The notes beneath the pieces were generated by a model, which did not search any database, was not told the DNA's origin, and saw nothing but the letters and a program-made list of their open reading frames with translations. The translations under genes and the position numbers were made by a program. Below, in pieces: positions 1 to 64,000 of a stretch of 64,000 nucleotides of DNA (the first letter of the stretch is position 1; each line of letters starts with the position of its first letter). The stretch is from positions 32,001 through 96,000 of the forward strand of contig CAZPQW010000007.1 in NCBI GenBank assembly GCA_964588985.1. Direction: 5' to 3'. The DNA is from an uncultured Solirubrobacteraceae bacterium. Its GTDB lineage: Bacteria > Actinomycetota > Thermoleophilia > Solirubrobacterales > Solirubrobacteraceae.

Positions 1-669
1 GTCACGATCGCAGACGTAAACGTCGAGAAAGGCACGGCGCTCGCCACTGAGCTCGGCCTGGAGTTCGTCTCCTGCGACGTGCGCGAGGAGACCCAGGTCC
101 AGGCGGCCGTCGAGAAGGCCGCCGCAGCGGACGGTGGGCTCCGCATCGCGGTCTGCTGCGCCGGCACGGGCTGGGCCCAGAAGGTCGCCGGGTCGAAGGG
201 CCCGCACCCGCTGCTCCCGTTCGAGACGATCATCTCGATCAACCTCATCGGCACGTTCAACGTGCTCCGCTTCGCGTCCTTCGCGATGATCCCCAACGAG
301 CCACTGACGGACGGCGAGCGCGGGGTGTGCGTCAACACCGCCTCGATCGCTGCGTTCGACGGCCAGGTCGGGCAGATCTCCTACTCCGCGTCCAAGGGCG
401 GTGTCGTGGCGATGACGCTGCCGGCCGCGCGCGACCTCGCCCAATACGGGATCAGGGTCAACACGATCGCGCCCGGCCTGTTCGACACGCCGCTGCTCGC
501 GGCGCTGCCGGAAGAGGCCCGCCTGAAGCTCGGCGCGGGCGTCCCCTTCCCGCAGCGCCTCGGCCAGCCCGCGGAGTACGCGCAGCTGGCCTGTCAGATC
601 GTGGAGAACCGCATGCTCAACGGCGAGACGATCCGGCTCGACGGCGCGCTGCGGATGCCGCCGCGCTGA
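1..669 (+). CDS. SDR family oxidoreductase, type II 3-hydroxyacyl-CoA dehydrogenase-like (5' truncated by window edge)
   Basis: Frame open from base 1 (VTIADVN...). SDR motifs NTAS, YSASK (YxxxK), IRVNTIAPG and C-terminal [13 protein letters not shown]. Confidence 0.93.
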
Positions 670-688
670 CGGACGCCGCGCGCGACGC

Positions 689-1117
689 CTACGCGCCGGC
701 GGGGACCCCGAGACGCTCGAGCACCTCGTCGCGGTCGGTGCCGTGAGCTTCCAGCACGCGTGAGAAGTGCTCGCCGTAGACGTCCATCACAGCCAGCAGC
801 AGCTCGACCGTGGTGACGCCAGCGCTATCGCGGTCCGCGGCCACATCCATCGCTCGCCTGCTGACCTCCACGATCACGTCGCCGTTCGGAACGCCGACCG
901 AGCCGCTCGATTGTCCCGCCCCGCTGTCGGGCACCTGCACGAGCGACTCCTCGCTCACGCCGAGCGCCTGCAGGGCGATCCCCACCTCTCCGTGCAGGCG
1001 CAGCACGCGCAGCCACCGTTCGGCCTGCTCCTCAGGCGAGCGGGCGAACGGCATCGCCGTCGATGCGATCGCCAGCACGATTTCCGCGTCGGGGGCCAGT
1101 GCTCGCGTGCCGTTCAT
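689..1117 (-). CDS. Small protein with a Clp N-terminal repeat-like C-terminus
   Basis: ATG at 1117 overlaps the upstream TGA (ATGA coupling). C-terminal AMDVAADRDSAGVTTVELLLAVM...VLEAHG resembles Clp_N repeats. Confidence 0.6.
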   Translation of the reverse strand: MNGTRALAPDAEIVLAIASTAMPFARSPEEQAERWLRVLRLHGEVGIALQALGVSEESLVQVPDSGAGQSSGSVGVPNGDVIVEVSRRAMDVAADRDSAGVTTVELLLAVMDVYGEHFSRVLEAHGTDRDEVLERLGVPAGA

Positions 1118-3057
1118 CGCGACACCCCCACAGCCGCCTGACGGCTCGCGCGCCGAGCCGGCAGATATGCGAGATTGTCGCGCTGCACCGTTACCTCCGG
1201 CGCACCGTCGCCGAGGCGCAACCGCAGGATCACGCTGCCGGCGCCCCCCGCCGCGTCGCGCGCCTCGCTCACCACGTCCGCGACCTCGTTCGAGTGCACC
1301 CCGCAGGCGAGCAGGAAGTCCTCGGTACGTCCACTCGCAGCCTCCTCGCGGTCGATCTCCAGCTCCTCCACCAGCACACGCGGCGCATCGCTTTCGCCCT
1401 CCACGCTCAGCACGCACGCGGCCATGTCGTCAGGGCGCCTGTCCGCCTGCGCGGCCACCCGGTCGAGCAGATCCGACGCGGTCGCTCCGTGCCCCAGGCC
1501 GGCGAGTGCCTCCACCAGCCGCGCCTCGCCGAACAGCTCGCCGCCGACGCGCGCCTCGGTGACGCCGTCAGTGTGGAAGCACATCCGGGCGCGACCGGGT
1601 AGCGACAGCACCGTCTGACGTGTACCCGTCCTCCTGCCCACGCCGAGCGGCGGCGCCGAGCAAGCCGTGACCGAAGCGAGCGGCGGCGCACCGGCCTGAG
1701 AGCCGAGCACCACCGGCGGCGGATGCCCGGCACACGAGTACACCAGCGTGCGCTCGCTTGGCTGATAGGTGGCGACCACCACGGTCGCGAAGGACTCGCC
1801 CAGCTGGCGCTCGAGCACGTCCCCCGCGGTCTGCACCGCTCCGCGCGGCGAGAGGCCCGCCTCCAGATAGGCGCGCAGCGTGAAACGCACGAGCGCCGTG
1901 TGCGGGAGCGCCTCGCGGCCGTGCCCCGAGACGTCGCCGAGGAGGATCGCGATACGGCCGTCCTCGAGCGCGAACACGTCATAGAAGTCTCCGCCCGCGC
2001 CCGGTCCCGCCGCCGGACGATAGGCCGCCGAGGTCGCCACCGGGCCCACTCGCGCCGGCAGCACGGGCAGAAGCGCTGTCTGCAGCAGACCAACGTCCTC
2101 GAGCAACTGCTCCCGCTGGCGCTCCAGTCGCCTCGTGCGCGCCGCCGCGAGACGCGTGCGCAGTCCCATCGTCGCCGCGAGCGCCAGCAGCAGGCCGATG
2201 AGCACCCGCACGGGCACCGGCACCACCGCCACGATTCTCGTGATCGTGCGCGTCAGCGGGGAGAGGCGCGTGGCCGAGGCGATGTGACGGGGCAGCGCGG
2301 ATGGCTGTGGCGTGTGGACGACGCGTGATGGCGTGACCGCGAGCGCGACCGGCGTGAGGGTGCCCGCCGGGGAGACACGCGGCTTGGTGCCCGCACGCGG
2401 AGCTCGGTTCCTTGGGTGTCGAGCGTGCGCCGGCTGGCGCGCGACACCCGTCACCGCGGGTGGGGCCGAGCTCGCGACCGATGGGGGGCTCGCCACCTGA
2501 GGAGCCACCACTGTCGGTGAGGCCTGTGCGACCGCCGATTGAGTGGGAGCGGTTGTCGTCGCGGTTGCCGCCACTGCGGACCCTGCGGATTTGTGGGCTT
2601 CTCCGCCGGCCTCGGCCCGGTGGTGTCTCGTGCGTGCACCGGCGCGATCGTGCCCATGCCCGCGACCGCTCGGGCTGCGTCGCGCGTCCGGCTGCGTCGC
2701 CGCGGGCTGTTGGCTGGCGCCGGCCTGTTGTTCGCCGGCTTCCCCCTGTTCGCCACCGGCCTGCTGCCCGCCTGCTTCCTGCTGTTCACCGACTTCGCGA
2801 TCGTGGCGTCCCCCCTGGTGCGAATGCTGCCCGCGTGAGCGCCCCTGGCGCCCGTCGGTGCCCTGCGACTCTTGGGCCTGCTGGGGTGGCTGGCTCGTCT
2901 GAGGCGGCTGGCTCGTCTGCGTGGTCTGCGTCTGCGCTGGTTGGCTCGTGCGCGAATGCCCACCGCGGCCGCGATCGGCGCGAGCCCCCGCAAGCGGAGC
3001 GAGCAACAGCGCCGTCGCAAGACAGCCGGCGATCGCCGGACCGACGAGCAGGCGCAC
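1114..3057 (-). CDS. PP2C/SpoIIE-family Ser/Thr phosphatase with signal peptide, long low-complexity region and TM helix
   Basis: GGDFYD, LGDVSGHG, AGHPPP, HTDGVTEA and DDMA motifs. Hydrophobic N-terminus and TM segment VLIGLLLALAATMGL. Confidence 0.9.
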   Translation of the reverse strand: MRLLVGPAIAGCLATALLLAPLAGARADRGRGGHSRTSQPAQTQTTQTSQPPQTSQPPQQAQESQGTDGRQGRSRGQHSHQGGRHDREVGEQQEAGGQQAGGEQGEAGEQQAGASQQPAATQPDARRSPSGRGHGHDRAGARTRHHRAEAGGEAHKSAGSAVAATATTTAPTQSAVAQASPTVVAPQVASPPSVASSAPPAVTGVARQPAHARHPRNRAPRAGTKPRVSPAGTLTPVALAVTPSRVVHTPQPSALPRHIASATRLSPLTRTITRIVAVVPVPVRVLIGLLLALAATMGLRTRLAAARTRRLERQREQLLEDVGLLQTALLPVLPARVGPVATSAAYRPAAGPGAGGDFYDVFALEDGRIAILLGDVSGHGREALPHTALVRFTLRAYLEAGLSPRGAVQTAGDVLERQLGESFATVVVATYQPSERTLVYSCAGHPPPVVLGSQAGAPPLASVTACSAPPLGVGRRTGTRQTVLSLPGRARMCFHTDGVTEARVGGELFGEARLVEALAGLGHGATASDLLDRVAAQADRRPDDMAACVLSVEGESDAPRVLVEELEIDREEAASGRTEDFLLACGVHSNEVADVVSEARDAAGGAGSVILRLRLGDGAPEVTVQRDNLAYLPARRASRQAAVGVSR

Positions 3058-3060
3058 CCG

Positions 3061-3468
3061 TCAGCCGACTTCCGCCGAGCGATCCCGAACGTGACCGAGC
3101 GCCAGCTCGAGTGTGGGGAAGATCGCAAACACGCCGTCCATGCCTGAGAGCTCGAAGATTTTCGACACGGCGTCGCCGCCGCAGACGATCGCCAGCCGCG
3201 CGTCCGAAGCCAGGCTCCGGTTGACGCCGACGAGCACCCCGAGTGCGGTCGAATCCATGAAGCTCGCTCGCGAGAGGTCCACCACGAAACGGGTGCGACC
3301 GGCGGCGAGCGCGTCGACGAGGGTCCACTTCAGGCGCGGCGCCGTCGCGAGATCGAGCTCTCCCTCGATCGCCATCACACTGCAGTGCTCGTCGAGATCG
3401 CGCTGCGCGATCGAGAACGGCACGATGGAAGGCGGCGTGAGGCTGGACGTGTCGAGTCGGCTGAGCAT
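3061..3468 (-). CDS. STAS-domain anti-sigma factor antagonist
   Basis: GELDLATAP and FMDSTALGVLV (phospho-Ser motif). AGGAG RBS upstream of ATG 3468. Confidence 0.9.
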   Translation of the reverse strand: MLSRLDTSSLTPPSIVPFSIAQRDLDEHCSVMAIEGELDLATAPRLKWTLVDALAAGRTRFVVDLSRASFMDSTALGVLVGVNRSLASDARLAIVCGGDAVSKIFELSGMDGVFAIFPTLELALGHVRDRSAEVG

Positions 3469-3598
3469 CGAGGGGCTCCTAACGTTGCGCGCTGAGGGAT
3501 GCGCTAAGTCCGCAATCTGCACTTCGGCCGAATGCGGACGGACGGAAACCGACACGGCGGATGATCGAACGAGCGTCCACGAGTACGATGCGTCCCGG

Positions 3599-4669
3599 AT
3601 GGGTGCGCTGGGACCGTTGATCCACGATGACAGCCCACGCGCCGCCCGAGCTTGGCGTCGCGTGCGCGGTGTGGCCGCAGTTGCGGTCGCGCTCGTGCTC
3701 GTCACGGCGCTCTCCCCTGTGCTGCTCCTCGTCGCGGCGCTCGTCGACCTTGCGCTGTGGCTACGAGCCCGCAAGCCGTGGATGGCGGTGCGGCTGATCG
3801 CGATGATGTGGTGGTTTCTCGTGGGCGAGACCTGGGCGCTGCTGGGACTGCTGGCGATCTGGGTGGCCTCGCGGGGTCGCGACAGCGCCCGCCGGCGCGA
3901 CCGCGTGTATCGCATCAAGCGGCTCTGGCTGCGCAGTCATCTCGCCGGGATCCGCGCCCTGTTCGGCCTGCGCTTCGAGATCGAGGGGCTCGAGCTCGCC
4001 GGCCCCGGCCCCGTGATCGTGCTGATCCGCCACGCGAGCATCATCGACAACGCGCTTCCCGACGCGATCCTCGGCCACGCCCACGGTCTCGGCTTCCGCT
4101 TCATCATCAAGCGCGAGCTGCAGATGCTCCCCACGATCGACGTCGGCGGGCGCTGGGTGCCGACGCTGTTCGTGCGTCGCGGATCGGGCGACACCGAGAC
4201 CGAGCTCGAGCGGATGCGCGCGCTCACCGTCGACATGTCGGCCGGCGACGGCCTGCTGATCTATCCCGAGGGCACCCGCTCCACGCCGGAGAAGCTCGCG
4301 CGCGCGAAGGCGATCATCGCCGAGCGCCAGCCCGAGATCGCGCCGCTGGCAGAGGGGCTGCGGAACCTGCTACCGCCACGGCTTGGCGGCACCCTGCTGC
4401 TGCTCGAATCGGCGCGCGACGCGGATGTGGTCATCTTCGGCCACGTCGGCCTGGACGGCTTCGAGTACGTCAGCGACATCTGGTCGGGCGGCCTGGTGGG
4501 CACGACCGTCCACCTGAAGTTCTGGCGGTTCCCGGCCGCGGAGGTGCCGAGCGATCGCGAGGAGCTGATCGCGTGGCTGTATGAGCGCTGGCAGGAGCTC
4601 GACGACTGGGTTGGCGAGATGCGCTCGCTGAGCCCCGCCGCCGAGCCTGCCCTGTCGTCCTCTACTTGA
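3599..4669 (+). CDS. 1-acyl-sn-glycerol-3-phosphate acyltransferase (PlsC-like) family
   Basis: HASIID (HxxxxD) and YPEGTRS motifs, N-terminal TM helices. Start approximate. Confidence 0.85.
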   Translation: MGALGPLIHDDSPRAARAWRRVRGVAAVAVALVLVTALSPVLLLVAALVDLALWLRARKPWMAVRLIAMMWWFLVGETWALLGLLAIWVASRGRDSARRRDRVYRIKRLWLRSHLAGIRALFGLRFEIEGLELAGPGPVIVLIRHASIIDNALPDAILGHAHGLGFRFIIKRELQMLPTIDVGGRWVPTLFVRRGSGDTETELERMRALTVDMSAGDGLLIYPEGTRSTPEKLARAKAIIAERQPEIAPLAEGLRNLLPPRLGGTLLLLESARDADVVIFGHVGLDGFEYVSDIWSGGLVGTTVHLKFWRFPAAEVPSDREELIAWLYERWQELDDWVGEMRSLSPAAEPALSSST

Positions 4670-5855
4670 GGCGTTCCACCAACATCGCCATGCCCATGCC
4701 GCCGGCGACGCACATCGACTCGATGCCGAACGTACCGTCCTTGGCCTCGAGGCCGTTGAGCAGCGTGGTCATGATGCGCGCGCCGGTCATCCCGAACGGG
4801 TGACCGAGGGCGATCGCCCCGCCGAACGGGTTGAGCTTCTCCTCGTCGATGCCGAGCTTTTCCTTGCACGGCACGATCTGCGCGGCGAACGCCTCGTTGA
4901 TCTCGACGATGTCGATGTCGCTCATCGCCATGCCCGTGTTCTTCAGCAGCTGCTCGATCGCGGGGATCGGGCCGACGCCCATCACCTCGGGGCGGATCGC
5001 CACGACCGTCGAGGCGACGATGCGCGCTTTGGGAGCGATGCCGAGCTCCTTGGCGCGTTCCTCTGAGGTCACGAGCAGCGCGGCGGCGCCGTCGTTCAAC
5101 GGACACGCGTTACCAGCCGTCACGGTGCCGTCAGGCCTGAACGCGGGCTTCAGCGCGGCGAGCTTCTCGAGCGTCGTGCCCGCACGCGGGCCGTCGTCCT
5201 TGGTGACGACCTGCTCGGGCACGTCGATCTCGTTGCCTTCGCGGTCCTTGTCCTTGTGCGCGGGGGCGGTGACGGGCACGATCTCCTTGTCGAAGTGGCC
5301 CGACTCCTGAGACGCGACCGCGCGGTTCTGGGAGATCACGGCCCATTCGTCCTGGGCCTCACGGCTGACGCCGTACTCGTCCGCGACGTTCTCCGCGGTC
5401 AGGCCCATGGGGATGTACACGTTGTAGAGCGAGCCCTCGGAGCCGTCGAGCTGTTTGTGGAATTCCCACGGGGCGCCCTGGTTCGCGCGCGAGACCGCCT
5501 CGATGCCGGCGGCGATGTAGGTGTCTCCCTCGCCGGCCTTGATCGCGTGGAAGGCCATCCTCGTGGTCTGCAGCGAGGACGCGCAGAAGCGGTTGACGGT
5601 CGTGCCCGGGACGTGGAAGTCGATGCCCGCGAGCAGCGCCGCGTTGCGGCCGATGTTGTAGCCCGACTCGCCCTCGGCGAAGCCGCAGCCCATCATCACG
5701 TCCACGATCGAGCTCGACTCCAGCTGCGGGTTGCGCTCCAGCAGCGCTTTCAGCGGGATGGCCGCGAGGTCGTCGGCGCGAACCGATTTGAGCGACCCCT
5801 TGACGGCCCGCCCGATGGGCGTGCGGATGGCGTCGACGATCACAGCTTCAGGCAT
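4662..5855 (-). CDS. Acetyl-CoA C-acyltransferase (thiolase)
   Basis: NRFCASS, INEAF, GHPFG and CVAGG catalytic motifs. Confidence 0.96.
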   Translation of the reverse strand: MPEAVIVDAIRTPIGRAVKGSLKSVRADDLAAIPLKALLERNPQLESSSIVDVMMGCGFAEGESGYNIGRNAALLAGIDFHVPGTTVNRFCASSLQTTRMAFHAIKAGEGDTYIAAGIEAVSRANQGAPWEFHKQLDGSEGSLYNVYIPMGLTAENVADEYGVSREAQDEWAVISQNRAVASQESGHFDKEIVPVTAPAHKDKDREGNEIDVPEQVVTKDDGPRAGTTLEKLAALKPAFRPDGTVTAGNACPLNDGAAALLVTSEERAKELGIAPKARIVASTVVAIRPEVMGVGPIPAIEQLLKNTGMAMSDIDIVEINEAFAAQIVPCKEKLGIDEEKLNPFGGAIALGHPFGMTGARIMTTLLNGLEAKDGTFGIESMCVAGGMGMAMLVERLK

Positions 5856-5939
5856 GTGGGACTCTCTCCTTGGTTGTTTGGCCCCCGCGGCGAGCCGCCG
5901 GCGGGTGGCGGGAGGTGGGCAATCCTACGGGATCGACGG

Positions 5940-6995
5940 TCAGTCGAGGCTGTCGTAACCCCAGAGGGTCACCAGGTCGCGGCCCAGATACTCGCTCAGC
6001 GCCACCACCTCTCCCTTGGAGCGCCGACGCAGCTCGACCATGAACTTCTCGTCCGGTTCGTTCGGAGCGCGGTAGGCCACGCGGCGCCACTGCGTCTTGA
6101 ATGCGGTGCTGCCGGCCAGCTTGGACGTGAGCGCGTTCACGGTGCGCCCCAGCGGGCCGGCCGCGTCCGGATTGGTGCGCGCGGTGCGGGCCGCGTTGGC
6201 GAGGTGGTGCAGCTGTGGCGAGCGGATCGCCTTCACCGGTTTCGTGTCCAGCGTGTCGAGCTCGACGGTGTCGTCCACGTCGAGGAAGCGCAGCACCCTG
6301 CGCAGCGTCTCCTCGTTGTCGCGCCGGTAGTCGTCGTAGATCAGCGTCAGCACGTTCTCCGCTCCGAACACGTCGTGGTAGCGGCGCAGCTGCTCGGCGT
6401 AGCGCACGTGCTCGGAGTACAGAAGCGCGTCAGGGTGATGGCTTCGACGCGGAATCCGCTTGCCTTCGCGCCTGGCCTGCTCGAGCCCGATCGCCTTCTG
6501 GAAGTCGCGCTCGTCCTCCACGTTGCTGGAGACCATCTGCAGGTGGAACGAGCGCAGGAAGCTCGCCGGCTCGCGCAGGATCGCGATGATGCGCGCGTCG
6601 GGCTGCACCTCGGCGATGCCGCGGGGCGCGTCGAGTGAGCGAATGTACTGCGGCGAGGCCTCACCCACGAGCTCGTCGGCGTCCGCGCCCGCGAACAGCG
6701 AGAGATAGCCGTCGAGCGTGTGCTGCGGCTTCGGCGTCGCCTTGCCCACCTCGAAGCGGGAGCGCAGATCGGTGTTGAAGTACCGCGGCTCCTTGACGTC
6801 GCACATGAAGATCTGCGGATGCTCTTTGAGCATGTAGTAGAGCGCCGTGGTGCCGCACTTGGCGTGGCCGACGATGAAGAAGTCAGGCACGCGTTTGCCC
6901 GACACGTACGTCGCGGACCCCTTCTCCCGCACCGGCACCGCCCCCTCGACAGCACCGGTTGAGCTGTCGGACTCGCCCCGTTCTGACACTGTCAT
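5940..6995 (-). CDS. PAPS-dependent sulfotransferase (stand-alone paralog of the 49-54 kb array)
   Basis: PDFFIVGHAKCGTT (5'-PSB loop), KEPRYF, GEASPQY, ILREPASFLRS and C-terminal WGYD. Confidence 0.92.
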   Translation of the reverse strand: MTVSERGESDSSTGAVEGAVPVREKGSATYVSGKRVPDFFIVGHAKCGTTALYYMLKEHPQIFMCDVKEPRYFNTDLRSRFEVGKATPKPQHTLDGYLSLFAGADADELVGEASPQYIRSLDAPRGIAEVQPDARIIAILREPASFLRSFHLQMVSSNVEDERDFQKAIGLEQARREGKRIPRRSHHPDALLYSEHVRYAEQLRRYHDVFGAENVLTLIYDDYRRDNEETLRRVLRFLDVDDTVELDTLDTKPVKAIRSPQLHHLANAARTARTNPDAAGPLGRTVNALTSKLAGSTAFKTQWRRVAYRAPNEPDEKFMVELRRRSKGEVVALSEYLGRDLVTLWGYDSLD

Positions 6996-7048
6996 CCCCC
7001 GAAAGTATAGGGCCGAACGCCGCTGGTCGGAACGCTTTTACGAGTGCG

Positions 7049-7699
7049 TCACAGGTCCAGGCGACTGACGCCCAGCTCGTCGAAGCCAACGTGGTGGGCG
7101 AGCTCGTGGCGCACGGTGCGCGTGACCTGGTCACGCAGCAGATCGGGGTCGTGGCCGAAGTCGCGGCGCAGCGTGTCGCGGAAGATCACGATGCGGTCGT
7201 GCGTGTTGTCCCGCGTCGCCCCGTCGCCCTGGTAAAGGCCGTAGGCGCCTGCGCGCCGTCCACCGTTCGAGATCACCACCGCCACGTGCGAGAGCGCGTT
7301 GCGCAGCAGGTCCGGCAGATCGTCGAGCGCATCGCGGACGAGCTCTTCGAAGTCGGAGTCGTCGAGCGGGTCGAGCTCCATGAAGTCGCTTTCTTCGGGG
7401 TCCACCGCGAGCCCTTCGCGCGCGAGATGCTCCGATTGGCGGACGATCTCTTCGAACTCCGCCTCGGACTCGGGGTCGCGCCAGTTGGCCATGCGCACCG
7501 CCACGAACGCGACGCTGCCCATCAGCGCCGCCGCCACGATCACGCCGAGCGCGATGTCCTCGAGCGCCCTGACCACGCCGATCGAGCTGAAGCCCTGTGC
7601 GACCACCAGCGTCACCAGCCCCAGCGACATCGCGATCGCCGAGGCGAACGCGACACGGCGGATGTGGCTCGAGGGTCCGGGAGGCTGGGGCTCGCGCAT
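7049..7699 (-). CDS. Membrane-anchored zincin-like metallopeptidase
   Basis: Two N-terminal TM helices. YGLYQG, RIVIFR and HELAHH (HExxH). Confidence 0.8.
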   Translation of the reverse strand: MREPQPPGPSSHIRRVAFASAIAMSLGLVTLVVAQGFSSIGVVRALEDIALGVIVAAALMGSVAFVAVRMANWRDPESEAEFEEIVRQSEHLAREGLAVDPEESDFMELDPLDDSDFEELVRDALDDLPDLLRNALSHVAVVISNGGRRAGAYGLYQGDGATRDNTHDRIVIFRDTLRRDFGHDPDLLRDQVTRTVRHELAHHVGFDELGVSRLDL

Positions 7700-7716
7700 C
7701 GCCGGCCTGTGGAGTC

Positions 7717-8862
7717 CTACTTCAACGTGCGGGCGATCACGAGACGCTGGATCTCGTTCGTGCCCTCGTAGATCTGTGTGATCTTCGCGTCTCGCATCAT
7801 TCGCTCCACCGGGTACTCCTTGACGTAACCGTAGCCGCCGAGCACCTGGACCGCCTCGACAGTCACCGCCATCGCCGTGTCCGAGCAGTACACCTTGGCC
7901 ATCGATGAGTACTTTCCGCGCAGTGGATGGCCCTGATCGGCCATCGCGCACGCCTTGTACAGCAGCTCCCGCGCGGCGGCCGTCTGTGTTTCCATATCGG
8001 CCAGCTTGAACTGGATTCCCTGGAACTCGTTGATCGCCTTGCCGAACTGACGGCGCTCGCGCGCGTACGCCACCGCGTAGTCGGTCGCGCCCTGGGCGAT
8101 GCCCACAGCCTGCGCGGCGGCGCCGAGGCGCGTGCGCTCGAGCGTGCCGAGCGCGACGGACAGGCCCTTGCCGACCTCGCCGATCATGTTCTCCTGCGGC
8201 ACGCGCACCTCGTCGAAGATCGGCTGGCCGGTGGGCGAGGCGCGGATGCCGAGCTTGTGCTCGAGCTTGCCCACGCTGAAGCCCGGGCGGTCGGCCTCCA
8301 CCACGAACGCGCTCAACCGTCGGGTCTCGCGGTCGGTGACGGCGAACACGATGTAGAAGTCCGCCACGCCGAGATTGGAGATCCAGTTCTTGGTGCCGTT
8401 GATCACCCACTCATCGCCGTCCCTGACCGCCGTCGTCTTCATCCCGGCGGGATCGGAGCCCGCCTCGGGCTCGGAGAGGGCGAACGCGGGGCTCCACTCG
8501 CCGGTGGCGCACTTCGGCAGGAAGCGCTCCTTCAGCTCGTCGCTGCCGAACAGCTGGATCGGCAGCGTGCCGAGCTCCTGCACCATCAGGATCAGCGCGC
8601 ACGCCGCGTCGACCTTCGCGATCTCCTCGACCGCCATGTTCAGCATCAGCGTGCCCGTGCCCATCCCGCCGTACTCGGTCGGGAACGGCAGGCCGAGGAT
8701 GTCCTGCTCGGCCAGCAGCTTGCGCACATCCCAGGGGTACTCCGCGTTCTCGTCGATCTCGCTCGACCGCGGCGCGATCTTCTCGCGCGCGATCTGCCCG
8801 ATCGTGGCGCAGAAGTCGAGGTGCTCCTGGGGGATCGTGTAGACGTCGCTCACAGCCTGCAT
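7717..8862 (-). CDS. Acyl-CoA dehydrogenase
   Basis: ALSEPEAGSD, NGTKNWISN, KLGIRAS and IYEGTNEIQR motifs. Confidence 0.96.
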   Translation of the reverse strand: MQAVSDVYTIPQEHLDFCATIGQIAREKIAPRSSEIDENAEYPWDVRKLLAEQDILGLPFPTEYGGMGTGTLMLNMAVEEIAKVDAACALILMVQELGTLPIQLFGSDELKERFLPKCATGEWSPAFALSEPEAGSDPAGMKTTAVRDGDEWVINGTKNWISNLGVADFYIVFAVTDRETRRLSAFVVEADRPGFSVGKLEHKLGIRASPTGQPIFDEVRVPQENMIGEVGKGLSVALGTLERTRLGAAAQAVGIAQGATDYAVAYARERRQFGKAINEFQGIQFKLADMETQTAAARELLYKACAMADQGHPLRGKYSSMAKVYCSDTAMAVTVEAVQVLGGYGYVKEYPVERMMRDAKITQIYEGTNEIQRLVIARTLK

Positions 8863-8929
8863 TGGCGTGATCCTAGTGATGCGGGGTTCGCGACGCGCCG
8901 TTGTGCTCGGCGCATGGCGCCGGCCGACC

Positions 8930-8956
8930 GTTTGAGTCCCTACTCCCGTGGGTAAT
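8930..8956 (+). promoter_or_regulatory. Candidate SigB/SigF-type stress promoter GTTT-N16-GGGTAAT
   Basis: GTTT at 8930-8933 and GGGTA at 8950-8954, just upstream of ATG 8966. Confidence 0.55.
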
Positions 8957-8965
8957 CAACCCGAC

Positions 8966-9202
8966 ATGCCCCTTGGAACCTCGATATTTCTCGTCGCAGT
9001 AGGCGCGATCCTGCGCTACGCGGTCACCGCCACTGTCTCTGGGATCTCACTCCCCACGATCGGCGTGATCCTCATGATCGTCGGAGTCGCGGGACTCGTG
9101 CTCGCGATCCTCTACATGCTTGCGTGGAGCCCCCGCCGCGGCCAGGTGGTCAGCGAGCGAGTGGTCGAACGCGATCCCTACCGGGAACCGCCCGTCCTCT
9201 AA
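8966..9202 (+). CDS. Small two-TM membrane protein (DUF6458-like)
   Basis: MPLGTSIFLVAVGAILRYAV...IGVILMIVG pattern typical of small actinobacterial membrane proteins. Confidence 0.75.
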   Translation: MPLGTSIFLVAVGAILRYAVTATVSGISLPTIGVILMIVGVAGLVLAILYMLAWSPRRGQVVSERVVERDPYREPPVL

Positions 9203-9228
9203 GGCCCACCGCTACGCTGATGCTCGAG

Positions 9229-9588
9229 ATGAGCGACGGCGAGCAGGCACAGGACGAGATCGACGTCGACCCCGAGCGGGTCGCCGACTGGCTGGAGCAG
9301 GACCCGAGCCTGCAGGTGATCGACGTGCGCGAGCCCTACGAGCGCGAGGCCGGTCACATCGCCGGCACGCGGCACATCCAGCTCGTCAACCTCACCGGCG
9401 AGGCGAGCACCGTCGCGCGCGAGCATCCCGTCGTCTTCTACTGCCGAGTCGGCGCGCGCTCGCAGATGGCCGCGCAGGCGTTCCGCGCGGCTGGCTACGA
9501 CGCCTACACGATGGCCGGCGGGCTGAAGCGGTGGGCCGAGCAGGGGCTGCCGCTGGAGCCGAAGGGCGGCAGCGTCGCGGCGCACTGA
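9229..9588 (+). CDS. Rhodanese-like domain protein
   Basis: IDVREPYE, GHIAG, active-site loop YCRVGARS and MAGG. Confidence 0.9.
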   Translation: MSDGEQAQDEIDVDPERVADWLEQDPSLQVIDVREPYEREAGHIAGTRHIQLVNLTGEASTVAREHPVVFYCRVGARSQMAAQAFRAAGYDAYTMAGGLKRWAEQGLPLEPKGGSVAAH

Positions 9589-9597
9589 GGTGTCAAC

Positions 9598-10782
9598 CTA
9601 AAGCAGTTGCGGTTCCAGCTCGGCACGCGCCATCTCAAAAGGATCGACCGTCGAACGCGCCGGCCGCGTTTCGCGCACTTTCACCCTCAGGTCGACCACC
9701 ACAGCCATAGGTAGGTAGTAGCGACCACGGCCTTGCCCAACGGCCTCGAGGAGCTTGGCGTCGACTATCGCCTTCAGGTCTCGGCTCGCTGTGAGGTCGG
9801 ATATCTCCTCGCCGAGGGTTTCGTCGACCAACCTCCTGTACGTGGCGTTACGTAGCCGAATGCCGTAGGCGGCGTCATAGAGCGCTACAGCTGCGCGCTC
9901 GGGGAGGCCGTTCTCGGCCGCAAGCTTGGAAGCCGACACCCACAATCCCTCCGCCTCCTCGATGCGCCTAAGGTGGGTCATCGCCTGGTGGTAATGCGCG
10001 GTGAGGCAGAACCGAATCCAGAGTTCGGTGCTGCCAGAGGGGTTCCAGGAACCCCTCCCGACCTCAGCCAGAACGTCGTAGTACGCCTGCGTATTACGAC
10101 CGAGATACTCCTCGATGCTGGAGAACACGGGCGCAACGATCTGCTCTCGCGCGAGAACCAGTGTTTGCAACGCTCTCGCCATACGCCCGTTGCCGTCGCG
10201 GTATGGATGAACCATCACGAGATTGAGGTGGGCGACGGCAGCACGAACCAGAACGGGAGCTCGGCTCTCCTCGAGCTCTTTGATCGTGGAATCGATCAAT
10301 GCGGGAATACGGTCTGCGTCCGGGCCTTCGTAGACGATCTGGCCGGTCTCGTCGTTGCGGACGTAGATGTCCCCGGGCCGCCAGCGACCTGGGCTCTTGC
10401 TCAGGTCGTGCTTGATCATCATGAAGTGGAGCGCCTTGAGCAGACCTTCATCGACCTCTGGCGCCGTCTCGTCTTGGGCGACCTGCAGAACGTACGTCAT
10501 CGCATCTCGATAGCCAGCGAGCGCGAGTCGCGTCTCCTCGTCCGCATCGAGCGTGGGCTCATCGTCAACAGCCGCGAGGACGTCATCGAGGCTCGCGTTG
10601 TAGCCCTCAATGCTGTTGGAGCCCTGAACTGCACGGGCGAATGCCATGCGTCTGAGGCTCCCAGACCAACGCTTCGGCTCGGCCACGCGAAAGCGAAGCT
10701 GCTGCCTGGCCTCGTCGATGAGGGCCAGGACACGCATCTCAAGGGGCCCGCACTCGGGGGTTTTGAAGACCGACTCGGCCAT
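9598..10782 (-). CDS. Fic family protein with N-terminal inhibitory helix and C-terminal winged-HTH-like region
   Basis: HPYRDGNGRMAR Fic motif, SNSIEG inhibitory motif and TASRDLKAIVDAKLL. More AT-rich than its neighbours. Confidence 0.92.
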   Translation of the reverse strand: MAESVFKTPECGPLEMRVLALIDEARQQLRFRVAEPKRWSGSLRRMAFARAVQGSNSIEGYNASLDDVLAAVDDEPTLDADEETRLALAGYRDAMTYVLQVAQDETAPEVDEGLLKALHFMMIKHDLSKSPGRWRPGDIYVRNDETGQIVYEGPDADRIPALIDSTIKELEESRAPVLVRAAVAHLNLVMVHPYRDGNGRMARALQTLVLAREQIVAPVFSSIEEYLGRNTQAYYDVLAEVGRGSWNPSGSTELWIRFCLTAHYHQAMTHLRRIEEAEGLWVSASKLAAENGLPERAAVALYDAAYGIRLRNATYRRLVDETLGEEISDLTASRDLKAIVDAKLLEAVGQGRGRYYLPMAVVVDLRVKVRETRPARSTVDPFEMARAELEPQLL

Positions 10783-10801
10783 GATAGGTTCAATCTATCA
10801 T
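10781..10801. promoter_or_regulatory. Inverted repeat ATGATAG-N7-CTATCAT over the fic start (candidate operator)
   Basis: Perfect 7-bp arms at 10781-10787 and 10795-10801. Confidence 0.5.
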
Positions 10802-10827
10802 TCCATCATGCAGCTCCTCGCTCCTTC

Positions 10828-12246
10828 CTACTGCACCAGATGCGAGTTTTCGCGGTAGTGCTCGATCCCGATCGGCGACCCGAATGGGTTGAAGTGCACG
10901 GCCTTCAGCAGCGGAGTCACCTCGGGGCCAAACGCGAGCAGGATGTACACGCCGACGGCGAGTAGGCAGACCGTCAGCCGCCGGCGCTCGGCGAGGGCGG
11001 CGAACGGGAGGATCCACGCGATGTACCAGGGCGCGAACCAGCTGGTCGTCATCCACACCACGAACAGGCTCGCGCCGGCCAGCGCGATCCAGTCCCTGCC
11101 GGGCCGGCTCGCGGAGACCGCGGCATAGAGCACGAACCCGCCCGCGAGCACGGTCAGGACGGTGCGCAGCGTGTCCGTCTCGCCGCCCTGCCCGAGCGCC
11201 CACCCGAGCAGGTTCGCGGGACCGATGCCCGTGACGAGCTTGGTCTGCGGGCCAACACCGGGTACGTGCAGGCCAAACGCCACCAGGCTCGCCAACCCCA
11301 GCGTCGCGATCGCGATCGCGAATCCGGTCACGAACGCGCGCCGCCGCGGAGCGATCGCGAAGGCGATCGGAATCGCCACGGCGGCCGAGGCCTTCACACC
11401 GGCGGCCGCGACGAACGCGCCGGCCGCGAGACACTCCCGGGCAATGCGGGCGCGCAGCAGCGGCAGCCGGACACTCGGGGAGCCGGCGCGCGCTCGGATC
11501 AGCAGATGAACGCCGAGCACCAGCGGCAGAACCATCAGCACGTCGTTGTGGTCCGCGCCGATCCCCCACACGAGCACGATCGGATTCAGACCGACAAGCA
11601 GTAGCGCGCGGACGGGATCGCGGCCGAGGATCTGCGCGGAGCGCCACACGAGCGCCAGGACGGAGAGGCTCGCAAGGAGGAGGATCGCCTTCAGCGTCCA
11701 AAAGGCGCCCGCCACGCCGAGCGGCACGAGCAGATACGTCAAAAGGGTGAAGATCGGCCCGTAAGGGGACACCAGCCAGTGCCAGTTGCTGAGCGTGAAA
11801 GTCGCGTCGTTCTGCGGCTCGAGCATCGGCACCGTGGTGTAGGGGTTGAGGTGGTGCACGACCCCCATGCGCCCGTAGTTGATGTAGTTGAACACGTCGG
11901 TGTACTGCAGCGGCGGAGCGAGCAGGAACGCGAGGTGAATCGCGAGGATCGCGCCGATCACCCAGCGCAAACGGAGCTTCCCGGAGAGCGCGACGGCCGT
12001 CACGTACGCGAGGTACATCGTGCCGAGGAACACCGTCACCCATGTGTGCACGGCGTGTTCGCCAAGCGCCCGCCCCGGCCACAGGCCCCTCAGCGGCCCT
12101 GCCATCCACGCGGGGAAGTACAGCGCGTTGCTCGTGGGCACCATGAAGGTCGGGTGAGCGGCCGTCAGCGCAACCAGCATCACGCCCGGCACGACCAGGC
12201 CGAGCAGCGCAACAGCAGCGAGAACCCCGAGCAGTTTTCGATACAC
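10828..12246 (-). CDS. GT-C polyprenol-phosphate-sugar-dependent glycosyltransferase (GT87/MptB-like), paralog 1
   Basis: Multi-TM. TDVFNY, SPYGP, NP...HND and PWY motifs. Confidence 0.82.
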   Translation of the reverse strand: MYRKLLGVLAAVALLGLVVPGVMLVALTAAHPTFMVPTSNALYFPAWMAGPLRGLWPGRALGEHAVHTWVTVFLGTMYLAYVTAVALSGKLRLRWVIGAILAIHLAFLLAPPLQYTDVFNYINYGRMGVVHHLNPYTTVPMLEPQNDATFTLSNWHWLVSPYGPIFTLLTYLLVPLGVAGAFWTLKAILLLASLSVLALVWRSAQILGRDPVRALLLVGLNPIVLVWGIGADHNDVLMVLPLVLGVHLLIRARAGSPSVRLPLLRARIARECLAAGAFVAAAGVKASAAVAIPIAFAIAPRRRAFVTGFAIAIATLGLASLVAFGLHVPGVGPQTKLVTGIGPANLLGWALGQGGETDTLRTVLTVLAGGFVLYAAVSASRPGRDWIALAGASLFVVWMTTSWFAPWYIAWILPFAALAERRRLTVCLLAVGVYILLAFGPEVTPLLKAVHFNPFGSPIGIEHYRENSHLVQ

Positions 12247-12261
12247 GCGTCGAAGAACCCG

Positions 12262-13686
12262 CTACTGGGCGCCGAGGTAGTTGAAGTAGCGCACCTCTTC
12301 GCGGCCGAGGCGATCGGCTCGCGGGTGGAAATGGAGCGCGTCCTCGATCTCCGCGAGACTCGGGCTGCAGGCGATCAGCGCGTAGAGGGTGTAGAGGAGC
12401 AGCAGTCGGCGCCAGCGCCTGGTGGCGACGAGCGCCGCGAACGGCAGCGCCCACAGCACGTACCACGGCGCGCTCCAGCCGAGGGTGAAGATCAGCGCGA
12501 TCGCCGCGACGCATCCGCACTCGAACGCGTCCATCGGGCGTTTCAGCGCGCGCGCCGCCGACATCAGGATCACGATCGCCGCGAGGCCCGTGAGCGCCGT
12601 CCGCAGCCCAGAGGTCGCGCCGCCCAGGCCGAGCACGATTCCGAGCAGGTTGGGCAGCCCCTCAGGCGAGACGAGTTTGCTCTGCGCACTGACGCCTCCG
12701 AGATGCGGGCCGAACGCGAGCAGACTCACGCCGACGAGCAGGACCGCGGCGGTGCCCATCCCGACCAGCAGCGGACGACGACGGGGCGCGATCGCGAGCG
12801 CCAGCGGCAGGAAGATCACGGCCGGCGACTTGATCCCCACGGCCGCCACGAGCATCGCGCCCGCTGCCAGCTCCGGACCGAACAGGCCTGTGCGAGAGGG
12901 CGCAGACGCCTCTCGCTCCTGCCCGACCATCTCGCCCCGTAAGCGAGGAACAAGCAGCAGGTAGATCGCCGCGAACACCAGCAGCATCATCATGAAGTCG
13001 TTGTGCTCGCCGCCGAGGCCCCACACGATCACGATCGGATTGAGCCCCACGAGCGCCACCGCGAGCTGGGGCGAACGGCCGAGCAGTCGCGCCAAGCGCC
13101 ACACCAGGGCCAGCAGCCCCAGGCTGCACAGGCCCATGATGATCTTCAGCGCCCAGAACGAGCCGGCGACGCCGAGGGGAACGAGTGCGTAGGTGATGAG
13201 CGTGAACAGCTGCCCATAGGGCGAGCGCAGGTAGTGCCAGTTGCTGATCGCGTACGCCGGATCGTCGTGCGGCTCGTACAGCGGCAGCGTCGAGTAAGGG
13301 TTCAGGTGGTGGACGACACCCATGCGGCCGTAGTTGATGTAGTTGAACACGTCGGTGTACTCGAGCGGCGGCGAGAGCAGGAACGTCAGCTGCACCGCGA
13401 AGATCGCGCCCACGATCCACCCCGGATGCATCTTCGGTGCACCGCGCAGCACCAGCAGGTACGCCACGAACAGCAGTCCGAACGCCACGGTCACCATGCG
13501 CTCGACGGTGCGCGTGCGCGGGATCGTCGCCGGCCACAGTCCCCTCAACGGACCGGACATCCACGCGGGGTAGCTCCTAGAGATGGCCGTCGGGCTGAGG
13601 ATGCTGGCGCCGTGCGCTGCAAACGCCACGAGCGCCACGCACAACAGCACCAGCGCGAACAGCGGCAAGAGCCTCGCGACCGCCAC
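12262..13686 (-). CDS. GT-C glycosyltransferase (GT87/MptB-like), paralog 2
   Basis: TDVFNYINYGRMG, SPYGQ, GGEHND and PWY. Start approximate (GTG 13686). Confidence 0.8.
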   Translation of the reverse strand: MAVARLLPLFALVLLCVALVAFAAHGASILSPTAISRSYPAWMSGPLRGLWPATIPRTRTVERMVTVAFGLLFVAYLLVLRGAPKMHPGWIVGAIFAVQLTFLLSPPLEYTDVFNYINYGRMGVVHHLNPYSTLPLYEPHDDPAYAISNWHYLRSPYGQLFTLITYALVPLGVAGSFWALKIIMGLCSLGLLALVWRLARLLGRSPQLAVALVGLNPIVIVWGLGGEHNDFMMMLLVFAAIYLLLVPRLRGEMVGQEREASAPSRTGLFGPELAAGAMLVAAVGIKSPAVIFLPLALAIAPRRRPLLVGMGTAAVLLVGVSLLAFGPHLGGVSAQSKLVSPEGLPNLLGIVLGLGGATSGLRTALTGLAAIVILMSAARALKRPMDAFECGCVAAIALIFTLGWSAPWYVLWALPFAALVATRRWRRLLLLYTLYALIACSPSLAEIEDALHFHPRADRLGREEVRYFNYLGAQ

Positions 13687-13748
13687 CGCCTGGGAGCGCC
13701 AGTGTGGGCTGGAGGACCGCTCGACGGGCTCGTGACCGACTCGGACGG

Positions 13749-16055
13749 CTACGGCGCCGCCGTCTGCTGCGGCTGAGGAGAGTATCCCGGGTGAACGTGG
13801 CACGTTGGTGGTGGGTATCCCGCCATGATCGGGGCTGCCGGGATGTGCGTCAGGGACCCGTAGGCCCGTGAGGTGAGCGTCGCCGCCTGCACCTGGACGC
13901 TGTCTGCGGCCGGGACCGGCACCGTCGCAACGAACTGTACCGTGCTCGCGCCACCCGACAGCTGCAGTCGATGCGTGATTTCGGCGCTTCCCGCCGCTGT
14001 CGCGACGCGCTGCTCGGTGCCGTCGGGGAAGCGCGCGATCACCGTCCCGAACGCCGGTTCCAGGCCCGTGAGGCCGACCGTGAGCGTCGCCGTGACAGGC
14101 TGCGAGCGCGACCCGCCGCTGAGCGTGAGACCGGCGCTCGTGCATCTCACGCGCAGCGGATACAGCGTGGCCCTTCGCACTTCGCCCTGGGCGCGTTCTC
14201 CGAGCGTGCGCTTCAGCCGCGCGAGATACGGGCGCAGGTCGAAGAACCACAGGTCTCCTGCTCGGCTGACGAGCGGCTGCTCGCCGAGTTGGGTGTGCAG
14301 CGCGCTGCGCAGTACCGCCGGTGAGACCCGATAGCCGCTCGGCTCGATCACCAGCCCGTCGAAGCCGCTCAGCGAGGCGGCGGCGAGGGCGAGGGCGAGC
14401 GGCTTCGCCGCTAGTTCGCTCTCCCAGTCCTGGGGTCTGCCCTTCGCCACGCCGTAGCTCCAGCGCAGCGACGTCGAGGTGATGTAGCCGCGCGTCTCCT
14501 CATAGGTGGTGCCGAAGTTGGGGCTCGCGAAGCCGACCGCGGACAGCGGCGCTCCGTAGCCCTCGGGGAACGGAACGTAGGGCAGCTCGAACACAGACCC
14601 GTTCGCCCCCAGGCGTGCCTGCACCTGGTCGAAGAAGGCGCTGTCGCTGCGGTACTCCGCGGCCGACGCGTGGAACTTCGGAACGAAGTCCGAGCTCGTC
14701 TCGTCGAGCACGCCCACGACGAGCAGCCCAACGATCGCGATCGTGGGCCAGTGCGTCCCTCTTCGCCGGCGCGCGAGCCAGCGCAGGCCGGCTTGGGTCA
14801 GGCATGCCGCCGCGAGCAGCGAGAAGAACGCGATGAACAGCGACATGCGGTTCCAGCCGCGCACGTCAGGTGTGAGGAAGTACGCCAGCAGCGAGGAGAA
14901 CCCGCCGATGGACGCGATCAGCAGCGACAGGAGCACGCCGAGCGCCGCCGGCCGATAGAGACGGGAACCCGCCAGCAGCGTTCCCGCGCCGAGCAGAGCG
15001 GCGAGCGCGCCGGCGAGCAGCCACACGAACCCCACGTCGCCGACGCTCCCGAGCGTCTCGTAGCACTGCTCGCAGTAGCTCGAGGAGCCGGCCTTGGCGT
15101 ATTCGCCGTTGAGGTCGCTCAGCAGCGGGAGGCGGTGGCCCTGTACGGGCAGGAGCAGCTGGGCTGGCTTCAGCCCGAGCAGTTCGGTGTCTGTGAGGCT
15201 GCGCGCGATCGACTGGTTCGCGCCGTGTTCGGCGCGATAGACGAGGCTCGGGGAGAGGTTCGCCACGAGCACCACGCCGATCAGCAGCACGCAGCCGAGC
15301 GCGCTCGTCACCGCCGCTCTTCCGGTGCGCGCGACCAGCGCCACCAGCGCACCGGCGGACAGGAGCACGAGCGCGAACGCCGCGTAGTAGAGGCCCGAGG
15401 ACGCGATCATCACGCACAGCAGCACCGTTCGCGCCGTGCGCCACGACAGCCACGCGAGCGCCCCGCTTGCCGGCGAGGCTCGCCGCTGGAAGCGCGCCTC
15501 CCCCAGGAAGGTGCACAGGAACAGATACGCGGACAGCGGGACGGAGTAGTACGCCGACAGCGTCAGCTGCGACTCGTTGCGGTAGAAGTGGTAGGGGAGC
15601 AGTGCGAACAGCACCGCCGCGACGGCCGCGGGCGCGGCCGCGACTTCGAGCTTGCGCATCACCAGGAAGGCGCTCGCCGCGGCGAGCGGGAACGTGAGCA
15701 GGTAGAACAGGTTGTCGATCAGCGCGGGGTTCGAGCTGAACAGCGCCAGCACGCGGATGATCGCGAAGTTGAGGTTGTCCGCCCCCTGCGGGAAGTCCGC
15801 CAGCTGTTGCCCGAACGGCGCGCCGAGACTCGACCCGGCTTCGAACCAGCCGTGACGGATCACGCTCCTGATCAGCATCAGATAGAACTTCGTGTCGTCG
15901 AGCTGCGCGTAGCGAAATGGCAGCGCGAGGTCGGCCTGCCACAGCTTCATGGCCCAGCCGGCAGCCACCAGCGTCAGCATTGCGACCACGGCCGCCTCTG
16001 CCCAGAGACGGCGAGGAGTCGAGGAGCGATTGCCTGCGGTGCCTCCTCGGCGCAC
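13749..16055 (-). CDS. Large multi-pass membrane protein, probably GT-C-like, with C-terminal extracytoplasmic domain
   Basis: Many TM helices. LGAPFG, PYHFYR, RGWNR and ELPYVPFPE motifs. Co-oriented with the GT-C genes. Confidence 0.6.
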   Translation of the reverse strand: MRRGGTAGNRSSTPRRLWAEAAVVAMLTLVAAGWAMKLWQADLALPFRYAQLDDTKFYLMLIRSVIRHGWFEAGSSLGAPFGQQLADFPQGADNLNFAIIRVLALFSSNPALIDNLFYLLTFPLAAASAFLVMRKLEVAAAPAAVAAVLFALLPYHFYRNESQLTLSAYYSVPLSAYLFLCTFLGEARFQRRASPASGALAWLSWRTARTVLLCVMIASSGLYYAAFALVLLSAGALVALVARTGRAAVTSALGCVLLIGVVLVANLSPSLVYRAEHGANQSIARSLTDTELLGLKPAQLLLPVQGHRLPLLSDLNGEYAKAGSSSYCEQCYETLGSVGDVGFVWLLAGALAALLGAGTLLAGSRLYRPAALGVLLSLLIASIGGFSSLLAYFLTPDVRGWNRMSLFIAFFSLLAAACLTQAGLRWLARRRRGTHWPTIAIVGLLVVGVLDETSSDFVPKFHASAAEYRSDSAFFDQVQARLGANGSVFELPYVPFPEGYGAPLSAVGFASPNFGTTYEETRGYITSTSLRWSYGVAKGRPQDWESELAAKPLALALAAASLSGFDGLVIEPSGYRVSPAVLRSALHTQLGEQPLVSRAGDLWFFDLRPYLARLKRTLGERAQGEVRRATLYPLRVRCTSAGLTLSGGSRSQPVTATLTVGLTGLEPAFGTVIARFPDGTEQRVATAAGSAEITHRLQLSGGASTVQFVATVPVPAADSVQVQAATLTSRAYGSLTHIPAAPIMAGYPPPTCHVHPGYSPQPQQTAAP

Positions 16056-16157
16056 GATCTCCTGACCCTATCGGTTCGCCTCGACGGCTCGCCGCGGACC
16101 TATCATGGCTTCGCGGCACATCGCCGCGCACAACGACCCGACGGGAGAAGAGCGCAA

Positions 16158-16592
16158 ATGGAGGCTTCCACGGAGTACCCCGGCGTGACCCGGGGCGAGG
16201 GCTACGCAGTCGCGCATCTGGAGGACCTCGGCGACGGTCCGGGGTTTCGCAAGGTGCGCAAGGGACTCGACGTCACAGCGTTCGGCGTGAACGCGATCGT
16301 GCTCCCGCCGGGCATCGAAACGGGCTTTCATTACCACGACCTCCAGGAGGAGCTCTACTTCGTGCACGCCGGCACGATCGAGATGGAGTTCGGGGACGGC
16401 TCCGTGCAACGCCTGCACGCGGGCGGTCTTGCACGCGTGGACGCCGCGACACTTCGCAAGATCCGCAACGTCGGCGACGTGGACGCTGTCTACCTGTGCG
16501 CGGGCGGCAAGGATGGATACATCGGTCGCGACGGGCGCGTGCGGCCCGGCGAGGAGGAGCGTGTGAAAGCGATGCACGACCTCTCCAAATGA
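16158..16592 (+). CDS. Cupin domain protein
   Basis: HYHDLQEELYFVHAG cupin motif. GGGAG upstream of ATG. Confidence 0.85.
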   Translation: MEASTEYPGVTRGEGYAVAHLEDLGDGPGFRKVRKGLDVTAFGVNAIVLPPGIETGFHYHDLQEELYFVHAGTIEMEFGDGSVQRLHAGGLARVDAATLRKIRNVGDVDAVYLCAGGKDGYIGRDGRVRPGEEERVKAMHDLSK

Positions 16593-16607
16593 GCGGCGGC
16601 GAGCGCG

Positions 16608-17042
16608 GTGAGCGAGGCTGAGGATTCCCAGCGGCTGCTGCGCGTCGCGGGCGGTCCGACGATCCCGCTCGCCGAGATCGTCCTGCGCACGAGCCGCTCG
16701 TCGGGGCCCGGGGGCCAGCACGCGAATGTGACCGCCTCGCGCGTGGAAGCGGTCTTCGACGTGACCGCCTCCCCCTCGCTGAGCGAGCCCCAACGCGAGC
16801 GGCTGCTGGCGCGAGTCGGGCCGCGGGTCGTCGCGGTCGCACAGGACGAGCGCTCCCAGACGCGCAACCGCGAACTGGCGCTCAAGCGGCTCGCCGAGCG
16901 CGTCTCACGTGGGCTCGCGGTGCCCCGCAGCCGCCGCCCCACACGCCCGACCGCGGCCTCGCGCAAACGTCGCCTGCAGGAGAAGCGCCAGACGTCACGG
17001 CGCAAGCTCGACCGTCGCCCGCCGTCGGCGGACAGCGACTAG
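16608..17042 (+). CDS. arfB: Alternative ribosome rescue peptidyl-tRNA hydrolase
   Basis: RSSGPGGQHAN (GGQ motif), RSQTRNR and basic tail RRPTRPT...KRRL..KR. Confidence 0.93.
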   Translation: MSEAEDSQRLLRVAGGPTIPLAEIVLRTSRSSGPGGQHANVTASRVEAVFDVTASPSLSEPQRERLLARVGPRVVAVAQDERSQTRNRELALKRLAERVSRGLAVPRSRRPTRPTAASRKRRLQEKRQTSRRKLDRRPPSADSD

Positions 17043-18577
17043 TTCAGCAGCTCCTTGATGTAGCGCTGGTGCAGGCGCCCCACGGGCGTGTCTTCGGGAT
17101 GGAAGCCGATCGCGCTCCACAGCAGGCTGGACGCGGGCGCCCACGCGACGATCAGATAGGCCCCGGCCACGAGCACCGCCGCGCGCAGCCTGCGCGAGCT
17201 CGACAGCGCCGCAAGCGGCAGCGCCCACATCACGTACCACGGCAACACCCAGCTGAGCGTGAACACCAGCGCCACGCTCGCCCAGCCTGAAGCGGTGATC
17301 GCGTCCCGTCGACGCCACGCGAGCCTGCAGCAGAGCAGCATCACAATCGCCAGCGCGACCGTCATGACCGTGCGCAGCCCGTTCGTCTCACCGCCCTGCC
17401 CGATCGCGAGGCCGATCAGGTTCGGGACGCTCTCGTTGCTCACAACGTGGCTCTGAGTACTCAGATCGGGGATGTGCAGTCCGAACGCGAGCAGGCTGAC
17501 AGCGCCTACCACCACGCCGGCCGCGACCATGCCCAGCACGACCTGGATCAGTGCTCGCGGCGCGCGCAGCAGGCTCACCAGCACGACCGGGATCAGCACT
17601 CCACCCGAGGCCTTGATCGCGGCGGCGAGCACGAAGGCGGCGCCGGCGCCCATCTCGAGAGGCACGAGCGGCAGCAGCCAGCCGAGCATTCCTGTCGGCC
17701 GGTGCTCTGCGCGGTCCTCTCGCCCGGGCCGGGCGCGCAGCAGCAGGTAGAAGCCGAGCATGATGCACAGGATCATCAGCGCGTCGTTGTGGTCGCCCCC
17801 CAGCCCCCACACGAGCACGATCGGGTTCAACCCCACCAGCACGACGGCGGCCAGCGGGTCGCGACCCAGCAGGCGAGCGCACTTCCACACCAGCGCGATC
17901 GTCCCGAGGCTCGCGGCGGCGAGGAGGAGCTTCAGCGCCCAGAAGGATCCTGCCACGCCCAGGGGCACCACGACGAAGGTGAGCATCGTGAACAGCGGCC
18001 CGTAGGGGCTGCGCAGCTCGTGCCAGTTGCTGAGCCCGTAGCTCGGATCGTTGTGCGGCTCGAGGATCGGGATCGTGGTGTACGGGTTGAGGTTGTGCAC
18101 GACCTCCATGCGCCCGTAGTTGATGTAGTTGAACACATCCGTCAGCGTCAGCGGCGGCGAGAGCACGAAGATTACGTGCACCACGAGGATCGCGCCGAGC
18201 ACCCAGCGGACAGGCAGCTCCGGCGTGCAGCGCAGCAGCACCAGGTAGCTCAAGTACATCAGCACGATCGAGCCTGTGACCCAGTATTTGAGCGTCGTGC
18301 CGCTACTCGTCATGCTCGGCAGCAGACCTCCCAGCGGACCCGCCATCCAGCGCGGGAAGTAATCCGCGTGCGTCGTCGAGGCGAGCCAGCTCGGGCGATC
18401 GGCCGCCATCACGACCACCAGCAGGCTCAGCGCCACCATCGCCGCCATCGCGATCGCGCCGACTTTCGTGCGCGTGCTCGCGTCCCTCCACGCGCCGGTG
18501 CGTCCCCGCCACGGCCAGCGGCGCGCGCCGGGGAGAGATGTGTCCTGGAGCGGGATGGTCGTGGCGTCGCCCGGCAT
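17039..18577 (-). CDS. GT-C glycosyltransferase (GT87/MptB-like), paralog 3
   Basis: TDVFNYINYGRM, SPYGP, GGDHND and PWY. Multi-TM. Confidence 0.82.
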   Translation of the reverse strand: MPGDATTIPLQDTSLPGARRWPWRGRTGAWRDASTRTKVGAIAMAAMVALSLLVVVMAADRPSWLASTTHADYFPRWMAGPLGGLLPSMTSSGTTLKYWVTGSIVLMYLSYLVLLRCTPELPVRWVLGAILVVHVIFVLSPPLTLTDVFNYINYGRMEVVHNLNPYTTIPILEPHNDPSYGLSNWHELRSPYGPLFTMLTFVVVPLGVAGSFWALKLLLAAASLGTIALVWKCARLLGRDPLAAVVLVGLNPIVLVWGLGGDHNDALMILCIMLGFYLLLRARPGREDRAEHRPTGMLGWLLPLVPLEMGAGAAFVLAAAIKASGGVLIPVVLVSLLRAPRALIQVVLGMVAAGVVVGAVSLLAFGLHIPDLSTQSHVVSNESVPNLIGLAIGQGGETNGLRTVMTVALAIVMLLCCRLAWRRRDAITASGWASVALVFTLSWVLPWYVMWALPLAALSSSRRLRAAVLVAGAYLIVAWAPASSLLWSAIGFHPEDTPVGRLHQRYIKELLN

Positions 18578-18608
18578 GCTCAGCTGGGCGGACAGTATCC
18601 CGCGGGAT

Positions 18609-18639
18609 AAAAAAAGAGAGCCCGCCGAGGCGGGCTCTC
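18609..18639 (-). terminator. Rho-independent terminator of the cold-shock gene
   Basis: GAGAGCCCGCC/GGCGGGCTCTC stem followed by a T7 tract on the minus strand. Confidence 0.9.
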
Positions 18640-18664
18640 GCAGAGCCGAACTACGCTCGTCCGC

Positions 18665-18868
18665 TTAGATCGTCTGGACGTTGACAGCCTTGGGGCCCTT
18701 GTCGCCCTGCTCCGGGTCGTAGGAGACCTTTGCGCCCTCCTGCAGCGAGCGGTAACCCTCGCCGTTGATTCCGGTGTGATGGACGAAGAGGTCCTTGTCG
18801 CCGTCGTCAGGGGTGATGAAACCAAAACCCTTGTCGTCGCTGAACCACTTTACGGTGCCAGTTGGCAT
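18665..18868 (-). CDS. cspA: Cold-shock protein (CspA family)
   Basis: GTVKWF, KGFGFI and DLFVH. GGAGGA RBS. Confidence 0.96.
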
Positions 18869-18988
18869 TTGTACTCCTCCACGGTATGTGCGTGCTGCTA
18901 CGCGGAGGATGCTTTAGAGCTTCGACCTGCGAGCGCTTGCACTACTTTCGCCGGTCTTATCCGCCGGCCATTCCGGACGACCGTAGCA
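18869..18988 (-). promoter_or_regulatory. Extended -10 promoter and structured 5' UTR of the csp gene
   Basis: TGcTACGGT at about 18988-18980. Anti-SD stem TCCTCCGCG (18909-18901) pairs with CGTGGAGGA (18883-18875). Confidence 0.55.
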
Positions 18989-19079
18989 CGTAAACGGGCC
19001 TGTGTGTTGTGGAGTTGTTGCGGCTTTGTGCCTAGCGTCCAATCGCCTACACAACGCCGCCGCGGCTAGGGTGAGGCCC

Positions 19080-19898
19080 ATGGACGCCCCATCGGAGCCC
19101 AATCCGAGCGCGGCGAGCGACGCGCCACTGCGACTCGAGCGTCTGCTGCCGCCGGGAGAGCCCGCCACGATCCCCGAGATCGTGCGGGAGATGGGGCTGT
19201 GGGACCGCGCGCCGTCTCCGTCTGAGCGTCCGCACGTGATGCTCAACATGATCTCGAGCGTCGACGGGCGAGCAACCGTGAGCGGACGCTCGGGGCCGCT
19301 CAGCGACACGGCCGACCGCAAGCTCTTCCACGGTCTGCGCACCGCCGTGGACGCGATCCTGGTGGGAGCGGGCACCGCACGCGTCGAGCGCTACGGCCGG
19401 CTGATCCCCGAGCAGGCGCGGCGGGATCTGCGCCGCGAGCACGGCCTGCCCGAGGAGCCGCTCGCGTGCATCGTGTCCGCGAGCCTCGACCTCGGCGAGG
19501 ACATACCTCTGCTCGGAGAGGGCGATGCGCGCGTCGCGATCCTGACGCCTTCCACCGCGAGCCTGCCCGACATGCCGGCGCAGGTGGACTACGTGCGCAC
19601 CGGTCCCGAGGGGCCGCTGAACCTGAGCGAGGCGCTGGCCGAGCTTGGAGAGCGCTTCGGCGTGCAGTCGGTGCTGTGCGAGGGCGGTCCGCACCTCGCG
19701 AGCGAACTGCTCCACGCGGGGCTGGTCGACGAAGTGTTCCTGTCGCTCTCGCCGACGCTCACCGGAGGAGACCCCGCGAAGGGACCGGCGCTTCGAATCC
19801 TCGCGGGGGTCGAGGTCGAGCCGCCGGTCGCACTCACGCTGCTCGGAGTGCTCCGCAGCGAGTCGAGCCTGTTCCTGCGCTACGCCGTGGACGCCTGA
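19080..19898 (+). CDS. RibD C-terminal / dihydrofolate reductase-like protein
   Basis: NMISSVDG, DAILVGAGT, LCEGGPHL and LVDE motifs. Confidence 0.88.
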   Translation: MDAPSEPNPSAASDAPLRLERLLPPGEPATIPEIVREMGLWDRAPSPSERPHVMLNMISSVDGRATVSGRSGPLSDTADRKLFHGLRTAVDAILVGAGTARVERYGRLIPEQARRDLRREHGLPEEPLACIVSASLDLGEDIPLLGEGDARVAILTPSTASLPDMPAQVDYVRTGPEGPLNLSEALAELGERFGVQSVLCEGGPHLASELLHAGLVDEVFLSLSPTLTGGDPAKGPALRILAGVEVEPPVALTLLGVLRSESSLFLRYAVDA

Positions 19899-20854
19899 GA
19901 GCGCGTCTCGCGCGAGACGACGCTCAGCAGCTCACTCGCCAGCTGACGGCCCTGGGTCGCAACCAGCGGCGTGGCCGCGATCAGCACCACCACCTCCTCC
20001 CCGTCGAGCTCCTCGAGCGTGATCCGCGGCGCGCGACGCAGCGGCGTCTGCAGCGAGCGCTCGAGCACCTCCTGCAGGTCGCCCGGAGTCATCCCCGCGC
20101 GCAGACGCGCGCGCAGGTTGACAGCCTCGGGCTCGCGCAGCGGCAGCACCGCGACGTTCAGCACCACGCTGTTGGGCACCATCATCGAGTCCTCGCCCGT
20201 GGCGAACGTCGTGTACAGCAGCCCCAGCGAGCTCACCGTCCCCTCGATCTGGCCCGCGAGCGGACCGCCCTGCAGCCGCACGCGCTCGCCCACGCGAAAT
20301 GGACGCGCGCTCAGGAGCACCGTGCCCGCGATCAGGTTGCCGAGCGTCTGCTGCGCGGCGAGGCCCACGATCACCGCGGTGAACGCGCCGCCCAGCGCCA
20401 GTTCTCCGGCGCCGATGCCCGCCACGCTGAGCGCCACCACGAACGCGAGCACGACCGTAGCCAGGCGGATCACGAACCCGACCGTCCCCGCGGTGGCCGG
20501 GTCCAGGCGCCTGAACAGCGCCGGGCCGAGCCCGCGGCCCATGTCGCGCGCGATCGCCCAGCCGAGGATCATCAGCGCGAGGACCGTCGCGACCCTGATG
20601 GGCGTGTCGAGCGCTCGTTCGAGCATCTTGTGAGCCGGTTCGTGGGTGTGCGGATCGGCCGCCACCTGCGTGCCGAACAGGCTCACGCGGTTGTCGTAGA
20701 TGAGGACGATGCCGACGAACAACGGCACGAGCACGAGCGCCTCCAGCCGCGCGCGCTTGACCACGCGCGGGCTTATCTGGCGCAGCAGTCCGACCTCCTG
20801 CCAGGCGTGGCTGCGGGTCTCGAACATCTTCGACGGTGTCTTACGCGCGGGCAT
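19880..20854 (-). CDS. MscS-family mechanosensitive channel
   Basis: GLAAQQTLGNLIAG, PFRVGERV and VPNS. Confidence 0.9.
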   Translation of the reverse strand: MPARKTPSKMFETRSHAWQEVGLLRQISPRVVKRARLEALVLVPLFVGIVLIYDNRVSLFGTQVAADPHTHEPAHKMLERALDTPIRVATVLALMILGWAIARDMGRGLGPALFRRLDPATAGTVGFVIRLATVVLAFVVALSVAGIGAGELALGGAFTAVIVGLAAQQTLGNLIAGTVLLSARPFRVGERVRLQGGPLAGQIEGTVSSLGLLYTTFATGEDSMMVPNSVVLNVAVLPLREPEAVNLRARLRAGMTPGDLQEVLERSLQTPLRRAPRITLEELDGEEVVVLIAATPLVATQGRQLASELLSVVSRETRSQASTA

Positions 20855-20909
20855 CAGCTGTCAATGATGGTGCACGACGCCGAGAACGCCGGCTGATCGC
20901 TTGCGTGCT

Positions 20910-21827
20910 CTACGACTGCGTGTAGGCGATCATCGCGACGCCGAACAGCATGCAGTAGATCGCGAACGGCGTGAGCGTCTTGGTCTTGAAGTAGCCGACC
21001 AGGAAGCGGACCGTGAAGACCGCGGTCACAGCGGCGACAGCACAGGCGACGGCCGCCTGTCCGCGCACCCCGTCGCCGAGGTGGCCGAGCAGGTCGGGCA
21101 TCTTGAAGATCGACGCCGCGAGGATGATCGGCGTTGCGAGCAGGAACGCGAAGCGCGCCGAGTCGCTGTGGTCGAGCCCGCGCGCAAGGCCGGTCCCCAT
21201 GGTGATCCCGTCGCGGCTGATCCCCGCGACCAGCGCCGTCGACTGGGCGACGCCCACGACGAGCGCCTCGCGGTATTCGAGCGTCGCCAGCTCGCGCGCG
21301 CCGTCTGGCTTCGCGCCTTCGCGCAGCGCCAGTTCGCGCACCTCCGCGCGACGGCGGAAGCGCTCGGCGGCGATCAGCACCATGCCGTTGACCGTCAGGA
21401 AGATCGCCGCGATTTCGGGCTTCGCGGTGAGCGTGCGCAGCTGGTGCTCGAAGATCAGGCCGAACAGCCCCGCCGGGATGCTCGCGACGATGATCAGCCA
21501 CGCGAGACGCTCGTCGGCGGTCTCCGCTTTGCGCGTGGAGAGGGTGTGGAAGAACGCTGTGACGATCTTCACCCAGTCGCGCCAGTAGTAGGCGAGCAGG
21601 CCGAGCGCGCTGCCGAGGTGAAGCGTGACGACGAACGCCAGCCAGAAGGACTCCGACTTCGACTGCGCGTCCACCAGCGCGTTCCAGCCGAACAGCGTCG
21701 GGAACAGCACCGTGTGCCCGAGGCTCGAGATCGGGAACAGCTCCGTCACGCCCTGCAGGAAGCCAAGCACGATCGCCTGGAAGTAGGTGACGGCCGAGCC
21801 GAGGGGAACCGCGTGGAGTATCGACAT
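20910..21827 (-). CDS. uppP: Undecaprenyl-diphosphate phosphatase (BacA/UppP)
   Basis: QGVTELFPISSLGH and GISR motifs. Multi-TM. Confidence 0.93.
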   Translation of the reverse strand: MSILHAVPLGSAVTYFQAIVLGFLQGVTELFPISSLGHTVLFPTLFGWNALVDAQSKSESFWLAFVVTLHLGSALGLLAYYWRDWVKIVTAFFHTLSTRKAETADERLAWLIIVASIPAGLFGLIFEHQLRTLTAKPEIAAIFLTVNGMVLIAAERFRRRAEVRELALREGAKPDGARELATLEYREALVVGVAQSTALVAGISRDGITMGTGLARGLDHSDSARFAFLLATPIILAASIFKMPDLLGHLGDGVRGQAAVACAVAAVTAVFTVRFLVGYFKTKTLTPFAIYCMLFGVAMIAYTQS

Positions 21828-21883
21828 AGCGGAACAGCCTATTGGGTGTCTCTGTCTCGCGCCCAACGCGTACCCTCCCGTCA

Positions 21884-23014
21884 ATGCACGCCGATGCCCA
21901 GCGGATCGAGCCGTCGCTCGTGCAGATCGCGCAGGAGTGGGGACGGATCGGCTGCATCGGCTTCGGCGGGCCGCCCGCGCACATCGTGCTGCTGCGCGAG
22001 CTGTGTGTCACGCGGCGCGCGTGGCTCAGCGACGTGCAGTTCGAGCGCGCGGTCGCCGCCACCAACATCCTCCCCGGCCCCGCCTCCACGCAGCTGGCGA
22101 TCTACTGCGCGTGGCGTCTGCGGGGCGTTCGCGGCGCGCTGCTAGGGGGAGCTGGCTTCATCCTCCCCGGACTGATCGCGATCATCGCGCTGTCGGTGCT
22201 CTTCCTCTCGGGCTCTCCGCCGGCGTGGCTGCGCGGCGCGGGCATGGGCGCGGGCGCGGCGGTCGCCGCGGTGGCTGTGCGCGCCGGCCTGGGCGTCGCC
22301 GGCCCGATCTGGAGATCGGCGAGCGGCGAGCGGCGCGTGGGCGTGCTCGCCTACGGGCTCGCCGGCGCCGTCGCATCGGCGCTCGCGGGACCGCTGCTGG
22401 TGCTCGTGCTGATCGCATGCGGGGCGGTCGAGCTGACGCGCGAGCGGCTCGTCGCTCGAACCCCTACGGCACACGCCTCGCTGCTGCCGGCGCTCGTGTG
22501 GACCGCGCTGAAGGTCGGCGCGCTCGCGTTCGGAGGCGGCTTCGTGATTGTGCCGCTGATGCAGTCCGACGCCGTCGGCACCTACCACTGGATGAGCCAC
22601 GGCCAGTTCCTCAACGCCGTCGCGCTCGGGCAGGTCACACCCGGCCCGCTCACACAGACGGTCGCCGTGGTGGGCTACGCCGCGGCGGGCCTGCCGGGCG
22701 CGCTGCTGGCGGCGGCGGTCGCGTTCGCGCCCTCCTTCTCCTTCGTCCTGCTCGGCGCCGCGCGCTTCGAGCGGATGCTCGTCGATGAGCGCGTGCGGGG
22801 CTTCCTCGCCGGTGCCGCGCCGGCCGCCGCCGGGGCGATCGTGGGAGCCGCGGTACCGCTCGCCTCCGCGCTCAGCCAGACGTGGCAGTACCCGCTGTTG
22901 GCAGCGGCTGCCGTCGCGCTGCTCGTGCTGCGCCGGAGCGTCGTCCCCACGCTGCTGCTCGCCGGCTGTGTCGGCGTGGTGGCCGCGCTCGTCGGCGCGC
23001 CGATCCCGCACTGA
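21884..23014 (+). CDS. chrA: Chromate efflux transporter (ChrA family)
   Basis: Duplicated FGG and PGP motifs (GFGGP...PGPAS and AFGGG...TPGP). Confidence 0.9.
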   Translation: MHADAQRIEPSLVQIAQEWGRIGCIGFGGPPAHIVLLRELCVTRRAWLSDVQFERAVAATNILPGPASTQLAIYCAWRLRGVRGALLGGAGFILPGLIAIIALSVLFLSGSPPAWLRGAGMGAGAAVAAVAVRAGLGVAGPIWRSASGERRVGVLAYGLAGAVASALAGPLLVLVLIACGAVELTRERLVARTPTAHASLLPALVWTALKVGALAFGGGFVIVPLMQSDAVGTYHWMSHGQFLNAVALGQVTPGPLTQTVAVVGYAAAGLPGALLAAAVAFAPSFSFVLLGAARFERMLVDERVRGFLAGAAPAAAGAIVGAAVPLASALSQTWQYPLLAAAAVALLVLRRSVVPTLLLAGCVGVVAALVGAPIPH

Positions 23015-23128
23015 GCACCGCGCCACACGGCGCAGTCGGGAACACCCGCGCGGATCTTCACCGTCGCTTCACACGATCGTTGCTGCTTGGTCACAAAAAA
23101 CCGCCCTTTGCAGGGAATTCTGACTGAT

Positions 23129-25528
23129 ATGAACGGACGAGGAACGACAACGCAAACGCAGCAACCAACGACACGCGTGGACATGCACTGCCACTCCACC
23201 GCGTCACAGGAGTCACGGCTCGGTGTGCAGCGCGCCGTCGGACTGCCAGAGTGCGCGACGCCTCCGCTGGAGGTCTACGAGCTGGCCAAGCGCCGAGGCA
23301 TGGATTTCGTGACCATCACCGACCACGACACGATCGCAGGAGTCCTCGAGATCGCCGACCGTCCCGACGTGTTCGTCTCGGTCGAGCTGACCGCGCACTT
23401 CCGCGGCGAGCCTCAGGCGGTTCACGTGCTCTGCTACGGCATCACGCCGGAGGATCACGAGTGGCTGCAGGCGCACCGCGGCGACGTGGAGCTGTGCGCG
23501 GCGTACATGCACGAGCGCGAGATCGCGTGCGCGCTCGCCCACCCCTACTACACGGTCGCAGCGCCGCTGAGCGCCCGCCACCGCCGCCGCCTGGCGGAGC
23601 TGTTCGGCGTGTGGGAGATCCGCAACGGCGCTCGCGCGCGCGAGCTCAACCGACCCGCGGCGACGTACGTGGCCACGCGCGACGGCGTCGGCATCGGCGG
23701 CAGCGACGACCACGCGGGCGTGGACATCGGGCGCACGTACACCGAAGCGCCAGCGGCGAGCACGCCCGAGGAGTTCCTCGCGCACATGCGCGCGGGAGAT
23801 GTGGTCGCGCGCGGCGCGCAGGGCAGCGCGGCCAAGTGGGCGCACGCGGCGATCGCGCTCGCGGCCCGCTCGCTCGAGCAGGGCCCGAACGCGGAGGTGA
23901 GCACCGGGCGCCCGGATCCGCAGCGGGTGATGACGATGCTGCACCGGCTGCTGAGGGAGGGCGACCTGCGCGAGAGCTCCAACACGGCCGGCGGGGCGGT
24001 CTCGCCCGAGGACGCGCGCTGCCTGCTGCGCGCGTGGCTCGCGGCGGTGGAGCTCGACCACCTCGACGCCGCCGGTCTGATCGCGCTGATGCAGGAGGAG
24101 TCCTTCAGCCACTCGGGGCTCTACCGGCGTGCGTGCCGTCTACACGAGCGCAAGCTGCGCGCCGCGGTGGACGTCGCGGTGAGCGCGGCGACCGGGGAGG
24201 CGGACGTGATGAGCGCCGCGGAGGGCCTGTTCGAGGCGTGCATCGCCGCGATCCCCTACGCGCCCGCCACCGCGTTCCTCGCGGGCGAGCAGGCGAAGCT
24301 CGCCGCGATCCCCTACTCCGGCCCACAGCGCATCGGCGCGGGCCCAAGCGTCGGGGCGCAGCGCCGCGAGGACGGCGAGACGCCGCGGGTGGCGATCCTC
24401 GCGGACGGCATCGGCTCGACGCACGGCGTCACTCGCACGATCGAGGAGATCCGCCAGCGCGGAGTGCCGGGCTTCGAGATCGAGGTCGTCGGCACCGACC
24501 CGGAGGTCGACCGGCGCCTGTCCGCGGTGGCGGAGATCGACGTCCCCTTCTACCCGGGGCTGCGGATCGGCGTCCCGAGCCTGCCCGGTGCGGTGCAGAC
24601 GCTCGCGGACGGCTGCTTCGACGCGATCCACGTGTGCTCGCCCGGACCGGCGGGAGTGGCGGGCGCGCTCGTAGCCCGCGCGCTCGGACTGCCACTTGTC
24701 GGCAGCTACCACACGGAGCTCACCGCGTACGCGGGCCTGCGCTCCGGGGAGCGTCGCGTGGCGGATGCGATGGCGATGGCGGTCGCGGCGTTCTACGGCG
24801 CGTGCGACGTGGTCCTCTCCCCCAGCGCCGCCGCCGACGCCGCACTCGCGTCGATCGGGATGGCTCCCGAGCGGGTGCTGCGCTGGGACCGCGGCGTGGA
24901 CACTTCGCGCTTCCGCCCCGCCCTGCGCGACTCGGCGCTGCGTAGGGACACCGAGGAGATCACGGTGATGTACTCGGGCCGGATCACGCGCGAGAAGGGC
25001 ATCGACCTGCTCGCCGACGCGTTCCTGCTCGCCCGCGCGTGCGACCCGCGGCTGCGCCTGCAGCTGGCCGGCGGCGGACCCGAGGAGGAGCGTGTGCGCG
25101 AGCGCCTCGGCGAGAGCGCGCGCTTCCTCGGCTGGCTGGAGGGCGATGAGCTCGCGCAGGCGTACGCGGGCGCGGACATCTTCCTGTTCACGAGCTCCAC
25201 CGACACGTTCGGCCAGGTGATCCTCGAGGCGCAGGCGAGCGGGCTGCCGGTGATCGCGGTCGCCGAGGGCGGTCCGCTGTCGCTCATCGATCACCGTACG
25301 AGCGGGCTGCTGTGCCGCCCCGACGCGGCGCGTCTCGCGGCCACGCTGCTCGAGCTGGCCGACTCGCCGCTGCTGCGCGAGCACCTCTCCCGCGGCGCGC
25401 TTCGCGCGGTGGCGCAGCGCACGTGGGAGCGCACGCTCGAGCGCCTCGCGGACGGCTACCAGCACGTGCTCGGCGGATCGGGATCCCAGCAATCTCCAGG
25501 CGCCGAGCTGCGCGAGCGCGCGGCGTAG
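23129..25528 (+). CDS. PHP phosphoesterase - GT4 glycosyltransferase fusion
   Basis: DMHCHS, TITDHDT, AHP and GGSDDH (PHP). SYHTE, WDRGVD, GRITREKG and DTFGQVILEA (GT4). Confidence 0.9.
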   Translation: MNGRGTTTQTQQPTTRVDMHCHSTASQESRLGVQRAVGLPECATPPLEVYELAKRRGMDFVTITDHDTIAGVLEIADRPDVFVSVELTAHFRGEPQAVHVLCYGITPEDHEWLQAHRGDVELCAAYMHEREIACALAHPYYTVAAPLSARHRRRLAELFGVWEIRNGARARELNRPAATYVATRDGVGIGGSDDHAGVDIGRTYTEAPAASTPEEFLAHMRAGDVVARGAQGSAAKWAHAAIALAARSLEQGPNAEVSTGRPDPQRVMTMLHRLLREGDLRESSNTAGGAVSPEDARCLLRAWLAAVELDHLDAAGLIALMQEESFSHSGLYRRACRLHERKLRAAVDVAVSAATGEADVMSAAEGLFEACIAAIPYAPATAFLAGEQAKLAAIPYSGPQRIGAGPSVGAQRREDGETPRVAILADGIGSTHGVTRTIEEIRQRGVPGFEIEVVGTDPEVDRRLSAVAEIDVPFYPGLRIGVPSLPGAVQTLADGCFDAIHVCSPGPAGVAGALVARALGLPLVGSYHTELTAYAGLRSGERRVADAMAMAVAAFYGACDVVLSPSAAADAALASIGMAPERVLRWDRGVDTSRFRPALRDSALRRDTEEITVMYSGRITREKGIDLLADAFLLARACDPRLRLQLAGGGPEEERVRERLGESARFLGWLEGDELAQAYAGADIFLFTSSTDTFGQVILEAQASGLPVIAVAEGGPLSLIDHRTSGLLCRPDAARLAATLLELADSPLLREHLSRGALRAVAQRTWERTLERLADGYQHVLGGSGSQQSPGAELRERAA

Positions 25529-25533
25529 AGATC

Positions 25534-26307
25534 GTGCCCGCGCGCTGCCCCACCGACTCCGGGCGAACGATCGCGGTCGCGCTGCACGGGATCGAGCCGG
25601 CCACGTACGAACGCTGCGCGGTGATCCGCGACTGGCTCGAAGACCACGGCGTGGGCCGCGTGACGCTGCTTGTGATCCCCGCACGCGATCTGCACCCGGT
25701 CGGTGAGCGCGCGCCGGAGATGGTGGACTGGTTGAGCGAGCGCCGCCGCACGGGCGACTCGATCGCCCAGCACGGCTTTCAGCACGTGCGCGCACGTCAC
25801 GGGTCCTACGCGCAGCAGATGCTCGCGCGCGCCCCAGGACATCGCAGCGGCGAGTTCGTGGGGCTCGACCTCGAGGAGACGCGGCGAGCTGTGCACGCCG
25901 GCTGGCGTGTGCTCAAGCTCGCGGGCATCGAGCCGGACGGGTTCGTCGCGCCCTCCTACGCGTACACCGCGGCGCTGCGCCACACGCTCGGACAGCGCTT
26001 CAGCTGGTGGGCGGGGCTGCTGCGCGTGCACCGCGCCCAGGACGCTCTCGCCGCGGACCCCGAGTTCATGGACCACTCCCACGTCGGCCTCGCGCCCGCA
26101 TGGAGCCTCGCCTCGGGCGGACCGTTCGGTCGCCTACTCTCACCGCCGCTCCTGCGGATCGGCTCGTTGCTGCCGACGAGCACGCTGCGCCTGGACATCC
26201 ACCCCGACGACCTGCGGCACCCGCATCACATGATGGCCCTCGAGTGGGTGCTCGGGCGGGTGGGCTCGCGACGCGCGGTCACCTACCGCGAGCTCGCGGG
26301 CGTCTGA
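25534..26307 (+). CDS. DUF2334 / polysaccharide deacetylase-like protein
   Basis: TLLVIP, QHGFQH, GEF, GFVAP and RLDIHP motifs. Directly downstream of the PHP-GT4 gene. Confidence 0.75.
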   Translation: MPARCPTDSGRTIAVALHGIEPATYERCAVIRDWLEDHGVGRVTLLVIPARDLHPVGERAPEMVDWLSERRRTGDSIAQHGFQHVRARHGSYAQQMLARAPGHRSGEFVGLDLEETRRAVHAGWRVLKLAGIEPDGFVAPSYAYTAALRHTLGQRFSWWAGLLRVHRAQDALAADPEFMDHSHVGLAPAWSLASGGPFGRLLSPPLLRIGSLLPTSTLRLDIHPDDLRHPHHMMALEWVLGRVGSRRAVTYRELAGV

Positions 26308-26321
26308 CCCTAGAACCTAAA

Positions 26322-27707
26322 TCAGTTCTTCGCCGCGGTGAACATCGCGGGTTCGAACGACTTCACCGCGGGCAGCGCGGCGTAGCCGAGGTGCTGCAGG
26401 CCGAACAGGTCCTCGATCGTGCGCAGAAGCGAGAAATGGTTGAAGGGTTCCTGGTTGGTGGCGCCGCCTTTGACGTACGGGGAGAGCAGCAGCGCTCCCA
26501 CCGTGCCGCCGCCGCGCGGCGTCAGGCTGGTGGTGGCGGGGAGGTTGGGGAACCGCGGCTGGCCGCAGCAGGAGCTCGAGTCGGTGAACGCGCCGCTCGA
26601 GGGCGCCTCGTCGACGGTTACGACGATCAGGCCGTCCTGCTTGTAGGCCTTAGACGCCGTGATCTCCGGGACGACCTTCTGCAGGAACGCGTCCGCCGGA
26701 CTGAGGCCCGCGGGCGCTCCGGCCGTGCACGGAGTGGGGTTCCCGTCGTGGCAGCGGTCGGGGACGATGTAGGAGAGGCTCGGCGTGCGCTTCGCGTTTC
26801 CGAGGTCCGTCTTCAGCCGATCGAGGCCGACGTCGTCCGCGGCGCAGGACGCCGTGAGCGACTGGAAGTACACGAGCGGGTTGCGGAACGTCGCGTATGC
26901 ACCGGTGCTCGCGCCTTGAGCGGACGTCGGGTCGGGCTGTCCGAGCGCAGGGTGCGCGCACGCGCCGGCCGAGGCGCCCGCTTCGTCGATCCCCTCCACA
27001 TACGCTCGCCAGCTGAGGTGCTTGGCGACGAGCTGCCCGGGGAGCGTCTGTGTGGATGACGGGTACACGCAGCCGTTGCCCTGCACCTGTTCGGAGGCGC
27101 CGGCGCTCGCCGGTTCGATCGCGGTGTACGTGGCGCAGTTGGCGGTCGTTTCGGTCGTCGGTCCCTGGCCGCTGAGCAGCGCGATCTCGTTGGCGAGCTC
27201 CTCGTGGGCGACGGCGTCGTAGCGGACCAGCAGCTCGCCCTTGTGCTCGAGCGTGTGTGCCAGGTAGTGCGCTGAGGATTCGGGTCCGAACACGGCCGCG
27301 TAGGGCTGGTCGGAGAGCGCGATCACGAACACGTGCTTGATCGCGGGGAGCTTCGTCGCCGGGGTGCCCGGCGACGGCTTGCTCGATTCTTCTTCGCCGC
27401 TCGATTTGCCGTTCGAGCTCGGCGATTTCGTGGCGGCTTTCTTCGGCGACGGCGTTTCCGCGGTGGGCGTCGGTTCGGCTTCGGATTCGGGCGGTTCGCT
27501 GGCGGATTCCGACGACGGGGTCGAGCTGGGCGTGCTCGACCCCGGTGTGGCGGCCGGGCTCACCACCTTCACGATCGGCGCGACCGACGCCGCGAGCGCG
27601 TACTCAGACTGCCTCGTCGCGCGCCCGATCAGCACGCCAAATCCCAGGAACACCAATACGAGGAACGCCGAGACCTTGGGCGATGGCAGTCTCAGCCCGA
27701 AGCTCAT
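26322..27707 (-). CDS. Membrane-anchored phosphoesterase-family (alkaline-phosphatase-fold) protein
   Basis: IKHVFVI, SWRAYVE, IVPDRCHDG, TVDE and NHFSLLRTIEDLFGL. N-terminal TM plus S/T/P/E linker. Confidence 0.8.
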   Translation of the reverse strand: MSFGLRLPSPKVSAFLVLVFLGFGVLIGRATRQSEYALAASVAPIVKVVSPAATPGSSTPSSTPSSESASEPPESEAEPTPTAETPSPKKAATKSPSSNGKSSGEEESSKPSPGTPATKLPAIKHVFVIALSDQPYAAVFGPESSAHYLAHTLEHKGELLVRYDAVAHEELANEIALLSGQGPTTETTANCATYTAIEPASAGASEQVQGNGCVYPSSTQTLPGQLVAKHLSWRAYVEGIDEAGASAGACAHPALGQPDPTSAQGASTGAYATFRNPLVYFQSLTASCAADDVGLDRLKTDLGNAKRTPSLSYIVPDRCHDGNPTPCTAGAPAGLSPADAFLQKVVPEITASKAYKQDGLIVVTVDEAPSSGAFTDSSSCCGQPRFPNLPATTSLTPRGGGTVGALLLSPYVKGGATNQEPFNHFSLLRTIEDLFGLQHLGYAALPAVKSFEPAMFTAAKN

Positions 27708-27715
27708 GTGCGGCC

Positions 27716-28174
27716 CTAGTCGTCCGAGCTGTGCGCCGGCGAGGCGAGCAGCGCGTCCATGACGGCCGTCGTGTCCTCGCTCGCGACGAGCGCAGCGCTG
27801 GGGATCCGCTCCATGAGCGTCGCGCCGCACTGCCAGCAGAAGACCGCGCCGCGACTGTGGGGAGCGGCGCAGTGCGGGCAGTTGCCCGCCACACCGCCCT
27901 CCTCCATCCGCAGCAGCCGTTCCACCTCCGCCAGTTCGCCGTCGCGCTCCTGCAGCGCTGCCGCACGGCGCACCAGCACGTCGAGTCGGAAGTGGTCACG
28001 AATCGCCATCTCGTAGGCGAGTCCGCCGAGATCCCAGTGCATCTCACGAACCTGGTCGGCGAGCGTGTCGCGCCTGCGCTGCAGGTCCGAGTGCCCCGTC
28101 GGCTCGCTCACAAGCGAAGCGGGCGGGTTCGTCCTGCCGCCGTCTCTGCCGATCGCTTCGCCAAAGCTGCTCAT
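27716..28174 (-). CDS. Coiled-coil plus zinc-ribbon protein
   Basis: CPHC...CWQC and helical DLGGLAYEM region. Confidence 0.75.
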   Translation of the reverse strand: MSSFGEAIGRDGGRTNPPASLVSEPTGHSDLQRRRDTLADQVREMHWDLGGLAYEMAIRDHFRLDVLVRRAAALQERDGELAEVERLLRMEEGGVAGNCPHCAAPHSRGAVFCWQCGATLMERIPSAALVASEDTTAVMDALLASPAHSSDD

Positions 28175-28178
28175 GGGT

Positions 28179-29039
28179 CTAACCGGTCGAGACGACGTCG
28201 GGGAGATTCTTGGATTTTTCCTCATAGCTCTTGCCTTTGGCGCCTTTCAGACCTTCGAGCACCGACGGCGGAGCGGGTTTGCTCTCGTTCGATCCGACGC
28301 CGCCGGAGGAACCGCCCGTGGAGCCTTCCGCCGAGCTGTGGTTGGACACCGAGATCACCTTCGCCCCCGGAAATCTCTTCTTCAGTCCGGCGAGCGCTTT
28401 CGTCGCTTCGGCCCGCTTGTGGTAGACGCCCGAGTAGATCGCGTAGCTGCCGGCGGTGAGGCTGCTGAATTCTTCGGTCTTCAGCGCGCCGACCGCTTTC
28501 GCGCCCTTCCCGGTGGCGGAGGTCTTGGCGGCCTGCACGGCACTGACCGTGGTTCCCGCTTCTGGGAGCGTCTGCAGCTGCACGGTGAAGCCACTGGTGG
28601 ATGACGGCCAGTCTCCGGTGAACGACGCTTCGCTCGACCCGGTGCTCCCGCCCGTGCCGGTCGTGCCCGCGACCGTGACCACCTGGGGCGTGGGCGCCGC
28701 GGCGGGCTTGGTGTTGCCGGAACGTCCGATCAGGATGCCGACTCCCATCGCCAGCAGGAGAACGCCGACGCCCGCGATCACGGCCAGCGTGTTGGCGCTG
28801 TCGCGCGTCTCTCGCGGCGGCTCGGATCCGGGAGGTCGCGGCGGTGTGGCCGGAGGGGATGTCGCCGTCTCCCCGCCGGGCGCCGCGCTCGGCGCGAAGC
28901 TGCTCGTGGGAGCTCGACGCTCGCCGCACTCCAGGCAGTAGCGCTGGTCGCTCGCCATCGGCGCGCCGCAGCTTGCGCACTGACCTGCACGCGCTGCTAT
29001 CGGCATTGAGCTGGCGATCGATTCGGTGGACAGTGCCAT
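28179..29039 (-). CDS. Zinc-ribbon / TM / SPOR-like domain protein
   Basis: CASC...CLEC, single TM, then FTVQL...YAIYSGVY...AKVISV resembling SPOR. Confidence 0.72.
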   Translation of the reverse strand: MALSTESIASSMPIAARAGQCASCGAPMASDQRYCLECGERRAPTSSFAPSAAPGGETATSPPATPPRPPGSEPPRETRDSANTLAVIAGVGVLLLAMGVGILIGRSGNTKPAAAPTPQVVTVAGTTGTGGSTGSSEASFTGDWPSSTSGFTVQLQTLPEAGTTVSAVQAAKTSATGKGAKAVGALKTEEFSSLTAGSYAIYSGVYHKRAEATKALAGLKKRFPGAKVISVSNHSSAEGSTGGSSGGVGSNESKPAPPSVLEGLKGAKGKSYEEKSKNLPDVVSTG

Positions 29040-29175
29040 CACCTTCGTCTTGCGATTCGAGCCGCGCGGCGCGATTGCGCACGGGTGGCTGTCAGCGACG
29101 TTGCGCTGCGGGTCCTATGGTCGATCCCACGGCGCGCACAGGCGTGATGATTTTGTGAAGAGCCCGCTGCCGCTT

Positions 29176-29391
29176 CTACGCCGCGAGGCTGCCACTGGAC
29201 AGCGATGCACCGTCGCGGCCGATGCCCATCTCGGCGCGAGCGGAAATCGCAACGGGCCCAGCCTGCTCCCACGCAGCCGATACGTCCTCGGGCTGTGCGA
29301 GGTCGCCCAAACGCGCGGCCGCGCACAGCCCGGTTGCCAGCCAGAGGACGAGCATCCAAGCGGAGACTACGAGCAGCAGGGTCATGGTCAT
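29176..29391 (-). CDS. Small hydrophobic protein
   Basis: One TM helix followed by LCAAARLGD. GGAG upstream of ATG. Confidence 0.5.
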   Translation of the reverse strand: MTMTLLLVVSAWMLVLWLATGLCAAARLGDLAQPEDVSAAWEQAGPVAISARAEMGIGRDGASLSSGSLAA

Positions 29392-29645
29392 TGGAGGGAG
29401 CTCCGAGTTGCTGGGTGGGCGAGTTCCTCACTAAAGATATCAGGTTTATCGTTGACCACCCTCATCTGCATGGCCCAGCCCGCAAGACGCGGCCGTTCCC
29501 GGCGTGACGTACGCTTCGCGAACACCGCATCGAAACGATGTCAACCGGGTTACACAGATAAGCCCCACGAGCACGTGGCCGCGAAGTCGCGGCCTGTGAG
29601 CACTCAAAGCATGCGGGCACAAGCGAGACAAGGAGGGACTCCGAC

Positions 29646-30695
29646 ATGAGCAGGCAGATCGGTTCACGCAGGGCCCTGGGCGCGATGCTCGTGGCAAGCA
29701 TGGCGCTGATGCTCGCGCTGCCCGCCGGCTCGCAGGCCATCACGGCCAAAACGCACGTCTCCACGGGCCCGGCGACTCACCTGCGCGGCGCCACCGGCCT
29801 GCTCACCGGCCAGGTCTTTCCCCAGGGCGTCGAAACCAGCTACTACTTCCAATACGGGGTCACGACCGCGTATGGCTCGCAGACACCGACCCTCGTGGCC
29901 GGCAGCGGCACAGTCAAGGTCGCGGTGGGCCAGCCCGTCGCGGGACTGATACCGGGAACCACCTACCACTTCAGGCTGGTGGGGCTCGCTGGCGGCCTCA
30001 CGATCACCGGACGCGACAAGACGTTCGTCGCCGGCGGCACAGCGAAGACGAGGCTCGTGTTCCGGCTCGCCAAGCCCGCCGCTCCTGACGTGTTCGGCAG
30101 CCCGGCGCTGATCAGCGGGACGCTGTCTGGCCTGGGCAACGCCAACCAGCCGATCGCGCTGCAGGCGAGCCCCTACCCGTACCTGGAACCGTTTGTGAAC
30201 ATCGGCGCTCCGGGCACCACCAACTCGGTCGGAGCGTTCTCGTTCCGCGTCAGCAACCTCACGATCGGCACCCAGTTCCGCGTGGTCACGCTCGGGAAGC
30301 TGCCGGTATACAGCCCGGTGGTGACCGAGGAGGTGGCGCCGAAGGTGACCCTGCACGTGCGCGCAACCAAACGCCCCGGGTTCGTGCGCTTCTACGGGGT
30401 GGTCTCCCCCGCCAAGGTTGGAGCGCCGATCCTGTTCCAGCTGCAGAAGGCGACCAGGCCACACGGCGCCTTGGAAATCTCCACGAGATACGTGACGGCG
30501 TCCAGCACCGTGCTCAAGCGCGGCGGCGTCACGTTCTCGCGCTTCAGCGCGGTAGTGGAAATCCAGCACGCCGGCCGCTATCGGGCGATGATCAAGCTGA
30601 GCAAGGGCGCGCTGGTGTCCGGCGCGAGCAACGGCGTCGTGCTGCACAACACGGTCCCCACTCACAAGCGGAGCAAACGCAAGAAGAAAGGCTAG
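29646..30695 (+). CDS. Secreted beta-sandwich (FN3-like) protein with basic C-terminal tail
   Basis: Signal peptide, YYFQYG...YG...GLIPGTTYHFRLV and tail HKRSKRKKKG. AAGGAGG RBS. Confidence 0.8.
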   Translation: MSRQIGSRRALGAMLVASMALMLALPAGSQAITAKTHVSTGPATHLRGATGLLTGQVFPQGVETSYYFQYGVTTAYGSQTPTLVAGSGTVKVAVGQPVAGLIPGTTYHFRLVGLAGGLTITGRDKTFVAGGTAKTRLVFRLAKPAAPDVFGSPALISGTLSGLGNANQPIALQASPYPYLEPFVNIGAPGTTNSVGAFSFRVSNLTIGTQFRVVTLGKLPVYSPVVTEEVAPKVTLHVRATKRPGFVRFYGVVSPAKVGAPILFQLQKATRPHGALEISTRYVTASSTVLKRGGVTFSRFSAVVEIQHAGRYRAMIKLSKGALVSGASNGVVLHNTVPTHKRSKRKKKG

Positions 30696-30711
30696 GAGCG
30701 AGGCCGACTGG

Positions 30712-32739
30712 TCAGCCGGCGAGCAGGCCGCGGGCGACGAGCAGGTCCATCACGCGCTCGACCTCCTCCTCGACCGTTTCGCGCGAGCTGCCCAGCACGA
30801 GATCCGGTTCGGAGGGCGCCTCATATGGCGCGCCGACACCCGTCAGGCCCGCCAGCTCGCCCGATCGCGCCCGCGCGTAGAGACCCTTCGGGTCACGCTC
30901 CTCGCACAGCTCCAGCGGCGCGTCCACGTGGATCTCGAGGAAGCCCAGGTCGTCGGCCGAGTGCAGCGCCGCGGCCGCCTCGCGGTCGGCCGCGTAGGGG
31001 CTCACTAGGCTGACGAGCGCGATCGTGCCGGACTCCGCCAGCAGCCTCGCCACATGCGCGGTGCGCCGCACGTTCTCCGTGCGCGCGTGCTCATCGAAGC
31101 CGAGGTCGCCGTTGAGACCATGGCGGAGGTTATCCCCGTCGAGCAGGAACGCCGGCTGACCCGCTTCGATCAGGCGCTCCTCCACGGCCGCCGCGACGGT
31201 CGACTTGCCCGCCCCCGGCAGGCCGGTGAACCACAGCGTCGCGCCGCCGTGTCCGAGCGCGCTCCAGCGCCGCTCGCGCGTCATCCGCGTTCCCTGCCAG
31301 CGCACGTTCGGGCTGCGCTCTGTCTTCGGTTCCGCCCCGCTGCCCTCCACCTCCGTGTCGAGGACCACGCCCGCCGCGACCGTTTCGTTGGTCGCCTCGT
31401 CGATCACGATCAGGCTCCCGGTCACGCGGTTGCGCCGGTAGGAGTCGAACACCAGGGGCGCGCTCAGCTGCAGGTGCACCCGTCCGAGGTCGTTCAGCTC
31501 GAGCGTCGTCGCGCCCTCGTCGCGACGCAGGGTCTCCACGTCGATCTTGTAGCGGACGTCGACCGCGCCGACCATCGCGGTACGCGTGGTGTGCTTGACG
31601 ATGTAGCGCCTGCGCGGGCTCAGCGGGTGCTCGGACATCCAGCACAGCAGGCACTCGAAGCTGTTCGACACCGTCGGCTGGTTCTGGGTACGCACGATCA
31701 CGCTGCCGCGGCCCACGTCGATGTCGTCGGCCAGCCGCAGCGCGACCGACATCGGCGGGAACGCCTCCTCGACCGGCCCGTCGAACGTGTCGATCGAGGC
31801 GATCGTCGTGTGCTGGCCGCTCGGCAGCACGACCACGTCGTCGCCGGGGCGCATCACGCCGCCGGCCACCTGACCAGCGTAGGCGCGGTAGTCCGCGACG
31901 CTCGAGGCGGGCGGACGGATCACCCACTGCACCGGAAAGCGCACGTCGATCAGGTTGCGATCGGAGGCGATGTGCACGTGCTCGAGGTGGTAGAGCAGCG
32001 GCGGACCCTGATACCAGGGCATCGACTCGGAGCGATCGACGACGTTGTCGCCGAGCAGCGCGGAGATCGGGATGAACGTCACGTCCGGCATCTCCAGGCG
32101 CGCCGCGAAGCGGTCGAAGTCCTCAACGATCGCGTCGAAGGTCTGCTCGTCGAAGTCGACCAGGTCCATCTTGTTGACGCACACCACGATGTGCGGGATG
32201 CCCAGCAGCGAGCTGATGAACGCGTGACGCTTGGACTGCGAGATGACGCCCTTGCGCGCGTCGATCAGCACGATCGCCAGGTCCGCGGTCGAGGCGCCGG
32301 TGACCATGTTGCGCGTGTACTGCTCGTGCCCGGGCGTGTCGGCGATGATGAAGCGGCGCTGGGCGGTGGCGAAGTAGCGGTATGCCACATCGATCGTGAT
32401 GCCCTGCTCGCGCTCGGCCCGCAGCCCGTCGGTCAGCAGCGACAGGTCCACGAAGTCGTGGCCCATCCGCTCACTGGCCTGCTCCACGTGCGCCAGCTGG
32501 TCTGAGAGGACCTGCTTGCTGTCGTACAGCAGCCGCCCGATCAGCGTGCTCTTGCCGTCGTCCACCGAGCCGGCGGTGGCGAAGCGCAGCAGGTCCGCGG
32601 GGCGCTCTGTCAGCCGCTTGAACGCCTCAGCCGAGTCGCCCGCCACCGACGCCGCGACCGCCTCGCCGTGATCGGGCCCGTTGCCGTTGCCGTTGACCAG
32701 CACGCCAGAAGAACGGCCGGGGAGGTCCGGAAGTTGCAT
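30712..32739 (-). CDS. cysNC: Bifunctional sulfate adenylyltransferase subunit 1 / adenylyl-sulfate kinase
   Basis: GSVDDGKST, DTPGH and NKMD (GTPase). WFTGLPGAGKST, LDGDN and RDPKGLY (APS kinase). Confidence 0.97.
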   Translation of the reverse strand: MQLPDLPGRSSGVLVNGNGNGPDHGEAVAASVAGDSAEAFKRLTERPADLLRFATAGSVDDGKSTLIGRLLYDSKQVLSDQLAHVEQASERMGHDFVDLSLLTDGLRAEREQGITIDVAYRYFATAQRRFIIADTPGHEQYTRNMVTGASTADLAIVLIDARKGVISQSKRHAFISSLLGIPHIVVCVNKMDLVDFDEQTFDAIVEDFDRFAARLEMPDVTFIPISALLGDNVVDRSESMPWYQGPPLLYHLEHVHIASDRNLIDVRFPVQWVIRPPASSVADYRAYAGQVAGGVMRPGDDVVVLPSGQHTTIASIDTFDGPVEEAFPPMSVALRLADDIDVGRGSVIVRTQNQPTVSNSFECLLCWMSEHPLSPRRRYIVKHTTRTAMVGAVDVRYKIDVETLRRDEGATTLELNDLGRVHLQLSAPLVFDSYRRNRVTGSLIVIDEATNETVAAGVVLDTEVEGSGAEPKTERSPNVRWQGTRMTRERRWSALGHGGATLWFTGLPGAGKSTVAAAVEERLIEAGQPAFLLDGDNLRHGLNGDLGFDEHARTENVRRTAHVARLLAESGTIALVSLVSPYAADREAAAALHSADDLGFLEIHVDAPLELCEERDPKGLYARARSGELAGLTGVGAPYEAPSEPDLVLGSSRETVEEEVERVMDLLVARGLLAG

Positions 32740-33650
32740 CAGAAATACCCCTGCCGCTTGCGATCCTCCATCGCGGCCTCCGTCGCACGGTCATCCGCGC
32801 GCGTCTGCCCGCGCTCGGTGATCTCGGTCGCGGCGATCTCGGTCACGACCTGCTCGAGCGTCGCCGCGTCGGACTCGACCGCGCCGGTGCAGCTCATGTC
32901 GCCGACCGTGCGGTAGCGCACCGTCGCCGTGAAAGCCTCCTCGCCGTCCATCAGCTCGACGAACGGACTGACCGCATACAGCATGCCGTCGCGCTCGAAC
33001 ACCTCGCGATCGTGGGCGAAGTAGATCGACGGGACCTCGAGCCGCTCCTCGGCTATGTACTGCCACACGTCGAGCTCGGTCCAGTTGGAGATCGGGAACA
33101 CACGCGCGTGCTCGCCTTTCTTGAGCCTGCCGTTGTAAAGCCCCCACAGCTCGGGGCGCTGACGCTGAGGCTCCCACTGGCCGAACTCGTCGCGGAAGGA
33201 GAGGATGCGCTCCTTCGCGCGTGCGCGCTCCTCGTCGCGGCGGGCGCCGCCGAAGGCCGCGTCGAAGCCGTGCTCGGTGATCGCGTCGAGCAGCGTGACC
33301 GTCTGCAGCGCGTTGCGCGAGGCTCGCGGCCCGGTCTCCTCGACGACTCGTCCTTCGCGGATCGAGTCCTCGACCGAGGCGACGACGAGGCGCTCTCCGA
33401 GTTCTTCGACCTTGCGGTCGCGGAACTCGATCGCCTCGGGGAAGTTGTGGCCCGTGTCGACATGCATCAACGGGAACGGGAACGGCGCCGGACGAAACGC
33501 CTTCTCCGCCAGACGCAACAGCACGATCGAGTCCTTGCCGCCGCTGAACAGCAGCACCGGCCGCTCGAATTCGGCGGCCACCTCGCGCATCACGTGAATC
33601 GCCTCGGACTCGAGTGTGCGCAGATGCGTTAGGTGGTAGGTGGCGGGCAT
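32739..33650 (-). CDS. cysD: Sulfate adenylyltransferase subunit 2
   Basis: FSGGKDS, HVDTGHNF, GGARRDEE and MEDRKRQGYF. TGATG coupling to cysNC. Confidence 0.97.
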   Translation of the reverse strand: MPATYHLTHLRTLESEAIHVMREVAAEFERPVLLFSGGKDSIVLLRLAEKAFRPAPFPFPLMHVDTGHNFPEAIEFRDRKVEELGERLVVASVEDSIREGRVVEETGPRASRNALQTVTLLDAITEHGFDAAFGGARRDEERARAKERILSFRDEFGQWEPQRQRPELWGLYNGRLKKGEHARVFPISNWTELDVWQYIAEERLEVPSIYFAHDREVFERDGMLYAVSPFVELMDGEEAFTATVRYRTVGDMSCTGAVESDAATLEQVVTEIAATEITERGQTRADDRATEAAMEDRKRQGYF

Positions 33651-33738
33651 CCGTGCTGTGTGGCTGAAGTTAGCCAATGTGGAGCAGAGCTATGTGAACT
33701 TTAGGGTGCGTGTTCGCTTTGTCAAGCCTCGACGCGTT

Positions 33739-34860
33739 CTACGGCACGTTCTCGGCGACCTGTTCGAGCAGCACGGATTCCAGGCGCGCGGCCACCAGCG
33801 GCCATGCAAAGCGCTTCGCGCGCTCGGCTCCGGCAACCCCCATGCGCCGGGCCAGCTCGCGGTCGCTCAACAATCTGGTGAGCGCATCGGCAACCGCCCG
33901 CTCGTCGGTCGGGTCGACCAGCAGGCCCGTCTCGCCGTCGGCCACCGCGTCCAGGGCGCCGGCCACATTGCCTGCCACGACCGGCTTGCCGTAAGCGGCG
34001 GCTTCGAGGTAGACGATCCCGAAGCCCTCGCCGGCACGGCCGTCGGAGGGCAGGCGACTCGGCATCGTAAACACGTCCGTACGACGCAGCCATAGGTCGC
34101 GCTCGTCGTCTGAGACCGTACCGAGGAACCGCACCGCGTCAGTTACGCCCACTGCGCTCGCGAGCCGTTCGAGATCGCCGCGCAGCGGCCCGTCGCCGAT
34201 CACCACCAGCTCCACGTCGGGCACATCGGCGCGCACGCGCGCCAGTGCGCGGATCAGCACGTCGTGCCCCTTGTAGGCGTCCCGCAGGCGCGCGATCGTG
34301 AGCAGAGTCGGACGCTCGGGCCGCTCCGGCGTGGGATCGCTCGGCAGCTCGACCCCCGGCGGGATCAGCCTCAACTCGGCGGGCGAGGCGCCGGTGGCCG
34401 CGATCAGACCGGCTGTGTAGGAGCTGACCGCCACCACCACGTCCGCCCTGCCGGCCGCGAACGCCGCCAGCCTGGGTTTGCCGCCGATCTCGTTCGCGTG
34501 GAAGTACTGCACCGTCCGCGCCCCGAGCGCGCGTCGGATCGCCGCAGCGGCGGGACTCGCGACGATGTGCGCGATCAGGATCACGTCGGGGCGAAAGCGC
34601 CGCGCCTCCGCGAGCGCGGCCAAGTTCAACGCCACCATGCGCGCCGGCCCGAGCTTCTTGCCAACCCTCACCCGTCGTGTGGAGAGCCCGCTGTGCCGAT
34701 CGAAGCTCGCCGCGCCGGGCCCGTCGAGCGCGAGCACCCGCGTCTCGAAGCCCTTCACGCCCGCCGCCAGGCGATAGGTCAAGAGCTGGATGCCTCCTGG
34801 GGCGGGCGGGAAGTCGGGGGTCAGCACGAGCAGCCGGGGTGTGCGCGTTGGCGAGCCCAT
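33739..34860 (-). CDS. GT4 glycosyltransferase
   Basis: DFPPAPGGI, KGHD and EGFGIVYLEA. Confidence 0.93.
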   Translation of the reverse strand: MGSPTRTPRLLVLTPDFPPAPGGIQLLTYRLAAGVKGFETRVLALDGPGAASFDRHSGLSTRRVRVGKKLGPARMVALNLAALAEARRFRPDVILIAHIVASPAAAAIRRALGARTVQYFHANEIGGKPRLAAFAAGRADVVVAVSSYTAGLIAATGASPAELRLIPPGVELPSDPTPERPERPTLLTIARLRDAYKGHDVLIRALARVRADVPDVELVVIGDGPLRGDLERLASAVGVTDAVRFLGTVSDDERDLWLRRTDVFTMPSRLPSDGRAGEGFGIVYLEAAAYGKPVVAGNVAGALDAVADGETGLLVDPTDERAVADALTRLLSDRELARRMGVAGAERAKRFAWPLVAARLESVLLEQVAENVP

Positions 34861-34991
34861 TGCCGACGGAGCATCTCACGGTGCGTCGTCCACCTGCACA
34901 AACGTCCGTAGCGCCGGCTTCTCGTCAAGCCCTCCCGGGATCCCACCGATCGGGAGAGCGACCCACCCAACGACTCCTCCCCCTGGAGATC

Positions 34992-37631
34992 ATGCCCGTC
35001 ACGCCCACCCATCGCCGCGCCGTCGCACGGAGAGCCTCGCTCCTTGCCGCCCTCGCGCTCGCGGCTCTGCTCAGCCTGCTCGCCCTGACGGGCGCCCCCG
35101 CCCGCGCCGCCCATGGCGCTCGCGTGAGCGCACACAGTCGCGTCGCGCACAGCCACTGCACGGTCAAGCGCGCCAAGAAGTCCTCCAGGCATGCCCAGGT
35201 GCGGACGTGCACGAGCACCAAGAAGACCAAGCGCGCCGCGAAGAGGCACAGGGGCCTGATCGTGGAAGAGGTCGGTGGCCCGGGCACGCCCGGCGCTCCC
35301 AGCGAACCCTCGACTCCCGTCAAATCCAAAGGGGGCAGGGAATCGGGCAAAGCCGTGGGCAACCTCCCGGTCGAGTCCGGCGAAACGGTCAGCGACCCGA
35401 TCGACCCGCGCTTCCTCACCGACGTCACGTTCGGCACCCGCTCGTTCTGGGTGCAGCCGTGGCGCTCGTACCTCGACACGTGGCCCGGGTCGCGGCTGCT
35501 GGAAGCGGTCGGAATCAACTTCAACGTCGCCCCGCCGCTTGCCGAAGACACCGCGCAGCTGCTGCAGGACGACGGCTTCAAGCTGGCTCGCATCGGGATC
35601 AACTGGTCGGCGCTCAACTACAGCGACCCGACCACGTTCATCCCCGAACGGCTCGCGAACATAGTCACGCGACTGACCGCCCTGCACAAGCACGGGCTGC
35701 GCCCGCTGATCGTGCTCGACGCCTACAGCGGCGCCCCCGCGCCCGCCAAGCACGTGACCCTCGAAACAACCGTCGCGGCGGCCGCGGGTGCGCAGACGGT
35801 GACCCTCAGCGCCGCGAGCGCGGCGGAAGTCGTCCCCGGCAAGACCGGCTTCAACAGCCTCGCCTTCGGCGGAGCGCCGGACATCCTGATCAGCTCGCTG
35901 AGCGGACACGTCGCCACCCTCTCGAGGCCGCTGAAGAGCGCCCTCGCCGCGGGCTCGCACCCCGGCACGACTCTGCTGTACGCGCCGTTCGCCGCTCCCA
36001 CACTTCCCAACGGACAGTCCAATCCCGCCTTCCAGGCGACGCTCAACGGCTGGCTGAACTACGTATCGCAGGTCTGCAAAGAGGCCGCGAGCATCGTCGG
36101 GCCCGAAGGCTATGACCTCGAGGTGTGGAACGAGCTCAGCTTCAGCTCCCAGTTCCTGAACGCCGAAAACTACTACTTGCCCTCAGGCGAAGAACACGGC
36201 GAATCGGCCTACAACCCCGGCAACGAAAACGGCCTCGAAGCGAACACCAGCACCGAAGCGAGCCCCAGCGCCGAAGCGGGCTCGGGCCCGGAAACCGAGC
36301 AGGGAACCGAAGCCGAAAACGGCCCTGAAACCGAAGGCGAACTGGAAGCGGAACCGACCAGCGAAGGCGCCGGCGCGGCTGTTCGCGCGCTCACCGCGAC
36401 GCGCACCGAAGTGCCGCACAAGCGGGTCGTGAACAAGGAAATCCGCAAAGCGCTGCTCGCCGCGACGGTCGCCTTCGTGCGCAACCCCTCGAGCGGCGTC
36501 CCCGCGGGCGTCGGCATCACAGACGGCTTCGCCAGCCAGACGCCCTTCCCCTCCGGCGCGGAAGCTCCGCTGGGACTGACGGCGCTGAGCAAGCACCCGT
36601 ACGTCGGCGTGAAGAGCTACCCCACCGAATACCGCGAACGCCACATCGCGCCGCTCGACGCGCTCGGCGCGCGCGACACGAGCTCGCGAGAAAGCTTCGC
36701 GCCGCTGTTCGCACCCGCTTACCAGTCGCTGCTGCCCGAGTACACGCTCACCGCCACCTCAACGGAGACGCTGATTCGCGACATCGCGCCGATCACCACC
36801 AACGTCTACCACTACCCGCACGGGCGGAGCGTGGGGCCCGCGGGCGGCCAGCCGCTGCAGAAGTGGATCACCGAGTACAACCTCGCGATCGGCAAGGCCA
36901 AGGTCATGGGACCCGACGGAGTCACGCCGCAGACCGGCCCGTCGGCGACGCTCACCGCGGCCGACAGGCAGCACTTCCAGGCCAAGGTCGCGCTGCGCAG
37001 CCTCGTCTCGATGGTCGCCAAGGGCGAGTCTCGCGAGTACTTCTTCGCAGCCGCGCCCGGCACCCTGAGCCTGATCGACCCGGGCTTCTTCACCGCCGCG
37101 GAAGCAGAACCGAGCGTCTACCCCGGCGACGCCTCGGGTGGAGAGACGATGACAGGGATGCACAACATGCTCACCCGCTTCAACGGCCCCGGACCCGCCG
37201 GCGGCAACGCCAACCAGCTCACGCTCCTCTCGATCACCCAGAACGGCAACCACGCACAGTTCACGGGAGACGGCACGAGCGCCCACCCCAGCCTCTACGA
37301 CCGCTCCGTTCTCGCCGTCTTCCCCTTCCAGACCAGCCCCACCACCTACGTCATCCCCGTCTACGTGATGACGCGCGACCTGCTCACCCTCTACGAACCG
37401 TCCGCACCCGGTAGCGACGTCCACCGCTTCGACCTCCCCGACGAGACCTTCCACATCACGCTCGGCAACCTCCCCAGCACCGCCACGCCACCCACCGTCT
37501 CGAGCTACGACCCGCTGCGCGACGAAACCACCACAGCTCACCTCACGAGCCGCACCGGCAACCAGGCGACGTTCGAACTCACCGCCACCGACTACCCCCG
37601 GCTGCTGACGCTCGAATACAGCGGCGAATAG
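34992..37631 (+). CDS. Large secreted protein, putative clan GH-A glycoside hydrolase, paralog A
   Basis: Arg-rich signal peptide. DLEVWNE (acid/base-like), SKHPY and WITEY (nucleophile-like). GGAG RBS. Confidence 0.65.
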   Translation: MPVTPTHRRAVARRASLLAALALAALLSLLALTGAPARAAHGARVSAHSRVAHSHCTVKRAKKSSRHAQVRTCTSTKKTKRAAKRHRGLIVEEVGGPGTPGAPSEPSTPVKSKGGRESGKAVGNLPVESGETVSDPIDPRFLTDVTFGTRSFWVQPWRSYLDTWPGSRLLEAVGINFNVAPPLAEDTAQLLQDDGFKLARIGINWSALNYSDPTTFIPERLANIVTRLTALHKHGLRPLIVLDAYSGAPAPAKHVTLETTVAAAAGAQTVTLSAASAAEVVPGKTGFNSLAFGGAPDILISSLSGHVATLSRPLKSALAAGSHPGTTLLYAPFAAPTLPNGQSNPAFQATLNGWLNYVSQVCKEAASIVGPEGYDLEVWNELSFSSQFLNAENYYLPSGEEHGESAYNPGNENGLEANTSTEASPSAEAGSGPETEQGTEAENGPETEGELEAEPTSEGAGAAVRALTATRTEVPHKRVVNKEIRKALLAATVAFVRNPSSGVPAGVGITDGFASQTPFPSGAEAPLGLTALSKHPYVGVKSYPTEYRERHIAPLDALGARDTSSRESFAPLFAPAYQSLLPEYTLTATSTETLIRDIAPITTNVYHYPHGRSVGPAGGQPLQKWITEYNLAIGKAKVMGPDGVTPQTGPSATLTAADRQHFQAKVALRSLVSMVAKGESREYFFAAAPGTLSLIDPGFFTAAEAEPSVYPGDASGGETMTGMHNMLTRFNGPGPAGGNANQLTLLSITQNGNHAQFTGDGTSAHPSLYDRSVLAVFPFQTSPTTYVIPVYVMTRDLLTLYEPSAPGSDVHRFDLPDETFHITLGNLPSTATPPTVSSYDPLRDETTTAHLTSRTGNQATFELTATDYPRLLTLEYSGE
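37416..37631 (+). repeat. 216-bp near-identical direct repeat, copy 1 (copy 2 at 39801-40016)
   Basis: Manual alignment gives about 12 mismatches in 216 nt, and the first 61 nt are identical. Confidence 0.9.
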
Positions 37632-37658
37632 CCGCGGGGGCGTTCATAGAATGCGGCG

Positions 37659-40016
37659 ATGCCCTCGCGCCGCGCGACCAGGATCGGCCTCTCGGCGGCG
37701 CTCGTCCTCGCTCTGCTCGGACTCCTCACGGGCTGCACCAACTCCCACTCGGGCCACAGGGCCGCCGAAGGACCGTCCGCCACCACCTCGTCCCCCGTGT
37801 CCGCCCCGACCAAAGGCGGTCTACCGGCGTGCGGGGTCGAATGCGATCCGATCGACCCGCGCTACCTGACGAGCCTGCCGTTCGGGGCAAGCTCGTTCTG
37901 GCTCCAGCCGTGGCGGGCGTACCTCGACACCTGGCCCGGATCGCGCCTGCTCGACGCGCTCGGGGTGAACTTCAACGTCAACGGCTCCCTGGCGCCGGAT
38001 GTCGCGCGGCTGCTGCACAACACCGGCTTCAGGCTCGCGCGCATCGAGATCGGCTGGGGGTCGCTCTCCTACGCGAACCCCGAACGCTTCACGCACGAAG
38101 CCGAAATCCGCGCACGGCTGCTGGCGCTGCACAGATACGGCCTGCGCCCGCTGATCCTGTTGAACGCCAACAGCGGCTCTCCCGCTCCCGCGAAGGGGAT
38201 CGACCTGACGACCGTCGCGCCCGCGCCCGCGGGGTCGACCACGGTCACGCTGACCGCGGCGAGCGCGGCGGCATTGGCGCCAGGCAAGAGCGGGTTCGAC
38301 GCGTCCGCTTTCAAGCCTGTGAAAGAAAGGCGCAAACGCGGTCACAAACGAGCACAGACCGGCCCGAGGCTGACGCGGGCGCAGCGCCGCGCGCGCCACG
38401 AAGCACGTCGCGCGGCGCGCAAAGCGGCCGCCGCGGCGGGGCTCACCAGAACCGTGTTGGAGGGCAACCCGGGGCTGCTGATCACGAAGGTGAGCGGCGA
38501 CGTCGCCACGCTCTCGCGACCGCTGCCGAGCGCGCTTCCGGCCGGCGTGTACCGAGGCACCACGCTGCTGTATGCGCCGTTCGGCCCACCGAAGCTCCCG
38601 GACGGCTCGCCGAACCCCGCGTTCGAGGACACGCTCGCGGGCTGGCTGAAGTACGTCGCGACCGTCTGCGGGGAGGCGCGCGGGATCTTCGGCGCGGGCG
38701 GCTTCGACCTCGAGATCTGGAACGAGCTGAGCTTCGGCTCGCAATTCCTCGATGTCGAGAAGTACTACGCCAGCCCGGAATCGAGCTCCAGGGAAGTCGT
38801 CAAGGAAGTCACGAAGGCGCTGCTCGACGAAACGCTCGCGTTCGTGCGCAACCCGGCCAACGGGATCTCCCCGCTGGTCGGGGTGAGCGACGGCTTCGCC
38901 AGCGAGTCGCCATTCCCCTCGGCCGCATATGCGCCCGCGGGGCTGACCGCGTACAGCAAGCACCCCTACGCGGGCCCGAAGAGCTATCCCGCGGACTTCC
39001 ACGCCAAACCCGGCAACGTCCCCCGCGACGCGCTCGGACGCAGGGACACGGCCGGCGAACGTCGCTCCGCCGAAGCGTTCACCGCGCGGTTCGTGCCCAG
39101 CTACCAGGCCGACCTTCCCGAGCACACGCTCACGGCGACCTCCACCGAGACGCTCGTCCGCGACCTCGCGCCGTTCGCCACCGACATCTACCAGGCGCCG
39201 CACGGCCGCGACGTGGCACGCGCGGGACAGCGCCCGCCTCAGACGTGGGTCACGGAGTACAACCTCGGCACCGCCGGGGGCACGGTCGTGGGTCCGGACG
39301 AGAAGACCCCGCAGACGGGCCCTGCCGCGACGATCACCACCGCCGACAGGGCGCACTTCCAGGCGAAGGTCGCGCTGCGCAGCCTCGTCTCGATGGTCGG
39401 CGCGGGGGTCTCTCGCGAGTACTTCTACGCGGCCGCGTACGCCGGCGGCCTCAGCCTGATCGCGGAACCGTTCGTGTTGAACGCCAACGCGCGGCCGAGC
39501 GTGTTCCCCGGCGATGCGGCGGGCGGGGAAGCGATGGCGGCCCTTCACAGGATGCTCACCCGCTTCGAGGGCCCCGGGCCCGACGATGCTGGTGCGCGAC
39601 AGCTCACGCTCCTCTCCATCACCCAGGACGGCGACCACGCGCAGTTCACCGGCGACGGCACGAGCGCTCACCCGGACCTATACGACCGCGACGTGCTCGC
39701 CGTCTTCCCGTTCCAGACCTCACCCACCACGTTCGTCATCCCGGTGTACGTGATGACACGTGACATGCTCACGCTCTACGCGCCGAGCGCGCCATCCACG
39801 GACGTCCACCGCTTCGACCTCCCCGACGAGACCTTCCACATCACGCTCGGCAACCTCCCCAACACCACCACGCCACCCACCGTCTCGAGCTACGACCCGC
39901 TGCGCGACGAGACCACCACCGCCCACCTCACAAGCCGCACCAGCAACCAAGCCACGTTCGAACTCACCGCCACCGACTACCCCCGACTGCTGACGCTCAA
40001 ATACACCGGCGAATAG
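37659..40016 (+). CDS. Putative lipoprotein, clan GH-A glycoside hydrolase-like, paralog B
   Basis: Lipobox LTGC. DLEIWNE, SKHPY and WVTEY. Collinear with paralog A. Confidence 0.65.
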   Translation: MPSRRATRIGLSAALVLALLGLLTGCTNSHSGHRAAEGPSATTSSPVSAPTKGGLPACGVECDPIDPRYLTSLPFGASSFWLQPWRAYLDTWPGSRLLDALGVNFNVNGSLAPDVARLLHNTGFRLARIEIGWGSLSYANPERFTHEAEIRARLLALHRYGLRPLILLNANSGSPAPAKGIDLTTVAPAPAGSTTVTLTAASAAALAPGKSGFDASAFKPVKERRKRGHKRAQTGPRLTRAQRRARHEARRAARKAAAAAGLTRTVLEGNPGLLITKVSGDVATLSRPLPSALPAGVYRGTTLLYAPFGPPKLPDGSPNPAFEDTLAGWLKYVATVCGEARGIFGAGGFDLEIWNELSFGSQFLDVEKYYASPESSSREVVKEVTKALLDETLAFVRNPANGISPLVGVSDGFASESPFPSAAYAPAGLTAYSKHPYAGPKSYPADFHAKPGNVPRDALGRRDTAGERRSAEAFTARFVPSYQADLPEHTLTATSTETLVRDLAPFATDIYQAPHGRDVARAGQRPPQTWVTEYNLGTAGGTVVGPDEKTPQTGPAATITTADRAHFQAKVALRSLVSMVGAGVSREYFYAAAYAGGLSLIAEPFVLNANARPSVFPGDAAGGEAMAALHRMLTRFEGPGPDDAGARQLTLLSITQDGDHAQFTGDGTSAHPDLYDRDVLAVFPFQTSPTTFVIPVYVMTRDMLTLYAPSAPSTDVHRFDLPDETFHITLGNLPNTTTPPTVSSYDPLRDETTTAHLTSRTSNQATFELTATDYPRLLTLKYTGE
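39801..40016 (+). repeat. 216-bp near-identical direct repeat, copy 2
   Basis: Matches 37416-37631 up to the stop codon. Confidence 0.9.
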
Positions 40017-40042
40017 GCCACAGGCACGCAAACGCCTCGAGC

Positions 40043-40076
40043 GGATGGGGCTCCGCCTCTTCGGATAGCCCCATCC
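40043..40076. terminator. Hairpin between convergent genes (possible terminator)
   Basis: GGATGGGGCT / AGCCCCATCC arms. No clear U tract. Confidence 0.5.
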
Positions 40077-40101
40077 CGTTCAGGTCGTCCAGGCTACACC
40101 C

Positions 40102-41073
40102 TCATGAGAACTCACCCCAGTTTTCGCCGCCGCCAAGATCGACTGTCGCCGCACCGCTGAGCGTCGCAGTCAAGCCGAATACTTCCAATTTCGCTTTGGT
40201 TTCTTTCAGCGTGCCCCCCACTTCGGTCCATATCGCTTTGGAAGACTTCGTGAAATGGAGTTCGCCTCGCGCGGCTTCAACTTCGTGTTCGGCAGTGATT
40301 TCTTTGCCCGTTGTGAACGCCGCTCCTATGACGTTTCCCGTCAGGCCCGTCGAGAGGACCGTACATTTGGCTCCGGTGAATTTAATCGTCGCGAACAATT
40401 TGCCCGATTCCGGTTCCAGCAGCACTAACAAAGGCCCAGCGGTCCCCGACGCGGTGGAGAACCCATCGGTGCCGAGCAACGAGCCTGTTGTTACCATTTT
40501 TCCTTCGACTTCGCATCCTTCGCCATTGCCCGTCACGCTACAGCCTGTATATAATATGGTGAAGTGCGATAAGCCGACTAACCCTGCGATCCGATTTGCG
40601 ATTTCATGCGCTTTGTCGGTCCGCAGAGACAGGCTTTCGCAATTCACCGCCTCGCCCGCGGGTTTTGCTTCGATGGTGAATTTTTCGTGCGCACTGGCTA
40701 ACAGTAATCGGGTTTCGCCCGGCACGAGCGCTTCGCCAACTTTGAAGAATGGACCCGCTCCTGGTTTGGAAACCTTGATCCATCTTTTTTCACCAGTTTG
40801 TTTCACACAGTCTTCTTCTGTATAGGTTCCCCGTTCTCCCGCTTCGTACGTTTCCACTTCGGCGCATTCCGTTACGGCATTGATGAACGTGCCATTCGGT
40901 TTGACTTTGATGTAGACTTTTGCCGCGGCATTTTCCACCATGCAGCCAAATTCCCACCTGCCCGTCCCCACCACCGAGACCACCGCACAGCGCGCCAGAG
41001 CCGTCGAGGCGCCGATCAGGCAGAATGCAAACGTCACCCCGAGCACGGGCCCGACAATCTTGAGATACCTCAT
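40102..41073 (-). CDS. Secreted Cys-containing protein of unknown function (low GC)
   Basis: AGGAG RBS, signal peptide MRYLKIVG...STALA, eight Cys in the mature part, many A/T-ending codons. Confidence 0.75.
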   Translation of the reverse strand: MRYLKIVGPVLGVTFAFCLIGASTALARCAVVSVVGTGRWEFGCMVENAAAKVYIKVKPNGTFINAVTECAEVETYEAGERGTYTEEDCVKQTGEKRWIKVSKPGAGPFFKVGEALVPGETRLLLASAHEKFTIEAKPAGEAVNCESLSLRTDKAHEIANRIAGLVGLSHFTILYTGCSVTGNGEGCEVEGKMVTTGSLLGTDGFSTASGTAGPLLVLLEPESGKLFATIKFTGAKCTVLSTGLTGNVIGAAFTTGKEITAEHEVEAARGELHFTKSSKAIWTEVGGTLKETKAKLEVFGLTATLSGAATVDLGGGENWGEFS

Positions 41074-41380
41074 CACATGACTCCTGAGTAGTCGATCTAT
41101 GAGCCATGGGGCCTTCCGCCTCTCCGTCACGAGCGTATTCGGATCTCCTATCCACCTCGGGACCGCCCCAGCAACGAAGATACAACATCCCGATAGCAGG
41201 AATTTCATGCTATGCGCAGCCTCGGCGGGGCGGCTGCGAGTCATGGCCTTCCGCACGGGACCAGCGACCAAGCTTGGTCGAGGAGAAGGACGACGATTTG
41301 TCTCCTACCATGCGTAACCACGCGATCCTGGACGCTGGCGCTCCGATGACCAGATGGGGCGCTTGACGTATCATCTGACC

Positions 41381-41527
41381 ATGCCCAGCGCCCATCCCGG
41401 AGCCGACTTCGTCGCGCTCACACGGCGTTGGCGACACGCTTGCCAGGTACGCGCCGGCGAGTTGCACGCGGTCGGGGGCTACGAGAACATTTGCTTCTTG
41501 GCGCCGCAGGATCCCACCCAGACGTAG
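41381..41527 (+). pseudogene. 48-codon internally deleted copy of the FkbM methyltransferase gene (44382-45182)
   Basis: Translates MPSAHPGADFVALTRRWRHACQVRAG-ELHAVGGYENICFLAPQDPTQT, matching the parent N-terminus (ADLVALTRRWRHTRLVRAG) and C-terminus (GELHAVGGYENVCF). Confidence 0.85.
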
Positions 41528-41558
41528 CCTGCCTCGTGTCAGCGACAGGACCAGGCTC

Positions 41559-42740
41559 GTGAGGGTCCTCTACGTCAACCACACCGCCGAGGTCAGCGGG
41601 GCCGAGCGTTCGCTGCTCGCCCTCTTGGGCGGGCTCCCGTCGAGCGTGCGGCCGCTCGTGGCCACACCGCCCGGTCGGCTGGCGCGGGCCGTCGAGGAGC
41701 TCGGAATCGACGTGACGCCGATCGTGAGCACGGCCGGGAGCCTGCGACTGCACCCGGCTCATACGCCGCGGGCGGTGGCGGAGATGGGCCTCGCGGCGCT
41801 GCAGGTGCGCCGAGCGGCTCGCCGCCATCGCGCCGAGGTGGTTCACGCGAACTCGATCCGGGCGGGCATCGAGCTCGGCCTCGCCCACGTCTCCCCCGCG
41901 GCGAGCATCGTCCACGTCCGTGACTGCCTGCCCCCCAGCGCGGTGACGAGCGCCACCATGCGCCTGATCGCGCGGACCGCGACGACCGTGGTCGCGAACT
42001 CGCACTACACCGCGGGAACGGTGCGGGCCGCGGCTGCGAGCGCCCGGCTCGAGGTCGTGCACCCCGCGATCGATCTCGCCGCGTTCGATCCCGCGCGCAT
42101 CGACCGCTCCGCCGCGCGAGCCCGACTCGGCACGGCGGGAGCGCGGCGCGTGCTGATGGGGGTGGTCGCGCAGCTGAGCCCGTGGAAGGGCCAGGACACG
42201 GCGATCGAGGCGCTGCGGCTGCTGCGCGAGCAGGACGTGGACGCGCACCTGCTGCTGATCGGCTCGGCCAAGTTCCTCGCCAGCTCGACGCGCTTCGACA
42301 ACGAGGCGTACGTCGCCGGCCTGAAGCGGCTGGTCGCGGACGCCGGGCTCGAGGAACGCGTCTCCTGGCTCGGCGAGCGCGACGACGTACCCGATCTGGT
42401 GCGCGCGCTCGACGTGCTGCTGCTGCCGTCCCGCGAGGAGCCGTTCGGGCGCGCGCTGCTCGAGGCGATGGCACTGGAGGTGCCGGTCCTCGCCACCAGC
42501 GTGGGAGGCCCACCGGAGCTCGTTCGCGACGGTATCGAGGGCTACCTCGTCGCGCCCGGAGAGCCCGAGGCGTGGGCGCAGGCGGTGCGGCGTGTCGTCG
42601 AAGGCTCCGAGCAGGGGCGCGCGATGGGGCGCGCCGGGCGTGTGCGCATCGCTGAAGGGTTCGACGTGGAGCACCACGTCGAGGCGGTGCTCGCCCTGTA
42701 TCGGCGCGCGATCGACGAGACCGGCACTCGAGGGGCGTGA
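41559..42740 (+). CDS. GT4 glycosyltransferase
   Basis: SGAERS, PWKGQ and EEPFGRALLEA. Confidence 0.93.
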   Translation: MRVLYVNHTAEVSGAERSLLALLGGLPSSVRPLVATPPGRLARAVEELGIDVTPIVSTAGSLRLHPAHTPRAVAEMGLAALQVRRAARRHRAEVVHANSIRAGIELGLAHVSPAASIVHVRDCLPPSAVTSATMRLIARTATTVVANSHYTAGTVRAAAASARLEVVHPAIDLAAFDPARIDRSAARARLGTAGARRVLMGVVAQLSPWKGQDTAIEALRLLREQDVDAHLLLIGSAKFLASSTRFDNEAYVAGLKRLVADAGLEERVSWLGERDDVPDLVRALDVLLLPSREEPFGRALLEAMALEVPVLATSVGGPPELVRDGIEGYLVAPGEPEAWAQAVRRVVEGSEQGRAMGRAGRVRIAEGFDVEHHVEAVLALYRRAIDETGTRGA

Positions 42741-43558
42741 CAGATGTCATTTGGAAACTACTCGGCTACGATGGGCGCCGACTGGGTCGGGGGCCGATAT
42801 GGGCGGAGGGGACGTTGACGGAGGCGGCGGGACATCGCGTAGAGGCGCCTGCTGTGGGCTTTGCTCCGACGCCCGACGCGGAAGCGCAGTTCTGGGCTGA
42901 ACTGCACAGGCTGATGGCGACCGGCGCGAAGCGCTGGTGCGACGTCGGAGGCGGCGCGAGGCCGCTCGTCCCCCTCTCGCTGGTCGAGAAGTTCGAGCTC
43001 GAGTACGTCGTCCTGGACGAGTCCTCCGAGGAGCTCGATCAGGCGCCCGCCGGATACGAGCGCTTTCACGCGAGCATCCTCGACGAGCAGGCGATCGCCA
43101 CGCTGGTGCGCGAGCGGGGCTCGTTCGACGTCGTAGTGAGCCGGTGGACCGCCGAGCACATCCCCGACGGCAGGAAGTTCCACAAGCAGGTCCACGACCT
43201 CCTCCGCCCCGGCGGCACCGCGATTCACTTCTTCCCGACTCTCTACTCGCTGCCCTTCGTGTTGAACCGGGTACTTCCCCAGTCCCTCTCGGGCCCACTG
43301 CTGTCCACGGGACAGCCGGACCGGTCGAAGTTCCGCCCGTATTACTCCTGGTGTCGCGGCCCAAGCGAGCGGCAGATACGGCGCCTTGAGTCGGTCGGGT
43401 TCTCCGTGGATCGCTACATGGGCTATTTCGGACATGGGTACTTCAAACGCGTCAAGCCGCTCCACCTCGCGGACAGGGCGCTGACAGCCCGGCTGCTGCG
43501 CCATCCGCTGCCGAACCTGACGAGCTTTGCGATGGTCGTGCTCACCAGACCGATCTGA
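42737..43558 (+). CDS. Class I SAM-dependent methyltransferase
   Basis: DVGGG, FDVVV...EH and LRPGG. Confidence 0.85.
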   Translation: MTDVIWKLLGYDGRRLGRGPIWAEGTLTEAAGHRVEAPAVGFAPTPDAEAQFWAELHRLMATGAKRWCDVGGGARPLVPLSLVEKFELEYVVLDESSEELDQAPAGYERFHASILDEQAIATLVRERGSFDVVVSRWTAEHIPDGRKFHKQVHDLLRPGGTAIHFFPTLYSLPFVLNRVLPQSLSGPLLSTGQPDRSKFRPYYSWCRGPSERQIRRLESVGFSVDRYMGYFGHGYFKRVKPLHLADRALTARLLRHPLPNLTSFAMVVLTRPI

Positions 43559-43580
43559 CGCCGCGAGCGGCGGGCGACAG

Positions 43581-44249
43581 CTACGACGGCTGAGAAGCCG
43601 GGCGCGACCCCGCCACGATCACCGAGATGGACAACGGCCTCGGGAATCGCAGGCGCATCGCCTCGGGCCAGTGACGTCCTCCGGTGAACGGCACCACGTC
43701 CGCCGCCGCATACAGCGGCTCCTGCACCTGCAGGCCCTCGCTGGCAAGGATGCGCGAGGTGACGTGCGGCAGCGCCGGCGTGAGATGGGGTTCGTTGTCG
43801 GGGCGAAAGCTCGTCAGCTGGCCTCGCACCGACAGGTCCAGTCGGTGCCTCAACGTCGCCACGTTGGGCGTGGACACCACGAGCCAGCCGTTAGGCGCGA
43901 CCAGCTGCGCCGCTCGACGCAAGGAGGTCCACGGCGCTTCCAGATGCTCGATCGTCTCGACCATCAGCACGCGGTCGGCAACCGGCATGTCGGCAACGTC
44001 GGCGGAGACCTCGTGGAAGTCCACGTCGTCGGCGAGGTCTGGGTCGAGCCACGGCAGCGCGTCGACGCCCGCCAGCGACAGCGGCTCCCACTCGTCCCTG
44101 ATGCGGCGCAGCAGGTCGCCCGTGCCGCACCCGATGTCCAGCCAGCGCAGACCCCGTTCGGGCCGTGCCGCCTCCAGCACCGCGTTGACGATCGGCTCGT
44201 CCGACTTACCCGCCGATGCTTGCTGTTCGGCGAAGGACGCGGAGGCCAT
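43581..44249 (-). CDS. Class I SAM-dependent methyltransferase
   Basis: LDIGCGTG, ETIEHL and VSTPN. Confidence 0.88.
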   Translation of the reverse strand: MASASFAEQQASAGKSDEPIVNAVLEAARPERGLRWLDIGCGTGDLLRRIRDEWEPLSLAGVDALPWLDPDLADDVDFHEVSADVADMPVADRVLMVETIEHLEAPWTSLRRAAQLVAPNGWLVVSTPNVATLRHRLDLSVRGQLTSFRPDNEPHLTPALPHVTSRILASEGLQVQEPLYAAADVVPFTGGRHWPEAMRLRFPRPLSISVIVAGSRPASQPS

Positions 44250-44381
44250 GACGCTGACTGTACCAGGACATAAACACCCCGATGTGATGGATCATGCGTG
44301 CGCTTTCACCGCTCGACAACAACCCGGGGCTGCGAGCTGCGATTGCACTGACATTTAGAACGTATTGCGTATTATCAAGTC

Positions 44382-45182
44382 ATGTCATCCGCGCCGACCG
44401 CCGCAGATCTCGTCGCGCTGACGCGTCGCTGGCGGCACACTCGCCTCGTGCGTGCGGGCGCCTACCGCATCGGCGAGGCGCTGGGCGACCGCGTGCTCGT
44501 GGGCAGGACGCTTGGCGGCTCGCGGATGGCCCTCAGCATGCGCGACCACCAGCACCGCTCGATCTACTTCTACGGCGAGTACGAGCCGGAGATCACCGCG
44601 CTGTTCCGCCGTCTGCTCGCGCCTGGGTCGGTCGTGTTCGACGTCGGCGCCAACGCCGGCTACTTCTCGATCCTCTCACGCGAGCTCGGCGCCACCGTGC
44701 ACTCCTTCGAGCCCAACCCGAACGTGCGCGCGCTCCTCAGCAGGAGCGCGAACCTCGGACCCGGCGGCATCACCGTGGTGGCGGCCGCCTGCAGCGACCA
44801 CCCCGGGAGGATGCCGCTGTACCTCTCCGAGCCCGGCAACACCGGGATGACGAGTCTGATCGTGCCGGCGGAGAGATCGGTCGAGGTCGACGTGATCACG
44901 CTCGACGACTACGCCGAGCGCACGCACACGCACCCCGATCTCATCAAGATCGACGTCGAGGGGCACGAGCGCGAGGTGCTGAGCGGAGCCGAGGAGCTGC
45001 TCGCCGCGGCCCGCCCGACGGTGATCGCCGAGGTCGGCGGACCGGAGACGATCGAGCTGATGGAGAGCTTCGGCTACACGCCGCTGCGCATCCTGCCCGA
45101 CGGATCGACCGCCGCCCATGACGGCGAACTGCACGCGGTCGGCGGCTACGAGAACGTCTGCTTCTCGCCGCCCGCGGGCTAG
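44382..45182 (+). CDS. FkbM-family methyltransferase
   Basis: YEPE, DVGANAG, FEPNP and KIDVEGHE. Confidence 0.92.
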   Translation: MSSAPTAADLVALTRRWRHTRLVRAGAYRIGEALGDRVLVGRTLGGSRMALSMRDHQHRSIYFYGEYEPEITALFRRLLAPGSVVFDVGANAGYFSILSRELGATVHSFEPNPNVRALLSRSANLGPGGITVVAAACSDHPGRMPLYLSEPGNTGMTSLIVPAERSVEVDVITLDDYAERTHTHPDLIKIDVEGHEREVLSGAEELLAAARPTVIAEVGGPETIELMESFGYTPLRILPDGSTAAHDGELHAVGGYENVCFSPPAG

Positions 45183-45913
45183 GACCGCGACGGCCGCGCG
45201 AGCCAGTTCACCACGCTCGCGCCCTGCAGGAAGCCCGCGCGTGTGAACGGACCGTCGCCGGTGGCGTCGAAGACCTCATAGCCCAGCTCGGTCAGCAGGT
45301 CCCACACGGCGCCCGGAGCGTCGCCATACAGTGCCGCCGCCTCGGGGACGTGCTCGAATATCAGCACCGGCCTGGCGCGGGCGAGCATCCCGCGCCCACC
45401 CTCGAGCACCGCCAGCTCGGCGCCCTCGACGTCGATCTTGACCACGCTCGGCGCTACGTCCGCGAGCTCGACGTCGAGCGTGGACACCTCCACCGTGATG
45501 AACACCGGCCGCCCCCGCTCGTCGCTGATCTCGGGGTTCCTGCGCAACCCGCTCCACCCGTCGAGCTCGGTGAAGTGACAGAACTCCGCGCTGCCGGGGC
45601 TCGAGCCGAGCGCCTTGCGCCTGCAGTCCACGTTCGGGAACTCGCGCACGATCTCGGCCGCCAGTGCTGGGATCGGCTCGAACGCGACGTGGTGCGCGCT
45701 AGGCGCGACACGCACGGCTTCGCGTAGAACCTGGCCGCGGTTGCTGCCGACGTCGACGTAGGTCGAATCGTCGCGCAGAGCCACGGCCAGCGCCGTCGCG
45801 ATGCCGACCGCCTCGCGCTGAGCCTGGCGCGCTCGCGGCTCGAACGCCGCCAGCAACTCGGGCCTGTCGAGGCGTCGCGACACCGCACCGATGCCCCTAT
45901 TGACAACCCTCAC
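45179..45913 (-). CDS. FkbM-family methyltransferase
   Basis: DVGSNRG, AFEPIP and KIDVEGAE. GTG start at 45913 inferred. Confidence 0.88.
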   Translation of the reverse strand: MRVVNRGIGAVSRRLDRPELLAAFEPRARQAQREAVGIATALAVALRDDSTYVDVGSNRGQVLREAVRVAPSAHHVAFEPIPALAAEIVREFPNVDCRRKALGSSPGSAEFCHFTELDGWSGLRRNPEISDERGRPVFITVEVSTLDVELADVAPSVVKIDVEGAELAVLEGGRGMLARARPVLIFEHVPEAAALYGDAPGAVWDLLTELGYEVFDATGDGPFTRAGFLQGASVVNWLARPSRS

Positions 45914-45931
45914 GGGTGTATTGTTGCAGCA

Positions 45932-47152
45932 ATGACCGCCCGGTCGGTGCTGATCGTGACGCGGCGCTGGGCACGCGACGGCGGCGTCGGGGCGCACGTG
46001 ATCGCAAGCGCCTCCGCGCTCGCGGGGAGCGGCATGCGCGTCGACGTGCTGGCGGCCCGGATCGAGCCCGAGGAGCAGATCCCCGGCGTGACGTTGCACC
46101 ACCGCCCGTCGTTGTTCGACAGGAACGCGCCAGCGGAGGTGCGCCTCGGCGAGCCGACGCTGCTGCATGCGGACGCGGCCCACATCCACCAGGTCGACGA
46201 CCCGGACGTCGTGCGAGCGCTGCGGCGCAGCGCGCCGGTGCTCGTGAGCGCCCACGGCTACACCGCCTGCACCTCCGGCGTGTACTACTTCCGCCCCGGC
46301 CAGGAATGCACCCGCGCCCACGGCCCCGGCTGCGTCGTGAACCTCGTCGCGCGAGGCTGCGCGCACACGACCAAACCGCAGTCGCTGCCCTCCGGCTACA
46401 GGCGCACGACCCGCGAACTCGCCGCCCTCGAGCAGGCCGACCTGCTGATCGCGTACTCGAGCTCGGTGGATCGCCACCTGGCCAACAACGGCCTCGCGCG
46501 GCGCAGGGTGATACCGCTGTTCAGCACCATGTCCCCGCGGCTCGGCTCCGGGCACGAGGACAGGCGGCGCGTCGTATTCGCGGGACGCCTGGCGAGCTCG
46601 AAGGGCACCGACGTGCTCCTCCGCGCCGCCCGCGACGTGGAGGGCGAGTTCGTGATCTGCGGAGACGGGTGGCAGCTGCCGGCGCTGGAGCGGCTCGCGC
46701 GCCGTCTCGGGATCGATCATCGGGTCTCGTTCAGGGGCTGGCTCGGCGCGGAGGAGCTCGCGCGGGAGCTCGCCGAGGCGTCGGTCGTGGCCGTGCCGTC
46801 ACTGTGGCCCGAGCCGTTCGGGCTGGTCGGGATCGAGGCGTTCGCCGCCGGGCGCCCGGTCGTGGCGAGCGCCACGGGCGGGATATCCGACTGGCTCGAG
46901 GATGGACTGAGCGGTCTGCTCGTTCCCCCCGGCGACGCGCCCGCGCTCTCGCGCGCGCTCGACGCGCTGCTGTCGGACCCGCTACGCCAGCGGACGATGG
47001 GAGCGGCGGGACGCGCCCTCGTCGCACGCCGGTTCACCCCGGCGAGCCATGTGGAGGCGCTCGTCGACGCCTACGACGCCGCGCGCGCCCACTGGCAGCT
47101 CGGCCGCGCCGCCGAAGCGGACGGCGCGGAGCCGGTCATGGCGCCCTCCTGA
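45932..47152 (+). CDS. GT4 glycosyltransferase
   Basis: FAGRL...KG and WPEPFGLVGIEA. Cys cluster C...C...C...C. Confidence 0.92.
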   Translation: MTARSVLIVTRRWARDGGVGAHVIASASALAGSGMRVDVLAARIEPEEQIPGVTLHHRPSLFDRNAPAEVRLGEPTLLHADAAHIHQVDDPDVVRALRRSAPVLVSAHGYTACTSGVYYFRPGQECTRAHGPGCVVNLVARGCAHTTKPQSLPSGYRRTTRELAALEQADLLIAYSSSVDRHLANNGLARRRVIPLFSTMSPRLGSGHEDRRRVVFAGRLASSKGTDVLLRAARDVEGEFVICGDGWQLPALERLARRLGIDHRVSFRGWLGAEELARELAEASVVAVPSLWPEPFGLVGIEAFAAGRPVVASATGGISDWLEDGLSGLLVPPGDAPALSRALDALLSDPLRQRTMGAAGRALVARRFTPASHVEALVDAYDAARAHWQLGRAAEADGAEPVMAPS

Positions 47153-48278
47153 CGGCCGCAAGCGCGATCAGCTCCATCACCGCCTCGGCGGTCCGCGCGA
47201 CGCTCATGCGCCGGGCGGAGAACTCGCGCGAGCGTGCGCCGAGAGCCTCGCGCCCCGCTTCTTCCCGGAGCAGTCCGCCGACAGCACCGGCCAGCGCGTC
47301 GGCCGTGGGCTCCACGACGAGGGCCGCGCCCGACTCGACGAGCTCGACCCAGCGGTTGGGGCCGTCGGTCGCCACCACCGGCCTGCCCGAGGCCAACGAG
47401 GCCGCGAGCGTCCCCTTGCGCGAGGACGGCCCGGCGCTCGCCACGAACAGCAGCACCTCGCACGCGGCCAGCGCGTCGGAGAGCTCCTGCGGGGAGAGCG
47501 TGCCCGAGAATGACAGCGACTCCGACAGCCCTCGCGCCCGCGCCCCTTCGCGCCACGCCTGCGCCGAGGCCGATGCGCCGCCGGGCGAGCCGAGCAGCGA
47601 AAGGCGCACGTCGCCGATCTCGTCCACCAGGCGGCGCAGCGCATCGAGCACCAGCGGCACCGCGGCGGGGTCGTAGGAGTAGCCGAACAGCCCGAGCAGC
47701 CCGCGCTGGACGTCCGAGCGCGACGGCCGAGGCAGGTTGGAGAAGACCGGGGCGACGAGCACCGGGCGGGCCGGGAGCCAGCGCCGGGAGCGAACCCAGC
47801 GAGCGCGATCCTCGGTGGTGAGCAGCGCGGCCGCCGAGGTGCGCATCACGTCGAGCAACGCCAGTCGCTGGGTGATCGCCCAGATGCGCCCCCGCGCGCC
47901 TGCCCTGCCCCACGGGTAGGCGTACTCGTGCAGCACCACGATCACGCCGGCGCCGGTCGCACGCAGCCTGCGCAGCGTTCGCGCCACGAACAGCGGCATG
48001 CCGGAGTGGGAGTACGCGAAGACGGAGTAGTGCAGCAGGATCACATCCGGGCGAGCATCGCGCAGCTCGACGGAAAGTCGCCGCAGCCAGGAGTCGATCT
48101 CGGATCTGCTGGCGAACAGCGAGCGCTCGCCGCGGACCAGCCAGTGCGTGGTGCACGCGACGCCCTCGCCGCGAAGCTCCTCGGCGAGCAGGGTCGCGTG
48201 GTCTTTGACCCCGCAGAACTCGGTGATGGACATGCCCACGACCGCGATCCGCGGCGCTCGGGGCGTCGGCTCAGCCAC
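47136..48278 (-). CDS. GT-B (GT4-like) glycosyltransferase, atypical
   Basis: CGVKDH, LHE and SGRPVVAT. Lacks the usual ExxxxxxxE motif. Confidence 0.75.
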   Translation of the reverse strand: MAEPTPRAPRIAVVGMSITEFCGVKDHATLLAEELRGEGVACTTHWLVRGERSLFASRSEIDSWLRRLSVELRDARPDVILLHYSVFAYSHSGMPLFVARTLRRLRATGAGVIVVLHEYAYPWGRAGARGRIWAITQRLALLDVMRTSAAALLTTEDRARWVRSRRWLPARPVLVAPVFSNLPRPSRSDVQRGLLGLFGYSYDPAAVPLVLDALRRLVDEIGDVRLSLLGSPGGASASAQAWREGARARGLSESLSFSGTLSPQELSDALAACEVLLFVASAGPSSRKGTLAASLASGRPVVATDGPNRWVELVESGAALVVEPTADALAGAVGGLLREEAGREALGARSREFSARRMSVARTAEAVMELIALAAVRRAP

Positions 48279-49440
48279 TCAGGATCTCTCGCCGGTAGCT
48301 CGCCGCGATTGCCTCGCCGAGGGCGTCGATGTCGCCCGTCGGCAGGATCAGGCCGTTGACGCCCGGATCGATCAGGTCCTTCATCCCTGTGTCCTCGCTG
48401 ACGAGCGCCGGCACGCCGCACGCCAGGGCCTCCGCGGGCGCGTAGGCGAAGCCGTCCTCGAACGTCGGGTGCACGCACAGGCCCGCCGTGCGCAGGTGCT
48501 CCAACGGGTCTCCGGGAGCGAGCACGATCCGCGGGTCGGCGGCGCGGGCATCTTCCACGAAGCGACGCATGCCCGGCGACTTCCAGCCGCCGATGAGGAT
48601 CAGGCGCAGGTCGGGGAACGGGAGTCGGCGCACGGCGTCGATCAGCAGCGGAACGCCCTTCGCCACGGACAGGCTGCCGATGTAGAGCACGTCGAAGGTG
48701 CTCGCCGTCCGCGCGCGGTCGCGGGGCGTGTAGCGCGGCGCGGGCGTGAGCGGGAAGATCGCCAGGCGCTCCTCGGGGAAGCCCTGCTCGAGGAACGACT
48801 CCAGCGTGTAGCGCGACGCGGCGTAGATCAGGTCGGCCTGCTCGTATTCGGAGAGATAGCGGCGCAGGATGTGTGTCCCGAAGGAGCGCTCGAGCGGGTA
48901 CTGCTCATACGCTCGGGCGTGCTGGCGCGCGACCCGGCGCACGTGCGGGCTGGCGGACATCATCGACACCGACTGATAGCCGAGAGCGCGCGCGGCCGCG
49001 AACTGCGCCGCCGCTTGGCGGATGAACGCGATCAGGTGATCGCCTGGCGGCAGCCGTCGCGCCGCGTAGGAGTCGTACTGAGCGCGAATCGCCCAGATCC
49101 GCCATGCGGGCGAGTAGCGCGTCCACGGTTCCGCCAGCTTCGTGACGGCTCGCACGCGCAGTTCCCGGCGAGCCGTGGGCGAGGGCTCGCCCCTCGTCTG
49201 CGAGGAGAGGCACACGCCCGGTGTTCCGCGGCGCTCGAGCGCGTCCATGATCTCGGCGAGGTGCCTGCCGAGCCCCCCGGAGCCGAGCTGCGCGCCGCAG
49301 GAGACCACCACGCGACCGTCGGGCAGAACCTGCTCCTGCGCCACGGCGGCCTCCGTGCGCCACTGCTCTCCAAGACCGGCCACCGTGCTGAGCGGAACCT
49401 GCTCGTCTGGCGGGACCTCCAAGTCAGTCGACCTTGTCAT
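48271..49440 (-). CDS. GT4 glycosyltransferase
   Basis: YIGSL...KG and EDGFAYAPAEALACGVP. Confidence 0.88.
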   Translation of the reverse strand: MTRSTDLEVPPDEQVPLSTVAGLGEQWRTEAAVAQEQVLPDGRVVVSCGAQLGSGGLGRHLAEIMDALERRGTPGVCLSSQTRGEPSPTARRELRVRAVTKLAEPWTRYSPAWRIWAIRAQYDSYAARRLPPGDHLIAFIRQAAAQFAAARALGYQSVSMMSASPHVRRVARQHARAYEQYPLERSFGTHILRRYLSEYEQADLIYAASRYTLESFLEQGFPEERLAIFPLTPAPRYTPRDRARTASTFDVLYIGSLSVAKGVPLLIDAVRRLPFPDLRLILIGGWKSPGMRRFVEDARAADPRIVLAPGDPLEHLRTAGLCVHPTFEDGFAYAPAEALACGVPALVSEDTGMKDLIDPGVNGLILPTGDIDALGEAIAASYRREILSG

Positions 49441-50416
49441 AGCCCCACTGCGTCACGAGGTCGCGATCCAGGTACTCGCCGAGGGCGACCACCTCCGGCC
49501 TGTAGCGCTCGCGCAGTTTCATCATGAGCTGCGCGTCGGGCGGCCGCGGCTCGCCGTACATCAGCCGCCGTCGCAGCGCGCGAATCCCGCCGCCGCCCAG
49601 CCGCTGGGGTTTGAGCCTCCCGGCGCCGTTGCGCAGCGCGCGGATCGCGGGGTTCTGCGCCATCGCGAGCGTGTGCACGAGCTGGTGCGCTCGCTGCGAG
49701 CGCAGGCGTACCGACTGGTGGACCTCCAGCTGGGGGAGCTCGAGCGTGTCGTCGACTCCGAGGAAGCGCAGCACCTTGCGCACGGTCGCCTCGTTGTCGG
49801 CGCGGAATTCGTCGTAGATGAGAACCAGCACCTGCTCGGGCGCGAACAGCGCGTGGTAGCGGCGCAGCTGCTCGACGTACCGGACGCGCTCGGAGTAGAG
49901 CAGCGCCTGCGGGCGGGGCGAGTAGCGCGGCAGGCTCCTGCCCTCGCGCCGCTCCTGCTCGAGCTCGATCGTCTTCCACAGATCGGTCTCGGTCTCCACG
50001 TGGTTGTGCAGCAGCTGCAGGTGCAGGGAGTGCAGGAAGCTCGCGGGCTCGCGAAACACCGCCACGATGCGCGCGTCCGGCTGCAGCCGCGCGATGTTGG
50101 CCGCAGCGTCGTGGGACCACAGGTACAGCGACGTGGCCTCGCCCGCGATCTGCTCGGGGCGCGCCGGCGCGAACAGCGCGAGATACTCCTCGGGCGTGTG
50201 GGGCACCGGCGCGGCGCCGCGCTGTGGAAGCTGTGTGGGAACGTCGGTGTTGAGGAACGCCGGCTCCTTGAGATCCGGCATGAAGATCTGCGGGTGGCGC
50301 TTGAGCATCTCGTACAGCGCGCTCGTGCCGCACTTTGAGTGACCCACGATGAAGAAGTCCGGGACGCGAGCCTGAGTTGTACCGATGTCGGCGAACAGCT
50401 CAGTTGACACCGTCAT
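49424..50416 (-). CDS. PAPS-dependent sulfotransferase (array member 5)
   Basis: PDFFIVGHSKCGTS, GEATSLY, REPASF and WGYD. Confidence 0.92.
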   Translation of the reverse strand: MTVSTELFADIGTTQARVPDFFIVGHSKCGTSALYEMLKRHPQIFMPDLKEPAFLNTDVPTQLPQRGAAPVPHTPEEYLALFAPARPEQIAGEATSLYLWSHDAAANIARLQPDARIVAVFREPASFLHSLHLQLLHNHVETETDLWKTIELEQERREGRSLPRYSPRPQALLYSERVRYVEQLRRYHALFAPEQVLVLIYDEFRADNEATVRKVLRFLGVDDTLELPQLEVHQSVRLRSQRAHQLVHTLAMAQNPAIRALRNGAGRLKPQRLGGGGIRALRRRLMYGEPRPPDAQLMMKLRERYRPEVVALGEYLDRDLVTQWGYDKVD

Positions 50417-51434
50417 ATCCCCAAAGTGTGACGAGATCCCTTTTCAGGTAATCGCCGATGGCAACCACCTCAGGCTTGAAGCGAACACGCAGCTCGGCCA
50501 TCACGCGCTCGTCCGGCGGCTGTGGCTTTCCATACACCAGCCGCCGTCGGATTGTGTGAAGGGCGCCGCGGCGCACCTGCTCGGGCGCGACCGCCGTCAC
50601 CGTTCGCTTGAGCACGCGCGCGAGCGGCCCGCGCCCCTCGTACAGTGCGCGCACCGTCCTGTCTAGGCGGATCGAGCGCACGCTCACCGTGGGGTTCGCC
50701 TCGATCGCCTCCACGGGCGCCGCGTCGTCGACTTCCAGGAAACGCAGCACGCGACGCACGGTGGCCTCGTTGTCAGTGCGAAAATCGTCGTATATCAACA
50801 CCAGCACGCGCTCCGGCCCGAACGTGTCGTGATAGCGACGAACCTGTTCGGCGTAGCGCACGTGGTCTGAGTAGCGACGCATGTGCCGGCCGGCTCGAAC
50901 CACATCCTCGCCGGCCAGCGCCTTGCCGAGATCCTTCTCCGTCTCCACGTGGGACTGCACCAGTTCCAGGTGCATCGAGCGCACGAAGGCGGCCGGCTCG
51001 CGCAGGATCGCGATTATGCGCGCGTCCGGGTTGACCGCGGCTATCTCCCCGGCCGCGGCTTGCGAGCGCAGGTAGGACGGAGACGCCTCGCCGGCAAGCT
51101 GCTCCGGCTCGGCCTCGGCGAACAGCGCCAGGTACTCCTCGAGCGTCCCCGGGAGCGTGCCCGCGGCAGGCGGTTCCAGCCGCGCGGGAAGGTCGGTGGC
51201 GAAGAACTTCGGCTCCTTGAGCTTCGGCATGAAGATCTGCGGATGGCGCCTGAGCATCTGGTACAGCGCCGTGGTGCCGCTCTTGTGGTGACCGACGATG
51301 AAGAAGTCGGGCACGCGCCCCGTTCCTGCACTGGACATCTGCGTACCGTGATGGTGCTCGACTGCGACGCTCCCCGCGCCACTCGGACCGTCCGGCCTCC
51401 CTACCGAACCCTGCTCCTCATCCGAGACCGTCAT
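50400..51434 (-). CDS. PAPS-dependent sulfotransferase (array member 4)
   Basis: PDFFIVGHHKSGTT, GEASPSY and WGYD. Confidence 0.92.
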   Translation of the reverse strand: MTVSDEEQGSVGRPDGPSGAGSVAVEHHHGTQMSSAGTGRVPDFFIVGHHKSGTTALYQMLRRHPQIFMPKLKEPKFFATDLPARLEPPAAGTLPGTLEEYLALFAEAEPEQLAGEASPSYLRSQAAAGEIAAVNPDARIIAILREPAAFVRSMHLELVQSHVETEKDLGKALAGEDVVRAGRHMRRYSDHVRYAEQVRRYHDTFGPERVLVLIYDDFRTDNEATVRRVLRFLEVDDAAPVEAIEANPTVSVRSIRLDRTVRALYEGRGPLARVLKRTVTAVAPEQVRRGALHTIRRRLVYGKPQPPDERVMAELRVRFKPEVVAIGDYLKRDLVTLWGYDGVN

Positions 51435-52377
51435 ATCCCCAGAGTGTAATCAGATCGCGGTCCAGGTATTTGGCGAGCTCGCGCACCTCGGGCGCGAAGC
51501 GCCGGCGCAGGTCTTCCATCAGCGCCTCGTCGGGTTGACGCGGCGGCGCGTACACGAGCCGGCGCTGGGCGAGGCCGAGCGCACCGCGACGCAGCGGCCG
51601 CGGAGCGAGCGCCTTCAACGCGGTCTTGGCGACGCGCGAGACCGGCCCGCGACCGACCGAGACGGAGTGCAGCAGTCCGTCGAGCTGCGGCGAGCGAACC
51701 CTCACGGTGGGATTCGCCTCGAGTGCCTCGATTGGGGCGTCACCCACGTCGAGGAACCTGAGTACCTTTTTCACAGTCGCCTCGTTGTCGGTGCGAAAAT
51801 CGTCATAGATCAGGACGAGTACCTGCTCTGGTGAAAATGCGGCGTGGTAGCGACGCAGCTGCTGCGCGTAGCGCACGTGATCGGAGTATTGGAGAACCTG
51901 CAGTCTCAGCTGTGAAGATCGCGGAATCTCACGGCCTTCCCGCCGGGGCCCCTGCAGCGCGATCGCCTTGGCGAGATCGTTCACCGTCTCGATACGCGAC
52001 TGCACGAACTGCATGTGGAGAGAGCGCAGGAAGCTGGCGGGCTCGCGCAGGACCGCGACGATCCGCGCCCGCGGCTGGAGCTCCGCGATCCGAGCGGCCG
52101 CCACCTCGGAGGCGAGATACAGCGGCGATGCCTCCCCGGCCATCTGGCCGGGCTGCGCCTGGGCGAACAGCGCCAGGTACTCCTCCATCGTGGCGGGCAG
52201 CTGCGTGGAGTCCTCAGGAGCGGAATGGTTGTACATGTCCTCGGCGAGGAACCGCGGCTCCTTGAGCTCCGGCATGAAGATCTTCGGATGGCGCCTGAGC
52301 ATCTCGTACAGCGCCGTGGTGCCGCTCTTGGGGTGCCCCACGACGAAGAAGTCGGGCACGCGCGGGGACTCAGACAC
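51418..52377 (-). CDS. PAPS-dependent sulfotransferase (array member 3)
   Basis: PDFFVVGHPKSGTT, GEASPLY and WGYD. Confidence 0.92.
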   Translation of the reverse strand: MSESPRVPDFFVVGHPKSGTTALYEMLRRHPKIFMPELKEPRFLAEDMYNHSAPEDSTQLPATMEEYLALFAQAQPGQMAGEASPLYLASEVAAARIAELQPRARIVAVLREPASFLRSLHMQFVQSRIETVNDLAKAIALQGPRREGREIPRSSQLRLQVLQYSDHVRYAQQLRRYHAAFSPEQVLVLIYDDFRTDNEATVKKVLRFLDVGDAPIEALEANPTVRVRSPQLDGLLHSVSVGRGPVSRVAKTALKALAPRPLRRGALGLAQRRLVYAPPRQPDEALMEDLRRRFAPEVRELAKYLDRDLITLWGYDGLG

Positions 52378-53362
52378 CGTCGTACCCCCACAGCATCACC
52401 AGGTCGCGATTCAGGTGCTCGCTCAGAGCGACCACCTCTGGCTTGAAGCGGCGACGCAGCTCGGCCATGTAAGCCTCGTCGGGCTCCTTCGGCAGACCGT
52501 AGACCACGTGGCGTCGCGTGGCCTGGAGCGCACGCCGGCGAGCCTCGCGCGGCATCACGGCCTTCAGCGCGGCCTTGGCGGCCCTGGTCAGCGGACCGCC
52601 TCCGACGGACACCATGTGCACCAGCTCGTCCAGCTGCTGCGAGCGCACGCGCACAGCTGGATTCGCGTCGTGCACCTCAAACGCCAGGGTGTCGTCCACG
52701 CCGAGGAAGCGAAGCACCCTGCGCAGCGTCTGCTCGTTCTCCGCACGGAAGTCCTCGTAGATCAGCACCAGCATCTGCTCGGCCGGGAAGACCGCTTCGT
52801 AGCGGCGCAGCTGCTCCACGTAGCGCACGTGATCTGAGTACTGCAGCGCCCCGGGCCGGTGCGAGCGACGGGGGATCCGCCGGCCTTCGGCTCTCGCACC
52901 CTCCAGCGCGATCGCCTTGCGCAGATCCTTCTCGGTCTCCACGTGGGAGCGCAGCAGCTGCTGGTGCAGCGAGCGCAGGAAGGCCGCGGGCTCGCGCAGT
53001 ATCGCCACGATCCGCGCCTCCGGCTGCACCTGGGCGATCAGGCCGGCCGCGGTGTGCGATGCCAGATACGAGGGAGATGCCTCGCCGGCGAGCTGCTCCG
53101 GCGCAGCCGCCTCGAACAGGTCCAGGTAGCGCTCGAGCGTGTCCGGAAGCGCTCCCGCGCGCGATGGCTTGAAGCGCTGGCGCATGTCGCTGGCGAAGAA
53201 GCGGGGCTCCTTGATCGCCGACATGAAGATCTGTGGGTGGCGCGCGAGCATCTCGTACAGCGCCGTGGTGCCGCACTTGGGATGCCCGACGACGAAGAAG
53301 TCCGGAACCCGCCGTGTCCCGGCGAGCACCGGCGGAAGAGCCGGCTCAGTCGACATCCTCAT
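52370..53362 (-). CDS. PAPS-dependent sulfotransferase (array member 2)
   Basis: PDFFVVGHPKCGTT, GEASPSY and WGYD. Start is 53362 or 53356. Confidence 0.92.
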   Translation of the reverse strand: MRMSTEPALPPVLAGTRRVPDFFVVGHPKCGTTALYEMLARHPQIFMSAIKEPRFFASDMRQRFKPSRAGALPDTLERYLDLFEAAAPEQLAGEASPSYLASHTAAGLIAQVQPEARIVAILREPAAFLRSLHQQLLRSHVETEKDLRKAIALEGARAEGRRIPRRSHRPGALQYSDHVRYVEQLRRYEAVFPAEQMLVLIYEDFRAENEQTLRRVLRFLGVDDTLAFEVHDANPAVRVRSQQLDELVHMVSVGGGPLTRAAKAALKAVMPREARRRALQATRRHVVYGLPKEPDEAYMAELRRRFKPEVVALSEHLNRDLVMLWGYDGV

Positions 53363-54308
53363 ACCCCCACAGCGTGAGCAGATCCCGCCCGGTGTACTCG
53401 CTGAGCGCCTCCACCTCACCCCTGAAGCGCCTGCGCAGCTCGGCCGTCAGGCTCTCGTCCGCCGGCAGCGGCTCGCGGAAGACGACGTGGCGCTGCACCG
53501 CCTCGAGCGCGCCGCGACGCATCCGGGTCGGCACGACCGCCTTGATCGCGCCCTTGACCTTCAGCGAAGTTGGTCCCCGGCCCACCGCCACCGCGTGCAC
53601 CGCTTCGTTGAGCAGCTGCGAGCGCGGGCTCACGGTCGGATTTACTTCGGATACGTGTACGGGGATCGTGTCGTCCACGTCGAGGAAGCGCAGCACCCGG
53701 CGCACCGTGGCCTCGTTGTCGTTGCGGAAGTCGTCGTAGATCAGCACCAGCATCTGCTCGCTCGGGAACACCGCATCAAAGCGGCCCAACTGCTCGACGT
53801 AGCGCACGTGGTCGGAATACCGCAGCGCCTGCGGCCAATACGTGTGGCTCGGCAGCTCGCGCCCCTCGCGTCGCACCGGCTCGAGCGCAAGCGCCTTGGC
53901 GAGATCGCTCTCGGTCTCGATGTTGGTCTGCAGGAACTGGAGATGCAGCGAGCGCAGGAGGCTCGCCGGCTCGCGCAGGATCACCACGATGCGAGCGTCC
54001 GGCCGCACCGCGGCGATCCGCTCGGCCGCGGTGTGCGACCACAGGTACAGCACCGAGGCCTCCCCCACGCGTTGATCGGGCCGCGCCTGCGCGAACAGCG
54101 CCGCGTACTCCTCGATCGTCCGCGGCGTGCCGCCCGGCCTCGGAGGCGTGCGCTCGTGCAGCTCCTCGGCGAAGAACCACGGCTCCTTGTTGTCAGGCAT
54201 GAAGACCTGCGGATGCTCTCGCAGCATCGTGTACAGGGCCGTCGTACCGCTCTTCGGCTGGCCCGCGATGAAGAAGTCGGGCAGCGACGACGGCGGCTGG
54301 GCGGACAT
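53346..54308 (-). CDS. PAPS-dependent sulfotransferase (array member 1)
   Basis: PDFFIAGQPKSGTT, GEASVLY and WGYE. TGATG coupling to the ABC gene. Confidence 0.92.
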   Translation of the reverse strand: MSAQPPSSLPDFFIAGQPKSGTTALYTMLREHPQVFMPDNKEPWFFAEELHERTPPRPGGTPRTIEEYAALFAQARPDQRVGEASVLYLWSHTAAERIAAVRPDARIVVILREPASLLRSLHLQFLQTNIETESDLAKALALEPVRREGRELPSHTYWPQALRYSDHVRYVEQLGRFDAVFPSEQMLVLIYDDFRNDNEATVRRVLRFLDVDDTIPVHVSEVNPTVSPRSQLLNEAVHAVAVGRGPTSLKVKGAIKAVVPTRMRRGALEAVQRHVVFREPLPADESLTAELRRRFRGEVEALSEYTGRDLLTLWGYEDVD

Positions 54309-56125
54309 CACGGCAACGGGCTCTCGCCGGCGCCGGAGGCGACCAGCGAGGCGGAGCGGTAGTAGTCGTTGCCCTTCTGCAACAGCTCGCGCGTGTCGAA
54401 CGCCGCCAGGCGCCCGTCGATGACGACCATCACCCGGTCGCAGATGTCCAGCGTGGACATGCGGTGCGCGATGATGAACAGCGTCAGTTCGTCCTTGAGG
54501 GCGCTCAGCGACTCCTGGATCAGTCGCTCGGAGTGCGGGTCCAGGGCGCTCGTGGGCTCGTCGAGGATCAGCACCGCCGGGCGGGCGGCGAGCGCGCGGG
54601 CGAGGCACAGCCGCTGCTGCTGCCCGCCTGAAACAGCGTCGGCGCGCGGGCCGACGATCGTGTCATAGCCCTCGGGCCACGCGGTGATGTCGTCGTGGAT
54701 GCGAGCGAGCCTGGCCGCGCGCTCGACGTCCTCGGGGCCGACGTCGCGGAAGTACCTGATGTTGTCCGCCACGGAGGCGTGCAGCAGGCGCGGCTCCTGC
54801 GGCACGTAGGCCACGAGCCGGTGCCAGTCCGCGGAGCTGATCTGCCCGGCGCCTTTGCCGTTCACGAGGTAGCGTCCGCCCGTCGGCACGCGCAGCTGCA
54901 GCAAGATCTGGATGAGCGTGGACTTGCCCGCGCCCGAGGGGCCGATCACGCCGATCGTCTCGCCGCCGCGCACCTCGAAGCTCATCTCCTTGAGGACCGG
55001 CCGACCCTCCCGGTAGGCGAAGGACACATCGTCGAAGGCCACCGTCTGGACTCCTTCGACCGGCTCCGAGCCCCAGCTGGGCGCGCTTTCTTCATAGCGC
55101 CGGGTGGCTTCCTGCAGGCGCTCCACGAAGGGCAGCGACTGGCGCAGAGATTGAAACGCTCCCTGGATCTGCTGCCCGTATGTTCCCGCCCGCACCAGCA
55201 GCAGCACGACCGCCCCCAGCGACGCCGCGTGTCCGCTACCGGCGAGCGATATGACCGCGAGCCCGGCGATCAGCAGCACATACATGAGGCTCTGATAGAG
55301 ATTCGGAGTCAGGCGGCCGACCAGCTGCGAGCTGAAGAACAGCGCCTTCGATTTCGCCACGAACTCGTCGATGCGCTCACGCTGGGCCTCCTCCACGCCA
55401 AAGACGTGCGTCTCCTCGGCCACGCGGATCGCCTCGCCGATCCCGCCCGCGTATTCCATCTGCGACGCCGACAGCGCGCGGGCGCGCTTCACCCCCATCC
55501 GGTTCAGCGGGCGCAGCGCGGCGAACAACGCAACCGCGGTCACGAGCACGACCCCCGCCGCGAGCGGGTTCTGGTAGAGCGCGGTTCCCATCAGGACCGT
55601 GAAGGTGAACAGCGCCGTGAGCAGCGTCGTGGCCTGGAGCACGCCTCCGGTCGCCTGGATGACCTGGCTCGTCATCGTCTCCTGCAGGTGTCCCTCGCGG
55701 TCGCGCGACTGCACCTCCCAGGAGGCGCGTGTGAACGCATGGAAGAGTTTCGTGCGCAGGCCGGACTGCACTTCGGCCGCGATGCGCGCCGGCAGGACGG
55801 AGGCCGGGATCTGCAGAGCGAGCCGCGCCAGCGCGAACGCACCCGCCACGATGAACAGCGTGCCGAGCGAGTGGTGGCCGCTCAGCGGCCCGAGCCTGAC
55901 GTCGGTCGTCTTGGCCCCTTTGGCGATCGTCGTGCCGACCTCCGCCAGGAGGATCAGGATGCTCGCTTCGGCGAGCCCGGAGAGGATCGAGCTGACCCCC
56001 AGTCCCACGACCCAGCCGCGGCGGTGGCCGATCAGCGCCTGCAGACGCTCGCGCGTGGACATCTGTCCGGCCAGCGGCCCCCCCGGCGACGCCCCGCCGG
56101 CCGACGGGTCGGCTGGAGCGCTCAC
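54308..56125 (-). CDS. ABC transporter, fused permease/ATPase (MsbA/PglK-like, putative lipid-linked glycan flippase)
   Basis: N-terminal TMD, GPSGAGKST, VSGGQQQR, LILDE and AHR. Start 56125 (GTGA coupling) or 56062. Confidence 0.9.
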   Translation of the reverse strand: MSAPADPSAGGASPGGPLAGQMSTRERLQALIGHRRGWVVGLGVSSILSGLAEASILILLAEVGTTIAKGAKTTDVRLGPLSGHHSLGTLFIVAGAFALARLALQIPASVLPARIAAEVQSGLRTKLFHAFTRASWEVQSRDREGHLQETMTSQVIQATGGVLQATTLLTALFTFTVLMGTALYQNPLAAGVVLVTAVALFAALRPLNRMGVKRARALSASQMEYAGGIGEAIRVAEETHVFGVEEAQRERIDEFVAKSKALFFSSQLVGRLTPNLYQSLMYVLLIAGLAVISLAGSGHAASLGAVVLLLVRAGTYGQQIQGAFQSLRQSLPFVERLQEATRRYEESAPSWGSEPVEGVQTVAFDDVSFAYREGRPVLKEMSFEVRGGETIGVIGPSGAGKSTLIQILLQLRVPTGGRYLVNGKGAGQISSADWHRLVAYVPQEPRLLHASVADNIRYFRDVGPEDVERAARLARIHDDITAWPEGYDTIVGPRADAVSGGQQQRLCLARALAARPAVLILDEPTSALDPHSERLIQESLSALKDELTLFIIAHRMSTLDICDRVMVVIDGRLAAFDTRELLQKGNDYYRSASLVASGAGESPLP

Positions 56126-57693
56126 GCGCTCACCACTCCTCCGTGCTCGTCCGCGCGGCGGCCGGGCCCAAGGAACCAGTAGGCGGCGGTGCCCATCGCG
56201 AACCAGAAGTACGAGCCGAACGCCGCGCCCGCCGAGACCGGACCGTCGAAGCCCATGAGGATGAACGCGATGAACGGACCGAACATGCCGGCAAGCAGGA
56301 TGCGCACGTCGATGTTCTTGACCCGCGGAAGGCCCGCCACGGCCAGTCCGATGACCATCAGCGCAAGCCCGCTCCACAGCACCAGCCCGGGCAGGCCCAG
56401 TTCGTCTACGAGGAAGTTGAACTGCGTCTCCGCGCTGAAGCCGTGGCCTTCGAGCGCGATCTTGCTGCGGCCTCCGAAGGCCGAAGCGGCGCCGGCGGTC
56501 CCCAGGCCGAGGCCGAACGGCGCGGCGGCGATCACGTGCGGCACCTGGCTGAGACTGACTTCCTTGTAGTTCGTCGAGGTGCCCACCACCTTCGTCGGCG
56601 CGATGCTTTCATAGCGCGAGAAGACGCCGTTGCCCAAGCTCGAGACGAGCACCGCGCCCAGCGGGAGCGCGAGGAGCCCGACCATCGCCAGCGCACCCAG
56701 CGGCGCGCTCACGCGCCGACCGGCGCTGAGCGAGAGCATCACAAACGCCACCACCGCGATCACCGCCCCGACGGCCGACAATCGCGCCACCGCCGTCGCC
56801 ACGGCGAGGATAGCGCCGAGACAGAACGCCAGAGCGATCCAGCGCCGCCGACGCTTCGCGGTGGCGAGCAGCGCGAGCGCCCCGGTCAGCGCGAGCACGC
56901 CCATGCCTCCGCCGAAGCCGGCCTCCGAGCCGAGGCCGGTAGGACGCACGTGGGCCACGCCTTCGCTCACGTACTGGCGGCCGGTGATGCCCCCGGACCC
57001 CGGGGCGGAGCCGTGGACCACTTCCGCGTAGCCGGGGCCCCAGCTCGCCAGCTGGCTGGGGCTCAAGCGCGTCTGGTAGGTGCTGACGATCCCGTTGGCC
57101 AGCGCGATCACCCCGAGGATCACGAACAGCTTGCGAAGGCGCGCTCTGGAGCGCATCAGCGCGTAACCGAAGAAGAAGAACGGCACCCACTCGAGCTGCT
57201 GCCTGAAGCCGCCGATGACCTTGACGATGCCCTGGGTGTTGGGGTTGAACGCCTCCACGACCACGAGCGCCACGAACGCGAAGACCCATCCGGAGAGCGG
57301 CGGGAGCCGCACGCGCCGCCCACTCTCGCGCAGGCGCACGAGCGCCCCGATCGCCACGGCGCCGATCAGGACGTCGCGGACGGCGGACACGGCCTGGTTG
57401 TAGACGAGCAGCTTCAGCGGCCCCTCGATCAAGCCGACATACAGGGCCAGCACGGCCACAGTCACCTCCAGCCGCGCGTAGCTCGCGAGCGCGATCACGG
57501 CCGTCAGCCCGAGCATCCCACCGAGGACCAGCGGGTAGTTCGGCTTCGGCATCGCCACGGTCACGGCCAGCGCGACCGCCAACGCCAGGAGGCCGGCGAG
57601 AACGCTGAGCATCAGCTCCCTGCGTCGGACGCTAAGCCTCGCCGGGTGGGTCCCCCCGAGCGGGCTCGACAGGTGGGGGTATGGCGTGCTCAT
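56122..57693 (-). CDS. Wzy polymerase / O-antigen ligase-like membrane protein
   Basis: About 12 TM helices, RPTG loop, PFGLGLG and ELGLPG pattern. Directly follows the wzc-like gene. Confidence 0.72.
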   Translation of the reverse strand: MSTPYPHLSSPLGGTHPARLSVRRRELMLSVLAGLLALAVALAVTVAMPKPNYPLVLGGMLGLTAVIALASYARLEVTVAVLALYVGLIEGPLKLLVYNQAVSAVRDVLIGAVAIGALVRLRESGRRVRLPPLSGWVFAFVALVVVEAFNPNTQGIVKVIGGFRQQLEWVPFFFFGYALMRSRARLRKLFVILGVIALANGIVSTYQTRLSPSQLASWGPGYAEVVHGSAPGSGGITGRQYVSEGVAHVRPTGLGSEAGFGGGMGVLALTGALALLATAKRRRRWIALAFCLGAILAVATAVARLSAVGAVIAVVAFVMLSLSAGRRVSAPLGALAMVGLLALPLGAVLVSSLGNGVFSRYESIAPTKVVGTSTNYKEVSLSQVPHVIAAAPFGLGLGTAGAASAFGGRSKIALEGHGFSAETQFNFLVDELGLPGLVLWSGLALMVIGLAVAGLPRVKNIDVRILLAGMFGPFIAFILMGFDGPVSAGAAFGSYFWFAMGTAAYWFLGPGRRADEHGGVVSA

Positions 57694-59333
57694 CGCCGCA
57701 GCGAGCCAAACCGACCCTTCCCGCCACCCTGCGGCGAGAAGCCGAGCCGGCTGAGTTCCTTCGGAGCTACGTCGTTTGCCACCACGCCCAGCACCGGCGC
57801 GCTCGGGGAGCGCTCCAGCAGCTCCACGAGCCGCTGCGCGGAGGCCTGGCGCGTGTGCCCGACCCGCGCGACGAGCACGATCCCGTCGACGAGGTGAAGC
57901 AGCGGCATCGCGTCGCTCACCTCCAACGGCGAGGGCACGTCGAGCAGGACCGAGTCGAAGTCCTCCGCCAGCGAGCGCAGGAGCTCCTCGCTCGCGGGCG
58001 ACGCCAGCAGCGCGGGCGGGTTGGACGCCGGTCCGCCGGCCACCAGCACGGAAGCCGAGCCGGTGCTGCTGCGCGCCTGCACGAGCGTGCTCACGCCTCC
58101 GGCGCCCGCGTCGCTCGAGCCCGCCGGCGCCTCGGTCTCGGCGGATGCGACCCGCTGCATCGCCGCACCGAACGCCACGCTCCCCGCGAGCACGTCGGCG
58201 AGGCCGTTGGAGGCGTTGACGTCGAGCAGCTTTGCCAGCACCGGCCGGCGAAGGTCGGCCTCGACCACAGCGACGCGCTCGCCCGAGTCGCGAGCGACGA
58301 GCGCAAGACCGGAGACCACCGTGGACTTGCCGTCAGCAGCGTCCGGACTGAGCACGAGCAGCACCCCGGGGCGCCTGCCGGCGGAGCGCGCGAGCACGTC
58401 GCCGAGCTGCAGCGAGGTGTGTGCGCGACGCAACGGCTCGAGCAGCGGCCCCGACAGCGTCGGGCGCCCGTCGCGATGGATGATCGGGCGTTTGACCTTC
58501 GGCAGAGCGGCCAGGGTCGAGGTGTGAAACGCCGTCTCGATGTCGGTCAACGAGCGCAGACGGCGATCGAGACGACCGACCGAGTAGGCGGCGATCGAGG
58601 CCAGCAGCACGCCGAGGACGAACCCGAAGATCGCGTTTTTTTTCGGCATCGGCGAGAGCAGTTCCGCCTTCTTCGCGGGACTGGTCTGCGCGGCGCCCGC
58701 GACCGACAGATCCGATTCGAACTGGCTGATCCGGCTCACGAGCGTCGCGGCCTGCAGCGTGGCGGAGCTGGTGGTTGGGGCCGCTCCTTTGCCGCGAGCG
58801 GCGGCTTTCGAGGCGCTCGTCTCGGCTTCCAGCCTGCGGAGCTGCTTGCGCGTCGAGGCGATCGCCGCGCGGACCTCCTTCTGATACGTGTTCCGTGTTC
58901 GTCTGATGTACACCTGCGCGTAGGTGTTGGCGAGCTTGGCCGCCGCCTTGGCGTTGTGCGCTTCGGCGGTGATGGTCACGAAGTCGGTGCCCGCCGCAGC
59001 CTTCGCGTGGGCTTTACCCTTGAGCGCGGCGCGCGCGTTTTCCTTGCGCAGCAGAGCGTGAACAGCTTCGCTCACCACACTCGAGTTGACGATCGCGGCC
59101 TGGTCGTCGATCGCGCGTTCGTTCAGTTTTCTTTCGCCGGGCGCATTGGACAGCAGCGACTGTTCTTCGGAACCATTCGCAAGGTAGATCTGAGTACTGG
59201 ACTGGTACAGGCTCGGCTTTCGCTTGTAGTACGCGTAGGCCAATCCGGCGACGAGGATTCCCACCAGCAGGATCAGCCACTTGCGCCGCCATATGGGAGC
59301 GAAAATGGCGCTAGCGTCGGTCGTCTCGTTCAT
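57690..59333 (-). CDS. Wzz/Wzc-like polysaccharide co-polymerase with P-loop domain
   Basis: IWRRKWLI TM1, SP.PK TM2, DGKST, EADLRRP and LLDVP. Confidence 0.88.
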   Translation of the reverse strand: MNETTDASAIFAPIWRRKWLILLVGILVAGLAYAYYKRKPSLYQSSTQIYLANGSEEQSLLSNAPGERKLNERAIDDQAAIVNSSVVSEAVHALLRKENARAALKGKAHAKAAAGTDFVTITAEAHNAKAAAKLANTYAQVYIRRTRNTYQKEVRAAIASTRKQLRRLEAETSASKAAARGKGAAPTTSSATLQAATLVSRISQFESDLSVAGAAQTSPAKKAELLSPMPKKNAIFGFVLGVLLASIAAYSVGRLDRRLRSLTDIETAFHTSTLAALPKVKRPIIHRDGRPTLSGPLLEPLRRAHTSLQLGDVLARSAGRRPGVLLVLSPDAADGKSTVVSGLALVARDSGERVAVVEADLRRPVLAKLLDVNASNGLADVLAGSVAFGAAMQRVASAETEAPAGSSDAGAGGVSTLVQARSSTGSASVLVAGGPASNPPALLASPASEELLRSLAEDFDSVLLDVPSPLEVSDAMPLLHLVDGIVLVARVGHTRQASAQRLVELLERSPSAPVLGVVANDVAPKELSRLGFSPQGGGKGRFGSLRR

Positions 59334-59646
59334 CGCCTGTAGGATCCATCCACTTGGGCCGGTCGCCCGGCAATTGTAAGGACTGGTGTAATTTGCGCCT
59401 AAAGACTAGCGGCCCAGGGCCCATTTCAGGCACGGATGCTTGCAGCTATGATCGTCTCCAAATGTCAGGCCTAGACTGCGTTTGCGACGTTCCGCGAACG
59501 ACCTATCGGCCTGGCTCCAACGCCCTTCGAGAGGGTCTTCCCGCCTGCCCCGCGGCACCTGCAGCGCCGAGAAGAAGCAGTCTAGCGCTATCCAAACGCC
59601 GTCGATCCGGCGGGCTCGACCCTTCCGAGGAGGCGACACGTAGACC

Positions 59647-60765
59647 ATGAGCAACCGTGTCAAGCGTCGACTGCTGGTTGTCAGTCACCCGGCCGTCGTG
59701 AGCGTCAACCAGGAGGTCTACCGCGAGCTGGCGCACAGGGGATGGGATGTGAAGATCGTGCTACCGAGTCGCTGGGGTCACTCCTATTCCACAGGAGCGG
59801 TGCTCCCCAAGCCACTGCCCGGAATGGAGGCCGCGCTGCTGCCGACCCGCGTCGCGTTTCGCGGGCGTCCGCAACGCCACTTCTACCTCACCAGCTGCCG
59901 CGCCCTGTGCACGCGACTGCGTCCCGACGTCGCGTTCGTGGAGGCCGAGCCGTACTCGCTGTCGGCGGCGCAATGGGGTCGAACGTTCACAAAGCTACGC
60001 ATACCGTTCGGGGTTCAGTGCTACGAGAACATCGATCGCGGCCTTCCCGCTCCGGTGCGTCGCCTGCGCTCGCGGGTCCTGCGCGACGCGGCCTTCGTGG
60101 CCGCCCGATCGGATACGGCGGGGCGCCTCGCGCGCGCATGGGGCGCACGCGGTGAGATCGAGCTCGCCCCGCCCGCGGTCCCGAACTGGGAGACCGCGCC
60201 CGAGACCTCGGAGCACCCTTTCACGGTCGGATTCGCGGGTCGACTGATCGAGAGCAAGGGCCTCGTCGACCTGCTCGAGGCCGTGCGCGGACTGGACGCT
60301 CCGGTGGAGCTGCTGCTGCTCGGCGACGGCGAGCTGCGCGAGCGCCTCGACGGACAGCCGATTCCCGGATCGCGGGTGCGCGTGGTCAACGGCCTGACCC
60401 ACGAGCAGATGGCGGGCGCATACGCCAAGCTGGACGTGCTCGTGCTGCCCTCGCACACGACCGCCACGTGGAAGGAGCAGTTCGGGCGGGTGATCGTGGA
60501 GGCGCTGTGGTGCGGCGTGCCGGTGGTGGGCTCGAACTCGGGCGAGATCCCCTGGCTGATCGGGCTGACCGAAGGGGGACTGGTCTTCCCCGAGGGCGAC
60601 CGCGAGGCGCTGCGCACGCATCTGCTCACCCTGCGCGAATCGCCCGCCCTGCGCGAGCAGCTCGCGAGCGCCGGCCGCGCGACGGTCGAGAGGCTGTTCT
60701 CGGTGGCTTCCGCCACCGACCCGCTGGAGCGCATGCTCGTGCACGCCGCGGAGTCGCGTGGCTAG
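59647..60765 (+). CDS. GT4 glycosyltransferase
   Basis: FAGRLIESKG and WKEQFGRVIVEA. GAGGAGG RBS. Confidence 0.92.
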   Translation: MSNRVKRRLLVVSHPAVVSVNQEVYRELAHRGWDVKIVLPSRWGHSYSTGAVLPKPLPGMEAALLPTRVAFRGRPQRHFYLTSCRALCTRLRPDVAFVEAEPYSLSAAQWGRTFTKLRIPFGVQCYENIDRGLPAPVRRLRSRVLRDAAFVAARSDTAGRLARAWGARGEIELAPPAVPNWETAPETSEHPFTVGFAGRLIESKGLVDLLEAVRGLDAPVELLLLGDGELRERLDGQPIPGSRVRVVNGLTHEQMAGAYAKLDVLVLPSHTTATWKEQFGRVIVEALWCGVPVVGSNSGEIPWLIGLTEGGLVFPEGDREALRTHLLTLRESPALREQLASAGRATVERLFSVASATDPLERMLVHAAESRG

Positions 60766-63035
60766 ACGACGGCCTGCCGGGCGAGGCGCTCGTACAACGC
60801 CTCGTGCTTGGCCACCGCGTCGTCCCAGGTAAACGCGAGCGCCGAGCTGCGAGCGGCCGCGCCGAGCCGCCTCCTCAACTCAGGGTCGGCGGCGAGCTCG
60901 TTCAGGCGAGCGGCGACGCCGGCGGGCTCGACCTCGATCAGGAAGCCATTCTCGCCGTCGCGAATCAGCTCACGCACCCCGTTGACGGGCGTCGCGAGCA
61001 CCGGCAGCCCGCTGGCCGCGGCCTCGAAGGTGACCAGCGAGAACGTCTCGTAGCTCGACGGCAGCACGAACGCGTCGGCCAGCTTGTAGACAGCGTGGAC
61101 GTCGCTCACCACGCCCAGCCAGTGGATCGCGCCGCCCACCCCGAGCGAGTCCGCCAGCTCCTGATAGGAGTCCCTGTCCCCCGCCCCCGCCACCGCGAGA
61201 TCCCACTCGGGCGCGAGCGCGAGCGCTTCGATCGCGCAGCGAAGTCCCTTGCGTCCCCACTCGCCGCCCACGAACGCGGCCACGAGGCGCTCCGCGGGGA
61301 TGCCCAGCTTCGCACGCGCGGCGGCCCGCGACTCGCCGTCGCCGACCGCGGGCGAGAACGAGTCCGTATCCACGCCGTTGTGAATCGTCACCACGTTGCC
61401 GGCTATCTGTGGATAGTGCGCGCGCATCTCCTCGGCCAACCCCTCCGAGACGCACACGTAGGTGGCGCTGGGGTTCACACGAACGCACAGCCGCTCGGCT
61501 GCCCGCTTGACGAGCCCGCCGAGAGCCAGGTTGCATCTCTGCAGGAGCGACAGACGCGTGGGCGCCGTCCGCCGGTGCGCCGCGTGACAGAAGTGAATCG
61601 CGACCGTGTCCACTGGATTCAGGACGATCGCGCCGGTGGCCTGCACGACTCCGTCCCGCCACCTCCACACGGCCAGCGAGCCGGCCAGCATGAACCACGC
61701 GTAGAACAGGAGAAACGGGCGCCGAGGGCCGGGGACGCGATGGAATCTCACACCCGAGCCGGCGGGCAGCACGCACGTGCGGGCGATCACCGTGACCGCG
61801 TGTCCGCGGCGTCGCAGGCCCATCACGAGCTCGACCAGCTGGCGCTCCATGCCGCCGACGGCGCCGATGTCGTGGGCGACGATCGTCACCGGGCAGGGCG
61901 CCGCCGTGTTCGGCGAGGCGGTCGCACCGTCGTTCACCAGCTGCGCGAGCGCTTCCATTTCAGAGAAGAAGCGCGTACGCATAGCAATATCGGTGAATTG
62001 CCGTGTGAATCGTTCGTGACCGGCTCGGGCCATATCGCGACGCCGCCGCGGCGAAGTCAGCAGTGTCTCGAGCGCGTCCGCCAGCGCCTCGGGCTCGCCC
62101 GAGCGTGCGAGCACGCCGGTGCGCTGGTCCTCGACGATCTCCGCCGGTCCGCCACGGTTCACGGCCAGCACAGCCACCTCGCGTGCCATGCCCTCCAGCA
62201 GGACGATGCCGAACGGCTCCGGATCGGATGCGTTGACGAGGATGTCCATGCGGTCGATGTACGGCCCCGCGTCCGGCACCTGGCCCGTCATCGTCACCGA
62301 GCCCTCGAGGCCCAGGGCGCTGACGAGCCCGGGCAGCGCGCGGGCGTAGTCGGGTGAGAGGCCGTGCGCGTCGCCTCCCACGATCAGCGTGTGCGTCGGA
62401 TGACCCCGCTCGCGCAGGAGAGCCTGTGCGCGGAGGAGGCGATCCTGCCCCTTCCAGGGCTGCAGGCGTCCGACTATGCCGATCACAGGCACCCCATCCG
62501 GGATCTCGAGCGGCGGGGTCTCCGCGCTCGGCTCAGGGACACGCGCTCCGGGGGCCACGACGAAGGTCTGCCGTGACGGCCACATCCGCGCCTGCGCCTC
62601 GGCGGAGGCTCGCGAGGAAGCACCGACGGCGACCGCCGGCAGCACTGTGGCGCAGCGGTCGAGCCAGTGCCGCCTGGGTATGTCATGCTGCCACCACACC
62701 AGACGATCGCCCATGCCAGCGAGAACCGCGGCGGGCGCAGAGTACAGGTGGGCCTTGCCCATCCAGTTGAGGATCAGGTCCGGCTGACGTGCGCGCATGA
62801 TGCGCGCCAGGCGTGCGACGGTCTGCACAGCGCGGTGGAGTTGGCGTAGCTGACCCGCCGGCAGGACCTCAACATCGAAGCCCGCGTCGCTCAGATCCGC
62901 CGGCCACCGACCGGGCTCCAAAAACACCAGCTCAAACTCATGTCCTGCCCCCTGCGCTCCATCGAGCACCATCTGCAGCATCTCCTCGGCGCCGCCGAGG
63001 CGCTCTCCCCACGGCACCGTTATGAGCAGACGCAT
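60762..63035 (-). CDS. Tandem double GT4 glycosyltransferase
   Basis: Two complete GT4 units: GGAE...EPFGIVLLE and GGME...ETFSLVTFE. Confidence 0.92.
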   Translation of the reverse strand: MRLLITVPWGERLGGAEEMLQMVLDGAQGAGHEFELVFLEPGRWPADLSDAGFDVEVLPAGQLRQLHRAVQTVARLARIMRARQPDLILNWMGKAHLYSAPAAVLAGMGDRLVWWQHDIPRRHWLDRCATVLPAVAVGASSRASAEAQARMWPSRQTFVVAPGARVPEPSAETPPLEIPDGVPVIGIVGRLQPWKGQDRLLRAQALLRERGHPTHTLIVGGDAHGLSPDYARALPGLVSALGLEGSVTMTGQVPDAGPYIDRMDILVNASDPEPFGIVLLEGMAREVAVLAVNRGGPAEIVEDQRTGVLARSGEPEALADALETLLTSPRRRRDMARAGHERFTRQFTDIAMRTRFFSEMEALAQLVNDGATASPNTAAPCPVTIVAHDIGAVGGMERQLVELVMGLRRRGHAVTVIARTCVLPAGSGVRFHRVPGPRRPFLLFYAWFMLAGSLAVWRWRDGVVQATGAIVLNPVDTVAIHFCHAAHRRTAPTRLSLLQRCNLALGGLVKRAAERLCVRVNPSATYVCVSEGLAEEMRAHYPQIAGNVVTIHNGVDTDSFSPAVGDGESRAAARAKLGIPAERLVAAFVGGEWGRKGLRCAIEALALAPEWDLAVAGAGDRDSYQELADSLGVGGAIHWLGVVSDVHAVYKLADAFVLPSSYETFSLVTFEAAASGLPVLATPVNGVRELIRDGENGFLIEVEPAGVAARLNELAADPELRRRLGAAARSSALAFTWDDAVAKHEALYERLARQAVV

Positions 63036-63178
63036 CGAATATCCCCAGCAATTATCGGGGTTCCGGCGTCAGCAGGGCGCCCGTCATCGATCGCGGCGCG
63101 CGGGTGTCCATGATCACCGCACGAGGTTATCCGAGAAATAACCACAAAACCGCTCGCGCGCGCTATTGTCAAGTCGTC

Positions 63179-64000
63179 ATGTTTCGTTTCGCACAAGACA
63201 ATGACCCCGAGTTCACGCTGACCCACCGCCCCGCGCCGACGCCAGGCCTGGCGTCGAAGAGCGTGGCCCTCGCGCACGACTACCTGCTGGTGATGCGCGG
63301 AGCGGAGCGGACGTTCGCGGCGATCGCCGAGCTGTTCCCGCAGGCGCCGATCTTCACGCTGCTCTACGACGAGCCGGGGACGGGCGGGCGCTTCGCCGGT
63401 CGCTCGATCGCTACCTCTCCGTTGCAGCGCCTGGGCGTCAGCCAGGCGACGTTCAGACGCCTGCTGCCGCTCTATCCGATCGCGGTCGAGCGGCTGCACG
63501 TGCCGTCCTGCGACGTGGTGCTCAGCAGCAGCAGCGCTTTCGCCCACGGGGTGCGCGCGCCCGAGGGCGCGGTTCACGTCTGCTACTGCTACACCCCGTT
63601 TCGCTACGCCTGGTACGAGGAGGATCGCGCCGTGGCGGAGACCTCGCCCGCGCTCAGGCGACTGCTGCGCAGCCAGCTGCGCCGGGTGCGCCGCTGGGAT
63701 CTCGCCGCGAGCGGTCGGGTGGACGCCTATATCGCCATCTCCCAGCTCAGCCGCGAACGAATCAAGCGCTACTACGGCCGCGACGCCGCCGTCGTACACC
63801 CGCCCGTGGAGACCCACCGCTTCTCCGAGGGCAACCCAGGCGACGCGCTGCTGATCGTCTCCGAGCTGGTCCGGCACAAGCGCCTGCACATCGCCCTCGA
63901 GGCCGCGCGTCGCGCGCACGCGCCGGTTCGCGTCGTGGGCAGCGGCCCCGATCACCTCGCGCTCGAAGAGGCCTTCCCCGAGGCGGAGTTCCTGGGACGC
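63179..64000 (+). CDS. GT4 glycosyltransferase (3' truncated by window edge)
   Basis: Manual translation MFRFAQ...VALAHDYLLVMRGAER...CYCYTPFRYAW...HPPV. Open to the end of the window. Confidence 0.88.
   Translation, partial: MFRFAQDNDPEFTLTHRPAPTPGLASKSVALAHDYLLVMRGAERTFAAIAELFPQAPIFTLLYDEPGTGGRFAGRSIATSPLQRLGVSQATFRRLLPLYPIAVERLHVPSCDVVLSSSSAFAHGVRAPEGAVHVCYCYTPFRYAWYEEDRAVAETSPALRRLLRSQLRRVRRWDLAASGRVDAYIAISQLSRERIKRYYGRDAAVVHPPVETHRFSEGNPGDALLIVSELVRHKRLHIALEAARRAHAPVRVVGSGPDHLALEEAFPEAEFLGR

Follow-up and report, generated by a model that had tools for sequence, protein, structure and literature searches.

The locus described here, from an uncultured Solirubrobacteraceae bacterium, probably directs the synthesis of a sulfated cell-surface heteropolysaccharide, either a capsule or a released exopolysaccharide (EPS), by a Wzy-type route with an ABC transporter as the flippase. 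It was studied in a stretch of 64,000 nt, hereafter the window (GCA_964588985.1, contig CAZPQW010000007.1, positions 32,001 to 96,000), and its genes were assigned by Pfam and NCBIfam profile searches with family cut-offs. A polysaccharide locus with multiple sulfotransferases (STs) is a trait of this lineage, and the fusion of ABC transporter and ST (ABC::ST), together with the genus-wide ST expansion, are its two most distinctive features. The genes are listed below, in window coordinates except where marked L001.

5940..6938, minus: ST0, the clade's sixth ST, at a distance of 24 kb from the locus
30712..32703, minus: cysNC, ATP sulfurylase large subunit fused to APS kinase (PRK05506)
32739..33650, minus: cysD, ATP sulfurylase small subunit, second copy (CysD models over cut-off)
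33739..34860, minus: GT4a (Pfam)
34992..37631, plus: clan GH-A-like secreted protein 1, hydrophobic segment at the N-terminus (glutamates in WNE and TEY; fold from paralogue)
37659..40016, plus: clan GH-A-like protein 2, probably a lipoprotein (LTGC follows a hydrophobic stretch)
about 40102..41076, minus: low-GC secreted-type protein, start uncertain
41367..41527, plus: relic of duplicated FkbM1 gene (internal deletion of about 670 bp)
41559..42740, plus: GT4b (Pfam)
42737..43558, plus: SAM methyltransferase MT1 (Pfam)
43581..44249, minus: SAM methyltransferase MT2 (Pfam)
44382..45182, plus: FkbM methyltransferase 1 (Pfam/NCBIfam)
45179..45883, minus: FkbM methyltransferase 2, the most widely retained methyltransferase of the locus
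45932..47152, plus: GT4c, core (Pfam and synteny)
47136..48278, minus: GT4d (Pfam)
48271..49440, minus: GT4e, overlaps ST5 (Pfam)
49424..50416, minus: ST5 (PF13469/PF00685)
50400..51434, minus: ST4, start possibly GTG at 51314 (PF13469/PF00685)
51418..52377, minus: ST3 (PF13469/PF00685)
52370..53356, minus: ST2 (PF13469/PF00685)
53346..54308, minus: ST1, slot fused to ABC in relatives (PF13469/PF00685)
54308..56062, minus: ABC half-transporter, membrane domain and ATPase, proposed flippase (PF00664 and PF00005)
56122..57693, minus: Wzy/WaaL-fold polytopic membrane protein, proposed polymerase (fold match; Wzy_C in orthologues)
57690..59333, minus: Wzc-like co-polymerase, Wzz and kinase-like P-loop domain (Pfam)
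59647..60765, plus: GT4f (Pfam)
60762..63035, minus: GT4g, with two GT4 domains that most relatives encode as separate genes (Pfam)
63104..64000, plus: GT4h, core, runs 357 bases beyond the window edge
L001:2311-3123, minus: fifth methyltransferase, beyond the window, same contig
L001:3160-4512, minus: priming glycosylphosphotransferase, beyond the window (TIGR03025)
L001:4856-5794, plus: TauE-family gene, beyond the window, same contig

The profile matches bear out the inventory of the first-pass annotation, namely cysD, cysNC, five STs, the ABC transporter, Wzc, eight GT4 genes (nine domains) and four SAM methyltransferases including two of the FkbM type. The five tandem STs do lie, as it had claimed, in one overlapping minus-strand run with wzc, wzy, the ABC gene and GT4 genes (wzc-wzy-ABC-ST1..5-GT4e-GT4d; successive junctions −4, +59, −1, −11, −8, −17, −17, −17 and −8 bp). 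The contiguous block of more than 33 kb that it had described holds the genes, but it is not one operon, since several gene pairs are convergent, and it encloses the FkbM relic as well as the gene of the low-GC secreted-type protein, probably an unrelated insert, which gave no match in the Pfam search and has three paralogues elsewhere in the genome. The locus continues 2.5 kb past the window edge, and the priming glycosyltransferase that was to be sought in adjacent DNA lies on the same contig 1.2 kb outside the edge (TIGR03025, 347 bits against a cut-off of 296). The suggested synteny comparison showed that the core order pGT..GT4h-GT4g-GT4f/y-wzc-wzy-ABC-ST(n)-GT4e/d-GT4c is retained in most genus loci compared (G250 is rearranged and the G013 locus was covered in part). 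A second locus with wzc, Wzy_C and ABC (ABC 61% identical), without Wzx, is located on contig C1 of the same genome.

The fusion of CysN GTPase and APS kinase, accompanied by CysD, places the locus enzyme among the PAPS synthases of CysNC/NodQ type (PRK05506, 917 bits against a cut-off of 715). Neither cysH nor sulfite reductase adjoins cysDNC, as had been noted from the window; both are found on contig C8 with a second cysD-cysN pair that is devoid of the kinase and whose assimilatory cysD is 83% identical to the locus copy. The locus CysDNC is non-assimilatory; the CysH of this genome is apparently of the APS-reductase type, judging from its CC and CxxC motifs. The idea that the locus has its own PAPS supply holds for this non-assimilatory part but not for exclusive supply. 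No APS kinase other than CysNC was found in the genome, so that five further ST genes must depend on it as well, and cysDNC lies within the locus in 10/17 traced loci and is missing from 7/17. Nearly every genome of the genus (34/36) has an APS kinase, and the cysDNC cassette is also present in two ST-negative genomes.

All five STs exceed the PF13469 and PF00685 cut-offs, carry PAPS-binding motifs and contain no membrane segments. Residues K19, E42, R112 and S120, which we take to be the 5′-PSB lysine, the catalytic glutamate and the 3′-PB Arg/Ser, are invariant in the alignment of all six paralogues and fall in line with those motifs in heparan sulfate 3-O-sulfotransferase (3-OST-1). Across the genus the set comprises about 100 soluble sequences with conserved motifs and varied acceptor loops. 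The proposal that the STs act on the glycan of a Wzy/Wzc-type surface-polysaccharide locus gains support from co-occurrence, from synteny and from the fusions, both ABC::ST and two of the GT4::ST type (P0289 and P0290), which tie the STs to a glycan; fusions and synteny together point indirectly to a glycan acceptor, and each paralogue might, more tentatively, act at a distinct position.

The ABC protein combines PF00664 and PF00005, the half-transporter architecture of PglK, Wzk and HepA. The closest model for its membrane part is HepA, matched by 13/13 ABC membrane domains (best E 1.5e-12), and PglK is matched by 1/13, in both cases far under the cut-off. Wzx (PF13440/PF01943) was not found in the locus, the matches in the genome being confined to C10, C15, C21 and C25, and a hydropathy scan of the cores of 24 regions, some containing stretches without gene calls, revealed no other protein with at least six membrane segments. 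Since there is no Wzx in the locus, the system works like the Wzx/Wzy pathway and is not a canonical member of it; by analogy, the ABC half-transporter is proposed to replace Wzx as flippase, and the unlinked Wzx genes could serve the locus in trans.

The stop of the ABC gene and the start of ST1 share bases (TGATG). Among 46 long homologues of ST1, 33 are fused to an ABC (ABC::ST); the ST domain is whole in 30 of these, of which 27 are closest to ST1. Fusions constitute 10 of the best 120 ABC homologues, and 25 fused ABCs occupy 11 places in the 128-member ABC tree, with four all-fused clades of support 0.98 or more, these counts coming from related genomes that are not independent samples. 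In six genomes (G019, G406, G424, G466, G467 and G492) the fusion stands at the syntenic position, and in six ABC and ST share one frame with a single stop between. Because the genes abut, such a fusion is cheap to reach and may be without selective value, and sequence errors could account for single fused records. The fusion of the first ST to the pump in relatives suggests that sugar units are sulfated just ahead of export. A further-reaching scheme, in which ST1, tethered or fused to the ATPase domain of a PglK-like flippase, would add a sulfate licensing the lipid-linked unit for flipping and the other paralogues would write a strain-variable code of at least four positions, is doubtful.

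Several other explanations were weighed. The window Wzy itself has no Pfam match, Wzy_C being matched in 6/16 of its orthologues, and its best structural match is the ligase WaaL (Z 17.8, rmsd 4.2, 339 aligned), with a fold common to polymerase and ligase. The ABC might thus flip a finished sulfated oligosaccharide that the Wzy-like protein, as a WaaL-type ligase, attaches once to protein, lipid or wall, giving a short glycan and not a polymer. This would agree with Pfam's Wzy_C being an O-antigen ligase family, with the finished glycans flipped by PglK/Wzk-type ABCs, as described in PMC4990322, with the secreted proteins of unknown function flanking the locus, and with a Wzc that has no C-terminal tyrosine cluster (0 Tyr in the last 45 residues; 0-3 in the other 18 members of the cluster, which include fragments). 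However, Wzc, which has the Wzz and kinase-like domains of a Wzx/Wzy-pathway co-polymerase, overlaps wzy by 4 bp and adjoins it in the loci compared, co-polymerases lacking the Tyr tail function in polymer pathways (PMC12004946), and GH-A-like hydrolases accompany many of the loci, so that the ligase function seems improbable. Of the Walker motifs of BY-kinases (PCP-2a), GKST and DVPS are present in Wzc, while at A′ most matched orthologues have EAD[LF]R, with E in place of D, and one has DADLR; the score of Wzc is under the NCBIfam cut-offs. It is very improbable that the STs modify a small molecule or lipid apart from the Wzy product, exported by the ABC, in genes that merely share the region. 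Single-copy ST relatives of 40% identity, in another family of the class, do lie outside a polysaccharide core, beside dnaK-clpB or unrelated genes in the loci inspected; ST0 neighbours a thiolase-like gene and its relatives form a separate cross-genome clade, the window genome has STs in non-EPS settings, and whole-protein ABC scores single out no glycan flippase. Against this stand the GT4::ST fusions, the overlap of ST genes with both the ABC gene and GT4e, nearest characterised relatives that are glycan STs, and the distribution in the genus: the ST clade is found in 20/36 genomes, and the window-type Wzy clade in 19/20 ST-positive versus 0/16 ST-negative ones, related genomes that are not independent samples. 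The ABC or ST clade was detected in 127/200 sampled genomes.

Two explanations retain the polysaccharide and question how far, or whether, it is sulfated. Should the pathway be right, the five STs may still overlap largely in function, or be dosage copies, and modify one or two positions, with sulfation no higher than that of synechan, reported as 2 sulfates per 8 sugars (PMC8205485); this is unlikely, though it carries some weight, and it differs from the favoured explanation solely in the word "multiply". Arrays vary from about 3 to 6 copies among the loci compared, the ST tree shows middle copies gained and lost and places window ST2 and ST3 in one group, and one of the two synechan STs is described as dispensable (PMC8205485). 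Yet the paralogues are only 53-63% identical, do not cluster by genome and vary in the loop that follows KEP, and in relatives purifying selection acts on each of them (dN/dS 0.12-0.29 in 10/10 orthologue pairs). The polysaccharide could also be unsulfated, the STs being inactive, silent or binding scaffolds, since the Aeromonas salmonicida O-antigen, which has no sulfate despite an ST gene in its glycan cluster (PMC4483657), implies that such a gene is no guarantee of sulfate. The PAPS-binding and catalytic residues intact in all window copies, the purifying selection and the nearby non-assimilatory PAPS synthase make this hardly to be expected.

In the preferred Wzy-type route the priming transferase would load sugar-1-phosphate onto a polyprenyl carrier and up to nine GT4 domains would extend the unit in the cytoplasm, as their families indicate, with PAPS presumably made by CysD/CysNC and assimilation proceeding separately via the APS-reductase-type CysH. 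The five soluble STs would sulfate the lipid-linked unit at the cytoplasmic face, ST1 at the flippase, and some methyltransferases may add O-methyl groups. An ABC homodimer, acting like PglK/Wzk, would flip the unit, Wzy would polymerise it under Wzc control, and secreted GH-A proteins might, as accessories, trim or release the polymer. Of the product features anticipated by the first-pass annotation, O-methylation rests on genes that are present, although the glycan modification is weakened by a set (four in the window and the fifth just beyond) that varies from genome to genome, MT1 having no orthologue among the other loci compared. The term "glycosaminoglycan-like" is unsupported, for all glycosyltransferases of the window locus are GT4, with neither GT2 nor UDP-glucose dehydrogenase (PF00984); five PF00984 matches elsewhere in the genome could supply uronic acids. 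Both secreted GH-like genes were found (52-70% identical), with WNE and TE glutamates retained in 11/12 such proteins, but neither matches a Pfam family, and their assignment as GH is based on the resemblance of a low-confidence model (pLDDT 54.5) to GH5 enzymes (Z 11.6, rmsd 3.8, 178 aligned) and on atlas neighbours in GH39/GH5/GH42 at 0.86-0.87.

The roughly 100 STs with their varied acceptor loops are candidate biocatalysts, and the locus offers a natural Wzy/Wzc pathway that seems to employ an ABC flippase. The repeated flippase::ST fusion turns coupling of modification and flipping into a question testable in E. coli. If the product is real, soils are an unrecognised source of sulfate-ester polysaccharide, and if sulfation and export are coupled, a large uncultured soil genus would rank among the major producers of densely sulfated polysaccharide on land. 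Unlike Actinoplanes missouriensis, the window lineage is presumably non-sporulating.

The novelty suggested by the first-pass annotation is weakened, as a comparable predicted actinomycete cluster, wps-1 of A. missouriensis (Actinomycetota), was in print in 2026 (PMC13390465). As described, it resembles the window, with its proposed Wzy and GH-like proteins, in combining Wzy and a chain regulator of Wzz type with a SAM methyltransferase, a glycoside hydrolase and STs, one of which is of heparan sulfate ST type. Both also have an adjacent gene of the sulfate adenylyltransferase/APS kinase family, the deletion of which is severe in wps-1; the sulfated product is there a prediction, given without chemical demonstration (PMC13390465). 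The published cluster differs in possessing Wzx and in its two STs, which come from different families, whereas the window offers an ABC half-transporter and five ST paralogues from a single clade, with ABC::ST fusions in relatives. Published accounts regard sulfated polysaccharides among bacteria as essentially a feature of cyanobacteria (PMC8205485, PMC13390465), and a review of 2024 mentions few bacterial glycan STs that have been characterised (PMC11625862). The synechan cluster xss of Synechocystis PCC 6803 likewise specifies a Wzy-dependent EPS with eight glycosyltransferases and STs in the cluster, its sulfate being demonstrated chemically; it differs in its Wzx flippase, two STs, diderm host and outer-membrane export protein, and its description names no PAPS genes (PMC8205485). 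Capsule loci of Vibrio sp. KMM 8419, with a second cysDNC copy, and Cobetia marina KMM 1449 also unite PAPS genes and STs, termed there a hallmark of sulfated polysaccharide synthesis, and capsule sulfate was verified by NMR (PMC11641403, PMC11766843). Unlike the window, these marine Gammaproteobacteria are described with KpsMT-type ABC export of the finished chain, no capsule Wzy and at most three named STs. PglK/Wzk are, like the window ABC with its predicted flipping, single-gene half-transporters, which flip Und-PP-linked glycans, and Wzk is reported to be able to flip O16 units in E. coli (PMC4990322); the window ABC differs from PglK, Wzk and HepA (the last compared as its NCBIfam model only) in its native pairing with Wzy and Wzc, its fusion to a modifying enzyme in relatives and its scores far under the family cut-offs. 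The window STs share with heparan sulfate 3-O-sulfotransferase, the NDST ST domain and PDB 3rnl the 5′-PSB GxxKxGT, the KEP/EV-x-FF glutamate and the 3′-PB R-x-P-x(5)-S, and differ from animal 3-OST/NDST in being soluble and cytoplasmic; their similarity to the animal enzymes is weak, at E values of about 1e-9 to 1e-5. The concept of STs and PAPS genes joined to EPS genes is therefore already in print, in synechan, the Vibrio and Cobetia capsules and Actinoplanes wps-1, and what is new here is the recurrent ABC::ST fusion among ST1 homologues.

The polysaccharide locus is real and conserved, and its product is probably a sulfated surface polysaccharide. In the genome that carries it (G000; 3.4 Mb, 68.3% GC, 95.9% complete), of which the window is C7:32001-96000, Pfam and NCBIfam models confirmed the genes that the first-pass annotation had listed, that is cysD, cysNC, five sulfotransferases (STs), an ABC half-transporter, a Wzc-like protein, four methyltransferases and eight GT4 genes with nine domains. 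The order wzc-wzy-ABC-ST1..ST5-GT4e-GT4d forms a single run, the junctions of which overlap with the sole exception of a 59-bp gap after wzy. A priming transferase, suspected in adjacent DNA, was indeed found beyond the window (region L001 of the same contig) as a glycosylphosphotransferase.

Features of the locus in the window and in the adjoining region L001
30712-32703, -, cysNC
32739-33650, -, cysD
34992-37631, +, secreted clan GH-A-like protein 1
37659-40016, +, secreted clan GH-A-like protein 2 (GH2)
49424-54308, -, tandem sulfotransferases ST1-ST5
54308-56062, -, ABC half-transporter
56122-57693, -, Wzy-like protein
57690-59333, -, Wzc-like protein
L001:2311-3123, -, fifth SAM methyltransferase
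L001:3160-4512, -, glycosylphosphotransferase (priming transferase)
L001:4856-5794, +, TauE/SafE-family membrane gene, near the locus in many relatives too

Nucleotide-sugar genes had been looked for as well; UDP-glucose dehydrogenase and rmlC are not in the locus and both occur elsewhere in the genome. With neither a GT2 gene nor UDP-glucose dehydrogenase in the locus, the description of the product as glycosaminoglycan-like finds no footing as regards the backbone. LCP and inositol-monophosphatase/CysQ-family genes are likewise absent from the locus and present elsewhere, and since all these genes lie apart, neither sugar composition nor wall anchoring can be read from the locus. The GC content of the locus, 0.67-0.75 (39-42 kb insert excluded), is in line with the 0.683 of the genome and the flanks are conserved, on which grounds a recent horizontal transfer was rejected.

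Outside the core run, window positions 33739-64000 show strand alternation and convergent, often overlapping gene pairs, several of which are kept in relatives. A secreted-type protein of low GC (about 0.62) with no Pfam match (40102-41076, -) has three paralogues (38-39%) elsewhere in the genome, and a duplicate FkbM1 gene survives as a relic (41367-41527, +) that remains open for about 46 codons; it matches the two ends of 44368-45172 (88 bp, 67% identity; 51 bp, 86% identity) and lacks the middle 670 bp, which are deleted. The priming-transferase end is flanked by two tandem periplasmic-binding-protein-like genes (PBP_like_2; L001:6309-9340, -), a similar gene standing there in many relatives, and by further large secreted proteins. 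A run of hydrophobic membrane-type proteins (window 10828-18577, -), one of which matches GT87 (17039-18577), possibly comprises candidate extracellular glycosylation genes. Many related loci (e.g., at L050:7092-8069 and L075:13483-14421) contain extra genes, which are one to three STs of two other subfamilies, an amidotransferase of asparagine-synthase-like type, or another copy of the ABC gene. A PIG-L de-N-acetylase-family gene directly adjoins an ST in five related loci, none being seen in the window; these neighbours may be a split N-deacetylase/N-sulfotransferase pair.

PIG-L genes beside an ST in related loci
L037:12793-13659
L071:5627-6172
L072:9052-9756
L073:9029-9772
L103:7186-8055

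The secreted GH pair gave no Pfam or NCBIfam match, and a PDB sequence search with GH2 returned signal-region noise only. The WNE and TE glutamates of the pair are kept in 11 of 12 orthologues, a weak GH model (pLDDT 54.5) matched GH5 enzymes at Z 11.6, atlas neighbours belong to GH39/GH5/GH42 and 916 relatives were counted among cluster representatives; pyruvate kinases among the Foldseek matches were dismissed as meaningless (TM 0.14). The pair is accessory, since none is seen in the loci of G005, G028, and G030.

In the route that we hold to be probable, the GT4 proteins would build lipid-linked sugar units, the STs would sulfate these in the cytoplasm, the ABC protein would flip the sulfated units and Wzy/Wzc would polymerise them. 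Wzx families occur in G000 only on contigs C10, C15, C21, and C25, and hydropathy-type membrane prediction on our own gene calls (with some gaps) revealed no other polytopic protein in the core of 24 regions. HepA alone among the models was matched by every one of the 13 ABC membrane domains, with scores far under the cut-off; PDB searches with the whole ABC protein were swamped by P-glycoprotein ATPase domains, and the membrane-domain profile had no match. A second polysaccharide locus of lower GC3 (L105-L106, G000:C1:181241-203663) encodes wzc, a 61%-identical ABC protein, WecG-type and GT4/GT2 transferases and two Wzy_C-like proteins, one below cut-off, and again no Wzx. PglK and Wzk are described as flipping Und-PP-glycans, Wzk being able to flip O16 units (PMC4990322). 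Given the locus without Wzx, the similar locus on C1 and this precedent, substitution of ABC for Wzx would be the simplest reading, while unlinked Wzx genes could serve the locus in trans.

Three observations caution against reading too much into the fusions of ABC and ST in relatives: in the window the stop of ABC overlaps the start of ST1; among the matches listed at least six genomes have the two genes in one frame with a single stop; and unbroken fusions, as far as listed, are a small minority of the 127 matching genomes. Ten of the best 120 ABC membrane-domain homologues are 909-1004 residue proteins bearing an ST domain, and 33 of 46 long ST1 homologues read ABC then ST; the ST domain is whole in 30 of these 33, 27 of the 30 being nearest to ST1. 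Linkers in the first ten fusions are 26-116 residues long and of low complexity. After a length and motif filter had dropped 8 of the 33 fusions, fused forms (25 of 128 domains) stood at 11 places in a midpoint-rooted FastTree ABC tree, in which the unfused set is biased to the window's neighbours and gain is indistinguishable from loss; all-fused clades had 6, 5, 4, and 2 members (support 0.98 or more). Mere sequencing error was rejected for these four clades, a rejection that does not extend to singletons, and P0271, P0294, P0302, P0304, and P0305, which look like sequence errors, were left out of the evidence. Six genomes have the fusion exactly at the wzc-wzy-ABC::ST position, three of which may coincide with fusion proteins already counted. 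There are also two GT4::ST fusions, one belonging to a cluster of three. A complex prediction of two ABC ATPase domains with ST1 scored 0.02 (mark 0.32). The fusions show that the exporter tolerates an ST attached at its cytoplasmic end; they do not demonstrate a sulfation checkpoint before export. No report of an ABC::ST fusion was found in open-access text.

The Wzy-like protein has 11 predicted membrane segments and no match in Pfam or NCBIfam, Wzy_C being matched by 6 of its 16 orthologues. Its predicted model (pLDDT 61.8) fits WaaL best (Z 17.8), with SEDS proteins behind (Z 10-13), and indicates that the protein is Wzy/WaaL-like. A ligase route, yielding a short glycan, is therefore worth weighing, though we regard it as unlikely; the polymerase role is suggested by the overlapping Wzc gene. 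The Wzc-like protein ends in an Arg/Gly-rich C-terminal tail that has no tyrosines and thus no tyrosine cluster (0-3 tyrosines in orthologues), and co-polymerases without such a cluster have been described (PMC12004946).

The five STs are 53-63% identical to one another, none has a predicted membrane segment, and all keep the PAPS-binding and catalytic residues, the loop after KEP being different. That they act on unrelated small-molecule acceptors is quite improbable, and slightly more improbable still is a glycan that carries no sulfate, for which there is a precedent of an unsulfated glycan despite an ST gene in the cluster (PMC4483657, in the text available). Within the preferred route of cytoplasmic sulfation, redundancy of the STs is a possibility that we hold to be less likely than not. 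In a quick tree of 105 sequences, made with no bootstrap, paralogues are not grouped by genome, which led us to reject concerted evolution of the array; 17 of 20 members of one group (support 84) are first-position copies, ST1 among them, and the middle copies turn over. By a simple counting method on GC-biased codons, dN/dS is 0.12-0.29 in all 10 ST orthologue pairs from relatives. These data fit paralogues that are old and have been maintained, with fixed roles for some; a five-position sulfation code is not proven. The sixth ST of the clade, ST0 (window 5940-6938, -), is of a type that forms its own 11-member clade (support 99); it adjoins a thiolase-like gene 24 kb off the locus, at a position where several relatives carry between one and three STs. 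In the array (49424-53356, -) the start codon of each following gene lies within the conserved C-terminal WGYD/E codons of the ST before it (ATG in TAT GAx), with overlaps of -11 or -17 at four junctions, and tandem copies would therefore be translationally coupled on arrival.

As for PAPS, contig C8 carries a second cysD and a kinase-less cysN together with cysH and sulfite reductase. CysH of C8 has CC and CxxC motifs, which we take to be the APS-reductase pattern; assimilation should hence not need PAPS, so that the window CysNC would serve sulfation. The proposal that the locus has its own PAPS supply thus stood in part: this CysNC is not for assimilation, but it is the sole APS kinase found in the genome, where five further STs occur (ST0, a presumably Stf0-like one, two that adjoin peptide-synthetase-like genes, and a further one on C1). 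At G000:C1:83720-85923 (-) a sulfotransferase, by its motifs presumably Stf0-like, adjoins a presumably sulfatase-like gene. An APS kinase is present in 34 of 36 genus genomes, and a long open frame that would fit a CysNC fusion in 16/20 ST-positive versus 2/16 ST-negative ones; two further ST-positive genomes have broken-frame copies inside the locus. Linkage of cysNC to the locus is common, not obligatory (10 of 17 loci followed to the downstream boundary, thus leaving out G004 and G406).

Position of cysNC in the loci followed to the downstream boundary
Inside the locus: G000, G005, G006, G012, G013, G015, G028, G030, G250, G424
Not in the locus: G009, G019, G022, G026, G466, G467, G492

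Unlinked copies are orthologous (76-87% to the window CysN versus 55-61% to that of C8), and the 12-20 kb retrieved around them held neither cysH nor sulfite reductase.

Of 36 genomes of the same genus, 20 carry the ST clade, each giving 4-14 matches that include some frameshift fragments; of 24 genomes of other families, 1 carries it. A Wzy profile built from genus loci, for which misses outside the genus mean only 'not this clade', matched 19/20 ST-positive, 0/16 ST-negative and 0/24 outside genomes; the single ST-positive genome missed is 63% complete. A search that started from a fusion protein matched 127 of 200 genus genomes, all such counts coming from related and thus non-independent genomes. 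Among 300 class genomes, with at most seven candidates scored per genome, several close ST copies were present only in the single same-genus genome, none of the 22 genomes from the family's other genera matched, and outside the family 29 genomes each had one or two relatives at 35-45%. Loci were fetched from 17 of these 29 and from the same-genus genome; among those listed, ST copies of family f7 adjoin dnaK-clpB or unrelated genes, and ST-bearing polysaccharide loci occur in G060, G153, G225, G234, and G240, three of which (G060, G234, and G240) also have Wzx there. ST-bearing glycan loci are therefore spread through the class, and the genus trait is ST expansion together with ABC.

Sulfated bacterial polysaccharides may include DS-4152/tecogalan of Arthrobacter, for which a reference title names an Arthrobacter polysaccharide; it was left out of the comparison. 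Synechan is described as made by a Wzx/Wzy route with two STs (PMC8205485), the sulfated capsules of Vibrio and Cobetia with PAPS genes, STs and KpsMT export (PMC11641403, PMC11766843), and a putative cluster is reported from Pontiella (PMC7356697). No paper on such a locus in Solirubrobacteraceae or Thermoleophilia was found in open-access text; the supplementary ST-cluster survey of the synechan paper could hold Wzy + ABC cases. Nearest within the phylum is wps-1 of Actinoplanes, which combines Wzx/Wzy and two STs with a methyltransferase and a hydrolase and is adjoined by a sulfate adenylyltransferase/APS kinase-family gene, the evidence in the available text of that report being genetic, with no chemistry (PMC13390465). 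The window locus would work like the synechan, capsule and wps-1 systems but has no Wzx, and what sets it apart as a variant is the ST expansion, the ABC protein in the place of Wzx and the recurrent fusion of flippase and ST.
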